Of a stretch of 64,000 nucleotides of DNA, positions 1 to 64,000 are shown piece by piece. The translations under genes and the position numbers were made by a program. The stretch is from Schmidtea nova (Eukaryota), in contig CM097883.1 of NCBI GenBank assembly GCA_044892505.1, forward strand, positions 241,490,001 to 241,554,000, given 5' to 3'. The notes below the pieces were generated by a model, which was given only the letters and a program-made list of their open reading frames with translations, searched no databases and had not been told where the DNA came from. Positions within the stretch are counted from its first letter, which is position 1; each line of letters begins with the position of its first letter.

Positions 1-1949
1 ATCGTATTTGATTAAGTAATTTTATGTTGTGTATAATCGTCTCATTTTGTTATATGTTTATATTATTTTTATGAATGTTTTCATTGAGCGTTTATCATTG
101 AAGGTGTTGAAAAATAATAAGAACAATAATAAATTATATTAACAAAAGTAAATTAATAATATTTAAAAAAAAATAAATAACTAATTAAAATAAATTAATA
201 AAAAAAAAATAATTAAAAAAAAAAAAGAAATAATAAAATAAAAATAATAATAAAAAATTCCATACATTTAAACAAATCAAACTTTAAAAATGGCGCCAAA
301 AAACGCGCGATAACTGATACGGATCCAGACCGGACACATCTACCTACTTTCGATTTATTTTATCATGTCCGAAATTATTATGTAGATACAAGAATTATAC
401 AATTTGATAAAGTATTATAAATAAAATATTCATTTACTTCTTTGAATACCATATCGCACTTTAATAAAAATGTAATAGGATTCTAGACATTAAATTAATT
501 TGAAAAATACTTGCTCTTGGCCAAGCCACTGTTCCCCAATATGTGATGAAGTGATCATGGATGTGTGGGCCTAACATACGGCGGAAATATTGGCTGGGCC
601 AGTAACTAACCGAAAAGTGATCTACCTAGGCTACTTCCATCAGTACAGCGCAAGGCCGGACTGACTTCAGAAGGTATGAAAGTGGTTTTAATAAAGAAAT
701 TATAGATAGGCATATAAATAAATAAATAAATATCAATGGTTGGTATTAGTATTGCGAGAAAATGTGACAAAAATTAAAATAAGAATTTGATTAGAAAAAT
801 TATAATTTTCAAAAAGAATATATAACATAGTAGATCATAATAATACATAATACATTGTTAATACATAGATGAAAGTTAAAATAAATCAAGATACCTAAGG
901 CCAGATAACGAGGGCATGATATCGCGGGCCTTGACGATTCGAAAACAAAATCAAATTTCTTACAAAGCGATTCGATCAACGGCTCTTTGAAGACAACAAA
1001 CGCTGTAAGTGATCTTCTCGTAATATTTTTGAGCAGAGTTCTATTGAGTTATCATTGCACACCGGTCGGCGGTAAGAGAATCTCTTTTAAAATTTTCTTG
1101 GTAAAAACAGTTCGAAATTTTTAGCAAAAGAATTCCGGCAAATTCTGTTGCAAATTCTGATGATTTCCATTTTGATGGTGGTATTTATATAATTTTCTGC
1201 GTGTTAATTCCATTGATGTATTAAAACAAATTGTTCTAGAAGACATTTCCGACTTTTCCAAAATTAATATTAATAATTTTACGCAAAATTGAATTATTAT
1301 TTTTGCATAAAATTTTAATAAAACTTTAAATAATTTATTTTTAATCCAAAATTTTACTTTCGAATAAAAGTTTTTCCTAATTTAGTTTAATTTATAAAAT
1401 TTTTAACTAAAATAATTTTCTTTCATATTTTTATGAATTTTTAAGATAAAATTCGAAATTTTCATTCTAAAAATTTTTTAATTTGTCCAAATTTGTAATT
1501 TTATTACATAATTGATGTTTTTATGTTATATATGTGTTTTTCACATGTATACTTAATGCGCCTTTGTTCATTTTAATTTTTAAACGTGTTTTATTAAATT
1601 ATTTCTGTGTTTTGCGATCATTGGGTTTTGCTTGGTTTTTTGTATCAAAGAATTTTAATTAAAATTCTTACGCGCTCTCTACGTGCTGTGTTACCGCTTC
1701 ATTTAAACAACTTTTTGCCCAACAGTATAAATGTAACAAATGCAAAAGTAAATTTTAAAAATTAAAATAGTTAAAATTTGTGTAAAAATAAAGTTTATTA
1801 AAGTAATTGATAATATTTGAAAGTAGAAGGATGTGTGCCCACTGGAGACAAAGAAAATGAGTCATAACAAAGACATAGCCCCGCCCCGGGGGTTAAAAAT
1901 TTTTTTATGACTCATCAATGACTCATTTCAAATTCAAATTTTAAATTTG

Positions 1950-2730
1950 AATTTCCAAAGGTCAAATAAGGTCAAACCTTCAAACAAGGGTACCATTCGA
2001 AAGGTCTTGGAGAGGTCTATACAATAGATTAACACTCGAAGGTTTATGGAGGGTCCTGAACCCTCAAAGGGTCTAAAACCTTCAAATTTTTTCAAACCTT
2101 ACAGGTTATATATCATTCTAAAGGTATTTGTGAGATGTGCATGGTGGTCAAACCATCGAATGTCTATGGTGGGTGCTTAACCTTCAAGGGGTCTAAAACC
2201 TTCAAATCTTTTCAAACCTTACAATTTATATATCATTCGAAAGGTAATTCAAATGTGAGTATGATGGTCATACCTTCGAAGGTCCATGGTGGATGCTCGA
2301 CCTTCAAAGGGTGCAAAACCTTCAAATTTTTTCAAACCTTACAAGTTATATATCATTCTAAAGGTATATGTGAGATGTGCATGATGGTCACACCATCGAA
2401 GGTTTATGGTGCGTCAATAACCTTCAAGGGATGTCCAAACCTAAATGTTTTTCAAACCTTACAAGTTATATATCATTCAAACGGACTTTTGATAGTGAGT
2501 TTGAAGGGTTCAAGGTTTTAAAATTTTAAAACCTCATAATATACATATCAAACAAAGGGTATTTGAGATGAAAGTATCATGGTCATACATTCAAAGGTTA
2601 ATGGTGGGTGCTGAACCTTCAAACCTTAAAAAACCTTCAAGGGGTCCAAAATCCTTAAAACTAAATAGCATATGTATAATATATATCAAAGAAAAGGTAA
2701 TTCAAAGGTGAGTTCAGAGGTCAAACCACT
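1950..2730. repeat. Degenerate tandem repeat, ~120-bp unit, about 5-6 copies
   Basis: AAAACCTTCAAA..TTTTCAAACCTTACA..TTATATATCATTC recurs at ~2075, 2195, 2315 and 2435 (120-bp period), decaying at both ends. ORF 2135-2521 is its 40-aa-periodic translation. Confidence 0.85.
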
Positions 2731-2731
2731 A

Positions 2732-3054
2732 CCCCCCATGTGTGTATATTACGTAATCGCTCGGGGTTTTGTATAGCACACATGATTAGGTAATCATTAC
2801 GTAATCAAGTGTGCTTAATAAAACCCGATAATTATGTAATTTTATATATGATTACGTAATTTTATATATTTGTTTAAATTGAGTGAATTTTTTGTTTAAA
2901 TTAAGTGAATTTTTGTTTAAATTAAGTGAATTTTTGTTTTAAATAACTAGAATATTTGATTTAATTATATGAATTTTTTGTTTTAGTTTTTTTAAATATA
3001 AAATTTTATTTTAAATTTAATAAAAAAATATATGAGTTCACACATGGGGGGGGG
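2732..3054. mobile_element. Possible MITE with 13-bp TIR
   Basis: CCCCCCATGTGTG (2732-2744) and its reverse complement CACACATGGGGGG (3039-3051). Interior has repeated ATTACGTAAT and TTAAGTGAATTTTTGTTTAAA motifs. No clear TSD. Confidence 0.4.
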
Positions 3055-3129
3055 CGGCAGACCGGACAAAACCTCCTACTACAAGACTTCAAACGCCTTT
3101 TTCGAGTCGATAAACCGGCCCGATCGAGT

Positions 3130-3560
3130 TTTTAGTGAAACAATAGATAGACAGAATTTTATTGTCTACAAAATGGCTGAATTAAAAATTCAAAATGTTG
3201 TGTATGTTGTTGTGCACACGTGTTTTGTCATTAAATTTGTATATTTCACCTAAATAAAATAACTTTTTTGAGTTTTCATTGTAATATTGTATAGATAAAA
3301 TTTAATTGTCTATAAAATGGCTTTATTAGAATTCTGAAAGTTGTCGTATTTTGTGATGCACACGTGTTTTATTTTGAATTTTCAAATTTTTAACAATATA
3401 AAGTAACTTTATGTATTTTTCATTGTAATAAAGTATATGTAAAATTTAATTTCCTATAAAATGGCTTGATTAGAAAATTAGTTTGTTGGTGTGTTTGTAA
3501 TGCACACGTGTTTTGTAATTAAATTTACATTTTTCATGTATATAAAATAACTTTTTTGAG
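3130..3560. repeat. Degenerate ~143-bp repeat, 3 copies
   Basis: CTA(C/T)AAAATGGCT and TGCACACGTGTTTT each recur three times at ~143-bp spacing. Confidence 0.7.
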
Positions 3561-3756
3561 TTTCTTCTACTACTTTCTTTAAAAAAATTTTCCTACTCCA
3601 ATTTAAACAAGCACATCGCAATACAGATGCAGATGCAACTTAACAAAAACAATGCAATTCATGTGCAATATTACCAAAGACATTGCAATACACGTGCAAG
3701 TTAACAAAGAAATTGCAAGTCGATTAACAAAGAAATGTGACACACACATTAACTTA

Positions 3757-4266
3757 NNNNNNNNNNNNNNNNNNNNNNNNNNNNNNNNNNNNNNNNNNNN
3801 NNNNNNNNNNNNNNNNNNNNNNNNNNNNNNNNNNNNNNNNNNNNNNNNNNNNNNNNNNNNNNNNNNNNNNNNNNNNNNNNNNNNNNNNNNNNNNNNNNNN
3901 NNNNNNNNNNNNNNNNNNNNNNNNNNNNNNNNNNNNNNNNNNNNNNNNNNNNNNNNNNNNNNNNNNNNNNNNNNNNNNNNNNNNNNNNNNNNNNNNNNNN
4001 NNNNNNNNNNNNNNNNNNNNNNNNNNNNNNNNNNNNNNNNNNNNNNNNNNNNNNNNNNNNNNNNNNNNNNNNNNNNNNNNNNNNNNNNNNNNNNNNNNNN
4101 NNNNNNNNNNNNNNNNNNNNNNNNNNNNNNNNNNNNNNNNNNNNNNNNNNNNNNNNNNNNNNNNNNNNNNNNNNNNNNNNNNNNNNNNNNNNNNNNNNNN
4201 NNNNNNNNNNNNNNNNNNNNNNNNNNNNNNNNNNNNNNNNNNNNNNNNNNNNNNNNNNNNNNNNNN
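3757..4266. other. Assembly gap (N run)
   Basis: 510 consecutive N. Further gaps at 16593-16744, 37994-38171, 38199-38344 and 38759-38994. Confidence 0.99.
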
Positions 4267-4269
4267 TAA

Positions 4270-4978
4270 GATCGGTTTACTGACCTGACTCCTCGTGCTC
4301 TTTAATTATCGAAATCAATGAACCCAACACAGAACAATCTTTTTATTCACGATCAAAACAAATTACAATCTTTGTTATACACACTTTTGATCAATTTACG
4401 CTTTCTTTTGGATTCGGATTTGACTCTTTAGTTAACAGGATACTTTCTCACTTTGTCGGTTTAATTTCTTCAGGATCTTTCTTTATTTGTTTTCAAAGAC
4501 TTTTTAATATTCTCTTTTTAACTATCAACTCGTCGGCCCCGTCCTCTGCTTTGCGCTGCCTTTTATAGTTCTCGCAAATAGCAATTAGGTTTAATCGATA
4601 TCTAAAAGTTAACCAATCTCGGGTTTAATTGTTTTGCTAACAAATAATTTTAATTACCCTCGGATGGATTTTTCCTAATTGCCCCGACTTTGATCTCTCG
4701 GGTCTCTTTGCGCTCGGGCTTTCCTCATCGCTCGGGTTTTCCATTGAGCGATTAATTAATTTTAATTAGTTTGTTTTTATTAAATAACTTTCTCTGGGGA
4801 CCCCTTATTAAATTTCTATTATTATTTTTGGGTTCGTCTTTTGATTTGGTATTCAACCATACCCATTTCCCCCAGTGAATATTAATTTTAAATGTTTGAT
4901 AAATTTTAATTAATTTTTGCATTTTAATTTGTTTTGGTATTTCTTGTTACTTTTGTGATTTTTATACTAACCCCAGCA
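4270..4978 (-). mobile_element. Probable solo-LTR-like repeat, copy 1 of a dispersed family
   Basis: Shares TGACTCCTYGTGCTCTTTAA with the 42845 copy. Shares GCTCGGG(T/C)TTT, TTTCCCCC and terminal AACCCCA(G/A)CA with the 58560-59210 copy. Minus strand begins TG and has TATA-like and AATAAA-like motifs in LTR order. Confidence 0.5.
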
Positions 4979-5760
4979 ATAATAATAATACATTTGTACT
5001 GGTTTCACTTCATTATTAATTTTTCTTTCTTCACTGATGTCATAAGTTGATTTACGTGCTGGCATTTTATAAATTGTGACAATATCTTAAAAATGTCTTT
5101 GTATTTATAATGATAAGTAATGCTTTTTCCCAATCAAAATGACGCATTCTAACTGCACATGTTATGCATGTCTTCATACATGTCTTTGTTGCAAGCATGT
5201 CGTTGTTGCAGGTATGTCTTTGTTGCATGTCTTGGTCGTTTTTAAATTATACATGTATGATTATTTTGTTGAAACTGGTTATATAATACATGTCTTTGTT
5301 GTAATTAATTGATGCATATGCATTTATTATTGAAATTGTTTTTATCTATAAATATTACTATTAAACCTATTTCATTTAAAAAATTAAATAAAACTTATTT
5401 AAAACTTAATAAAAATTACTAATAAACCTATTTAATTTCAAAAACTAAATAAAATTATTTAAAAATTATATAAAACTTAATAAATAACTCAATAACAAAA
5501 TAAAAACAAAAAGCTCAAACTCAAAAAACTAAAATAACAATGATAAAGGATTTATTAAATGATAACCCATAAAATGACAATACATTAAATGAAACTACAT
5601 TAAAATGAAAATAATAAACATTTATTACAAATAATTGTTAATAAAAAACATCGATTAAATCGCAAATAATCATTCTGAAATCTTTATATCATCTACCATA
5701 CGATGACATTCATCGCAATTGGGAGATTGGGGCGACTGATCATATATAATAAGTTCTGGC

Positions 5761-6363
5761 TCAATCCAAAGGAGCCGGAAATTTGGGCGATTGCTTGCAT
5801 TGATACGATTTATCGCAATCAGGCGATTCGTCGTAATCAGACATTTTTTCGCAATCAAGCGATTTTTCGCAATCAGGCGAATTTTCGCAATCAGGCGATT
5901 TTTCGCAATCAGGTGATTTTTCATCATCCGACGCTTCGGGTGTCGAATTTGGCCATTGCTTTGCATGATCGTATTCCTCCACTACGATTTTTTTCAATTT
6001 CTTGGAATCCATTTCGAATTGGTTGAGGGCGTTCCGTAACACCCAGGCACGATTCTTCTGTATACGGTCCATACAATGGCCGCATTGGTAGGCGCACAAG
6101 ATGTGCTCCACTATATATGGCACTTCACTGTCTCGATTAGTCAGATGATCGAGCAAGACCTGGTGAACATCGATCCCAGTCAGGCATTGGATTTTGTAGG
6201 GAATCAGCTCCGGTGCCGTATAGGTCAGCTTCGGCATCAGCATCGGATAGATTTCTTCAAGCTTCCCGTAAAGTACGGAGATTAATTTCTCTAAAATGAA
6301 AAAATTATAAAAATGAAAAAATAGTAAACTTTAAAATTTACCATATTTCATTATATCGGACAT
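5761..6363 (-). CDS. Two-exon orphan protein (183 aa) with C-terminal SPDCEK hexapeptide repeats
   Basis: Exon 1 6363-6342 (ATG TCC GAT ATA ATG AAA TAT G), 51-nt GT..AG intron 6341-6291 with T-rich tract, exon 2 6290-5761 in frame with track ORF 5761-6243. GC clearly above flanks; intron size matches the 44-52-nt class of other genes here. Confidence 0.65.
5811..5925. repeat. 18-bp coding tandem repeat (TTTTCGCAATCAGGCGAT)
   Basis: About 6 degenerate copies; reads SPDCEK on the minus strand. Confidence 0.9.
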
Positions 6364-6399
6364 TTTTTGATTGTGAATATAAATGATTGCAAAATGTTC

Positions 6400-6404
<5 letters not shown>

Positions 6405-6460
<56 letters not shown>
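6405..6460. repeat. (AT)n microsatellite
   Basis: Uninterrupted AT dinucleotide run. Similar runs at 48165-48219 and 51541-51604. Confidence 0.97.
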
Positions 6461-6463
<3 letters not shown>

Positions 6464-6497
6464 AGAAACACAGGGCATGTACAAAATATTACACACT

Positions 6498-6563
6498 GAA
6501 CCAATCAGATTCGAGTATGCATAACATGTCTTTATTATAGAAATACACATTGAACCAATCAGA
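6498..6563. promoter_or_regulatory. Paired CCAAT boxes upstream of the orphan gene
   Basis: GAACCAATCAGA at 6498-6509 and 6552-6563, 140-200 bp upstream of the minus-strand ATG at 6363; matches the NF-Y extended consensus RRCCAATCAG. Confidence 0.45.
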
Positions 6564-6839
6564 ATAGTGCATTAATATTGCAGATTTATTGCAATCATAA
6601 GTCACATGTTAATATGAAATCAACAAAGGCTTTATCTTCTATAATTGATTTTATATCGATAATAATATTATCAACTATATTTAAATAATCCCTAGTTTTT
6701 AAACCTAATATAACTACTTTACCGCTTGCAAGTATACTAACACACGTGGTTATATTTTATATATCTCAAAGCTGGAAATATTTTCAGGCTCGTAAACACA
6801 TACTATTAATTTAGCCTAGATAAACTATAATTATCACAT

Positions 6840-7500
6840 AGATGAAATATATACATAGAAAATATCAAAAGTATATAGAAATAAATCCTAAACACAAATG
6901 ATATCATTACATATGTGAAATATCTTTACATACATAAAATGTCATCATGCTTTAATGCAAATATTATGCTATAATGCAAATACACATAATATTAAAAATT
7001 ATATCATATACACACAAAGGGTATCATACACATGAAAAGTTGTCATGTTATAGTCAGTCAAATGCATGAAATATTATCATACTAGTGTAAAATACATACA
7101 TAATATCAGAATGCATCATACATACATACAAAGGATATCATCACAATATATCATCATACTATAGTGCAATTACATAGATAATCATCAAACATATACAGAA
7201 ATTAATCAAATTCACAACAATAATCATTAAAGAAATATCTACATACTAGTGCAATTACATAGAAAAATATACAAAAATACCAGAAAAATATGAAAGATCA
7301 TCACAAATATCAACACATGAAATATTATCATACATACACAAAGGATATAATCACATACTTAGAAAATCATCACATACAAAATATCAAAAGTTCATTACAC
7401 ATACAAAATATAATCACATATATCATCATCATATTTTAATGTAACAGTAATAAATGTTCAAGTAATGAGCTTTTGCACATAAATACCATCACAAAATATG
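6840..7500. repeat. Strand-biased low-complexity degenerate satellite
   Basis: G-poor plus strand built from recurring ATATCATCATAC, CATACA(C)ACAAAGG and GCAATTACATAG words. Confidence 0.6.
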
Positions 7501-9969
7501 TTATGCTCTACACTTCAACCACCTCTTTGGAACGCGTGTCAGTATATCTGCTCGGTTTTTCGCTGATTTCACCAATTGCACCTGAATAAGAATTCTGTCA
7601 ATCTCGATAATCTCTTTTATTATTCCCAAGCGACGTCTAATCAGAGTCTCTGAAATTCCATGGACACGAATCTTACATTCATTGTTAAGAACTGTTCTCA
7701 GCCAGCCTACTACCGTCGCCGAATCCACCATCAGCTCGATTTTTTTAACGCCCCATTTGATTGCTAAGTTTACGCCTTTAAGAACTGCATCGAGCTCAGC
7801 GACGTTTATATGTGAATGATCATCACTTTTCCTGAGCCAAGTTGCATCCTCCACGACGTGGCCATTTATCACTAATACGACACACAGTGCTAAACTGCTA
7901 GCATCACACCATAAAGTACAGTGATCCCTGATGTTTACAGTCCAGCTTTCTTTGACTGGATCGTACAGTTCAATGAGACTCATCACTTCAGTCAATCTCG
8001 ATTCGCACTCTGCTCCGACGAGATCATCCCAATTTGTACCATCCGCAATTCTCTTGATAAAACTGCAATCCACTCTGAGCCACCCCGCGACCGGATAATG
8101 CCCAATAAGCTTTCCACAAATAGAAAACAATTTACGCCGAGTAACATTACCTTCAATTGGGTCAACTATATTTCCTCTTGACCATAACAGGTTACCGTGA
8201 CGATTGCGTTCAATTTTTAAACCGAGAACCTTTGTATCCACTAACAGTTCCACTGGCTTCGTTACTAATCCATATTGACCCAAATGTTTCACCACTTCAT
8301 CGATACTGACTAAACTCGTGTTAACAGCTATGTCATCGATGTAGTGATCTGTCGCATTCAGGATTCGCGAATCGAGACTCAGCACCTTTCTCAACACTAA
8401 GGACATTATCTTTGGAGCACAACAAAAACCAAATCCTAGTCTTGTAAGATAATACGTCTTCTTTTTGTAGCGAATCCTTTGGAATTCCCAAAGGTCTTTG
8501 CTTACATGCAACAGTAGATAAGCATTTTTTAGATCAAGCATCGATAGCTGTTCTCCCATCTGTCTCCATCGTTTTATGCTCTCACCTCAAACATCACTAT
8601 CGCCAGTGTGACTCTTCACAAATTCATTGAGTTCCCTAAAGTCAAGAACGGGTCGAACTTTTCCTTTGTTTTCTTGTATTGCAGCAAGAAGAGGAAGAAT
8701 TTCGCAGCCGGTTTCTTCAGCGGGGGTTAGCCAGCCTTCCATTATCCATCGCTCTATTTCAGCTTCATATTCTTGTCGCGCTTCAGGCTTAATTGTGTAT
8801 TCGGCAACGTTGTTCCGCAATATTGGAGGTTTGCCTTTCCATTTCCAAGATATTGTCCACTTGTCTCTGTCAAAACTTGCAGCGAAATCTTCATCGTCAA
8901 TTTTCACTTGTTCTTGAACTAAAGCCGGCATGGATACTCGAGTGCATTCACCAAACTGTACTCCATAATTGTCAATTGAGACTCCCCAAGGCGTTCAATC
9001 GCATCGAGACCTAAAATAACATCCACTCCAGTTACAAGATTCGACATTATTAAGCAATTTAACAAAAAACTTGTTCCTCGAACAAATAAATGACACTGAC
9101 TCTCTCCTTCACAGTGGACTCTTCTACCATCTACTGCAACAACAACTCTGGCTTCACCACTTCCTTCTGCAAAGATACGGGAAACAATGGTTTGCGAACA
9201 TCCAGAATCGACTAGTCCAGTGCACGATTTTCCATTCACTCTGAGTCTGACAAGTACTCGCGCCATCCCTGACATCACTGAGAAACCGCTGGCGCTCCAG
9301 TTTCTCTTCTGGCGTTTCCCTGTGCGTTTGAAGAGCATTGTCTCGACGAATGCCCTTTGATTCCACATGTCCAACACTCTTGAGAGGAGCATTTATTTTT
9401 GAAATGTCCGGATTTTCCACATCCGTAGCAAAGTTTGACTTCTTTACCCGGCGCAGAACTACTTCCTTTCACTGTAATTTGACCAGTGGAGCCATTTTGT
9501 TCTGATATTAGTGCTCGAGCTTGTCGAACAACTTCTGAGAGGTTCATTTCGAAGATACTTGCTGAAGCTCTAAGTTGGTGGGAAACCATTGATGGAAGTC
9601 CGACTACAAATGCTCTCTTGAGAAGCCCATCATCATTTATTCCAGCCAGCGTAGCTAATTGCTGCAGATCTGCAAGAAAAACATCAACTGGCTCACTATT
9701 CCACAGACGATTGCGAAACGTGTCATATGTCTGGAATCCATCCATCGAAAAGGCATCTGTTAGGGATTTTTCAATTGCGTCGATGTTTTTTCTTTGTCCT
9801 TCTCCGTCAGGGGATCATAAACAAGAAAAGCTGGTCCATCAAGCAGTAATGGGAGAACGAAGGCCAAATCTTCGATTTTTTGATGCTTGGCCACTAGCTT
9901 CAGCTTCTTAAGCCAAGTTGAAAACTCACCTACTCCATCGTAGGGCTTGATAAAATTTTGCATCTCCAT
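7501..9969 (-). pseudogene. Frameshifted gag-protease-RT-RNase H of E1
   Basis: Two CCHC knuckles (CYGCGKSGHFKNKC, CWTCGIKGHSSRQC), protease LVDSGCS, RT RPVLDFRELN / LDLKNAY / YIDDI, RNase H WCDAS..HINVAELDAV..VDS..NRADILTR. Split over ORFs 9760-9969, 9275-9745, 8919-9392, 8587-8931 and 7501-8559. Confidence 0.9.
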
Positions 9970-10344
9970 TATAGCCGCGATAGCTTGTGATAAAAAATGT
10001 TTGAAATAAAACTCGATTCAACGTTTATTCTTTATTACAAGATTCTTTTTCAAATTCTGTTTCTCTTTGAAAATCACTCGATATAAACAAATCTTTTTTC
10101 TTTTAAATTGATTATCTAAAATAAATTAATTATCACAATTTTGAGCCTTTGATCAATGTTTTCCTCTCGTGATTCTCCATATCCCATTAGAGTTTGACAA
10201 GTTTATATATGTTGTCTTTTTCGAAGTTCATCATAAGAAATAAGACAATATTTGAATTTGTAAATATTTATTTATTTCACATATTAAAACAAAGTTTTTG
10301 TTTAATAATATTATTATTATAAATACCTATGGTATTTATAATAA

Positions 10345-12999
10345 TTATTTAATTGATTTGGCTACATAGCCCTCCACCGAGGTCATGGAGTGACTTTTAG
10401 ATTCTTGAAGATGGGCTGCTTTGAGTTTGTCTACCGATACTCGTAAGGTTCTTGTTGGCAATTGAATTTCAAATGTTTTAAAATCTGAGCTTCGGCTTAT
10501 TACCTTGTATGGTCCGTCATATACAGGTTTGAGGGCGGTTCTTGATTCGGCTTTGAGCCACACGTGAGTAGATTCCTTCAACTCGCTTGGTAGGAATGGT
10601 TTCCAATTTTGATTTCTTTTCCTTCTGACTATAACATCGCCAGGTAGTCTTCCATCAGTTCCAAAAACACTTTGACTTGGTGATACATTTGTTTCTTCAG
10701 AGACGACGTTGCGAAGTCCAAGTAGAATTGATGGAAGTTCATTTGCCCACCTTCTGGGGGCATCATCTGAGTGTGCCCTTATTGCTGTTTTGAGAGTTCT
10801 ATGGAACCTTTCAACTTTACCGTTGCATTGAGGATGATATGGTGTGGTATGTCTGTGATCAGCATTGAATCTTTGACACATCTCTCTGAATGTAGCCGAG
10901 ATAAACTGCTTGCCGTTGTCGGTGATAATAATTTCTGGAGCTCCATAGCGGCATATCCACTCGGTCTCCAAGGTTCTTGTTATTATCTCGCTTGTGATCT
11001 CAGAGATCGGGATGGCCTCCGGCCAAGAAGTATGCCTGTCAATAATAGTAAGAATGTATTTCTTGTTGTTTACCTGTGGTAGAGGACCAACAATGTCCAC
11101 GTGAATAACTTTGAATTTTCCTAGATTTGGGAGTTTTTTGAGTGCTGACCTGGTGTGCCTGGTTATCTTGTTTTTCTGACATTTCTCACAGTTTTTGCAC
11201 CATCTTCGAATTTGTGCCCGCATTCGTGGCCATACGTATTTAGACGATATTAATTTAATCGTCGCGTTTGCTCCCGGGTGGCATATATTGTGGAGCCGCT
11301 TGAATTCAACGAGTTGATGGCTTTCAGGCAGAACTATTCGTTGTGACCCTGTTGACATGTTCACAATCATTCCATCTTCATTCTTTTGAGTTTCGAACGA
11401 GGGAAAAGCTTCCAACATTTTTAAGAATGATGGCTCTCTCTGTTGTTGGATGATTTCAGTTTTTGTAATCTGTAGTGAGTGAATATTTGTTTCTTCATTG
11501 ACATTGTCACTGGTGCCCATTTGCCTGGATAGGAAATCTGCAACCAAATTATCTTTGCCCCGTATGTGGTGGATCTTTACATCGAATTCACTTATGAACT
11601 GGATCCATCGCCATTGTCTATTTGATGGCTCTTTCATTGTGTTTAGGTAAATCAGTGGTTTATGGTCGGTAAGCAATTCAAAGCTGTTGCCCTCGAGGTG
11701 GTGCTTGAAGTTTTTGATGGCCAGGTAAACTGCTAGCAGCTCTCTGTCAAATGTTGAATACTTGCGTTCCGTATTGTTGAGTTTTCTTGAAAAGAAACTG
11801 ATGGGTGTGAGTTTACCATCGCAATTTCTGTGATTGAGACTTGCTCCGATGTCGATATCTGACGCGTCCGTGCATAAAATGAAAGTTTGCTTTGAATTTG
11901 GGGGTGTCAACTCAACAATTTCTTGTAGTTTCTTTTTTGCCGCCTCGAAGGAGAGTGTATGTTGTTCCGTCCACAAAAACTTGCGTTTGTCTTTGATGCT
12001 AACTGAAACTAGATCATGTAGTGGTCCCATTACTTCTGCCAGGTTTGGAGTTAGCCAGTGATAAAACGTTACTGCTCCTATGAATCTTCGGAGTGATTTT
12101 GGGTCATTCGGGCGTGGACATAATGAAATTGCTTGAATCTTGTCTGATTGTGGTGATATTCCTGAACCTGAAATGTTAAATCCAAGGAATTTTACTTCTG
12201 TTTGAGTGGTGCAGCACTTATTCTCATTGATGGACAAATTTGCGTCTTCCACGACTTTCCGAATGATTGATAAGTGATTAAGATGTTCTTCTCTAGACTT
12301 GGAGAAGATGATGATATCATCTATGTATGCTCTGGCAAATTCTCTGTACGGGCGTAGAAGTTTGTCCATGAACCGTTGAAAGGTTTGCGATGCATTTTTT
12401 AATCCAAATGGCATTTTTAGATATTCATATAACCCAAATGGCGTGATTATAGCCGTTTTTGGTATGTCATTTACTGAGATGGGGATTTGATGGTACGCTT
12501 TCTCTAAGTCGATGGTTGAGAATATTCGACTTCCTCCCAGTTGATGGAGCATATCGGTTATCCTGGGTAATGGGTATCTGTCTGACTTTGTTGCTGCATT
12601 CAAAAGTCTGTAATCTCCACAGGGTCGAATCGATCCGTCCTTCTTTTTTACGATGACCAATGGGGATGCCCAATTGCTCTTACTTTCTCGCATAATGCCT
12701 TTTGCAATTAACTCATTGAATTCCTTTTCCACCACGTCTAAGTACTTCCCGCTTAGGCGTCTAGCTGATTGTGCAATCGGTGGGCATGCTGTCTCTATCT
12801 CCAATGCGTGCTCAAGAAGAATTGAGTTGATTTCGTCAGGATCAGTTGTTGCTCTGGCTTTTTTCGTATTTTCGGCGATGTAAATCTTAGCATTTCTGCA
12901 GTCAATTACAAATTTATGTTTGGCTAGAAAATCTGCTCCTAGAATCGGGCGGGTTACATCTGCCACCACAAAGCTCCATTTAAAGTTTTGCTCTATCAA
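10345..12999 (-). CDS. Uninterrupted pol ORF of E2 (protease C-terminus, RT, RNase H, integrase with GPY/F); no natural start
   Basis: ILGADFL, WASPLVIV, YIDDII, TDASD, HxxxH..CxxC zinc finger, HVDIVGP / TDNGKQF / NGKVERF triad, DGPYKV. Begins mid-protease at TTG; stop lies inside the 3' LTR. Confidence 0.9.
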   Translation of the reverse strand: MIEQNFKWSFVVADVTRPILGADFLAKHKFVIDCRNAKIYIAENTKKARATTDPDEINSILLEHALEIETACPPIAQSARRLSGKYLDVVEKEFNELIAKGIMRESKSNWASPLVIVKKKDGSIRPCGDYRLLNAATKSDRYPLPRITDMLHQLGGSRIFSTIDLEKAYHQIPISVNDIPKTAIITPFGLYEYLKMPFGLKNASQTFQRFMDKLLRPYREFARAYIDDIIIFSKSREEHLNHLSIIRKVVEDANLSINENKCCTTQTEVKFLGFNISGSGISPQSDKIQAISLCPRPNDPKSLRRFIGAVTFYHWLTPNLAEVMGPLHDLVSVSIKDKRKFLWTEQHTLSFEAAKKKLQEIVELTPPNSKQTFILCTDASDIDIGASLNHRNCDGKLTPISFFSRKLNNTERKYSTFDRELLAVYLAIKNFKHHLEGNSFELLTDHKPLIYLNTMKEPSNRQWRWIQFISEFDVKIHHIRGKDNLVADFLSRQMGTSDNVNEETNIHSLQITKTEIIQQQREPSFLKMLEAFPSFETQKNEDGMIVNMSTGSQRIVLPESHQLVEFKRLHNICHPGANATIKLISSKYVWPRMRAQIRRWCKNCEKCQKNKITRHTRSALKKLPNLGKFKVIHVDIVGPLPQVNNKKYILTIIDRHTSWPEAIPISEITSEIITRTLETEWICRYGAPEIIITDNGKQFISATFREMCQRFNADHRHTTPYHPQCNGKVERFHRTLKTAIRAHSDDAPRRWANELPSILLGLRNVVSEETNVSPSQSVFGTDGRLPGDVIVRRKRNQNWKPFLPSELKESTHVWLKAESRTALKPVYDGPYKVISRSSDFKTFEIQLPTRTLRVSVDKLKAAHLQESKSHSMTSVEGYVAKSIK

Positions 13000-13041
13000 C
13001 TATAAATATTTACAAATTCAAATATTGTCTTATTTCTTATG

Positions 13042-13059
13042 ATCCCACTTCTGACACCA
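13042..13059 (-). other. Primer-binding site of E2, tRNA-Leu(CAA)-type
   Basis: Minus strand TGGTGTCAGAAGTGGGAT, 1 nt after the 5' LTR. Complementary to ATCCCACTTCTGACA-CCA, which I recall as the animal tRNA-Leu(CAA) 3' end. Confidence 0.85.
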
Positions 13060-14083
13060 ATGTTGTCTTTTTCGAAGTTCATCATAAGAAATAAGACAAT
13101 ATTTGAATTTGTAAATATTTATTTGTTTCACATATTAAAACAAAGTTTTTGTTTAATAATATTATTATTATAAATACCTATGGTATTTATAATAATTATT
13201 TAATTGATTTGGCTACAATATAGTATCACATTTATAATTTAAAATGATTTCAATTATTGTCTTGTGTGCATAAATATTTTTTCCACTCTCAATCTTGGAA
13301 GAAAGAATAAGTTATTATTTCCCAGAAATATCCTTCGAGGATCTTATGACTGGATGCGAAATCAATTTGTCGAAAAAATTAATTTTAGTCTTATAGAAGA
13401 ATTAACAGATATATACAATGATCGTAGACTAACACTAAAATATTCAGAAAGTCCCCTAAATAATATTTGATACTTATTAGAAAGGAATACTCAATTGTTG
13501 GAGAAAGGTCATTTAAAAATTATTAATGTTTTCTGCGTTCTATTTGTGTAAGGCGAGATTCTTTGCGCTTGTCAATATTAATTTAGTAATTAAAGAAGAG
13601 AAAAACTAAAGTAAGCACATGTTCTTTTAAAACTTCTTATTTTTCAAAAAGTCATCCATTTGTCAAATTTCTAAATAATTATTACAAAAAATATCTTTCC
13701 AAGTTGGAAATTCCAACTGAGTCAAAAATAAACTTACAATGAATGAGTTGAGAGTTTGACTGTCAAACACTCGACTAGATATAAAAGAAAATTGCAAAAA
13801 ATCATCAAGCACAATCTTCTCATTAATAATATTTAATTATTTATTTTGTCCAAAAAAATGTTTGGTTTATTAAATAAACGTATTGAAATCACAAAATAGT
13901 ATTATTTTGGGAAATTTCATAAAAAATCTCTTAATGCCTTTCAAGAAATAATGGAAAAAACAATTTTTTCTATCATTGATTGTTTAAAAAAATAACTGAA
14001 ATGATAAAAACATAAGAGGGCCACAAAATTTTTATAATTAATATTATGGTGCCGAGATCTTAAAAAGGTTGAGAACCACTGGT

Positions 14084-14949
14084 CAGGGCCGCCCTAATCA
14101 CAGGCTAATGGGCTATAGTCCCAGGGTGCAAGCTTTTTGTGGCGGCAATTTTTATTTGCGATGTATATGTTTTTTTGTTATTATTAGTTATTTAGTTATT
14201 AGTCATTTAGTTAATAGTTTTATAAAAATTCATTTATCATTTTAGTAGTTTTCACGTATTTTTAAATTAAAACAATTTCTTAAATTATTTAACTGAATTT
14301 TATATTCAAATGTGCTGGAGTGACAAACGATATTACAATAATTTTACTATAACTTTATTGAAGTATGCCTACATTTTAAATATGTGAATTTATTGGAAAA
14401 TACAGAAAATATATCTACTGCAGAATTAAGTTTAAAGACGATAATCGAATCGAAAATTGAATCTACATTTCCAAACGTGCCCACAGCACTGAGCATTTTT
14501 TAGGTATCGCCACTACAAACTGCAGTGACGAAAGATCATTTTGAGCAATAAAAAGAATTAAGAAATATTTACGATCTTCTTTGGTACAGAGCAAATTCAA
14601 TGATTTAAGCATTTTATCAATTGAGAGAGATTTATTTGATAACTTAAATACGAGGGATATTATTATTTAGTTTGCCAAAGAAAAAGCTATGAAAATAAAT
14701 ATATAAGTTACTTTGTTTCTTGTTTGCATTAAGGTTTGATTTTGTTCTTAAAGGTTTTTTAATTTTATTTAATTCAATTTTGTGTTTTTGTTTTGTATAT
14801 AGGTAATAAATTAATTTTTTTAGTTCTGACACTTTTGTGTAACTTTACCGGACACCCCGCTCCTGTTTGCTATTCTGTTAATTTTCTTACGAAGAGGGGC
14901 GCATTATTTTTAGTAGCCCAAGGGTGCCGAATTTCTTAAGACAGCCCTG
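14084..14949 (+). mobile_element. Internally deleted hAT element with transposase dimerisation-domain remnant
   Basis: TIRs CAGGGCCGCCCTAA / TTAAGACAGCCCTG, perfect 8-bp TSD CCACTGGT. ~14440-14705 reads TFPNVPTALSIF..TTNCSDERSF*AIKRIKKYLRSS..LSILSIE..FAKEKA. Left TSD overlaps an older hAT-like end (AAAGGTTGAGAACCACTG). Confidence 0.9.
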
Positions 14950-15181
14950 CCACTGGTTTAAGATCTAACATTATCATGCAGGTAAATAAAGCGTGGACTT
15001 CTACCAAAATTCCCGAAATATTATTAAAGTAAGATATTATAATGCATTGGATAAGGAAATTCACTCTTATTTAAAAGCGAAAGATCAGTTTTAAGACATT
15101 TCTTGTAATTGGTAAGAGATTGTAAATTAAAATTTACAATTAATAATCAAAATCTAATATTAATTTTATTTTCAATAAATC

Positions 15182-16462
15182 ATGTTTAAGATTTATATTG
15201 TAATTATTTATTTATTAAATGAAGAATTCCTGACGGGAGTCCCTAGTTTAGTCACGCATAGACACTATTACATTTGGCTACCAATCGGAAAATTGGCAAA
15301 TCTACCATGTGATCCGTTTTTGGATGAAAACGATATAAATATATCTCAGAAAATCACAATACAACTAGCAGCCGTCGAATGGTTTGACATCGGAGGATTT
15401 TATCTTCGAACAGGATTCATTCTTCCGGTTCGAGCTTTTAGTGAAAAATCATTATATGGTTTTGTTTGTCATCTTCTCGATAGAAATGGAGAGCTATTTC
15501 GTCGAATTGAGCATCATGCAACGGCTTATAGTCAACCAACGGTTCTATGGGCTTATACAATTCATTTAAACAAGTATCATTTGTTAACTAAAGAAAATTT
15601 CTTGATAAAAGACATCGAGATATTGTTCAGAAATATTAGCTTGATCTGTAACTCAATTTGTGAGAAATTTGATTTTTGTCACTATCAATTTGTCTTTTTC
15701 CATAAATCCCCATATGATGAATATTTAGCCTCCACCGATGGACAACCAGATGCTGCCATTGAAAATCAAATGAATGATTTGATTGGACATGCGCAATCCT
15801 TAACATTCTATTTTAAAGTTGACTTCCTAAACTATTCCGATCTTATAATAGATCCATACTCCACGGAATTCAAAGTTCACATCAGTCAAAAGAAGCTAAA
15901 TTTTTTTAAATATTTCGAAAAGGTTGTCATAGACAGTTACTTAAAGAACTATACGATTACTAATGGATTAAGGCCGATAAATTTTGAAATAGAAATTATC
16001 TGCCCCGGCGGATCAGAAGAGGTCATTGGTTATGTTAGTTGCCGTCGCTGTGTCGCAGGGTATTATGCAAAACCCGGAGGCAGGTGTCAACCATGTGAAT
16101 ATGGAACATTTCAAAGCAATGAAGGATCTTCGCAGTGCAATGCATGTCCGTATATTTATAAAACTTTGAAAAGGGCAAGTACAAAAGAAGAAGACTGTAT
16201 TTTTGATGGGCCGATCTTATCAACGGCTTTTTACTATTACAGCAGTCGGATTTGGGATAACATTGTCGCCAGTCACCGTACGTTTTCGTTTAGATTTCTC
16301 ACTCTTACCTTCGTCTATTGGGTTATTGCATTTTTTATTATCGGTTGGCTAAGCTATCGAATCCACCTTTATCGGAAAATCAAGCGACGGCGGGATTTAG
16401 CTTTCCAGCAACTTTTAACTGCCTGTACAATCGGTAGCATAAATATGAATATTAATGAATAA
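15182..16462 (+). CDS. Intronless type-I membrane protein (426 aa): signal peptide, Ig-like domain, GCC2/GCC3 (ephrin-receptor-like) Cys-rich repeat, TM helix
   Basis: Hydrophobic N-terminus; Ig-like C..W..YxxxC spacing (LPCD..VEWF..LYGFVCH); CPGG..CRRCVAGYY..CQPCEYGTFQSNEGSSQCNACP; TM FLTLTFVYWVIAFFIIGWLSY followed by basic RIHLYRKIKRRR. Confidence 0.8.
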   Translation: MFKIYIVIIYLLNEEFLTGVPSLVTHRHYYIWLPIGKLANLPCDPFLDENDINISQKITIQLAAVEWFDIGGFYLRTGFILPVRAFSEKSLYGFVCHLLDRNGELFRRIEHHATAYSQPTVLWAYTIHLNKYHLLTKENFLIKDIEILFRNISLICNSICEKFDFCHYQFVFFHKSPYDEYLASTDGQPDAAIENQMNDLIGHAQSLTFYFKVDFLNYSDLIIDPYSTEFKVHISQKKLNFFKYFEKVVIDSYLKNYTITNGLRPINFEIEIICPGGSEEVIGYVSCRRCVAGYYAKPGGRCQPCEYGTFQSNEGSSQCNACPYIYKTLKRASTKEEDCIFDGPILSTAFYYYSSRIWDNIVASHRTFSFRFLTLTFVYWVIAFFIIGWLSYRIHLYRKIKRRRDLAFQQLLTACTIGSINMNINE

Positions 16463-16804
16463 GTCATGAAATTATTCTATTCAAATAATCAAATGTTAAG
16501 AGAAATGAAATCCCAGCAAGCGTAAAATGAAGTCTTGGAATGTCTTTTATTCATAGTCTGAAAATACATTACATAAATTTAAATTAATATTTNNNNNNNN
16601 NNNNNNNNNNNNNNNNNNNNNNNNNNNNNNNNNNNNNNNNNNNNNNNNNNNNNNNNNNNNNNNNNNNNNNNNNNNNNNNNNNNNNNNNNNNNNNNNNNNN
16701 NNNNNNNNNNNNNNNNNNNNNNNNNNNNNNNNNNNNNNNNNNNNTCCTATACAGAAACAGGTGAAAAATACGATCAGGCTCCGTCGGTCCTGTACACTAT
16801 CCTA

Positions 16805-16922
16805 CGAAGTAAAAAACCCTATCTTAGCTTTATGTTAAACTAAAATTAATCAAGAAACGGGTTTGTTTCTTGATTTATCACAGTTTAACATAAAGTGTAG
16901 TTAAGGATTTTTTTTTACTTTG
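16805..16922. repeat. Imperfect palindrome (~55-bp arms)
   Basis: AAGTAAAAAA..CTTTATGTTAAACT..AATCAAGAAAC pairs with GTTTCTTGATT..AGTTTAACATAAAG..TTTTTTACTT; probably a MITE core. Confidence 0.55.
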
Positions 16923-17227
16923 TATGGCAGAAAGGGACTAAAAATTGTTGATCAGCACAAAATTTCCTATTTTAATTTACGCTTCAATAACCAACCCTGT
17001 GAGTATCTGTCGCCTGGTTTCAGTACGGACTGTTGATCTTTTAAAGGTCAGTTAATATGTTGTTTGTTTATATACAAGTATAAATTTATATTAGTTTGCA
17101 TGCTTTGAAATTTTAAATTAATATTTAGAAAATTTTCGAAAATATATTTTTTTTGAAATTGAAGAGGTTCTAAGATTAATCTTTTCAGTTTATTTTTTAT
17201 TAATATTGTTAAATCCCCCCTATAACA

Positions 17228-17529
17228 CAGTGGTTCCTAAACTTTTACCAGTCGAGTCCCACTATTAAAGCCGTAAACTTTTAGCGACACATCTGTAATA
17301 GAACAAGGATAAAAGTAAAAACTTTAATTTATTTATTTAAAGCACATATTTAAGCATAATTAAGAGGATGCATGCGACGAATGAGTTTGCTTTCTATTTT
17401 TGGCAATAACATGTTCGACGTCTACTTTTGTATTGCGGCAAATTAATATGCGCATAATTAATACTAACTAAAGATTAAAACTTAAGGCGACCAACCTTAA
17501 GTTGGTTCGTGACCCACTGGGAACCTCTG
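17228..17529. mobile_element. hAT (Buster-type) MITE
   Basis: Termini CAGTGGTTCC / GGAACCTCTG, TSD CTATAACA/CTATAACG (7/8); internally similar to 45541-45831. Confidence 0.8.
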
Positions 17530-18888
17530 CTATAACGTATTTCAAGATATTAAGTGAATTCGTCAGAAAATGGCTAGGCAGAAAATTCGTGTAAATATAA
17601 AATCAAAAATGGATCAATAGTCTCAAAAGAAATTAAAACAAAATAAAATAAAAAATGTTTTATTTCATTAGAGTCAAATAAACAAATATTGTAAGAAAAT
17701 ATCAAGAAAAAGTTAAAACAAAATAAGATTTAGTCTTCCTGAATTCGAGACTATCCCTTATTTTAGGAATAATTTTTATTAACTTTTGTTATTTGCCTTT
17801 TTAACTTAAAGTATTTATTCATGCTGCTTTACCGCAGGCACGAATAATGTACACCTGTGTTTAACTTTTATTACTATCTCAAGAGGTTAATATGGAACTG
17901 TTGCGATATGATCAGTTAATTTGTAATAGTATGCTCGATCGAATGTTTGAATGTGCTCCATAGAGTTCGAAACCAAAAAGTAAGCAGTTCAAAGAGACCA
18001 AACTTTAGAAAATTCCTTCATAGCCAGTGGGCTTTGAATGCAATACAAAATATAAGTAAAATGCTTATGCACGTTATTAAAAGTATTATTGAGTTGAAAG
18101 TAAATTCTCTTTGAAACATATTTAGTCATAGATTTTGCAGTACTTATAGTTATTTAAAATCTAAAAATTGGTACTAAAACTTTATTTAAACAAACCAAAT
18201 TTTGCGACACTAAAAATAAATATCTAAATGTTGTATGAAAAACAAACTATTGTTTATGACTACTCGGTTTTATTTAATTTATTATACAAAAACAATTTTG
18301 TGAATTCTGAAAATAGAAAAATACTTAAATTATTCAATTTTTCCATGCAATAATTTAATCACTTTCTCTATTCATCACAAATTTCGGCACTACCATTCTC
18401 AAGTGTTATTTGATAAGATTATTGAAGTTTAAAAGAAGAATCAGAGATCAGTAATCAATAACTCGGCATTAAGATCAGGTATGGAGTATGGAGAAAATGA
18501 GAGTATGTAACCGGAAAAATTAAAAAAAGAAATTTAAAGAAGGTAAATATTGTTATTTTTGTGTACAGATTTTCTGACGCCAAATGATGGAGTTTCTCAT
18601 TTGATAGTACGATCTTTGCATTAGATATTTTTAATATTTAATTTATTAGTGTTTTATGGTAATTGTGATCAGTTATGATAATTTATATTTTAGATGAAAT
18701 TTAATACAAAATAATTGTATATACCTTTATCGTTTGGTCACTTACACTTTATTTTGTATTAAAATTCATTTAAAAAATAGTTATAAATAAATTACCAAAA
18801 TTAGCAAAAAACACTAATAAATGAAATATTAACACTATTTAATGCAAATGTTATAGTATCAAATGAGAAAGCCTATATATATAATGTA

Positions 18889-19136
18889 CTAACATTCCGG
18901 AGTTCCGGGAATAGATCTAGTGAAATTCTGAGGTATCCCATTGTTCTGTATTGTAGTAGTAAAAATGTCATCTGGTTCTTCATCATATGCTTGATTAATG
19001 AGATTTATTTGAGAATCGACTGGTGACTGTGAATATTCGACAGTTTTCTCATGCTTCGGTGATTTTGGTTTTGGGGCTTCGGCATAGTATATTGGACCAC
19101 TAACTTTCGGCGGTGGTCTCGATACTTTCTTTTCCA
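18889..19136 (-). CDS. Adhesion GPCR, probable last exon (Pro/Ser-rich cytoplasmic tail)
   Basis: T-rich TTTAG acceptor, phase 1 matching the exon-12 donor; VEKKVSRPPPKVSGP...TPEC*. A GTTAGT donor at the end is also possible. Confidence 0.55.
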
Positions 19137-22100
19137 CTAAAATGAAATAATATTTTAGAACAAATGTATTCTGTAAAATATCATAGCAATTGCTTGGTTT
19201 TAACTAATTGTAATAGGTTTAACTTGTAGTTAATACTCCTTAGTAAGTTCAAAGTCAATTAATAATTCATGTCAAAAAATCTACACTTTTCTCAAAGTAA
19301 TGTTGGTATTATAATATGGAAGCGAGATCTATGACCTTTTTAATCAAATTGGTCCAAGAGATAGCTTAATGTTTGCTGTATAAAGTGACACCGGTAATCA
19401 ACATGACTTTTTTTCATAATAGTACCATCCGATAAAAAGAACTTGTTTTCAGGAAAGGAATTCATCTAAACATTTACGTACATCTTCTACTTGTAAAAGT
19501 GCTGACTAAAATTGTGGTTTTACAATATCTACATCAGAAAGAGATAAGTTCAAATGTGAAAGAAACTTGATTTGTTAATCCAGATTGTTTTCTTTTTGGT
19601 CACTGGAGGTAAACCATTTTTATTCCCATTAACAATACTGGAGTTCCGTAATATCTTTTTTCCGAAAGTATAGTTGCTCTATTTCTTCAAAGTTTTATAC
19701 TTTTCCATAACTCTAGGTCAGCGGTTTTCAAACCTTTTCTGTACAAAGGATCCCTTTTTTAATAAATTTTTTAAATATAGAGCCCGGATGCAGAAAAAGA
19801 GCAAAAATTTAAAAGATATTATTTACAACGCATATATTTTTACTTTTTATTGATATAATTGTACTTTTATTGTGGGTCTAACTTTAATGAAATGAATGAG
19901 ACTGTTACAATTTGTAAACCGTGTGTTATTGGTGACAATTGCATCCTCATATCATCCTCGGCATCCTTTGCTTTGTTGCCCAGTATCGTGAAAATCTTTA
20001 GTTGGAAATGGTAATAATTTTATAATTGCTCGCTGAAAAACCTGAGGATATTCTTCGACTAATGCAGACCAGACGTTAATGAGCTGGTTAGAATAGGATT
20101 TTTACTTGGGCGTTAAATCTGTCTTAATATCTTTTAACCCCTTTACCGTCAACTTTTTTTTTGAAATCGACCCTTAATTGGCGACTTTATTGGCGATTAT
20201 AAAAAAATTTAATTTTTTAATTTTTTTTCAATCATCGTTATCAACAATAACGAACAACTAATAACGAATAACAGTTAACTAACTAATAACAACAATCTAT
20301 AAAACGAGTTAACTCGGGTCTACCGGTTATCAACCGGTTTTGGCTTGACGAGTATCCTCGGGTCTACCGGTAAAGGGGTTAATTGCTCTTGTTACTTGAT
20401 TGGCAGATTATCATTTTGAATTGAATCGAGATACAGATTTCTCATTCAAGTAAGATTGTCATTTTTATGAAGAAAATATTTTTCGAATGGTTTTTTTACA
20501 ATATTTTGAGTGTACTTTTTTTTAAAAATAAATTTTGATATAAGAAAATTTAAATTTTCTGAAAAAACATCAACTATATGTTAATGATAATGACAGATGT
20601 AAATAATTAGATAAATAAGTTCCTTCTAGTGGGAGAATTAAAATATAACAAAATTAAAAAATTAAATATATTGGCACGATCTTAAAATTTTGCTTTACAT
20701 CAAACTTTATTCTTAAAAACAATAAAATTTTTCATAAACATCTCTTATTAAGTATTGATCTGTTCGTTTCTATTTCAGAAATTTTCATATTTTTAATAAA
20801 GACTATAGATCAGCGGTCGGAAACCTTTTTTAAGTACAGTCAAATCAACAAAAAATTTCAAAAAAATGAAATTTAAGAGCCGCAGTCACAGACATATTCG
20901 AGCAATATTGAAGCTAAGAGCCGCCGGTTCCCGACCGATGCTATAGATTAAATTTTAAAGGTACACTTTTTTAGTCTTTATAAAAAAAATTTCATAAAAA
21001 ATTTAATATTTATTTTAAAATGAATGTTTATTAAAATTGGTACAATATATTGAAATTAAATTTGCTATAAATAGATATTTTAGGTGTCGAGCGTATCGTA
21101 ACTCCAAAATACACCATAATTAACACCATCCAAAATTTTTTAATACGAAATTTTAGTACAGTTGTGATCTGGATTTGATCAGTTCATGATGTTGGTTGTT
21201 TAATAATATAGTCCATCGGATACAAAGAATTTAATATATTAATATAAGAATTTATATACAAGAATTTAAAATTGATTTATTTAGTTTGTGATTAGTTATC
21301 GTTTTACATATTTACACGCATTTATTTTTACATTAAAACAAAAGGAAAACATATAAAATATAGTAACTACAAGAGTTACTTACAAATAGCCCCCCGGAAA
21401 AAGTGCGGAGCATGTGGAAACCATTGTCTGAACGAACACACTTTTTATTTACATATTTATTTACAGATGTGTACAGATTTGCGACAATTTTGAGGAGGTA
21501 GAGAAAAAGAAGAAGAAAAAGAAAAAAAGGTTTATTGTAGGTTTTTTAATTATAGGTGTTTTTAGGTTATTTTATGATGCGTATCAACCGTGTAGGGGTA
21601 TTTATCGGTTGTCCTATTGTTCTTTCACGTACCCAATATGCGAAAGATGTCATCTTGGATCTTGTATTTGATGAAATTCTGTCTTGTTGGTTGTTTTTTA
21701 GAATCGATTTTTTGTTTGTTTGTTTGTTCTTTAAGTCTTGGGTTTCAATTGATGTGTTTGGTTTGTATGTTTGTTAGGTGTTGGTTAGTATTGTTGTATT
21801 TGTCTCAAAATCATTCGTTTGATTTTGATTTTGGATATTGTTTTGGTGAATGTAGCCGTCATTTGGACTTATACTAAAATCTTAATTGTCCATGAAATCG
21901 TGGTTTCTTTCTATGACGTGTACGACTTCATGGTCTTGTGAATTTGTTAGTTCGATGATACCTAATGCTGGTTTTAATCGGCTTAAGTTTATTGTCTGAT
22001 TTGGTCCATCGATGATCACATGTGCGTGATTATCAGTGATCTTTACAAGTTTGTGTGGGTTTAGGTATCTCGGTTTTAAACCAGAATCAGATGTTGTTCT

Positions 22101-25100
22101 GATCCAGACGTGAGTTGCTTTTTCAAAACTTCGTGGAATATAAGGTTTGTATGTGGTACTTGTTGTGAATTGAGGGTCTGAGTTGATAGTGAGGAAGTGT
22201 GCTCTTGCTGTCTCGAGTTCCTCTAAAGTTGGACTGTTTCCAAAATCTATGATCTCGGAAGGTAGTGAAGTTTGTGTTCCGAATAGAAGTTGAGAAGGAG
22301 TTGATCCTGTAGTTGTAGATGGAGTGTTTCTCCATCCCATTAAAACGAAAGGTAATGACTTGGTCCAACCTTTTGAGATAGAGAATATTGTCAGAGAGGT
22401 TTTCAAAATCCTTTGAAACCGTTCTAATAGACCATTTGTCTGCGGGTGGTATGCTGTAGAGCTTAAATGTTTGATTCCTAATCTTTCAGTGAGATGCTTA
22501 GAGATTCGTGATTCAAATTGTGCTCCGCGATCTGTTATGATGTTTCTAGGAACGCCATAACGTGAAATCCAATCCTGAACGATTTTGGTTGCAACGTTTT
22601 CGGCTGTAATTGTTTTTAATGGGATTGCTTCAATCTAGGGTGTTTTTCTGGCAATCATAGTCAGTATGTGACTATATCCGTTATCCATTGGTAATGGGCC
22701 TACTAGGTCGATGTGTACAACATCAAATCGATTTCCAGTTGGAAAATTCATTATTGGCGGTTTAGTGTTTTTGTTTATTTTGTTTTGTTGACAAAACAAA
22801 CATTGTAATACCCAATCTTTTATATCTTTTCCCATGAAAGGCCATACGACCCTGGTTCACAGGAATTCGTATGTTGATGCGGAACCTGGGTGATGTAAGT
22901 TGTGGATTGCTGAAAAGCTGGTTTACGTAATGGGACTGTGAGTATAGGTCTCATGCAGCCTGAAATTGAAATGTCATAGTCGATGTCATCGAGATTGAGG
23001 TGCCCAGATGAGAAAACGGATGTCTTCTTCTGTTGGCTTGTGTCTCTTGAGTTCGTCGACTGAAAGGAGTGGCTGGTGAGTTATTATGCAGGAACTTCTA
23101 GAAAGACAATCTGCAACAACGTTTTCTCTGACAGCTATATATGTGATCGTGCAGCGGTATTCAGCAATATATGAAATTTGTCTCTGTTGTCGAAGAGATG
23201 GGTCTCTCATTGTTATGGCATGTGCCAAAGGTTTATGTTCTATGAATATAGTAAAGTTTCGTCCTTCCAAAATATGTGGAAAATGTTTAATGGAAAGGTA
23301 AACTGCTAAAAGTTCGCGGTCAAAAGATGAGTACTTCTGTTGTGCCGCGTTCAGTTTTTGTGAATGGAATTCTAAAGCTTCAAGAGTTCCTTGATTGATT
23401 TGGTGCAAAACAGCTCCGATTGCAGTGTTCGATGCGTCCGTCGTCAAAGTGATCGAAAGATCTGGTTTTATGTATGCCAGTGTTTGTATTTTTAATAATG
23501 ACTCTTACGCTCTAGTAAAAGAGTGTAGAGCTTCGTTGCACCATTTAAATAGTTCATTTTTCTTTCCATTCGACAAATTTGTCATTGGTGCTAGGATTTC
23601 TGAGATCTTAGGTATGAATTTGTGGCAGTAATTTATTGTACCAAGAAAACTTCGGAGTTTTGTCACCGTTTTGAGTATTTCAAATTTTGGATGCAATCTA
23701 GTCTTTCTTGAAAAGGTCTAATTCCATCGCTTCTAATGACGTGTCCTAAAAACGGGCTTCTTCTTGAAAGAACGAACATTTTTATGGATCATTTGTAGGT
23801 TATTGGAATGTAGTGCGTTAAAGACTAAATCAAGATGCCTTTCGTGTTCAGTAATATTTTTGGACCCTATTAAGATATCATCTACGTATGCGACAACAAA
23901 ATTGAATTTTCCAAGTATGTTGTCGATGTGTCTCTGGAAGGTTTGTGCTGCGTTCCTTAGTCCAAAAGGCATGTAGAGATATTTGTATAATCCTATTGGT
24001 GTAATTACTGCTGTTTTGGATACATCCGTGGGATTCATTGGGTTTTGGTGATATGCTTTCTGTAAATCAATGGTTGAAAAGATTTTGGCGTTAGTTAAAC
24101 GGCGTAAAACTTCATTTATTAATGGCATTGGATAAGAATCATGAACGGTTACATTGTTGAGTCTCCTGTAGTCGCCACACGGTCGGTAGGTACCATCTTT
24201 CTTGAGTACTAAATGTATTGGTGATGCCCATGGTGACTGAGATTTCCTGACGATTCCATTTTCCTCTAGTTCCGAAAATATAGTCCATCGGATACAAAGA
24301 ATTTAATATATTAATATAAGTATCATAATATTGTCAATGATAATTAACAATAATCGTGTTAATTATCGTTTTAATATTTTGTTTAAATAACTTATCATTT
24401 TATAATAAATATAATTTGAATATTAAGAATTCTTATGTGTGCATTATAACAATGGCGTCACGATTGGAAGAATTGAATCTAGATGACAACATCAATGTCG
24501 AAATATGGTTAACCGCTTTTGGTGCGATGAGTCGAGCCAATAAGTGGGTCGACAGTGACAAATCAAGACAAATCATGGACAACTTCCTATCTGTATGTGG
24601 ACTGAAGGCACTCACGAAAATCCAACATATGGCTTCTCCCAAATTGCTAGAGGAGATGACGTTCAGCGAGATCAAAGCCATGCTATTGAACCACACACAG
24701 CCGAAAAGCAAAGTTGTAATAGCTGAGAGAGCAAGATTTTATCAGCTAAGACAGGAACCGAAAGAGAAATTAGCAGATTTCTATATCAGACTCAAGAAAG
24801 CTGCTATATATTGTGACTTCAAGAAATTGAAGGAATCAACTGACCCCAACGAAGATATGCTCCTCATGGCATTGATATCGGGAATATATGACATCAATGC
24901 TAAGGAAAAGATTTTGCTGCAAATGAGTGCTGGAATTCCAACATGCAACGAGATCCTCGCACAAATGCAAACATATGAGGAGATATCGACGTTCATATCC
25001 CTCCAGCATGGAACAAAACCTACAATTACCTCTACGACCGATGAAATCAATTTCATTAAAAAGAAGAGATCAAACCTTGGAACATCAAGGAAATTCGAAG

Positions 25101-28100
25101 AGAAAGGAAATCAAAGGTGTCATTACTGTGATCGAATACACGAGCCAAAGAAATGCCCGGCATATGGAAAGAAGTGTACGAATTGCGACAGAATGAATCA
25201 TTTTGCGAAAGCCTGCAGATCTTCGACAAAGTCGATACACGGAACATTCGCAGATCAGACATCGTCAGCCGATGAAAGTGATAGGCAGTACATCAACCAG
25301 TTCACTTCAAATAATATTACAAGTGACATTAACCCTGTCCTCTTAGGTACAACGATAGTGAAAATGCAAAAAGATACCGGCGCATCTGTATCAATCATAT
25401 CATCCAAGATGTGGGAAGACATGGGAAGACCGAAGCTTGACAAGACAAGAAGAAAGCTTGAAGTCTACGATGGGCATATCATGCAATGCCACGGCTCGTT
25501 TCTGACAACTGTGGAATGGGAAAAGCAAGTGCTTCCGGTAACAATCACAGTCATTCAATCTATGAAGGACTTCGGACTAATAGGAATGGATATACTGCAG
25601 CAGACACGACACGGAATCTTACAGTGTCAAATTACGAAGACAACAGAATCTCAAGTGTTACCAGCAATCAAAGGTATAAAAGCTTCTATGGATTTAATCG
25701 ACGATGCGAAGCCCATGTTCTGTAAGGCTAGGCCAATACCATTAGCTTTAGAAAACAAGGTCAACGATGAACTAATAAGGTTACAGCGATTAGGAGTAAT
25801 CTCTCCGTGCACCAAACCCGTACTGAATTCTTCGCCCGTGGTTTGGGTAAAAAAGAGCAATGGCGACCTCAGATTATGCGTTGACTTCAAAGTGCATATC
25901 AATAAAAAGATAAAGACCGATGCATACCCCATTCCGAACGTCGAAACAATTTTCTCAAAACTAAAGAATGCCAACAAATTTGCAAAGCTCGATCTCACAT
26001 CGGCATATTGGCAGATAGAATTAGACGATAAAGCAAAGGAGATATCGTGCATAAATACGACAAAAGGTATGTTTATTGTAAATAGATTACAGATGGGTAT
26101 GAAGAACGCCTCTGCAATCTTTCAAAGGACAATGGAGCAAATACTTAAAGATATCAAAGGAATACTAATCTACCAAGACGACGTACTGATTTATGCCGAG
26201 AATGAAGAATCACTAAGGAATAGACTGCAAACGGTAAAATCGCGCCTAAAAGAGAAAAAAGTTACAATCAACCAAGCAAAGACTATTGAACTTACCAATA
26301 GTGTTTCCTTCTTGGGTTTCGAAATATCGTCAAAGGGTATCACACCTGATAAAAGTCTCGTCAGCAAAATAAACAATATAAAAGAACCAACATGCAAGGA
26401 TGAAGTAGAATCTTTCATCGGGTTAATTAATTACTTTGGTAGGTTAATTCCAAATTTTTCAGACAAAACAAGAGTAATCAATGAATTGAGAAAAAAAGGT
26501 GTAAAGTTCGATTGGAACAAGGAATGCTCGAACCAGTTCAAAGCACTAAAACAAGAAATTTCAACGTATCCAGTTGTGCAACCTTACAGCCTCGAAAAGG
26601 AAGCCACATTGACGACTGATGCATCTAAACACGCCATAGCAGCTGTCCTAACCCAAGATGGCCATCCTGTGATCTACATTTCCAGAACACTTTCGGCTGC
26701 CGAAAAGAATTACTCTAACATAGAGAGAGAGGCTTTAGCCATAGTATGGTCTATATCTAGACTACAACACTTCTTATTAGGGAGGAAATTCAAGGTGAAT
26801 ACAGACCACCAACCACTCCAATCCCTATTCGGTAGCGAATCACCGATTCCAAGGCAAACATCCAATCGAATTTCAAGGTGGGCCATGCTGTTGATGCAGT
26901 ACGATTATGAAATATACTATGTAATGGGAAAGCAGATCCCACACGCAGATGCACTATCAAGACTAAAATTCATCGATGAAAAGGAAGCAAACGAGGAAAT
27001 CAAAACCAAGAACACATTGAGTGTTTTCACGGTCCAGTTTAGCGAGGGCTTATTAAATGCCTCAGAGGTCAGATTGGAAACATCGCTAAACGAGTTGGCC
27101 AGAGATATCATGCGTCGCATCAAGAAAGGCAATTGGTCGAAGTGCTCACAATCAGAAATGCCATTCAAGAAAATATCAGACCGACTAACAATTGAAGATG
27201 GACTGATTTACCACGGGTCACGTCTATTCATTCCACCAAAACTAAGGAAGAAATGCATTGACATAGCACACAATGAGACACATTCTGGTCTACAATCAAC
27301 ATTTTACCGGCTAAAGGCATCATCTTGGTGGCCTGGAATCCACGGAGACATCGACAACTTCATTAGGTCATGTGCAATTTGCAAGAAACTACATCCTCGC
27401 CCAGAGAAGAGCATTCACAAATGGCCAGAAGCGAAACCATTCCAAAGAGTACATATGGATTGGGCCCACATCAAAGAGGTGGGCGACGTGCTCATTATTG
27501 TAGACGCTGGTTCGGGATGGATTGAAGCCTTCAAGACATCCGATAAAACGAGTAAGTCAGTGATCACGTGCTTACGAACTGTTTTCACCAGGTTTGGAGT
27601 CCCGGAATGCATCGTCTCGGATAATGCCCAGGAATTCACTTCACATGAGCTAAACGCGTGGATCAACAGCCAAGGAGCAATGAAACTAGAATCGCCGGCA
27701 TACTTCCCTAGATCAAACGGATCAGCAGAAAGGGCTGTACAAACTGTCAAGAAAGCTCTCAAAGGATGGAACGAGCTTCGGACACATTGTGATTTCAATA
27801 CCTTCCTACAGAAAATCTTATTCCACCACAGAATTTCATCGACATCGAGGGGGAAATCACCCGCAGAGATTGTTTTCGGGCGACAGCCTAGAGCTCCAAT
27901 AATGTCTAAATTTCAACAAGGCCAGGACATCTGGTACAAAGCCAGTGAGGATGTGGAACCAAAAGAGGGCGAATTTATCATGACTAAGGGCAACAACACT
28001 TCATACATCACCATCGAGAGTCAGAACGACAATGTGACGTTGGTTAGCAATAACCAAATCTCAGACCACCGGCAGATTCAGGAAGTCAAAGACGCACAAC

Positions 28101-31100
28101 TTACGCAAGAAAAAGTACCAGCCGAATCCGACATTAGACGCAGTGGGAGACATCGATCGAAACATAGATGTGGGTGCTGCTGATGAAAGGATATCATAAT
28201 ATTGTCAATGATAATTAACAATAATCGTGTTAATTATCGTTTTAATATTTTGTTTAAATAACTTATCATTTTATAATAAATATAATTTGAATATTAAGAA
28301 TTCTTATGCGTGCATTATAACAATAAGAATTAATATAAGAATTAAAATTGATTTATTTAGTTTGTGATTAGTTATCGTTTTACATATTTACACGCATTTA
28401 TTTTTACATTAAAACAAAACAAAAACATATAAAATATAGTAACTACAAGAGTTACTTACAGGTTGTGCTGAAATTCTGGTGCTGGTTGATGAATTGCATA
28501 TGAATCTATGGTGAACTCCATCTTTACTTTTCTGTACTTTTTTTTGAACGTGCATTTTTCGTTTTGTTATTTAAACAAAGTTTTTTTTAATCTTTTTAAT
28601 TTTTTAAATAACAGTTTAGTATAATATAATATAAATTGATCTATTTTAGTAATTTCTAAATATACATAAAGTAGAGGCACTACAGAGCGTCATATTTTTC
28701 TTGGTTTTTTTAATTGTAGTGTCAAACAATTGTGAAGTTTTGTGTGCTAAATTGTAAGGTAAACGAATGTGGATATGTCTGGGTGTTTGATTGTTTTATT
28801 TGTTTCTGATTACATGTGAAAATATGTTTGTGCGCGTGTGTCAAATACAGTAGTCTTTTTTCTAATTGCAACATAATTTATATGAAAAAGATGTGTTATT
28901 ATGGCAGAAATATAGTAATACAGATTCGATCAAAAATTACCTTTCACACTTGCCTGACTACCGTATTCAATTTCCATATTACTCAAGATTTTAATGCTTG
29001 AGTTGGGTCTTTCAATGTTCTTTACTTTTCTGCACATCGCATAACGAAAGTCTGGATTCATCAGACCATAGAAAATCAAAACCCATAAACCCTACCATAA
29101 AACAAATATTAAATGAGCAAATTCCATTATTATAGATAAAGATTAATTCAAACTATATTTTAACAAATTTATTTCAAATATGATATTTAACCTCTGTGTA
29201 CTCTGGCATTACCTTATTCATGCTAATAAAAATATTGATAAAAGTTTCCTGGGGGAAAATCTCCAAAGTTTATATGCCAGCGGTTTTCAAAGGTTGAATG
29301 TGTAACTCTAGTAGTATGCGAAGTGTTGGCAAGTGGTACACAGAAAAAAACAAAAATTGTTTTACCAATTTATGATTAAGATTGAAATTAATTTTATTTT
29401 AAAATGTAAAAACTCTTTTTACTAGATCTGCCCGTATGAGGTACCGAGCAGCTCGTTCTCCAAACACTTTCTGTTTTTAAATGTTGAAACATCACAAATT
29501 TGTCATTTATTTTTTATTTTTCACAGAAAATGTTATTATAAATTATAATTACATTATAACGATCATGTGATAGTGTCGGTATATTATAATTTAAATTAGT
29601 TATTATAATTGTAAAACCAACAATGAATAAATCGTTGAAAGGACAATCAATTAAAATGTTTTGCTGGTAGAAGTGAAATTAAATTTTTGTTTTAATGCAT
29701 TTTAAAATAAATACAGACAAGAGATAAATTCAAAACTCACGAAGCAACAAAATAGCATAAAAGCAACATTGAATGTTAAAGCACAACTAAGCTCAAAATA
29801 TTAAGCATGCGAACCACATTTCATAAGTCGGTCGAGGGAGGGATAAAACGATAGAAAAGAGGCATCTCAAAAGAGAGAACACAATTTGAGTTCAGGTTGA
29901 ATTTACACACATAGGACGGCACGAGAATTGAATGGGTAGGATCATTGCTCGTAAATTAGATACGAAAAAGTATGATCGAAAATAAAAATGTTATAAAAAT
30001 AAAGAATAATTTATTAAAAATTATGGTAGAAATCCCCATTAAAATATCGTTAAATTAACAGAAATAGAAATATAAATATAAAAATTTGATTATTTAATCA
30101 ATTAACGCATGAAATTTGTATTCCGTTGACAAGCATATCAAATCTAATGATTCGTATTTTGATAAATATAGTCAAGTTTTAACCAAGTTACAGCATTTCA
30201 AAAGTTATAGTAAAAACTGGATTAATTTTGCACCAACATTATAGTAATAATAATAGTTAATTTTTATGTAATAGGGATTTATAATTTAAATTAAATTAAA
30301 ATTTTATATTTTAATTATAAATAATTATGACCATGTCAATTTATTAATAAAACAAAACAAAACTTACTTGTAATGAACCGAAAATAGCAAAAATGTAGGC
30401 TGTAGGAATAATAGACGTTGCCATGAATATGGTCACGAAAATCCAGCTGATGAGCATTAGTGAAATAGTACAGGCAGTTTGTACAATATTATCTCTAAAT
30501 TTTGAAATTCATTTATTTTAATTATATTTTAAAAATTTTAGAATAGACTTTAAAAAATAAAAATCTATTCCTACAATTACTGCGTAACTTCGTTTGTGCT
30601 AAATTTGTGAATATTAAGCCCAGAATTTATTAACTAATTTTTAATCTGTATCCAAAAGCAAATTACCTATAGTTAATAAAAACATCTTATTCTTTGTACT
30701 TTTAAACTTGAAAAGTTGTTAATTGGAATTAAACAATAGGTTTCCATTTCATCATTTTCAATACTATCCTTTTTTTACTTAATACTACCTCCGTTCCACA
30801 ATAGTTGTCACATTTGGATATTTTTGGTCCGATTATTGAAAATGTATGCTATTTGAGTAATTTTGTTAAAGATTTGCTAAATTTGTACTGTTTTAATTAT
30901 TTTCTAAGTGCAAATTTAAGAAAAAAAATTGGAAGTATTTAGTTAAAAAATTAAAGAAATAAAGTATTAGTAGTATTACTCACAATACAATACTAGTTGT
31001 ATTATAGTGTAATTGTGTCTTTTTTTTAATTTGTACGCGCGTACACGCACATGCTCAGAAAGAACACTGAGTGTGATCTGTTAAATGTAAAGTTTTTGAC

Positions 31101-34100
31101 AATAAATTTTGCAATTGAAATCTCAACCTCCGAATAGTCCAGACCTAAATGTTTTGGATCTTGGGTTTTTTAATTCAATACAAGCATTGCAACATCAGAT
31201 GGTCACTAAAAATATTGATGATTTAATTAGTGCAGTAGAAACAGTTTTCCAACAATTGGATCGAGACACACTTAATAGTGTATTCTTAACACTACAAACA
31301 TGTATGGAAAATATCATGATATCAAACGGAAACAACTTTTATAAGATTACTCATATAAATAATGAAAAACTTCGAATAGAAAGTCGACTCCCCATAAATT
31401 TAAAATGTAATTTTTAAATATTGAATAACTGAAATAAATGTTACTACTATAAAATTAATAAAGAACTTATTTCTGACTCGCAATTTTTTATTCACCTATT
31501 GATCACCTATTTTTAGGTGCCCAAGCTTGTTAGAAAGCCTTGAGTAATCCTTTTAAACAAGCTATTTCTTTTGAAAATCGTTCTAACACAAGCGAAGCAA
31601 TATCTATAAAAGTTTTATCAAATGGGACAAGTATTATAGAACCAAATTTGTGCATCAAATGTGACAACTATTGTGGAACGGAGGTAGTATTTACTACTGT
31701 TCACTAATGTTTGATATTATTAATCGTTTAATGAGTGTGGTTTTATAACGCTACTGTCTTCCCCCGAGCATATTACGCGCGCGTACTATATTCGAATTTT
31801 ACTCTGTAAATATAATTTATTGATGAAGATGCTGATTGTAAGGAATTGCTGGATGCTGCTGAAAAACGTCCACAATGTTAAGCACAACGAATATTACGGT
31901 TTAAAATTATAAAATTCATTTAAAAATTTTTTTTTTCATTTTTTCTTTATTTTAAAGAATTAAATGAAGCTAAGAAATAGCTTTGAAATTTGCAATGTTA
32001 GTTTATTTTTATTTTATATAGAACTACTAGAAAGATTTATAATAATATTCGAATAAATACGCCTGTTATATTTGAGTGCACATTTAATTTGAAAAAAATA
32101 TATAGTATTTCAAATTTTCAATATTTTCGAGAAATTTGATTATAACACGCGCGTATTATATTCGGGGAAAGACTGTAGTACAGGTAACCCTCGTTTAACG
32201 CGGTTGTTAAACTAAAATTATTTTAAATGTTAGATAAATTGTTTCAAAATATAATTAAATTTTTAACTTCTTTTCTTATTATAATCTTTTTCTTATATAT
32301 AAATTTTTAGTTTTATTTAACATGGTTTTAGTTAACACGGAACCAGTTAACCGCATTAAACGAGGGTTGCCTGTATTAAAAATATAAATATTCAATTTTC
32401 AAATTTATTTTAATTACTTTTTTTTGTAAAAGTACTTATTCTTATATGTAAATTAATATAAAAATAATTTTAAGTTTAAAATTTAAAATTTTTAAAAACA
32501 ATTTTTACCAGATTTATCTTTGAAAAAGGCAGTCTTATATAAATAAAAATATTTATCTACTAGCTGTAACTCTCGAAAAATCACGTGATTTGTCGACAAA
32601 ATTATGTCTCATAGATCATGAATTATATCTTAATTTTATAAATACACCGTTACTGACAAACATCAAAAATTTTAGATTTTTATTTATTTTAATTAATTAT
32701 TTAAAAATATTAAGTAAAACAAACAAAATTTTTTTAAAAAAATTTAAAATACAAATTTTATTAACTTACGTATAATGGTAATTATATAATTTGATAGTTT
32801 AAAATGAAGATAAAAGAAATAGCTAATGATTTTTTATTATTAAATGACAATTGATTAATATTTTTTTAAAAATTACCACATATTAATAAAATATTTCGGT
32901 CACTAGTGAAAAGTATAACTTTTTTTAAACTTTTTTTAAATTTTTTTGTCAAATTTATTAATTTGTGTTTTGAAACTTGAATTTTAAAATTTATTGAAAA
33001 TTTATTTGAAAATTTACCTGGCTTCTTCGAGAATTTCTCCTTTGATTGCAGGAGTATTGATATTGCAAGCCACAATGAGACAAGCTAATATTGTACAAAA
33101 AATAAATGCAATAATTGGTCCAAGAAATGACCATAAACTACTGTCAAATAGAGTAAGCCAGCAGTATGTATTACGACCGTAAGCATCTATATTCGAACCA
33201 GCAGTTTTGGCCACTATTATAATTGGTATACCCCATGCTATAGGAAAATAGTACTTCAATCGACCAGTTATAATACCCGAGGTTATTGCATAAAACACAA
33301 ATAATGCTTCGAAAAACATCCAAGTAAAAGTAGACGTGAAAAATAGGTGCATTATAATCCCAACAGTTCGACAGAACGTTTGATTCATTTGCCCGGGAAT
33401 TACTAATAAAAATGCCAAAGATCCGATAAAGAGAGATATTGCCATGTTGAGATGGATGATATATCTTGTTCCTCGCAAGGTCTTTGAAACAGCGATTGTG
33501 ATGATGAATATCAAAAGAGCTACTAATGAAATTCCCATTCCGCAATATGTGATTATGTTCACTGCTTGCATGTAATCGTATGAAGGAATTGTTGGCTGCA
33601 TTAGGATAGCAAAACTTGTCAGATGCTCACATTGGAAAACTACGTTTGTCGAATTCCAAAACGCTGCTTTACATCCTGAATTGTCCCATGCTCCGAACGA
33701 CGGAGTTGTCATATTTAACGAGTCATTCCAAAATGCAACTGCCCATTGATACTTTAACTGGGTTCGATCGGGTTCTACCGTATCCCATGGCGCAAAGCTT
33801 CCAAATCTCACATTGGGACTATTGAATCTTAAATTTATATTCACAATATTATTTCCGGGGTTGGGAACAAAAGCTGGATTGGTGTTGATTGTCAATATTT
33901 TACTGTTGACAATTAGCGAATTTGGAATGGAGGAATTCGCAATTGTAGGCATGATCTGTGGAGCGTTGTAAATCGCCGATGCGACTGCTACGACCGGTTG
34001 ATTGTTTTGAATGGTTTGCTGTGTAATCGTGAAGGATTCACTCCAGCCAAACCAAACGCTAGAATTTTGACTCCAAGCAATATCCCCATAATTTGGAAGG

Positions 34101-37100
34101 TTAATAGATTGGCATTTAGTGTCGGCGGCGTTATAGTTCAGCAAAGAAATTCCGAGATTGAAACGAACAGAAGATACCGTCACACAAGTCGATTGCAAAT
34201 TTTTGGCGACTTTCAAGTAAAAATTATCCGCTTGTTTTATTACAGATAGAGGATTTTGAAAATTATTATTCGACATGACACTCCAATCATTTGCGTATTT
34301 CGCCAACATTATCTCTTCGTTTAGATTACCAAAAGATCGAATAGTTGTTAATGCCGCATCAGTGGTAAGAGAGGTAGGGATAATCATGTTCGTAGCAGCG
34401 TTTAGAAGCAAGACCACTGCCGCATTTGTTAGGTTAGAATTAGAGCTATAGTTTTTCAAGACTCGATTTGCCAGTTCTAAAATAACATTAGCATCATCTG
34501 GAGAGCTCAATACCATTCCCAGTGAGGATAACTTTATTATATTTTCAGAAGTCTCATCTAAGCAAATATTTCCACTTGTTTTCACACAACCTTGGATTAG
34601 GTTACACTTTTTTTGCACTGGAAGAGTGATAACTGGTGTACAGAGGCCACCTAGAGTTTGACTTGATTTCTGGGGTGATGAACAGGATGCAACCACTTTA
34701 TACCATATTACTATGTCGTTCATTATTCCATTAATCTGTTTCCCAATTTCCAAAGTAGATGACAATGTAAAATCAGTTACCGAGGTTGCTGAAAACCTAT
34801 TTACCATTTGTGAGATTATTCCGTTGATAAATAAACCAAGACCCGACTGATCACTCCATACAACTCCTATGTTCAACCACTGGCTTGTTTGTACCGATTT
34901 ACTTTGTGTTAAAGTCCACAATTTAATTCCTGTATCGAGATTTACAAGTAAATCTAGATTTTTATCTTGAGTACTCTGAAGTCTTAATTGAATTCCGGGT
35001 TTGGTATTTCCGCCAATGTTTAATAGTACCACATCTGTCCCTATAATGGAATTGATATAAACCCAAAATGAAATCGTAAGTCCATTAGTGCAAAGTTTCG
35101 GATCAGTTAAACAAACCACTCCAAATGTCGTGTTGATGACGGCCTTACTAAATGAAGATGCGCTGTTTGGAGTTTGAGTCTGGTCGGGGGAGTCAATATT
35201 CAATGGGAAAATCCAATCCATGTCTGTATAGCATGAATTTTGAAAGATTCCTTTCGTTATGCTTTCAGGGTCTGTTCCTACATTGACATTTACCAGCATT
35301 ACTTCACTCAAACAAATTTGATTAGCTTTACCAAGAATTATGGGTGAAAGGTTTGAAGGTGTGTTAATCTCGGCAATACAAGAAGCGTTAATTGCTGGAG
35401 CCACTGTATTGTCATTTATTTTAACTATAAGTTTGTTATCAGTAGTCCAAATGACCTGCAGTTGCATCCACTGATTTATTTGGTAAGTTGTTACGTTTGT
35501 CACGCAGGTCTGGTTGGAGCTTCGAATTGTGAATGTAATTAGATTACTTGATTTTTGGATTATGCTGACACCTACTGAATTTTGAAATATGCTTGTAAGA
35601 ATATATCCTTCTTTTTGGTCAGGTAGCACTAATGAATTGATTTGAATATTGAGGATAAGTACAAATGATTGACACAAATCAGGTTGGATTAGGCAATGAC
35701 TCTTAGATGAGTTCAATGTAATGTAAGATTGGTCTGCCCCATTTGTGCATACTGCAGCATTATTTGTGGCATATTTATTACTTGACATGTATGTTGAGAC
35801 CAAACTTATCCTGTTTCTAATTAACTTATGATATAGTCCATAGAAAGTCCAAAACATTGAGGATCCGGTTAAAAGTTGAACTTGGTGATATGGTATTCCG
35901 AGTAATTTCTGTAATTGTACACTACTCAAGAGGATATTGTAGAACACCATGTTGTGAATGAGAAGATTAGATTTTGATGAAAGATTTTGAGAAGAATCAC
36001 CAATATAAAGTCTACCGGAATTAGACGGAACAGAATTGACAGATATGTAGCTATTGGTTGCATCTATGTTGCCATTTGTGACTATTACTAAACCCAAGCT
36101 TTCTTGCCACATCAATCCTATGTGTATCCATTCACTCATTCCATTTGTAAACATAGAGACACTGACGGTTTTACTCCAGTATTTTGGAGACATTTGAACC
36201 CATCCAAATATCTTAGTTTTGTTAACAATTTGCACACCAAACCCGTTGGAACTACTATTTCCATGAATGAATAATGTATATGTGCTATTAATTGAGGATC
36301 TAAATTCTTCAGTAATGAAGAACCACCCCCCGATGCTAAACCCATAAGGGCATCCGTTCAATAATACAGGACACCCACTTATATTTAACAGAACTGGAAT
36401 TCTAGCAGAAATAATTCGAACTGATCTCGTAAAATCTTCCCATTCTACTATTCCCTGATAATTTAAATTCTGATTTGAACTTTTGGCAATTGTTAAATCT
36501 TTTATTGGTGAGTTTATCAGTTGCTCTCCCTGTCGAACCCATGTTGCCGAAGCAAAATAGAGATTATTGGTGAGATCAAGCATATTGCTGTAATTGTCGG
36601 GTGTCATGTAGTATTCAAAGTAGCTCATTTCACCGAAAATGAAATTTGAGAACTCCCAAATGTGTTGAATTTTCCAGCTATCAATATCATCGGTGTCAAA
36701 TCTACCAAGAACAGCTCGAACTCCTTTATTAGGAGTTTTGTAACGCAAATCAGGTATGGTATTTATGAGTCCATAATCTATTCCGTTTAGCATTAATTGA
36801 AGTCCAATATCTTCTCGCCACAGTATTCCAATATTCATCCATTCTCCTGAATTGTAAAGAAACTAATAATATTTTATACAACAATTTATACGTTCAATGT
36901 CATGATATTTGTCAATATAGAAGAATTTTAGATTGAAAGATAGTCTAATAGTAAAAGCTTAACCATTTAAAACAATTAGGCAGGAAATTTGACAAACAAT
37001 AAATGCACATGTCTGAAAGACCAAACATCGCGCGTCATTACCGGACAGAATGATAATGCGGTCCGCATTAAAATATCAATAAAAATGAACAGTATATAAA

Positions 37101-38572
37101 AATTAAATTTATTTTACAGAAATAATAAAATAAACTCTTTCCTAGTAATAAATTTTGATAAATATAGGGTTTTTCATCTAATATTGTGACCTTTGCATTT
37201 AAAAGTGTTAATATTTCATTTATTAGTATTAAATTTTCCATTAATATTGTTTTTTTCATTTAATTTCCTTATAAATATATTTAATTATTTATAAATATAT
37301 TTTAGAAAATGATAATACAAAATGACTTAAATGAATCTAGGAGTGGTTAAACGACAAAGAATAAGATATACAATTTTTGAGCTATATAATATAATTATAA
37401 TATAGTAACCAATAGTTACTAATAAACAAAAATGAGTTTTTTTATTTTAATTATTTGTCGTTTGATCACATTTATTCATTTAAATCATTTTGTATAATTA
37501 TAAATAAATTGAATTTGAAATTAAATTAAAAAACACTTATTTGAAAATATAATACTAATAAATGAAATATTAACATTATTAAATGCAAAGGTCATACTAT
37601 TAAATGATAAACCTAAATCTTCAGGGCGCTAACATTATTCATCAATTGTAAGTGCAGTTATATCGAAATTATCATTATTTTGAAGAAACGTTCGTTTTGG
37701 CGAACATTTGGACTTGCTAATTTATGAAATAAAAAAAAAGATTTGATTATATTTTGACAACGAATGTTATGGAATGTGTTTAGCATCCCTTCGCCAACAT
37801 TAAAGTGAAAAGGCTGACTGATGGAAATTTGATTGATATTCCAAATAAAATTTAAAGTCTTATATGTATTCACGATTACATGACGAAATTACACAAGACG
37901 AAATTACACGAGACGAAATTACACAAGATGAAATTACACGAGACGAAATTACACTAAAAAATAGTAAAAAATAAAATTATTTTATTATTCATTNNNNNNN
38001 NNNNNNNNNNNNNNNNNNNNNNNNNNNNNNNNNNNNNNNNNNNNNNNNNNNNNNNNNNNNNNNNNNNNNNNNNNNNNNNNNNNNNNNNNNNNNNNNNNNN
38101 NNNNNNNNNNNNNNNNNNNNNNNNNNNNNNNNNNNNNNNNNNNNNNNNNNNNNNNNNNNNNNNNNNNNNNNATTATTAATATTATTATTAATATTATTNN
38201 NNNNNNNNNNNNNNNNNNNNNNNNNNNNNNNNNNNNNNNNNNNNNNNNNNNNNNNNNNNNNNNNNNNNNNNNNNNNNNNNNNNNNNNNNNNNNNNNNNNN
38301 NNNNNNNNNNNNNNNNNNNNNNNNNNNNNNNNNNNNNNNNNNNNATCTTTTTTCACCTTTGATCTTTTTTTATTATTATTATCAATAATTCTCATAATGA
38401 CTATAGATCAAATTTTTTTTATAAACAATAACACAATATTTCGGCACAGCCTTTATCAAGTGTGTATTTCTTGATAAAGGCTGTGCCGAAATATTGTGTT
38501 ATTGTTTATAAAAAAAATTTGATCTATAGTCATTATGAGAATTATTGATAATAATAATATTAATAATAATAT

Positions 38573-38615
<43 letters not shown>

Positions 38616-38657
38616 TAATTATTATTAATTATTATTAATTATTATTAATTATTATTA

Positions 38658-38697
<40 letters not shown>

Positions 38698-41600
38698 TTA
38701 ATAATATTAATAATAATATTAATAATAATATTAATAATATTAATAATAATATTAATAANNNNNNNNNNNNNNNNNNNNNNNNNNNNNNNNNNNNNNNNNN
38801 NNNNNNNNNNNNNNNNNNNNNNNNNNNNNNNNNNNNNNNNNNNNNNNNNNNNNNNNNNNNNNNNNNNNNNNNNNNNNNNNNNNNNNNNNNNNNNNNNNNN
38901 NNNNNNNNNNNNNNNNNNNNNNNNNNNNNNNNNNNNNNNNNNNNNNNNNNNNNNNNNNNNNNNNNNNNNNNNNNNNNNNNNNNNNNNNNNNNNNATATTT
39001 TAGTGTAATTTCGTCTTGTGTAATTTCATCCCGTGTAATTTCGTCTCAGTGTAATTTCGTCTCAGTGTAATTTCATCTTGTGTAATTTCGTCTCGTGTAA
39101 TTTCATCTTGTGTAATTTCGTCTTGTGTAATTTCATCTTGTGTAATTTCGTCTCGTGTAATTTCGTCTTGTGTAATTTCGTCTTGTGTAATTTCGTCCTG
39201 ACACCGTATTCACTTGGCTAGATCCAATTTCTAGTATTACAAATTGTCAACCCAAAAAACATTTAAGAGTAACCATGGATCTTTTTTAGTTATATAAAAT
39301 ATCTAATGGAATTATGAGAAAAATATCTTACCGATTGTATATCTATTTGAATCGAAAATAATACTCCAATCTCTAGTTGAGGTGGAAAGAGATATTCCAA
39401 ACAGCATTTGATTGACAAATATGCTAATTCCTCGGCCATCACTTGATCCAATATAGTCAGCCAAATCGCCGGTACTTAAAAAGAACTGGATTTTATTGAA
39501 ACTTACCGATATTATTTTCATCCACATAGAAATTGTAACGCCATTGTACCGACAATTGTCATAAGTCGGATCAAACAAACATTTATTAGACCAATTTATG
39601 TCTGAATCCATATATGTAGGTCTAAGAATTTTAGATAAACCTGAGAAAATTAAAATCAAAATTAATTTATTTTTATATCGAAAGTAATTGTTTTATATAA
39701 TGGTTTCAACACAGATTTTGTCAAAGTTTACACTTGGTAAATGCTGTGCCGAAGAATTTAATTGATTTTATGTCCCCTAATAATAAAACTTTGTTAATTT
39801 TAACAAATAATGACTGTGTTTGTTGAAATTCTACTTTTGCATTTAATTAGAACATTTGTAAAACAGTAAAATCTCGTAACTATGCCACTATCGCTATTAT
39901 ACCACCTTTACTAGGTTCCAACAAAATTAAATATAAAATAAATTTACTATGTCACTCTCTACTCTCGCTACTATCCCTGTATTGTGTAACTGTCAAAAGG
40001 CACGAGTTTTTAAAAGCCTATGTTTTTGCACAATGCTCGATTATCACACACGCCCCAAAGGTGAAGCGATAAATTAAGTCTAACTGCACACAAAAACACT
40101 TAATACGTACATACATAGTATAACTGTGTCAAGGTCAAACACGTGATGCTTCTCACAGATAAAAACTACAACAAACCAATCCCAAGATGTACAGCGAAAA
40201 GTCTACAACCGAAGCTAATAAGTGAATATAAAGCGCGAGCATACATAAACACTCACATAATAGTGACGTATTTTTTTTCAAATTTAACCCATAATATCAG
40301 CTCAGAAACGCAAGCAAACTAACTTTACTCTAAAAGAAACCTTTTACACTGGGGTAGATTGCGAAGGAGATGCTATGTGGTGAAGAGCCAATGGGAAGCA
40401 AGGATAACGATATAACTGTTTAGGAGGAAGTCGTTTCATTCGAGAAAGCTAAGCGCGCTTGTAGCAACGTATGGAAGTCCTCCATGTACCAGAAAAGTGG
40501 GAAGCCACATGTGATGCAAGCGTGCAATCAGTTAGATAACGAGATGCGTGTTATCCGCCAAAAGAAGATGCGCCAACCGACAATTCTTAAGAGCTTTGAT
40601 CGGATAAGTAATTTGAGAAAATAAATCTATTTTTACAAACCCTTGTTATTATGTCACTCTTGCTACTATACCACTCTTGCTCGATCCTGACAAGTGGCAT
40701 AGTATCGAGATTTGACTGTATATTAAATTATGCTAAAAAAACATTAAAATTAATTTATTTTCTCTAATGATACTGATTATTGTACATCATGACCTGTTAT
40801 GTAATAGTTCAATATCAACGTAATGTTTCATCAGATAGATTACGTTGTCGTATTTCTATAAGCTCTAAAATATTGAGTGTGAAATAAATCTTATGAATCT
40901 ATTTCTTCTTAGTAAATTTATGTACGTTTTCTTTAACAATATTTCTTTAAAACGAGTATAGTTACTATGATCTTTCTATTGTAAAATAAATCGTAACAAC
41001 TAATGGATAACTCATAATAGTCTTTACTCCAAATAATATTTCCATATAAAAAAATTGGTGACACCATTTATTAGTATCACTAATTTCTATTGATCAATAG
41101 TTGTAGTGCCTTAGATTATGAATTTCTTTTTTTTAATTAATTAACTTATTTAATAATTATCGAATGAGATTTTAAATGGCATTGTTTTAATATTCACTTT
41201 TTTCGACATGCTTTTTCAAAAAATCCAACATGGTCCTAGAAGACCTCACTATTTTCAATTCAAAATCAGAAAAGAAGTCAAATGAAATATTTTCAAATCC
41301 AAACATCATAACGAATCAGAGATCTGTGGAAATACCGAGTGAAAAGAAGCTATCTTAATCGAATATGTATAAACTATCGGATTGTGTCAGTAACAATCAT
41401 CAGTCATTGAATACGGGAATTCTTTCATCATCATCTCAGTTATGTACTCCGCTTGGAATCGCTAATTCTCATTTACTCCAAAAATTTCAAAACAATCCCT
41501 AATATTTCTCTTTCTTAAACATTCCTAATGAGTCTTCGACTTTCAGTGGCTGCAATATGAGTCAGGTTTATGAATTTTCCGATGTCGGTCTAATGGATGA

Positions 41601-44600
41601 TAATCAGAATCCGCAATCGTTTATACAGAGTGAAACCAATAAAGAATTCAACCAAAAATCATCGAATCCCAAACACAATATGTGTAATGTGTAAACAATG
41701 TCGAATCCAAGCACAATTAATCAAAATCAACGGGCTAGGGTGTCAAAAATTCCATCAATATCCATGTCGAATATATGTTATTTTTATCCGGCTTATATTA
41801 AATTGGTTGTTTTCTACAATAGTTATTTAATAATACATTTTAATAAAGTAATTTAAAATAAGAGTTAAATAACAATTTATTTTTTAGTTTTAGAAATTTT
41901 AATTATAACAAGGAGTTCAAAGATTTAGTATCTTCGCAGTTAAATTCTTAAAAGATTTCGTCTGAAATCGAATTTATCAAAAATGGAAATTCTAAGCCTC
42001 CTAGCATTCCAAAAGTCAATTCTTGGGTTAGAAATTTATGGAATGCTCTATCACATGAAAATATAATAAATTCTATTAATGCAGCCGGATTTCCCTCTGA
42101 TAATAGTGAATGACATATAGCAAAGCATAATGTGTACGGAACATTATTTAATGAAAAATATTTACAATGGAAATTATCTGATCTAGTAATTGAAACAATT
42201 GATGTTTCCGAAGAATTTGAAAAAGAAGACGACTAAATTTATTACGGGACTTGTGTTGTTTTATGCAAAATTTTTATTAAAAATTCATAAAATCCAAATA
42301 GTTTACCTACTTGATGAGAATCTGTCTTTTTAAAATAATTTCGGTGACACTATTTAATAGTGTCCGGGACACTAATTGGAGTTATCCGTTATTAAATTTA
42401 ATTGACTAATTTAAATGTGAAAATTTTTAAATAATTAATTTAAAAATATACAAATCAAAACATCAAAAATTTTATTTTAACTGTATACATCCAGTCAAAA
42501 ATGACGGGTAAAAATCAAAAAAATTAAAATACTTTTCAAAATAAATTTATTTCAATTTAATTCAAAAGTTCGGTGTATTTTGGAATCTTCTAAAAGTAAG
42601 TCCCTGTGTAGTGTATTTCAAACAAAATCATTTGCATTCTCATAATTATTTCCTCGGCTAAGAAGCACATACAGTTGACCATGTCCAGATTCCGGCTCAA
42701 AGAAATAAACACCCACGTGATAGGAAGATTTAACTTATAACATTTTGATCGTCATGGTTAACGCTAAAACGACTGGAATTCGATGACCATCTTATAAATG
42801 GCAGTGAATATTTACTTGGTTATAAATCAATACGATGTATCTTTGACTCCTTGTGCTCTTTAAATCAATAATTAACAACACTCCCAATCTATATTTATAT
42901 TGAATTTATTACAAATTGTGATTAAATTGTACACTCTATTTATCACATCTTAAAACTAACGTCTTAATAGTCCTTTCGGACTTCGCTGTGAAATATCTTG
43001 ACGGCGCACTTTTTAACAAAAATGACCTTTGATATCCTTACTTTCTTTTGACTCAACTTGGTCCTTCTTACTGTCTTTAATTTTTCTGACAGCTTGTTTC
43101 AAATAAGTTTACTATTTCCTCTAATTCCTAATCTCGGTTTCTTCTTCTCTACCTGAGGCAAAATGCTGATTGCTTTCAATTTGACTTTATATAGTGAAAT
43201 AGTCTTTTTGATAATAACTTTTGAACCAAATCTCAACTGTTTGACAATGCTTTTAGTATCTTCTTTTTACGGTTTCCTCGAATATCATTTGGAGAAAATT
43301 TTTGGTTAATTGATTTCCCTTTTGGTTTGCCCCTAATAATCATACTATCGAGATAGTGGCTTTCCGAAATCCACTTTCTTTACTTTTCTTGTTGTTTGCC
43401 AAGCTCGGATTTTCCTTCATTGATTAATTGATTAATTAACGATTTTTCGTTTTTATTACACATTTTAATGCTTTTAGACCATTTCTAAACGTTTTCTGAC
43501 AAATGCATTATCACCATGTTCTTCACCATTATCCAATTTATTCCTGTCCCGTTTTTAAATTCAAATTCACTAAATTAGCCATTTTTTGCAAATTTGCATA
43601 TTGTTCACCTTTTGTATTTAATTATACACTTTCCTAATTCTGTTCCCATCATGATTCCCTTTGCTATCAATTCTCTTTGATTACATTTATTTCTATCTAT
43701 TTCATTTGGCTTCCATTTCATTTTCATTTTTAAATAATTTTAATTTAACATCCTAAACAGATGTATAAAAACTCGTTCTCCCATTTTGCTAGAAGCTGTG
43801 ATCTCAACATCAATCGAAATCAATTTTTATGACTTATCAAGTGCCTTTTTTAACAGTCCTTTCTTATCGTTCAGATTTCTCAACAATATTACTAATGCAC
43901 AAACTTTCAAGTTCAGAAAACGAAGTGTCATTCCTTGTGGCTATTGTTCATTAAGGAATTTATTTCGGAAATCAATTAAATTATCGGAATTGCCGAGAAA
44001 ACTTTTACAAAGCAAAACAGGAATTTCGAAAAGAAATATTAATCTGGTGAAAATTATGTAAGGACAAAGAAAATTTGGTAATGGAATTCTGTATTAATTG
44101 TTATAAAGATCTTTGACTATTAAATCTAATATATTAAGAACAAAAGTGTGTATGTTTATATGTTTGTATGTTTGTATCGCTGATTCATTCTGGAATGCTT
44201 TTTGATAGTGATTCGAAATCATTCTTCTCAACCACTGATACAACTTTCAGTAGTACAATGTATAGAAAACTTTAAATTAAACATGATAACATTTTAAAAA
44301 CTTTATAAATTCCAATTCCTTGTGTCACACCCGCGTTTTCTTTACACAGTCACCTTATATTTGGACTTAACATGGCTTTTGTTATGTAAATCATATTTTA
44401 TAGTGTTGTGAAACTGTTTGTTTAATTATTAGTGAAAATATCTATCTACAATCTCTTATTGAAATATGCGTCATTTGACGGATATGACGCAGACAATTTT
44501 TTTTCTTTTTTTCACTCTGGAACGCTTTTTGACAGCGATTCAAAAACAATCTACATATATCTTTCGATCAATTAAATTTAGTGTAATATTTAAATTCATA

Positions 44601-47600
44601 AACGTCAAATTTCTCTGTTTACTACTACACTGTACATTATTAATTTAGTTTTCACTACGAAATTGGTGGTGTTTTAATTACCCATTTTAAAAAACCAAGC
44701 AATTAATATTTACAACGGTTTGTCATTGTGAAATTAGTGGAGTTTTATTTACGCATTTTGGGAAAAAAAGCATTTTAACAGTTTAATTATTATTGAAATT
44801 TTAGTACTGTCATAAAAAGTGTAACTTCGCATGTGATTAAAATGACAAACAAATTGAATAATCAAAACTAAAAATACATAAAAACAGATTTCGTATGAAA
44901 ATAAACCTGTAAAACGTCAGTGAATTAAATTTTTTTAATATACATATGTATATAAAGATCCTTATAAGATTTGTAACCGCTAAATAATACAATCAATGCA
45001 AGTTGTCATTAGAAAATGTTAAAGCACATTTAACATACCTAATAACTTTCATACAATTCTAAGTAAATCAAAATTGTCAAATATAATTTTACCTTTACAA
45101 CTTTGATGTATTTATGATTTTTAATTTGTCATTTCAATAATGTTATCTACCTAAAAATCATAAGAAGTTTCACTTCAGTCGCTTGTGGGTTCCAAGTGCT
45201 CACTTTGTTTGGTTTTATTCGCGGGCGAAGCCGGGTACGGCAGCAAGTAATTAATAAATAACAAAATAATTCGTCTTTGCAAAATTTTATTAGGTGAAAA
45301 TTCTCTATTTTAAAATAATCCTTATCAATGGTAATTATATTATCAGATGTTAACTTTATAATTATTTTTCTTCTAATAAAAAATAATTTACAAAATTTCA
45401 AATTCAATTTTAGATAATCGACCAGTATTTAGTTTTATATTAATGTTAAATATAAAACAAGATATTAATCGACATTGTAAATATTTGAAGATGAATGAAA
45501 GTAGATTAGTGTTGAAATAGATTTTATTGATAAAATATAGCAGGGGCTGCAAAGCTTTTACCAGTCGAGACTCACTATTAAAACCGTAACGTTTCGTTAT
45601 CCATCTGTAAAAAAAACAAGGAGAAAAGTAAAACTCTGTTTTATACGTAATTAAGAGGATGCATGAAATGAATGAGCTTGCTTTCTATTTTTGGCAATAA
45701 TTTCTTTGACAACTGCTTTTGTAAAGTGGCAAATTAATGTTATGTGCACACAATGAATGCAAACAACTAAATATTAAAATTTTTGGTGATCCACCTTAAG
45801 TCAGTTTGCGACCCACACTTTGAAAACACTGAAATATAGTGATGTGTTCTTTTAGTTTTTCTCATTTAGAGTTGTAAATTTTATTCATAATAAAAATATA
45901 AATGAAACAATCAAATTACCAAGCAATAGATAATCGCTGTTCTTTTGACTCAATATCGGGCATTGGGTTCCCGATTTGGAAAATGGATCTCCGTCCAATG
46001 CTAATTGTGAAGTTATTGGTTTAAGAATTGATGATAATGAAAATGAATAGGAAACGGTGCGGTTAGGATTTGATAGATATGATAATTGATAAGATGCATC
46101 TGAGTTAATATACGAGTCTGGAGTCCAGTAGTTTTTGGCAAAGTTTAATTGCTTCATCTGACTACCTAAAATAGATGGATTAGAGACAATGAAATTTTAA
46201 ATAGTAGAAAATGGATCTAATCTTTTATAGTGACTACATATTTACCTTTAGATGGTAAACAAAAGAACCAATTGCCTCTGAACACAACCATGTTGAGATA
46301 ACCCTTTTAGGAAGAAATAAAGACAGAAACGCGTTATAAGTTCTTGGGCAAACCTTAACACAGTTTCAGAAATGACAATAATAATTAACGGAGAGCTTTA
46401 AAGATAATAACTGTTAAGGTCAATTGTTAAGAACATTTGCCTTTTATTAAATGAAGTCACTATTAGATTTGAAATCAAATTAAAAATGTCGTCTAAAAAT
46501 TAAGTTTTTTAAATTTTAATAATAATTTTATTGAACTTTTTATTGGAATTCACCATTGTAAAAAGCCATGGAAGAGGTGTATAAAAGATTATGATTATCT
46601 ACATACTTGATTCCTTAAATCAGAGGTTCCCAGATTCGGGGTTGTCGACATATGTTTGGCGGATCACGTGAAAGTTTTAGTAATATTTTACACCCCTCAG
46701 GTGAAAGTTATGCACATCCGGTTTTTGCTCACATTTTTTTATAAAAAATAATACAGCGACACAGATCATATAGATAATTGACCTCCTGCATACTGTTGGA
46801 TAACTTTAGAAGTTGTATTCTCATATGAAATGAAAGAATTCTTAAATGAAAAATAATTATGATTTCGATGGTTTGAAAGAGGATATTTGAATATGTTTAT
46901 GAATGTTGGAACCATAGCATGATCTAATTTTATGGTAACCAAATAACTATTGTTTTAATCAGTTGTTACCCATCGCAAACAGCGTTGGAAATGTAACAAT
47001 TCGGTGAAATACTATGAAAAAAGTGAGCGCTGCTACCAGAACTAGAGTTGATCGAGTAATTTCTATGGGTTCAAGAGCTATTGATAGAAGATATGTGTTC
47101 ATTTAGATGTTCGATCCCTTTCTTTTACACTAGCGCTTTATTCAAAATTCTTGTTTTTACTAACCAATAGAAAATAAATGTTTTTACTGGAATCGTTGAT
47201 TAAATAAAAATTTTAAATAACGTTTCCATCAACCAAATGAATGAACATCATACAAAAAGGTCGTAGAAATCGGGAAATAACTTGATAATTCAGTTAAAAT
47301 GCTCGATTTCTAATGAAATTTGATAAGCATTCTAGAAAAGAATAAAGAAAAAAATTTCCAGAAAGAACCTCGATACTTCATGAAAATTTCTCCAATTCTC
47401 AAAAGAGTGGTAAAAATTATGAAAATGGCATCTCTATTTATACCATTTAGAGTATTTAATTTAATTGATATAGTGAAACAAATGCTTTTAGAATTTTTTT
47501 CTGTTTAATTTAATTTAATTTAAAAATAAATATTTTATTTTTACTAAAAAGAGTTTATATTTTTACATAATTTTTTTTCTTTACTTTAATAAATTTCGTT

Positions 47601-48161
47601 ATCAAAATTTTATATTTTACATAAATTTTTACAATTTACTTTTACATTTTTTTATATTTATACTATCAAAATTAATATAATTAATTATTAAAATTTTTTG
47701 AATTTTTTATATTTATCTAATTTTTTATTGAGTTTTTTTGTTAATTTGTTTTGTTTGTGGTTACTTCTTGCTTTTGTTCACTTTAAATTTGACTTATGTT
47801 TTAATTAATTTTTTCTTATGTGTTTCTAATTATTTTTGTTTATTTGGTGTTTGCTCAAATATTTGAGTATACTTCTTGTGCGCTCTCTACATGTTATGTC
47901 TGCGCTCGCTTCCAAATTAATAAGATTTAGTTTTTTCCCAACACGAAGCCTAAAAAATGGTCCCTAAAAAATTCATCAAAACTTGCATTGGTGTTGGGTC
48001 CATCCTTTAAATTGACATTTTGTTTTTTTCAAACTTATACTCTATAATTTACTATAGAAAGGTGGCTAAACTTTTTTCCCATAATATTAATGAAGCCCTG
48101 TTGTTTGTGGAGGCGACAACTCTGAATTCAGGTCATAGTAAAAGTTTTAATTTTCTTTATC

Positions 48162-48222
<61 letters not shown>

Positions 48223-51200
48223 GATGAAATTGATAAATATTTGATTTTGAATATTTCTAGTATACAAAAATTAATGCCTCATGTCAATATTTACGTGATA
48301 AGTTTTGCAGAAAAGGTTATCATGTTGAGATTGTGATTAAGAAACGTGAACCGTGTCAGTTGAAGATTGTAGCTTTAGTGAAATCGAGTATATTAATAAC
48401 AGTATTTGAAAATAAAGAAAAAGAATATGACTGAAAAAATCTATATATTAAATTCACTTACTTGTATAGCCCAAAAATCTGTGCGCCTCGAAATTAAATA
48501 AATACCGAGTCCAAATAACAACATCGTTAATAATAGCATTTACGAGTGAGTTATTGGAACCACTTCCTATAAGAATGTCAGATACGTTGACATCAGTTGA
48601 GTAGTTCTGAATTCTGTATTGAGAAAGATTGGCCGCTGATGATCCGGTGTCGATATATCCGTTTATGTATATTTCCAACCGAGTAAAGTTGGTGTTTACC
48701 GTGAATCCGTAATTTTGCCATGAATCCAAAAGTACATTTGACGATCTTTGACCAGCAACAATCGACGTTCCATTATATACTATAGAAAAATTTAATGAAA
48801 AATAATATTTAGGAATATTGGTTTCATTTACCTAAAAAGACAAACGTTCCTCTTGAATACATGATTCGTATACTATTGACAATGACAAATAAATCTCCTC
48901 TTCTAGTTCCGCTTGGGATCATTGTCCAAAATGATATTGATAACCCGCTTCTACATGCCGTGAAAATGCAGGGGCATCGATTGATAAATCTTCTTGGCTA
49001 AAAATTGTAATGAAAATATCAAAAATGAATAAGTGAATATTTATTTCGGAAGAGGTCTAAGAGTTTACACGCGGATTGGCTACTGTATATGTTTATTCCA
49101 AAGAACTTTCATTATATTACATACTGACAAGATGTCACATTAAAATAACTCTTACTCTCAAAAGCAGTGATTTTCAGCCGTTTTAGCTTGCCGCACACTA
49201 AATGAATGTTAAAATTTTCGCCGCACATCTGGAAAGACTTAAAAACTTTTATGGCATAAAAGTTTGATATCTATTTATATTGATTTAATGATACGATTGC
49301 ACTTGCTATTAAGAGCAAATAAAATTATAGTGAGGCTCCAATGTCGACAAACAAGCTGACATTTCGTCGTCTATCGGAAGAAGTCTTTATTGTTTTGAAG
49401 TAAACGTTCAAAAATGATATCAGACGAAAATTTCTACTTAAAAATCTGTTAAAATGTTTTGTGTATTTTAAATTTCCCTTAAAAACCCAAGCAATTTAAA
49501 ATATTTTCACAATTTATCCAGCACACAGCGCTAATATGCCGTGGCACACAAATTGAGAATCATTGCTCCAATGTCAACAGAAAAATCGTGTAGAAAGTTC
49601 CATAATAAATAATAAAAATAAAATGAAATCATTTTCCATGATCGACAAAATCTTTAATATGGTTCACCAGTGAATAAATATCAATTTTTCAATTTTTTTT
49701 CTCTTTATGTTTGATCAACAATTAAAATCACTCAAAATTTTGAGTCATATTTTAATTTTTTGATCAATTGTATTTTGAATAAACGAAACAAAAAGAACTT
49801 GAATATATTTCATCATGTTTATTGCTTTTATTAATTTTTATCAAAAATGACACGAATTTTTGAAATATCCATTGTTTAGAAAAGTTACTCTACGAATGCC
49901 AATTTATAATATAATCAGATATTTAAATATGCGCTATAAAAAGTAATTACATATTTACGCAGTAAAACTAAAACTAAAACAAATAACTTTCGAGCTAAAT
50001 TATTTAAAATATCAAATGTCAAACTTTGGATTTTGAAAATCCGACATTTCATACTTATTGATTTAATAAATAATTTGTTTGTGTATAAAAATTTAACAAT
50101 AATAATTTTTTATTGAAGACTTTAGAGAGCGTCAAGTAAGAACATTCCATTTGGAAGAGGATAAATGGTATCGCAAAGGGGGGCATATGTTGACTGGTTG
50201 GTGGTCAAAGTTAATACAATAATAATAAGGACGTACCCAAAAAGTATAATTAACTTTTCTTTTCTTCTCTATTCTCATCATAATTAACTTTTGGTTTCAT
50301 CTTTGATCTCTTTTTTTAATTCAATAACATTCATATTAATTTTTGTAAGACTATAGATCAAAATTTTTATCAAGTGTGTATTTTTTTTAAATATACACTT
50401 GACAAAGGCTATTTCGAAATATCGTGTAGCTAACAATCAAAATATTTTTGATCTATGGTCTTTCAAAATTTAATATGAAAATTATTCTATTTTTATTAAA
50501 TAAAATTTGTTTCATCAAAATAATGTATGTACCAGAGAGGATAAAAAGAAGAGATTTGCACAAGAGGTGGAGTGTAAAACTATTATTTTTATAGAGGACA
50601 TCCTTAATGGAGGCTATTTTACTGTATATAATAGAAAGTTAACTCTGGTTTCCTGGAGGAAAATAACTCAAAATCAATGTATGTGGTTATAAAGACTGAA
50701 TAATTTTCGGTTTATATTATGTAACTGTTGAGGAAAGCAAATTAAAAAGAGTTGTTCTGACTTTATATCAGAAAGAAATAATACAAAATAGACAATTGAA
50801 TTTTTTCTAATTTATTGCCACAAAAAGGCCAGTAAACAAAATCATAAAAAGATCAAAGAAAAAGAAGATTAAAGATTTTTATGATACAAATTTATCAGTT
50901 TAATCTTTATCGTCCATTTCACCAATTAGCGGAGTTTACCGAAAATAAGACCAGCGCTAATATTAAGAAAAATGGGGTTTTTTGAAAAAAATAAAAAACC
51001 CAAAAAAAAGACCGTTCTTATTTTTTACAGTCAATCTTGATTTCGAATGACCAGTTGTATTTACTTCAGTATTTTTTTTCTCCTTTGAAAGAGACTGTTC
51101 TGCTACCCACCATATCGTGGGGTCTTATTTTCGGTAAACTCCAGTATCTATTTTTTATTATAATTTATATTATCTTAATTTTTTTTAACTATGTTTGAAT

Positions 51201-51539
51201 ATTTTGTGTCAAATATAAATTGTTAACTTAGTGTCAAAGAAAAAATTATTTTGAAATTATTTGTATTTAAAATTAAATATTTTACTATAAATAGATTTTC
51301 ATATTGAAGAGTCCACAGGATTTTTCTAGGGGGGGTCAAAATTAAAATTTCTTTATAAAAATGCCATCTGTAGCGCTCTACAAGATAAGTACCCGTTGCA
51401 TTCATAATAGATCTGCCATATATTTTGTTAACATGATAATAATTGATATCAGAAACAAATTTAAATATCTATTTCTTTTGTGAATGATACCAATGTGGGA
51501 GGTTTATTAGGAGACATAGTAGGATTGAATGTGGGTAGG

Positions 51540-51608
<69 letters not shown>

Positions 51609-54600
51609 TCAGTCACTATTACAATCAACACATTTCCTAGTGTATTTTAAGACAAAAACATTCCATTTAAAAAAGGAAACATTAGATATCATTTATCAAT
51701 TTAAATAATTTTATTTCATAATAAGTTTGAATTTCTTTCATGCAAAACGTAACGTTAAAACTACATATCTACGTGGTGCGCCCAATAAGTTGTGAGACTA
51801 ATATAGAAATAATAATAGTAAAAAAATTGATACAGACATATTTAAACTTCAACATATATAGGTAAAGAAAATGTATTTTGTTTTAATAATCCATTATTGT
51901 TTAAGTATATTTTTTGCGAACATTCGAAAAATGCCTCTGGAAACTATTCAATACCGTAGCATTATTCGCTTTCTCTTTCTGAAAGGAAAAAATATAGAAG
52001 AGGTTCTTTCTGAACTGAAAGCTGTTTACCAACAAGAGTGCCCGTCCACAGCAACAATTTATCGATGGTTCAATTACTTTCAGTGGTAGAACCTCCGTGG
52101 TGGACGAAGAAAGATCTGGAAGACTCTCAGAAATTGATGAAAAAATAACGCGAAAGCTGCAGACAATCGTGCAAAACGAGAGAAAAATAACGACGAGAGA
52201 GCTCACAACCCGTCTAAATGTGAGCAAAGGCACTGTGCATACTCTCCTCACTGAAAATGGTATTCGAAAACTATGTTCCCGTTTTGTGCCACGCTTCTTA
52301 ACGGTGGAAATGCGACAACGACGCTTGGAATGCTGCTTAGAAAATCTGCAGATCAAGACCAATGTTGGAGACCGTTTCATTGATAATATCATCACTGTGG
52401 ACGAGACACCGTTGTCCCTTTATGTCCCCGAATCTAAAAGAGAGCCTCAAGAATGGAAACTGCCAGGAGAAAGCAGCTCACTGAAAACGCGGTCCTCAAC
52501 TTGCCACCGAAAGGCTCTCATGCTGACGGTGTTTTGGCATTATTCTGACTGACTTTGCTGAATCCGGCGTGAAGATCAATAGTTCTTACTACTCCAACAT
52601 CGTGCAGCAAGCGAGGAAAGCACGACGCAAGATCCGAGTGTGTGATCTCTATTTTTTACACGATAATGTTCCCATCCACACCATCAGCGTTTCCATGGCC
52701 AAAATTGTTCGTTGCGGGCTCAATTTGCTTCCCCATCCACCATACAGCCTCGATTAGGCTCCCTCCGATTTTTCCTGTTTAACCATCTTAAGAAGCATCT
52801 GTGGGGCCAGGTGTTTGCCAACAAAAATGATTTGAGAGCAGCCGTGGAGAGTTTTCTGGGAGAAAAGCCTCCAGAATTCTTCAAAAACGCCTTCGAAAAC
52901 CTCGTTATTCGCTGGGAAAATTGTGTCAGTGCAAAAGGAAATTTTTTTGAGAAATGATGCCTATTTACCATGCTTGTTCTAAATACAAAGTTTTGTGTTG
53001 ATATCTTAAGTCTTTCTATTTTAGTCTCACGACTTATTGGGTGCACCACGTATACATGTTTTCTTACTTAGAAAAAATTAATTAATAAAATATATAATTA
53101 AATTTATAGTATATGTAATTTTTATAGAAATTATACATACTCCAAAAACTTGAAAAATTACTTTATTTAAATTTATTTTTGAATTGTTTGAAGTTAGTTG
53201 AAATCCCGTTCTTGGATTTGTTACAATGTTTACAAGTTCCGTTGAAATCTTGGTGTTTGACGTTGAATAGTAAGCGTCACTGACAGTATAATAAGGATTT
53301 GCGTCATTTGATGAACCAACCAATTCAATAATATTTTTGGAAAAATCATATTTCTTTATGGGAGCAGACGTAGTTGTTGTCATTATCGTTGGTACGTTAA
53401 CAGGAACCATTTGATAGACTGAAATATTAAATAATCATAAATGTATCTTTTACAAACTGAATACCAATTTGGCTTGTCAAAATTTCTTTAAGTCTAACAG
53501 GCCACATCCACATTGACACATGTCCAACAGATATCTTAGGAGTTGTCTTTGGATAGACATCTCCTGAGAGTTGCTTCCGACATCCAAGAAACACTTTCGT
53601 TGCAACAGGATAGTTTTTGTTATGAATAGCTTTTGTTCCTGATTTCACTACAAACTGATCCCCAATGAGTAGCTATAATTTTTATATTTAAGTGAACATT
53701 TACAAAAAAGTATCTTACCCTTATTTCTCCAGTTGATCTTATCCATGAAAATCCAACAATTAGCCATATGCCTGTATATTTTGTCATGGGCGTTTGAGCA
53801 GTCCACATATTATTTCTTCCCGTTATTATTAATGTTAACTGGCCTAGTTGGAAATAAAACTCAAATCCTTGTGAGCCGTCAAATCCTAAAATTTTTAAAA
53901 ATAGTAAAATTATTTTCTCAGTTCATGATATCAATAATTTTCATAATTGTATAATTATAGATCAAAATTTGATAAAAACACTTGCTTAAGGCTGTACCGA
54001 AATATCGTCTACTTAACAACCTAAAAATCAGAAAAAAATCTTTGATCAATAGTCATATAATTATGAAAATTATCGATATAAATAAAAAGAGATCAAAAGT
54101 CAAACCAAGATATAATTATGTTTGTTCGTGATGTTTATTTTTTAGTGTCTTGCTATTTATATAAAATGGTAAATTAAGATTTTAATTACTTTTCAACAAA
54201 TTTATAAAATATAAATTTAAGTTTGTTTTGTATGGAGAATTTATTGCATACTACTCTAATTAAAAGTTCCTTAGTCATTTCATTTCACATTTTTTTTGTT
54301 AAACCTGTAGCAAAGTGTTCACCTATAATCTATGAATTAAAGATAACGGAATTTGAAATTGAAATAGATAAAAAATAGATCAATAGTAAAAAAGATAAAA
54401 GATTTCTAGTTACGCGGGAACATGACATAGGAATCTGATAATGAAAATAAAGCTTTAAATTTCTATATGATAATAATGATCATTTGGTCAAATATTGGTG
54501 AATAAATGCATTGTATTTGTTTAGATACGAAGAGAAGGTCAAGTTCAAATCTTTTAATTAATGTAAGTTCTTGGTGATGGAAAGAAATGCGACATTGTAT

Positions 54601-57600
54601 TAAATCAAAATAAAGAATGGTTTATACAGTCAGTAACTAACGGAAGTCATTGTAGTGGTCCTTTAAAAAAGTCAACTTAACTGTGTAATTGTTGTAAAAA
54701 TTTGCTATGCCTAAGTGTTATTAGAGCCCTTTCATTAAAATATTTGATGACAAAATTTATAGGTAGATATGGAAAACATGACTAATACGCCATTTATATT
54801 ACATTCGGAAAAACTATTAATCGGCCCAACCCTGGATTTACCCTTAGGATGACACGACTGAGGCCTAGGGCCCAGACTAGCTAAGGCAACTTATTCCGCT
54901 TTATTTTATTGCACGTTTTAATAATACTAGATTTCGCAGAAAAAAAATCTCTTAGAAAATGTTTACAAATTTAATGCTTTCTTTTTTATTTATTAGTTCA
55001 TGTTTAGTACTCATTTAATTTATGTACTCACTTATTTTATATCTGCAATTTGAATAAATGGTACAATTATATTATTTTCACAATTAAACTATTATTTTAA
55101 TTATACAACAACAAGAAACCAATAAAAATTTTCATTTTTCAAAAAAATTGATAAAAGGCTCCCATTAATTTTTCAGCCTAGGGCCTCCTCAAGGGTCCTC
55201 AGTCAAGTCAGTCCTTGACTGAATCGGCTATTAAAATTATATTTCTAAAATATTAAAATATTTTGTTTGAAATATTAATTTGGAAGGGTATTATGTATAT
55301 AAAACGAAAGCCATTGACGTGTGAATATAATAAAAATGAATATTAAAATGCATGAGCTTATAAATTTCTTTTTTTAATATTTTAGAGGACATCTTGTAAA
55401 AACAGAGTTCTTTAATAATATATAGTTTATAGTTCCTAGATCACCGAAGGACTTGGGAAAGATTCCGTTGATTAGCAACCGATTTTCTAAAATTGGTGCT
55501 GACCACATAAAATTCAGTTAAGTTTTTGTTTTTTATTTTGGAAATACTGAGAAATATTTTGGTAAACTTTATGGTCAAATGATTATTTTTATGGGTGAGT
55601 GACTATCTAAAACAATGATTCTAAACCGGTTTATGGCTTGCAGCACAATAAGTGAATCTTAAAATTTTCGTGACACACCTAGAAAGACAATTTTTATGGC
55701 ATATATTTATTTAAATTGTTTTAATGAGAAGGTTGTGTCTGCTTTCGAAAGTAAATCAAACTGTAGTGAAGTTTCAATGTCGACAAACAAGTGCGCATTT
55801 CGTCGGTTCGAAGAAGCCTCTCTTGCTTTTAAGGAAACGATCCAAAAATATATCAAACAAAGATTTTTGTTTAAAAATCCGTTTTAGTGTATTTTAAATT
55901 TTTCTTTCGATTTTAAATATTTTCTAAATTTCTAGCGCACATAGGTTGATAATAACTGGTCTAAACTATTTTTTAATGTGATACTCGATACGATTTCAAA
56001 TGGCATACTAATCTTAATCTTAGTTGACTTACAACAGCACTGTATAAGAAACACGACTATATCCAGATCAAACCAATTTACCTTGTAATAAGGCCCCATA
56101 AATTAAACACTCGGCCACCAGGCCACATCCAATACTACAATTGTGCCACTTTCATCATATGAATAAATACATTTAATATATTACAAACTGTGTACACCGT
56201 GTTTCACTCAATGGGTAACCTATTTATACGTACAATGCACATGTGGGAGACGCGTCCAGGATTATAATTAATCATTGTGTAAAAATATTCTGCATTAGCC
56301 ATTTTAAAATGGCTTTCAGGTAATTTTATTTATTAGGATAACTTTGAAGGCTTTTTTGATCTCATAATGATATGATATAACTGTAAAAGCTTTAATAGAT
56401 TATATTTGCTCTACAATTTTATTTTTAATCACTTTGTAGGAAATTATGACTTTTTAAAAGAAAATTTTGGATTTATTTAAAATCAAAGTAAGTTACAATC
56501 ATTTTTAACTAAAATTTATTCATAAAAAACTGATCTTCGAGTCTTGCTACTACCTTTTCTGTTTTTTTCTAGATGGTCATATTTTTCATATTTAAAAAAT
56601 ATTTTTCTTATCGAATTTTTGATAGCCCAAGTAAACTTTACAAATGAAATGTACTCTTCTTTATTTTCCTTTGCATTTATTATTCTTGCTTTGTCGATAT
56701 CTGAAGTCCTATAAAAATCTAATAACTTTTTAAATATATATTATTTCAACGATTTTCGAACATTTGTTCAGGTATCGAACGAAGTGCAGTTGGTCAACGT
56801 ACCTGGAATATCTAAAAGGCTCAGACCTTAGTAAATAAAAATTAGTGATACCATATTCCAACTTCATTTTTTTCATAATATAAGCATATAGATTATTATA
56901 GGTGGCCCCATTGAGTGAAATACGGTGTATATGAAAAAGTTATATCATCCTTGTGCCTCCAAATAAGTCTCAATACAGTTAGAGTTTCTAAAGGAATTTT
57001 TTGACGGTAAGTATTTAAGTAAAATCATATGGTTTTGGTTTATTAGATGACTGGCTGCTTTAAAAAATGCAACGATATCTTTGACGGTTAACATTTCATT
57101 TTGATTGAAGGGAAGAAAAGTTATTATTAATAATTACCTGAAGCTAGAAACGTGTCTTTGGATATAACTGCGTCATCATTATACTTAAACCACATTGCTG
57201 CTGAAATTCCATATTCGCACTGTTCGATTTCTCCCAAGCACAATTGATTATAAAGATGGTCATCACTAATCGTAAACAATTCTAAACATTGAGGATCTCC
57301 CGAAAGAAGTAAACTTGGTGAATCGCCTTGAAATAAAGGACTGTCAGATAGATTTGGACTTGGTAAAGTTTTCGGAGCAACGGGTACAAAATAATTGACG
57401 GCCAAAAGACTAGAGAAATATTTTGTCAAGTTTGAATCAGTTCCATAACGAATTTTGAGAGCTGTAATAAGGAAATTATCGTTGGAAGCTCGATCAACGA
57501 TTGCTCCATTGTCATAATACCAATGATGACTTGCAGTTGAAGTGTATTTAATATCTAAAATTGTAGCTTTAATAAGGTTAATGTAATTTAGAAAGTATTT

Positions 57601-60600
57601 ATTAACACATTAGTTGCGAAGAAATATGTGGTTAACTCAAAATACTGCCGAATTCAAAAAGCTGATTCTTGTAATTGCCTTGAGTTATAAAAGCGACAAG
57701 ATATAAGTAGCCTCTCAATAATATTCTAGTTTAGATATATATGGTATCTTAGTTTACCCGCTAGGTATATGCGGTCAGAGGCGTAACTATGGTATGGCAG
57801 TCATGGCACGTGCCATAGGCGCAAACTGCATGGGGCGCGAAAAAGCACCTAACGTATAAATACGCAAATGAAAATAAAAAAATATATTTTTATAGATATA
57901 AATATAAAAGAAGAAATTGACTTTGATAATATAATTAAACAATTTGCGTCAGCTAAAGCAAGAAAGATAAATTTGTAATAAAGTGTTAATAGATTTAACT
58001 TGTGTGCTTTTTTTTACCCAATTCTAAAGTAGTTTTTTAGAAAATAAAACGTAAGTAACCTATCGTCGGGGAGGGGCGCAAGATCGGTGTTTGCCATAAG
58101 CGCCATTTACCCTAGGTACGCCACTGTATGCGGTGCTCTTAAAATGATTGACACTAAATGTAATAAAAGTTCAACATGTTTTTTCAGGTCCTAACAACTT
58201 TCAAAATATTTAAGATGAAAATGTGTAATGAACATAAAATGTAATTTGCGAAATAGTTTGCAAATTTGATCTTTTAAAACTAACTTTAATATCTAACTTG
58301 TTTAATTTCATCACTCTCATATCGAAATGTCTACTTTGATAATATCATTTGTTGGGATTGCAAAGAATTGTACAAATAAAATTCAAATGTGAGAAAATTC
58401 AAATGCAAAGTATTGAAACCACAAAATGTAATTAAAAATTTTAAAAAAATAATTAAGTGCAAAATTAATTAAATCGAAAATCAATATTTTCCCGGACGAA
58501 GGTATGAACAGATAGTAAGTAAAAAGTTATAAATGGCAATAAATAAAAATTGATAGGTTCCCTATATATCCCCTTTTCTGGTACACCAATAATTGATTTG
58601 AAGGAAATTCTAGCTAACCTTTTGTTAACTTTGAAAAATTTTCTTCGCTAAACTATCTTTGACCGACTGGAAAGACTAATAAATTCGTATTTTTATAGTG
58701 TTTTTTTGATTAAATTATTGGTCAGCACGTCTCAATCAATCAATCTAAAAAAACCAATTATGTTATCAGGTTCGGATTCCTTTCAACGCTCGGGCTTTTT
58801 AATCTTTCCCGGGGTTTCCTGCAAATTAATTTTGTTAGGGGTAATTACATTAAACGCTGCTCGCCCAGACTTTCTCTAAAACATTCAAGTTCCCTAGTAA
58901 TTTAATAATTTTGTTGGCGAATCGTGTTTTCCATACTGCTCGGGTTTCCCATTAGGTAAATAATTATTTTCTTATTATTTCTTTCTGTGGCCTATTTTTG
59001 ACTTTATATTACCATATTTGAATTTTTCTCATCATTTAGCATCATCCCATACAAGTTTCCCCCGCTAAATTATTATTTTTAAATTTTCCAAATTTTAATT
59101 AATTTTTTTACTTTAATTCTCACTTTTTAAATTTTTATGTTTTCATTGATTTGCACATAGATTTTGTGCTTTTTATTTTATTTCGTTATTGTTGAAACAC
59201 AACCCCAACACACACATAATTAACTAAATAGTTAACGTTAAATATCATTTAATATGTGAATGAATGAAGTATGAGGGCATCGCTCAAGGTTTGGAAAGAT
59301 ATTAATAAATTATCCTTAAAAAGTTGTTGTTTTCTGTAAAGCAGATTACCATTGCAAATTGCTTTAGGCACTGCGGATTCAAAATTTCAGATGACATGCC
59401 CTCAATCACTGTAGATAACATTGAAGAACCGCTCAGGAAGAGCAGTACCAGGAAGATGAATAAATAATAGAAATTCTATATTCCTAATGAGTACAGAAAC
59501 ATATAGGACCGACTTCAACAACTGGGCTCGTCAAAAGCAATGACACATTGGCCAGTTACATCGCAGTCAATAATGATGAAGCCATCTCTGGCATATTAAC
59601 GGAAGAAGAAATAGCAGCAGAGGTCGTACACAAGAAGAAAGGAGCTAATGTCGTCGATGAGAGTGATTGTGAAGACGTTGATGAAAAACTGTCTACCCCA
59701 TCATCCAAAGCAGCGCGTGAAGCTTGTATGACCCTCCGTACTTTTTTGATCTCTTGTTTTGATGCTCACGCCTCTCTAGAAGAATTAACCAATATTGAGA
59801 ATTTTGTAATGAATGTGCAAGTGGATCGACAGCGTCAACTGACGATACCAGAAATGTTTAAGTAATAAATTTTATATAAGAGAGCCTTTGAATATCACTG
59901 CTAATATGAATATTAAATCGTAATCGTATAATTCTAAACTCGGATAATTCGAAGTAAAATTTTGGTCCCCAGCATTTCGAATTAACGAGATTTTACTGTA
60001 TTTGGAAAATAAAAAAATATATTTGCAAATTACAATATTTCATCAATATCATCACTTTAAATAATTAATAAATTATTTACATTTAAAATATTTAAATTTT
60101 AATTTGAAATTAAAATTTATTTTTATTATCTTTGAAAAAGAAAAATATAATTCTCTAAAAATGTGAATATTTCCACGAGTAATTGTAATGTAATATTTTC
60201 CCATTGTTATTGTCATGACCGTATTTCAATAATAAAATTCCAGTCAGAAATTGGTAGTTGACATAGCCTAGCAACAGGTCTGTCATTTTCCAAAAATTCT
60301 ATGTCTAGCTGGTTTTATTAAATAAACAAAACAAACTTTAAAATTAATAATTAAAGATAATAAATATTATTTCCAAAAAAACTAATGTAACAATCTATGC
60401 AGGATATTCATAAAAAAAAAACTTTTACAAAAATTAACTTTTAAATGTATACAGATCAATTATTTGGTAATATAAATTTAGTAAATAAAAAAACAATATA
60501 AAATTTTAAAAATTTCAATTTTAAATATTTTTCACTTCAAGTCCATTTTGTTAGGGTCAATAGAACGAACAGTTCTCAGTAAAACGGTTAAAAACTAAAA

Positions 60601-61347
60601 ACCATTTCTAAGCGATCTAAGAAATATTATACTGACTATATAAAATGTTAAAAAAAATTTAATTTATCGAATATTTTAGTAACTTTTATTAAAAAATCGT
60701 TTATTTCAATTCTTTCCAATTGTATATCAATGAGTTGTTTTTTATTTAACAAAAATTTTCAACAGACTTTTTCTGTGTTTTTAAATTTTGTTAGATTTTA
60801 AAATTAAAAATCTTAAAATATATTTTTGAAATTATTCCGAAAAAGTTGACAATTTAACACTGCATATTGTAATGAACTTCACACTTACTTAAAAGATTTT
60901 CGATAGGAAGTGTGTAATTGTCTAAGGAACCCAAGGTTTGAGTAATTGTTGTTGATGCTATAGAATTTGTTGTTGATGCTATAGAATTTGTTGTTGATGC
61001 TATAGAATTTGTTGTTGATGCTATAGAATTTGTTGTTGATGCTATAGAATTTGTTGTTGATGATATAGAATTTGTTGTTGTAGATGTTTGAGATTGGGTG
61101 GACTGAACTCTTATAATTTGAGTTAATGTTGACTGAGGTGAACTGAATGTAGCTAAAGTTGTTGATATTGAATCTGAAGGACTTTTAGACGATGTTAACG
61201 TAGTAACTGTCAATGTGGTAGAATTTTGACCCAAACTAGAAACACTTGGTGTAATTTGTGTATTGGTAGTACTGACCGATGTCTGCAAATTATCTGTATT
61301 TACTTGTGAAATCGAACTCGTTGTTGGATTAGTAGTAGTTATTGTTT
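18889..61347 (-). CDS. Giant adhesion GPCR (Ser/Thr stalk, 6 LamG/pentraxin-like repeats, GAIN/GPS, 7TM); ADGRD1/GPR133-like repeat type; 13 exons, 5' end unresolved
   Basis: Exons 61347-60889, 57554-57138, 53885-53719, 53672-53465, 53418-53162, 48997-48832, 48779-48462, 46165-45920, 39640-39332, 36846-33018, 30494-30368, 29091-28941, 19136-18889. All GT..AG and phase-compatible, giving ~2,300 aa without stops. GPS WDNSGC..QCEHLTSFAILM; TM7 YIFAIFGSLQG. Confidence 0.85.
20138..20378. mobile_element. piggyBac-type MITE (241 bp)
   Basis: TTAA-CCCCTTTACCG ... CGGTAAAGGGG-TTAA; subterminal direct repeat CTCGGGTCTACCGGT twice. Confidence 0.9.
20811..20940. mobile_element. hAT (Buster-type) MITE (130 bp)
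   Basis: TIR CAGCGGTCGGAAACC / GGTTCCCGACCGATG, perfect 8-bp TSD CTATAGAT. Confidence 0.9.
21882..24276 (-). pseudogene. Fragmented RT-RNase H-integrase of E3
   Basis: SPWASPIHLV..RPCGDYRRLN, IDLQKAY, YVDDIL, TDASNTAIG, HIDLVGP, TDRGAQF; many frameshifts and stops. Confidence 0.9.
24321..28322 (+). mobile_element. LTR retrotransposon E4 (Mag-like Gypsy), complete, 4.0 kb, very recent
   Basis: 131-bp LTRs 24321-24451 and 28192-28322 (1 mismatch; TA..CA ends), 5-bp TSD ATAAG (24316-24320, 28323-28327), PBS TGGCGTCACGA at 24453, PPT GATGAAAGGA 28182-28191. Confidence 0.95.
24452..28183 (+). CDS. Intact single-ORF Gag-Pol of E4 (1243 aa from MASRLEEL)
   Basis: Mag-type knuckle CHYCDRIH..CPAYGKKCTNCDRMNHFAKAC, protease DTGASVS, RT YQDDVL, RNase H TDASK, integrase H..H..CxxC and HMDWA / SDNAQEF / NGSAER. 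The track start at 24356 lies inside the LTR. Confidence 0.92.
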   Translation: MASRLEELNLDDNINVEIWLTAFGAMSRANKWVDSDKSRQIMDNFLSVCGLKALTKIQHMASPKLLEEMTFSEIKAMLLNHTQPKSKVVIAERARFYQLRQEPKEKLADFYIRLKKAAIYCDFKKLKESTDPNEDMLLMALISGIYDINAKEKILLQMSAGIPTCNEILAQMQTYEEISTFISLQHGTKPTITSTTDEINFIKKKRSNLGTSRKFEEKGNQRCHYCDRIHEPKKCPAYGKKCTNCDRMNHFAKACRSSTKSIHGTFADQTSSADESDRQYINQFTSNNITSDINPVLLGTTIVKMQKDTGASVSIISSKMWEDMGRPKLDKTRRKLEVYDGHIMQCHGSFLTTVEWEKQVLPVTITVIQSMKDFGLIGMDILQQTRHGILQCQITKTTESQVLPAIKGIKASMDLIDDAKPMFCKARPIPLALENKVNDELIRLQRLGVISPCTKPVLNSSPVVWVKKSNGDLRLCVDFKVHINKKIKTDAYPIPNVETIFSKLKNANKFAKLDLTSAYWQIELDDKAKEISCINTTKGMFIVNRLQMGMKNASAIFQRTMEQILKDIKGILIYQDDVLIYAENEESLRNRLQTVKSRLKEKKVTINQAKTIELTNSVSFLGFEISSKGITPDKSLVSKINNIKEPTCKDEVESFIGLINYFGRLIPNFSDKTRVINELRKKGVKFDWNKECSNQFKALKQEISTYPVVQPYSLEKEATLTTDASKHAIAAVLTQDGHPVIYISRTLSAAEKNYSNIEREALAIVWSISRLQHFLLGRKFKVNTDHQPLQSLFGSESPIPRQTSNRISRWAMLLMQYDYEIYYVMGKQIPHADALSRLKFIDEKEANEEIKTKNTLSVFTVQFSEGLLNASEVRLETSLNELARDIMRRIKKGNWSKCSQSEMPFKKISDRLTIEDGLIYHGSRLFIPPKLRKKCIDIAHNETHSGLQSTFYRLKASSWWPGIHGDIDNFIRSCAICKKLHPRPEKSIHKWPEAKPFQRVHMDWAHIKEVGDVLIIVDAGSGWIEAFKTSDKTSKSVITCLRTVFTRFGVPECIVSDNAQEFTSHELNAWINSQGAMKLESPAYFPRSNGSAERAVQTVKKALKGWNELRTHCDFNTFLQKILFHHRISSTSRGKSPAEIVFGRQPRAPIMSKFQQGQDIWYKASEDVEPKEGEFIMTKGNNTSYITIESQNDNVTLVSNNQISDHRQIQEVKDAQLTQEKVPAESDIRRSGRHRSKHRCGCC
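28941..29091 (-). CDS. Adhesion GPCR exon 12 (end of TM7, helix 8)
   Basis: GLWVLIFYGLMNPDFRYAMCRK...; phase-0 acceptor continues SLQ|G; donor AAAG|GTAATT. Not in the ORF track. Confidence 0.85.
30368..30494 (-). CDS. Adhesion GPCR exon 11 (TM6 and start of TM7)
   Basis: RDNIVQTACTISLMLISWIFVTIFMATSIIPTAYIFAIFGSLQ; phase 2 in, phase 0 out; TTTAG/GTAAG sites. Confidence 0.88.
30785..31687 (+). mobile_element. DD39D/Stowaway-like mariner derivative (903 bp) with transposase C-terminus
   Basis: Perfect 32-bp TIR CTACCTCCGTTCCACAATAGTTGTCACATTTG with TA flanks; ORF 31109-31417 QPPNSPDLNVLDLGFFNSIQALQ. Confidence 0.9.
31754..32175. mobile_element. pogo-like MITE
   Basis: TA-flanked imperfect TIR CTGTCTTCCCCCGAGCATATTACGCGCG / reverse complement CAGTCTTTCCCCGAATATAATACGCGCG. 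Confidence 0.75.
32181..32373. mobile_element. Tigger-like MITE (193 bp)
   Basis: TA-CAGGTAACCCTCGTTTAACGCGGTT ... AACCGCATTAAACGAGGGTTGCCTG-TA; directly abuts the previous MITE. Confidence 0.85.
33018..36846 (-). CDS. Adhesion GPCR exon 10 (3.8 kb: LamG-like repeats, GAIN/GPS, TM1-TM5)
   Basis: Track ORF 33014-36838; acceptor TTCAG|GA GAA TGG, donor GCC AG|GTAAAT; HLTSFAILM followed by five hydrophobic helices. Confidence 0.95.
37874..39205. mobile_element. Foldback/MULE-like element with 15-bp subterminal tandem arrays
   Basis: Left (ACGAAATTACACAAG)n and right inverted (GTAATTTCGTCTTGT)n; 8-bp TSD GTATTCAC (37866-37873, 39206-39213). Interior has gaps, (AAT)n and a palindrome. Confidence 0.75.
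38371..38559. repeat. Perfect palindrome, 90-bp arms, 9-nt loop
   Basis: 38371-38460 is the exact reverse complement of 38470-38559. Related asymmetric copies at ~50330-50480 and ~53940-54090. Confidence 0.9.
39332..39640 (-). CDS. Adhesion GPCR exon 9 (LamG-like repeat 3)
   Basis: KCLFDPTYDNCRYNGVTISMWMK..FFLSTG..GISIF..WSII; phase 1-1. Confidence 0.88.
39864..40718 (+). mobile_element. Tigger/pogo-like deletion derivative
   Basis: TIR CAGTAAAATCTCGTAACTATGCCACT / reverse complement CAGTCAAATCTCGATACTATGCCACT. ~40420-40610 reads EEVVSFEKAKRAC..RQKKMRQPTI, like a Tigger C-terminus. Confidence 0.75.
42835..43651 (-). mobile_element. Probable solo-LTR-like repeat, divergent family member
   Basis: TGACTCCTTGTGCTCTTTAA matches copy 1 at 19/20; GCTCGGATTTTCC and CTTTATATAG motifs occur in the same order. 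Confidence 0.45.
45541..45831. mobile_element. hAT (Buster-type) MITE
   Basis: CAGGGGCTGCAAA ... TTTGAAAACACTG, perfect TSD AAATATAG; homologous to 17228-17529. Confidence 0.85.
45920..46165 (-). CDS. Adhesion GPCR exon 8
   Basis: SSQMKQLNFAKNYWTPD...DYLLLG; phase 1-1; track ORF 45885-46157. Confidence 0.82.
48462..48997 (-). CDS. Adhesion GPCR exons 6-7 (48997-48832, 48779-48462; LamG-like repeat 2)
   Basis: RCPCIFTACRSGLSISFW.. and WQNYGFTV..LEIYING..IINDVVIW; 52-nt intron 48780-48831. Confidence 0.85.
49165..49565 (-). mobile_element. Old Buster-like hAT derivative
   Basis: CAGTGATTTTCA / TGAGAATCATTG ends; core ATGTCGACAAACAAG..ATTTCGTCG shared with ~55770-55810; degenerate TSD. Confidence 0.5.
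50929..51144. mobile_element. pogo-like MITE
   Basis: 22-bp perfect IR GGAGTTTACCGAAAATAAGACC / GGTCTTATTTTCGGTAAACTCC with TA flanks. Confidence 0.75.
51772..53050 (+). mobile_element. Full-length mariner (DD34D) element, 1279 bp
   Basis: TA-flanked TIR CGTGGTGC(G/A)CCCAATAAGT(T/C)GTGAGACTAAA. Confidence 0.95.
51931..52957 (+). pseudogene. Frameshifted mariner transposase
   Basis: MPLETIQYRSIIRFLF (HTH), LCSRFVPRFLT, TVDET, HDNVP, HPPYS.DL; split over four track ORFs by about three frameshifts. Confidence 0.92.
53162..53885 (-). CDS. Adhesion GPCR exons 3-5 (53885-53719, 53672-53465, 53418-53162)
   Basis: GFDGSQGFEFYF..MWTAQ..WLIVGFSW; VFLGC..SVGHVSMW; Thr-rich linker. Two 46-nt introns. 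The exon-5 donor could alternatively be at 53141 (same phase). Confidence 0.82.
56195..56927. mobile_element. Tc1/mariner-type MITE (733 bp)
   Basis: TA-CACCGTGTTTCACTCAATGGG ... CCCATTGAGTGAAATACGGTG-TA. Confidence 0.85.
57138..57554 (-). CDS. Adhesion GPCR exon 2 (start of LamG-like repeat 1)
   Basis: HHWYYD..LCLGEIEQCEYGISAAMWFK..TFLASG; phase 1-1; extends track ORF 57127-57429 upstream to a TTTTAG acceptor. Confidence 0.85.
57776..58126 (+). mobile_element. hAT MITE retaining the last transposase codons
   Basis: TIR CAGAGGCGTAACTA / TAGGTACGCCACTG, perfect TSD TATGCGGT; internal DFDNIIKQFASAKARKINL*. Confidence 0.88.
58560..59210 (-). mobile_element. Probable solo-LTR-like repeat, close relative of 4270-4978
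   Basis: Colinear CGCTCGGGCTTT, GCTCGGGTTT.CCATT, TTTCCCCC, TTTTAATTAATTTTT and AACCCCAACA motifs. Confidence 0.5.
59320..59998 (+). mobile_element. 5'-truncated Tigger/pogo element (transposase C-terminus and right TIR)
   Basis: KQITIANCFRHCGF, ORF 59548-59865 ending RQRQLTIPEMFK*, right end TTCGAATTAACGAGATTTTACTG-TA. Confidence 0.75.
60889..61347 (-). CDS. Adhesion GPCR exon 1 (most 5' exon found; Ser/Thr-rich stalk)
   Basis: Track ORF 60854-61357; CTAG acceptor and A|GTAAGT donor, phase 1-1, matches the exon-2 acceptor. Linkage to the gene is inferred from strand and phase. Confidence 0.7.
60946..61059. repeat. 21-bp coding tandem repeat (TTGTTGTTGATGCTATAGAAT), ~5 copies
   Basis: Encodes NSIASTT repeats on the minus strand. 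Confidence 0.92.
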
Positions 61348-62221
61348 CTAGATTCAAATTAAAAATTAATGTTACCCAAAAGTAATATAATATTAATTAA
61401 AAACAAGAATCTAGGTCTGTATTGGTTTGTAGTTTGATATCTATAAATTAAAATATTTTAATAATATAGTAAAAATATAATTATTTAGTATAAATAGATA
61501 ATACGTTAATTAATACAAGATCAGTTTAGTTATATAACAGATGTCAAAAATGTATAATAGTCGTAAAGTTTGTTCACAGAATCTTAGAGATTGGAATAAA
61601 TTCAGATTGAAAATTTGGATTGATTTCTTCGAATGAAAAAGAATTTCTGAAAAAATAAAAAAATTAATTTTATTTAAAATACTAGAAAAAAACAAAAAAG
61701 TGAAGACACTGTTAGGTTTTTATAGTACTGACGCGTGCAAGTATGTAGCATTTGTTTAATGATGTCCTTTAAAACTCCAGTCGATAAATTCAGATGAATT
61801 TTTTTCTTTCCACTGTAAGAAGGAATGTTTTAAATTTTAAAGATAAAATTTGTTGTGTGGAATAGCAAATGTTGATGACGTTGCTATGGATTTTAGTAAA
61901 CTTTTTTTCAATCAAAAGATAAAAAAATTATAATTTTATAATCCTTAAATTTAAATAATTGAAAATATTTTCAATTTTATTTTTATTTTACTCTCATTTA
62001 ATATTTCATAAATTAAAAAATTTATTAAGAATAATTATAAATTTTAAAGATTTGGGTATTTCTTAAAAACGAGATAATTTTTATTGATTAAAAATGAATT
62101 TTAATAATTGTTTTACAAAACAATATTTTAAATTTATGTATTTAAAAATATTTAAAATTTTTCATTAACTATAAAAAATTTGTTTTAATTACTCAAATAT
62201 CTCATAATATTAAAATTCAAA

Positions 62222-62807
62222 ATGGTTAAGTCAAAAGTAATAATTTTAATCATAATTAAGTTTTTTAAAGTAAATTAATTTAGAAAGGTCCCTTTGTCAG
62301 CGTGAAAGATATTTGCCAACAAAAATATACTGTTGCTTTAGCTGAATTTTTGAAAAAGTAATTTATCATTCATCCTTTTATGATTATAAATATATTATTT
62401 TCTAGTTCTGGCAAAATTGAACAACCAGAATGGGTCGATTTAGTTAAATTATCTCGAGCTAACGAATTAGCACCACAAGATTCTGATTGGTACTTTGTAA
62501 GATGTGCCAGCATTCTCCGTCATTTGTACAACAGATCTACTGGCATCCATGGTTTGACAAAGATCTATAGTCGTAACAAGAACAACGGAAGCAGACCAAG
62601 CCACATGGTTAAGGGAAACACTGGAATTATTAGAAATTGCTTGAAAACATTAACAGGATTGGGATTGGTCGAGCTTGTAAATCAGTAAGATATTTTTATT
62701 ATATTTTTTAATTTTAATATTTAATTAGAAAAAGATCGTTGACTAGTGAAGGAAGACGAGATTTAGACAGAATTGCTTTCCAATTAAAAATCAAGTCAAA
62801 ATTATAA
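62222..62807 (+). CDS. RPS19: 40S ribosomal protein S19 (eS19), 148 aa, 4 exons
   Basis: Exons 62222-62236, 62284-62357, 62406-62684, 62729-62807 (introns 47, 48, 44 nt). SVKDI..FLKNSGKI..PEWVDLVK..ELAPQDSDWYFVRCASILRHLY..GSRPSH..LTSEGRRDLDRIA; AATAAA just after the stop. Confidence 0.95.
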
Positions 62808-63389
62808 ATATTGAATAAATATTTTGGAATTTATATTTTCATTTTTCATACTATTTTTACTGAATAAGTCATTTATAGAAACTGGTCACTTAACATCTAT
62901 TTAACTATTTGCCCTATTACGATTTTAGTTTTGAAATATAATTGAATTGTTGATACTATTTTTACTGTTCCTAGTTATCGAAAATGAATTCGAATGAAGG
63001 ACCCTTAATGTCATTCATTTACTTCGTTGATAATAATAATGACAATTATCAATACTGTTTAGTTTATAATGTAACTAAAATAATTCGATTTAAAATATTT
63101 TCTGATCGCAATTGTATCATTGGAATATTATACGTTTTGAAAATTGTTTTTAAAAATAAGACAATTGTCACTATATTTTTAATGACATAAAATTATGTAG
63201 AAATTACAGAAGTTAGACGATTTTAAAAATATCTATTTTATAAAATAGAATTTACCGACAATTTATACATGTGAATAAACAGAGATGATAAATAGACGCC
63301 TATAAAATATTAAGGGGCAATTCAATACAAAATTTTTTTATTGTCTTTTCAATTAATATGTTATGAGTGCTGGGTTCATGGACGGTTAA

Positions 63390-63780
63390 AATAAATACAT
63401 ACTGTTCTAAGGATACACTATCAATGACCATAAATAAATGTGCCAACAGATGTATTTCGCTCATTTCAGACATTTGGGCCTGTAGCTGCATGGCAAACAT
63501 CTTTTGCGTTTTGAGTCGATTATTTTCCTTTTCTTAGGGTTGTTAGTCAATGGGACGACGTTAGTTATCTGCGCTGATATTTCTTCAACATCTGTCCCTA
63601 TCGAACATACGGGTTTCTTTTCCATTACCCAATTTTGGTAGGTGATGGCCGGATTTGAGTTGGCTACTGAATGGAGATACTTTCGCAGTTCTATTTTGGT
63701 GGCCTACTCCAAACTGTACTCATCTGCTGTCCGTTTAGCTTGTTCCGTACAAGCGATATGATCTTTCATCCTGGCTGGTG
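63390..63780 (-). pseudogene. piggyBac-like transposase C-terminal remnant
   Basis: One minus frame with internal stops reads ..IELRKYLH..KRKRCLPCSYRPKCLK*AKYICWH, resembling the piggyBac Cys-rich C-terminal domain. No TIR assigned. Confidence 0.5.
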
Positions 63781-64000
63781 TAAACCTTACTTACTCCGCC
63801 TTATTATCCAGGCTTTGTCAAGCGCATTCTGATTAATAGATTCCTGCTCATACTGTAAAAAGAATGGGGTTTTAATTAATTAGTCTATCGTGAGTTCGAT
63901 TTTATGCACAAACAACATGATAAAATTTCGAATTGAACAACAATTTCATGCTAATATTAGATATCAATAATTGTTCCTTTTTATTTCTCAAAAACATGGG

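What the first reader, a model, noticed from the sequence alone, without database searches (positions are those of the whole stretch)
18889..61347. ~2,300-aa adhesion GPCR with six tandem LamG/pentraxin-like repeats, mostly missed by the ORF track
Seen: 13 exons splice in frame. The motif C-x(4-7)-C-x(2-3)-G-(L/I/V/F)-(T/S)-I-S-x-W ... W-x-x-(I/V)-G-x-x-W ... (N/S)-D-(I/V)-V-I-W recurs six times (degenerate in repeat 5) before GAIN/GPS and 7TM. Known: vertebrate ADGRD1/GPR133 carries one such pentraxin-like domain (CISKPEQCGPEGVTFSFFW-type). Inference: an amplified, multivalent lectin/adhesion or mechanosensing receptor in an invertebrate; the most substantial host system here.
Basis: partly seen in the sequence, partly recalled or inferred. 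Interest (0 to 1): 0.7.

Follow-up and report, generated by a model that had tools for sequence, protein, structure and literature searches.

The report
Flatworm adhesion GPCR with six LamG domains
The minus strand carries one large, apparently intact gene for a cell-surface adhesion receptor with six lectin-like domains in a row; it is real, but it is the flatworm copy of an old, uncharacterised animal gene family already present in public databases, not a new invention.

Summary
Thirteen minus-strand exons (61347 to 18889) join through GT..AG sites with matching phases into 2,299 codons and one terminal stop. The giant exon 10 holds Laminin_G_3, GPS and 7tm_2 (Pfam). A canonical HL|TSFAILMQP site is present.

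Profiles built only from relatives hit exons 2-10 in order, abutting at the predicted junctions and across the assembly gap, which lies in an intron. Exons 11-12 supply TM6-7. AlphaFold models give ConA/LamG jelly rolls for repeats 5 and 6, and a complete GAIN domain.

The six repeats are not an amplification in this lineage. Every full-length relative examined from 11 species (flatworms, nemerteans, a brachiopod, echinoderms) has exactly six, and the window's repeats match them position for position. Membership of ADGRD could not be shown, because the 7TM scores equally against ADGRL3 and ADGRD1.

Not verified:
- Exon 1 (Ser/Thr-rich), the start codon and signal peptide, and exon 13. None has homolog support.
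- Expression.

Verdict: a new member of a known kind, of moderate interest.

The parts
60889..61347 (-). Exon 1 (putative): Ser/Thr-rich, mucin-like, with six TNSIAST-type tandem units. It has no ATG and no signal peptide, so the 5' end of the gene is unresolved.
   Evidence: It lies in an open frame of 180 codons in AT-rich DNA, with donor taaGTAAGT in phase 1, matching E2. No homolog matches it. By analogy, the N-termini of the nemertean and Schistosoma mekongi orthologues before R1 are also 46-61% Ser+Thr.
57138..57554 (-). Exon 2: first half of repeat 1 (IKYTSTASHHW ... CLGEIEQCEYGISAAMW). An alternative acceptor at 57566 is in the same phase and adds 4 aa.
   Evidence: The homolog-only R1 HMM, positions 13-149, scores E 1.8e-17. 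It is collinear with residues about 55-240 of the flatworm orthologues.
53719..53885 (-). Exon 3: middle of repeat 1 (WLIVGFSW).
   Evidence: R1 HMM positions 150-204 score E 2e-10 and abut E2. Splice sites.
53465..53672 (-). Exon 4: end of repeat 1, after a 46-nt intron.
   Evidence: R1 HMM positions 216-277 score E 1.2e-6. Splice sites.
53162..53418 (-). Exon 5: linker and head of repeat 2, after a 46-nt intron.
   Evidence: R2 HMM positions 2-78 score E 1.4e-6. The hit ends at the 53162 donor.
48832..48997 (-). Exon 6: repeat 2 Cys motif (CPCIFTACRSGLSISFW).
   Evidence: R2 HMM positions 78-128 score E 2.9e-7.
48462..48779 (-). Exon 7: second half of repeat 2 (NDVVIW), after a 52-nt intron.
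   Evidence: R2 HMM positions 130-240 score E 6.9e-22.
45920..46165 (-). Exon 8: head of repeat 3 (NYWTPDSY...).
   Evidence: R3 HMM positions 2-57 score E 1.3e-4. It matches the start of the Trichobilharzia model P0001.
39332..39640 (-). Exon 9: repeat 3 Cys motif (CLFDPTYDNCRYNGVTISMW).
   Evidence: R3 HMM positions 60-151 score E 5e-24.
37994..38994 (.). Three assembly gaps (N runs) with low-complexity flanks, lying inside the E9-E10 intron.
   Evidence: N runs listed. The homolog profile is continuous across E9/E10. P0004 holds both parts in one frame.
33018..36846 (-). Exon 10 (3,829 nt): tail of repeat 3, repeats 4-6, GAIN/GPS and TM1-5.
   Evidence: Pfam 7tm_2 1.8e-30, Laminin_G_3 1.7e-16, GPS 4e-9.
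35855..36589 (-). Repeat 4 (CPVLLNGCPYGFSIGGW).
   Evidence: Family HMM envelope. Homolog-only R4 HMM scores 79.7 bits, against 35-43 for the other positions. Not folded.
35246..35890 (-). Repeat 5. The sequence motif is degenerate but the fold is kept.
   Evidence: R5 HMM scores 121 bits. In the AF2 model, residues 1-189 are a jelly roll with Z 15, rmsd 3.0 A over about 172 aa.
34580..35290 (-). Repeat 6 (CLTDPKLCTNGLTISFW ... NDIVIW). This is the Laminin_G_3 Pfam hit, next to the GAIN domain.
33593..34579 (-). GAIN domain with GPS. The cleavage motif HL|T is at 33617-33622 and the Stachel TSFAILMQP at 33593-33619.
   Evidence: AF2 pLDDT 79, pTM 0.81. Foldseek best match is BAI3 GAIN at E 5e-17, TM 0.64-0.66. 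Motif coordinates.
30368..30494 (-). Exon 11: TM6 and the start of TM7 (...FGSLQ).
   Evidence: E11 joined to E12 aligns with TM6-7 of the relatives at E 1e-7 to 5e-10. The whole 7TM aligns as one stretch.
28941..29091 (-). Exon 12: end of TM7 (GLWVLIFYGLMNPDFRY) and start of the tail. If it is not spliced, the frame stops after KGNF at 28933.
18889..19136 (-). Exon 13 (putative): 82-aa Pro/Lys-rich cytoplasmic tail and the stop codon, reached across a 9.8-kb intron filled with retroelements.
   Evidence: Phase-matched TTTTAG acceptor. GC is 0.40 against 0.23-0.28 in the flanks. It is single-copy in the genome. No homolog support.

Best explanation
This is one intact gene for an adhesion (class B2) GPCR of about 2,300 residues in a flatworm genome. 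It is the orthologue of a conserved but uncharacterised bilaterian family.

Architecture: a variable, often Ser/Thr-rich N-terminus, then six non-interchangeable ConA-like (Laminin_G_3) domains, then GAIN/GPS, then the 7TM.

Shown here:
- the exon structure from E2 to E12;
- the six domains and their one-to-one correspondence with the six domains of relatives in four phyla;
- LamG/ConA folds for repeats 5 and 6;
- a complete GAIN fold;
- a canonical HL|T site followed by the tethered-agonist sequence TSFAILMQP;
- seven TM helices with the class-B2 TM6 Trp and the TM7 SLQG motif.

Inferred from what is established for adhesion GPCRs:
- The protein cleaves itself at HL|T in the ER and stays as a non-covalent NTF/CTF pair.
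- The roughly 1,900-residue NTF, a mucin-like stalk plus six lectin-fold domains, binds matrix, glycan or cell-surface partners.
- Pulling or ligand-induced rearrangement exposes the Stachel, which docks into the 7TM and activates a G protein. Gs is a guess from ADGRD1.
For: - Frame and splice sites.
- Pfam domains.
- Relatives of 2,100-2,600 aa in flatworms, nemerteans, Lingula and echinoderms.
- Exactly six repeats in every full-length relative.
- Position-for-position match: diagonal scores of 80-202 bits against 17-73 off the diagonal.
- Homolog-only HMMs hit E2-E10 collinearly.
- Full-length orthologues are collinear with the exons.
- TM6-7 lie in E11/E12.
- The tree places the window inside the flatworm clade, next to the parasitic flatworms.
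- Folds: for LamG; for GAIN.
- GPS and Stachel alignment.
- Seven hydrophobic helices.
Against: - There is no transcript evidence.
- No start codon or signal peptide was found in the window. The best candidate lies beyond it and does not match the phase of the chosen E1 acceptor.
- E1 and E13 have no homolog support.
- Many relatives are themselves computational gene models.
- The window and its nearest relative lack two of the four GPS cysteines, which could affect GAIN stability or cleavage.
- Ligand, cleavage and G-protein coupling are untested.
Confidence: 0.82

Rival explanations
1. One reading: a lineage-specific amplification of the single pentraxin/LamG3 domain of an ADGRD1-type receptor, giving a new multivalent receptor in this invertebrate.
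For: ADGRD1 has one PTX/LamG3 domain before its GAIN (PMC4982218). NCBI names the crinoid member 'ADGRD1-like'. Two Schmidtea receptors were said to resemble GPR133 (PMC3261222). The Stachel and 7TM resemble ADGRD1 as much as ADGRL3.
Against: Six repeats are present in every full-length relative from echinoderms to flatworms, and each window repeat matches the same-numbered repeat of the relatives far better than its own neighbours. The array therefore predates these phyla. Single-LamG3 invertebrate aGPCRs exist alongside it, and their one domain matches R6 in some and R1 in others.
Confidence: 0.04
2. There are two genes. The upstream exons (E1-E7, repeats 1-2) belong to a separate secreted LamG protein, and the receptor starts at E8, as in the Trichobilharzia model P0001.
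For: P0001 begins with a Met exactly at the E8 equivalent. No RNA evidence links E7 to E8.
Against: At least ten orthologues carry R1 and R2 in the same polypeptide as R3-R6, GAIN and 7TM. E7 to E8 is phase-matched with strong sites. P0001 also lacks most of its 7TM, so it is a fragmentary model.
Confidence: 0.05
3. It is a silent or decaying gene copy: an open frame kept by chance or only recently inactivated, with large introns invaded by transposons.
For: Introns hold an intact Ty3/gypsy-type element, a degraded one and Tc1/mariner remnants. No start codon was found. Two GPS cysteines are lost. No RNA run is on record as RNA.
Against: 2,299 codons run without a stop in DNA of 27-30% G+C, where stops are expected about every 12 codons. 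All 12 junctions are intact. The conserved motifs are kept (HL|T, Stachel, TM6 W, TM7 QG). The same Cys pair is lost in the nearest relative, which fits a tolerated lineage trait. It is the only copy in the genome.
Confidence: 0.05

Closest known systems
Unnamed six-Laminin_G_3 adhesion GPCR orthologues, for example Tubulanus polymorphus XP_074646025.1, Lineus longissimus XP_064639912.1, Lingula anatina XP_013394840.1, Taenia crassiceps KAL5106458.1, Schistosoma mekongi KAK4474744.1 and Acanthaster planci XP_022103402.1
   Same: - Length of 2,100-2,600 aa.
- Six ConA-like repeats that correspond position by position.
- GAIN/GPS, Stachel TxFAILMQP and a 7tm_2 domain.
- A Ser/Thr-rich N-terminus in several of them.

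   Different: - Only 20-32% identity.
- The starfish protein adds about nine EGF domains at the N-terminus.
- The window and P0004 lack GPS Cys1 and Cys3.
- Parasitic flatworms have an insertion between the Stachel and TM1, and often a non-canonical cleavage site.
Vertebrate ADGRD1/GPR133 (874 aa; SP-PTX/LamG3-GAIN-7TM; Gs-coupled; PMC4982218)
   Same: The same domain type (Laminin_G_3) sits directly before the GAIN. The Stachel and 7TM are similar: 88.7 bits for TM1-5, and 214 bits with the family profile.
   Different: It has one domain instead of six and is about 1,400 residues shorter. The 7TM is no closer to ADGRD1 than to ADGRL3 or ADGRL2. Orthology was not shown.
Latrophilins (ADGRL1-3 / Cirl)
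   Same: ADGRL3 is the best-scoring solved 7TM and GAIN by sequence (4e-36; 1e-101 with the profile). Several flatworm members are annotated 'latrophilin-like'.
   Different: No RBL/SUEL lectin, olfactomedin or HormR domains were found. The extracellular region is built of LamG3 domains instead.
Tandem LG/LNS domain proteins (laminin alpha LG4-5, neurexin-1 alpha, Gas6) and ConA-like lectin modules (sialidase CBM40, the HcN domain of clostridial neurotoxins)
   Same: They share the fold of repeats 5 and 6: Foldseek E 1e-11 to LG pairs, and Z 14-15.5 with rmsd about 3 A over about 170 aa.
   Different: Sequence identity is 9-17%. There is no sequence-level match in the PDB. Ligand-binding or Ca2+ sites were not examined. 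A shared fold does not give a shared function.

Membership tests
Adhesion GPCR (class B2) | Secretin-type seven-transmembrane domain (Pfam 7tm_2) | tested here: met
   7tm_2 scores 1.8e-30 over profile positions 2-181 in E10. TM6-7 in E11+E12 align to the relatives, and the whole 7TM aligns as one stretch. Seven hydrophobic helices are present.
Adhesion GPCR (class B2) | GAIN domain with GPS motif directly before TM1 | tested here: met
   Pfam GPS 4e-9. The AF2 model has six helices followed by a beta sandwich, and Foldseek finds BAI3, ADGRB2, CELSR1 and latrophilin GAIN domains at E 5e-17 to 2.5e-12. Two of the four GPS cysteines are missing.
Adhesion GPCR (class B2) | Autoproteolysis at HL|T/S and a tethered agonist (Stachel) | not testable with these tools
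   The sequence EHL|TSFAILMQP is present at 33593-33622. Cleavage and agonism need experiments.
Six-Laminin_G_3 adhesion GPCR orthogroup (unnamed) | Six ConA-like repeats, each orthologous to the same-numbered repeat of other members | tested here: met
   The window has six domains, and so does each of the 11 full-length relatives checked. Diagonal scores are 138/155/202/80/121/116 bits, against 17-73 off the diagonal, using HMMs that exclude the window.
Six-Laminin_G_3 adhesion GPCR orthogroup (unnamed) | Groups with family members in a tree in a position that fits the species tree | tested here: met
   In a FastTree LG tree of 18 rows, the flatworm side (window, P0004, Macrostomum, parasitic flatworms) is separated from nemerteans, brachiopod and echinoderms with support 100. 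The window is sister to the parasitic flatworms with support 83. The tree is quick and has no bootstrap.
ADGRD (GPR133/GPR144) | 7TM closest to ADGRD among aGPCR families | tested here: inconclusive
   Scores for 7TM-only PDB constructs (window is TM1-5 only):
- window: ADGRL3 92.8, ADGRD1 88.7, ADGRE5 88.2 bits;
- family profile: ADGRL3 224, ADGRL2 220, ADGRD1 214;
- crinoid member: ADGRD1 96-99 against ADGRL3 83.
No ADGRD1/2 reference sequences could be fetched for a tree.
ADGRD (GPR133/GPR144) | Extracellular region with one PTX/LamG3 domain plus GAIN | tested here: not met
   There are six domains. The ADGRD1 architecture is taken from PMC4982218.
LamG / ConA-like lectin-glucanase fold | Pfam Laminin_G_3 above the gathering score, and a jelly-roll beta sandwich | tested here: met
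   Laminin_G_3 scores 61.2 bits against a cut-off of 27.6, with two stretches in E10. R5 and R6 were modelled (pLDDT 82.8) and match LG pairs, CBM40 and HcN. The Atlas neighbours are all Laminin_G_3. R1-R4 rest on profile homology only, because spliced repeats could not be sent to the fold tool.
Pentraxin | Match to the Pfam Pentaxin family or signature | tested here: not met
   No Pentaxin hit at E<=0.1 in any exon. 'Pentraxin-like' holds only at superfamily-fold level.

The most novel reading that the evidence does not exclude
The six-LamG3 receptor is an ancestral bilaterian adhesion GPCR, and the vertebrate ADGRD receptors (GPR133/GPR144), still largely orphan, descend from it after losing five of the six domains. 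If so, the flatworm gene would be a tractable stand-in for finding what the LamG3 module of ADGRD binds, through RNAi, regeneration and in situ work. The fixed identity of the six positions over more than 500 million years would point to six different binding partners, or to a defined rod-like mechanical element, rather than simple multivalency.
Probability: 0.25. Interest if true: 0.55.

Novelty: new member of a known kind. Interest (0 to 1): 0.4.

Why it matters
It gives a near-complete gene model for a very large receptor that ORF-based tracks would cut into pieces.

It also shows that this architecture is not a curiosity of one genome. It is a deeply conserved family, unnamed and, in the papers searched, undescribed. 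The family is found in flatworms (including schistosomes, liver flukes and tapeworms), nemerteans, a brachiopod and echinoderms.

Conserved, parasite-encoded surface GPCRs with a large extracellular part are of interest as drug or vaccine targets. The family could also inform the origin of ADGRD/ADGRL-type receptors. None of this changes current views of adhesion GPCR mechanism.

Tried and rejected
1. RNA evidence. The look-up of sequencing runs found four runs of one 2024 study, of unknown kind, holding 92-100% of E10's sampled words.
- Those places lie in the E7-E8 intron.
- I sent them to no database or search tool afterwards.
- Local scripts after that call (37, 60) re-used a six-frame translation file of the whole window that had been made earlier.

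2. The word-index protein search with E10 gave only one true relative. The exhaustive search was needed.

3. The same tool with the crinoid 7TM returned ADGRE2-like and ADGRL2/Cirl proteins but no ADGRD1, so no reference set for a 7TM tree could be built.

4. I tested whether single-LamG3 aGPCRs keep 'repeat 6'. Their domain matches R6 best in some and R1 in others, so there is no conclusion. P0148 (875 aa) is not an ADGRD1 orthologue.

5. A search for a signal-peptide exon up to 10 kb beyond the window gave only weak candidates. The best is MLFNLLLIIFGILFFLEDAY at about 65981, with a phase-2 donor that does not fit the phase-1 acceptor at 61347.

6. Repeat 6 alone has no sequence match in the PDB.

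7. The IQ-TREE run did not finish in time, so FastTree was used.

8. The joined (spliced) protein was not sent to Pfam, PDB, the fold tools, the Atlas or the protein searches. Those ran on single exons by reference. The joined model was used only inside local scripts for the frame check and for comparison with fetched relatives.

9. One call failed on a frame error.

Full report
**Where and what**

The finding lies on the minus strand. A single open frame at 33017-36862 (1,282 codons) dominates it. Pfam finds three families there: 7tm_2 (1.8e-30, profile positions 2-181 of 250), Laminin_G_3 (1.7e-16, two stretches) and GPS (4e-9). The locus therefore encodes an adhesion GPCR whose last two helices must lie downstream.

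**Gene model**

I listed minus-strand stop-to-stop segments and all GT and AG sites with their phases. This gave 13 exons:

| Exon | Coordinates |
|---|---|
| E1 | 61347-60889 |
| E2 | 57554-57138 |
| E3 | 53885-53719 |
| E4 | 53672-53465 |
| E5 | 53418-53162 |
| E6 | 48997-48832 |
| E7 | 48779-48462 |
| E8 | 46165-45920 |
| E9 | 39640-39332 |
| E10 | 36846-33018 |
| E11 | 30494-30368 |
| E12 | 29091-28941 |
| E13 | 19136-18889 |

- All 12 introns start with GTAAG, GTAAT, GTAAA or GTATT and end in a T-rich tract plus TAG or CAG.
- All phases match. The product is 2,299 residues with one stop at the end.
- Three introns are only 46-52 nt long.
- Exons have 32-40% G+C, against 17-36% in their flanks.

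**Independent support from relatives**

The word-index search found only a fragmentary Trichobilharzia model, so I ran the exhaustive search with repeats 4-6, GAIN and TM1-5. It returned a set of proteins of 2,100-2,600 aa with several matched stretches. Their sources are:

- nemerteans: Lineus, Tubulanus;
- flatworms: Macrostomum, Cichlidogyrus, Paragonimus, Dicrocoelium, Opisthorchis, Schistosoma mekongi, Taenia, Mesocestoides;
- the brachiopod Lingula;
- echinoderms: Acanthaster, Antedon, Anneissia.

Most are called 'uncharacterized', 'GPS domain-containing', 'latrophilin-like' or 'ADGRD1-like'.

Full-length flatworm members align collinearly with E2, E3, E6, E7, E8, E9 and E10. HMMs built for each repeat position from ten relatives only hit the exons as follows:

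- R1 profile: E2, E3, E4;
- R2 profile: E5, E6, E7;
- R3 profile: E8, E9 and the head of E10.

The profile coordinates abut at the predicted junctions (149|150, 78|78, 151|147). No hit at E<=1 fell on the plus strand. E11+E12 align with TM6-7 of the relatives, and the whole 7TM aligns as one ungapped stretch.

The assembly gaps (37994-38994) lie inside the E9-E10 intron, and nothing coding is missing there. The profile is continuous across that junction, and the nearest relative (P0004, a genomic Logan contig) carries both parts in one open frame.

**The repeats**

- The six units start about every 194-256 residues and are 13-26% identical to each other.
- With a family HMM, the window and every full-length relative have exactly six units.
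- The units are not interchangeable. Window R1..R6 score 138, 155, 202, 80, 121 and 116 bits against the same-numbered homolog-only HMM, and 17-73 bits against the others.
- The array was therefore already six-fold, with differentiated positions, in the common ancestor of echinoderms and flatworms. This contradicts an amplification within this lineage.

**Folds**

- Repeats 5+6, modelled with an alignment of 20 relatives, gave mean pLDDT 82.8 and two all-beta domains.
  - Foldseek's best matches are LG/LNS domain pairs: laminin alpha2 and alpha1 LG4-5, neurexin L2-L3 and Gas6, at E about 1e-11.
  - Each domain aligns at Z 14-15.5, rmsd about 3 A, over about 170 residues with ConA-like lectin modules and LG domains.
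  - The sequence-degenerate repeat 5 keeps the fold.
- The segment between repeat 6 and TM1 (pLDDT 79.4, pTM 0.81) is a full GAIN domain. Its best match is BAI3 at E 5e-17, TM 0.64-0.66, followed by ADGRB2, CELSR1, latrophilins, GPR110, GPR126 and CD97.
- Repeats 1-4 were not folded. Repeats 1-3 are spliced, and joined sequence was not sent to the tools.

**Signalling parts**

- The GPS reads ...GCKAAFWNSTNVVFQCEHL|TSFAILMQP. The HL|T site is canonical, and the Stachel is almost identical to the nemertean TNFAILMQP.
- The window and P0004 both lack GPS Cys1 and Cys3, presumably one disulfide pair.
- Seven hydrophobic helices are present, with the TM6 Trp and the TM7 SLQG motif.
- Self-cleavage, tethered agonism and mechanical or ligand activation are inferred from established adhesion-GPCR biology. 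They were not shown here.

**Family placement**

- Against solved structures, the 7TM scores about equally with ADGRL3, ADGRL2 and ADGRD1, and lower with ADGRE, G and F.
- After the family itself, the next-best database hits are mixed invertebrate aGPCRs with C-type lectin, HYR, Ig or CELSR-type ectodomains.
- ADGRD1 has one PTX/LamG3 domain before its GAIN (PMC4982218). Zamanian et al. noted two GPR133-like Schmidtea receptors (PMC3261222).
- Membership of ADGRD is nevertheless not established. One defining feature, a single domain, is not met, and the 7TM test is inconclusive.
- Single-LamG3 invertebrate receptors exist as well, and their domain does not consistently match repeat 6.
- Reviews of aGPCR classification state that invertebrate clusters outside the nine vertebrate families exist but are uncharacterised (PMC6900090). 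I found no paper describing this six-domain family.

**Host**

A quick tree follows the species tree and puts the window in the flatworm clade, next to the parasitic flatworms. Together with the AT-rich genome of 1.25 Gb and the introns of about 50 nt, a free-living flatworm is likely. The species was not determined.

**Open points**

- E1 is a 152-residue Ser/Thr-rich stretch with tandem units.
  - It has no ATG, no signal peptide and no homolog match.
  - Its inclusion is supported only by a strong phase-matched donor and by analogy with the Ser/Thr-rich N-termini of the nemertean and S. mekongi orthologues.
- The E2 acceptor may be 57566 instead of 57554. Both are in phase 1, and 57566 would keep the conserved D-(I/V)-(K/R)-Y.
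- E13 is single-copy and phase-matched, but it lies 9.8 kb away behind retroelements. Without that splice the protein ends four residues after E12.
- No RNA evidence was obtained.
- The joined model was used only in local scripts.

**Verdict**

The gene is a new member (a flatworm orthologue) of an existing, catalogued but uncharacterised family. Interest is moderate. It comes mainly from the family-level result of six fixed, position-specific LamG3 domains conserved across phyla.

Noticed in passing
window 24356-28183 (+): An uninterrupted 1,275-codon gag-pol frame of a Ty3/gypsy-type LTR retrotransposon (aspartyl protease, RVT_1, RNase H, integrase zinc domain, rve) sits inside the putative E12-E13 intron, antisense to the receptor gene. 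Observed only.
   Followed up: partly
window 21882-24128 (-): Broken RT, RNase H and integrase-like frames of a second retroelement lie directly beside the intact one and in the opposite orientation to it.
   Followed up: partly
window 51871-52957 (+) and 31109-31417 (+): Tc1/mariner-type transposase remnants (HTH_Tnp_Tc3_2, in split frames) lie in the E5-E6 intron. A further transposase-looking 102-aa frame without a Pfam hit lies in the E10-E11 intron.
   Followed up: partly
window 33617-33760 (-), GPS motif: The window and its nearest relative P0004 both lack the first and third of the four GPS cysteines (replaced by V/A and F/A), while all other relatives keep them. This looks like the loss of one disulfide as a pair.
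   Followed up: partly
window 36847-39331 versus relative P0004 (Logan run ERR14224706, 7.1-kb contig): The E9-E10 intron of the window is absent in the relative, where both parts form one 1,359-codon frame. The relative's frame ends close to the window's E10 donor, so the E10-E11 intron position seems to be shared.
   Followed up: partly
window 38400-39220 (-): The assembly gaps are flanked by short tandem repeats (translated as KLHKTKLH / DEITQDEIT units) and A/T-only low-complexity runs, which probably caused the gaps.
   Followed up: no
window 62370-62680: A patch richer in G+C than its surroundings holds 49-60-codon open frames on the minus strand, upstream of E1. It could be an exon of this or of a neighbouring gene. 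No signal-peptide exon with a fitting phase was found there.
   Followed up: partly
window ~48050-48240 and ~51480-51640: Long (TA/TATA-type) microsatellites, translated as YIYIYI runs, lie in the E7-E8 and E5-E6 introns.
   Followed up: no
relatives P0013 / P0016 (Paragonimus westermani and P. heterotremus): The two Paragonimus proteins fall in different places of the trematode clade in the quick tree, which suggests two paralogues of this receptor in trematodes.
   Followed up: no
Nothing is known about it, and it was left alone.
   Followed up: no
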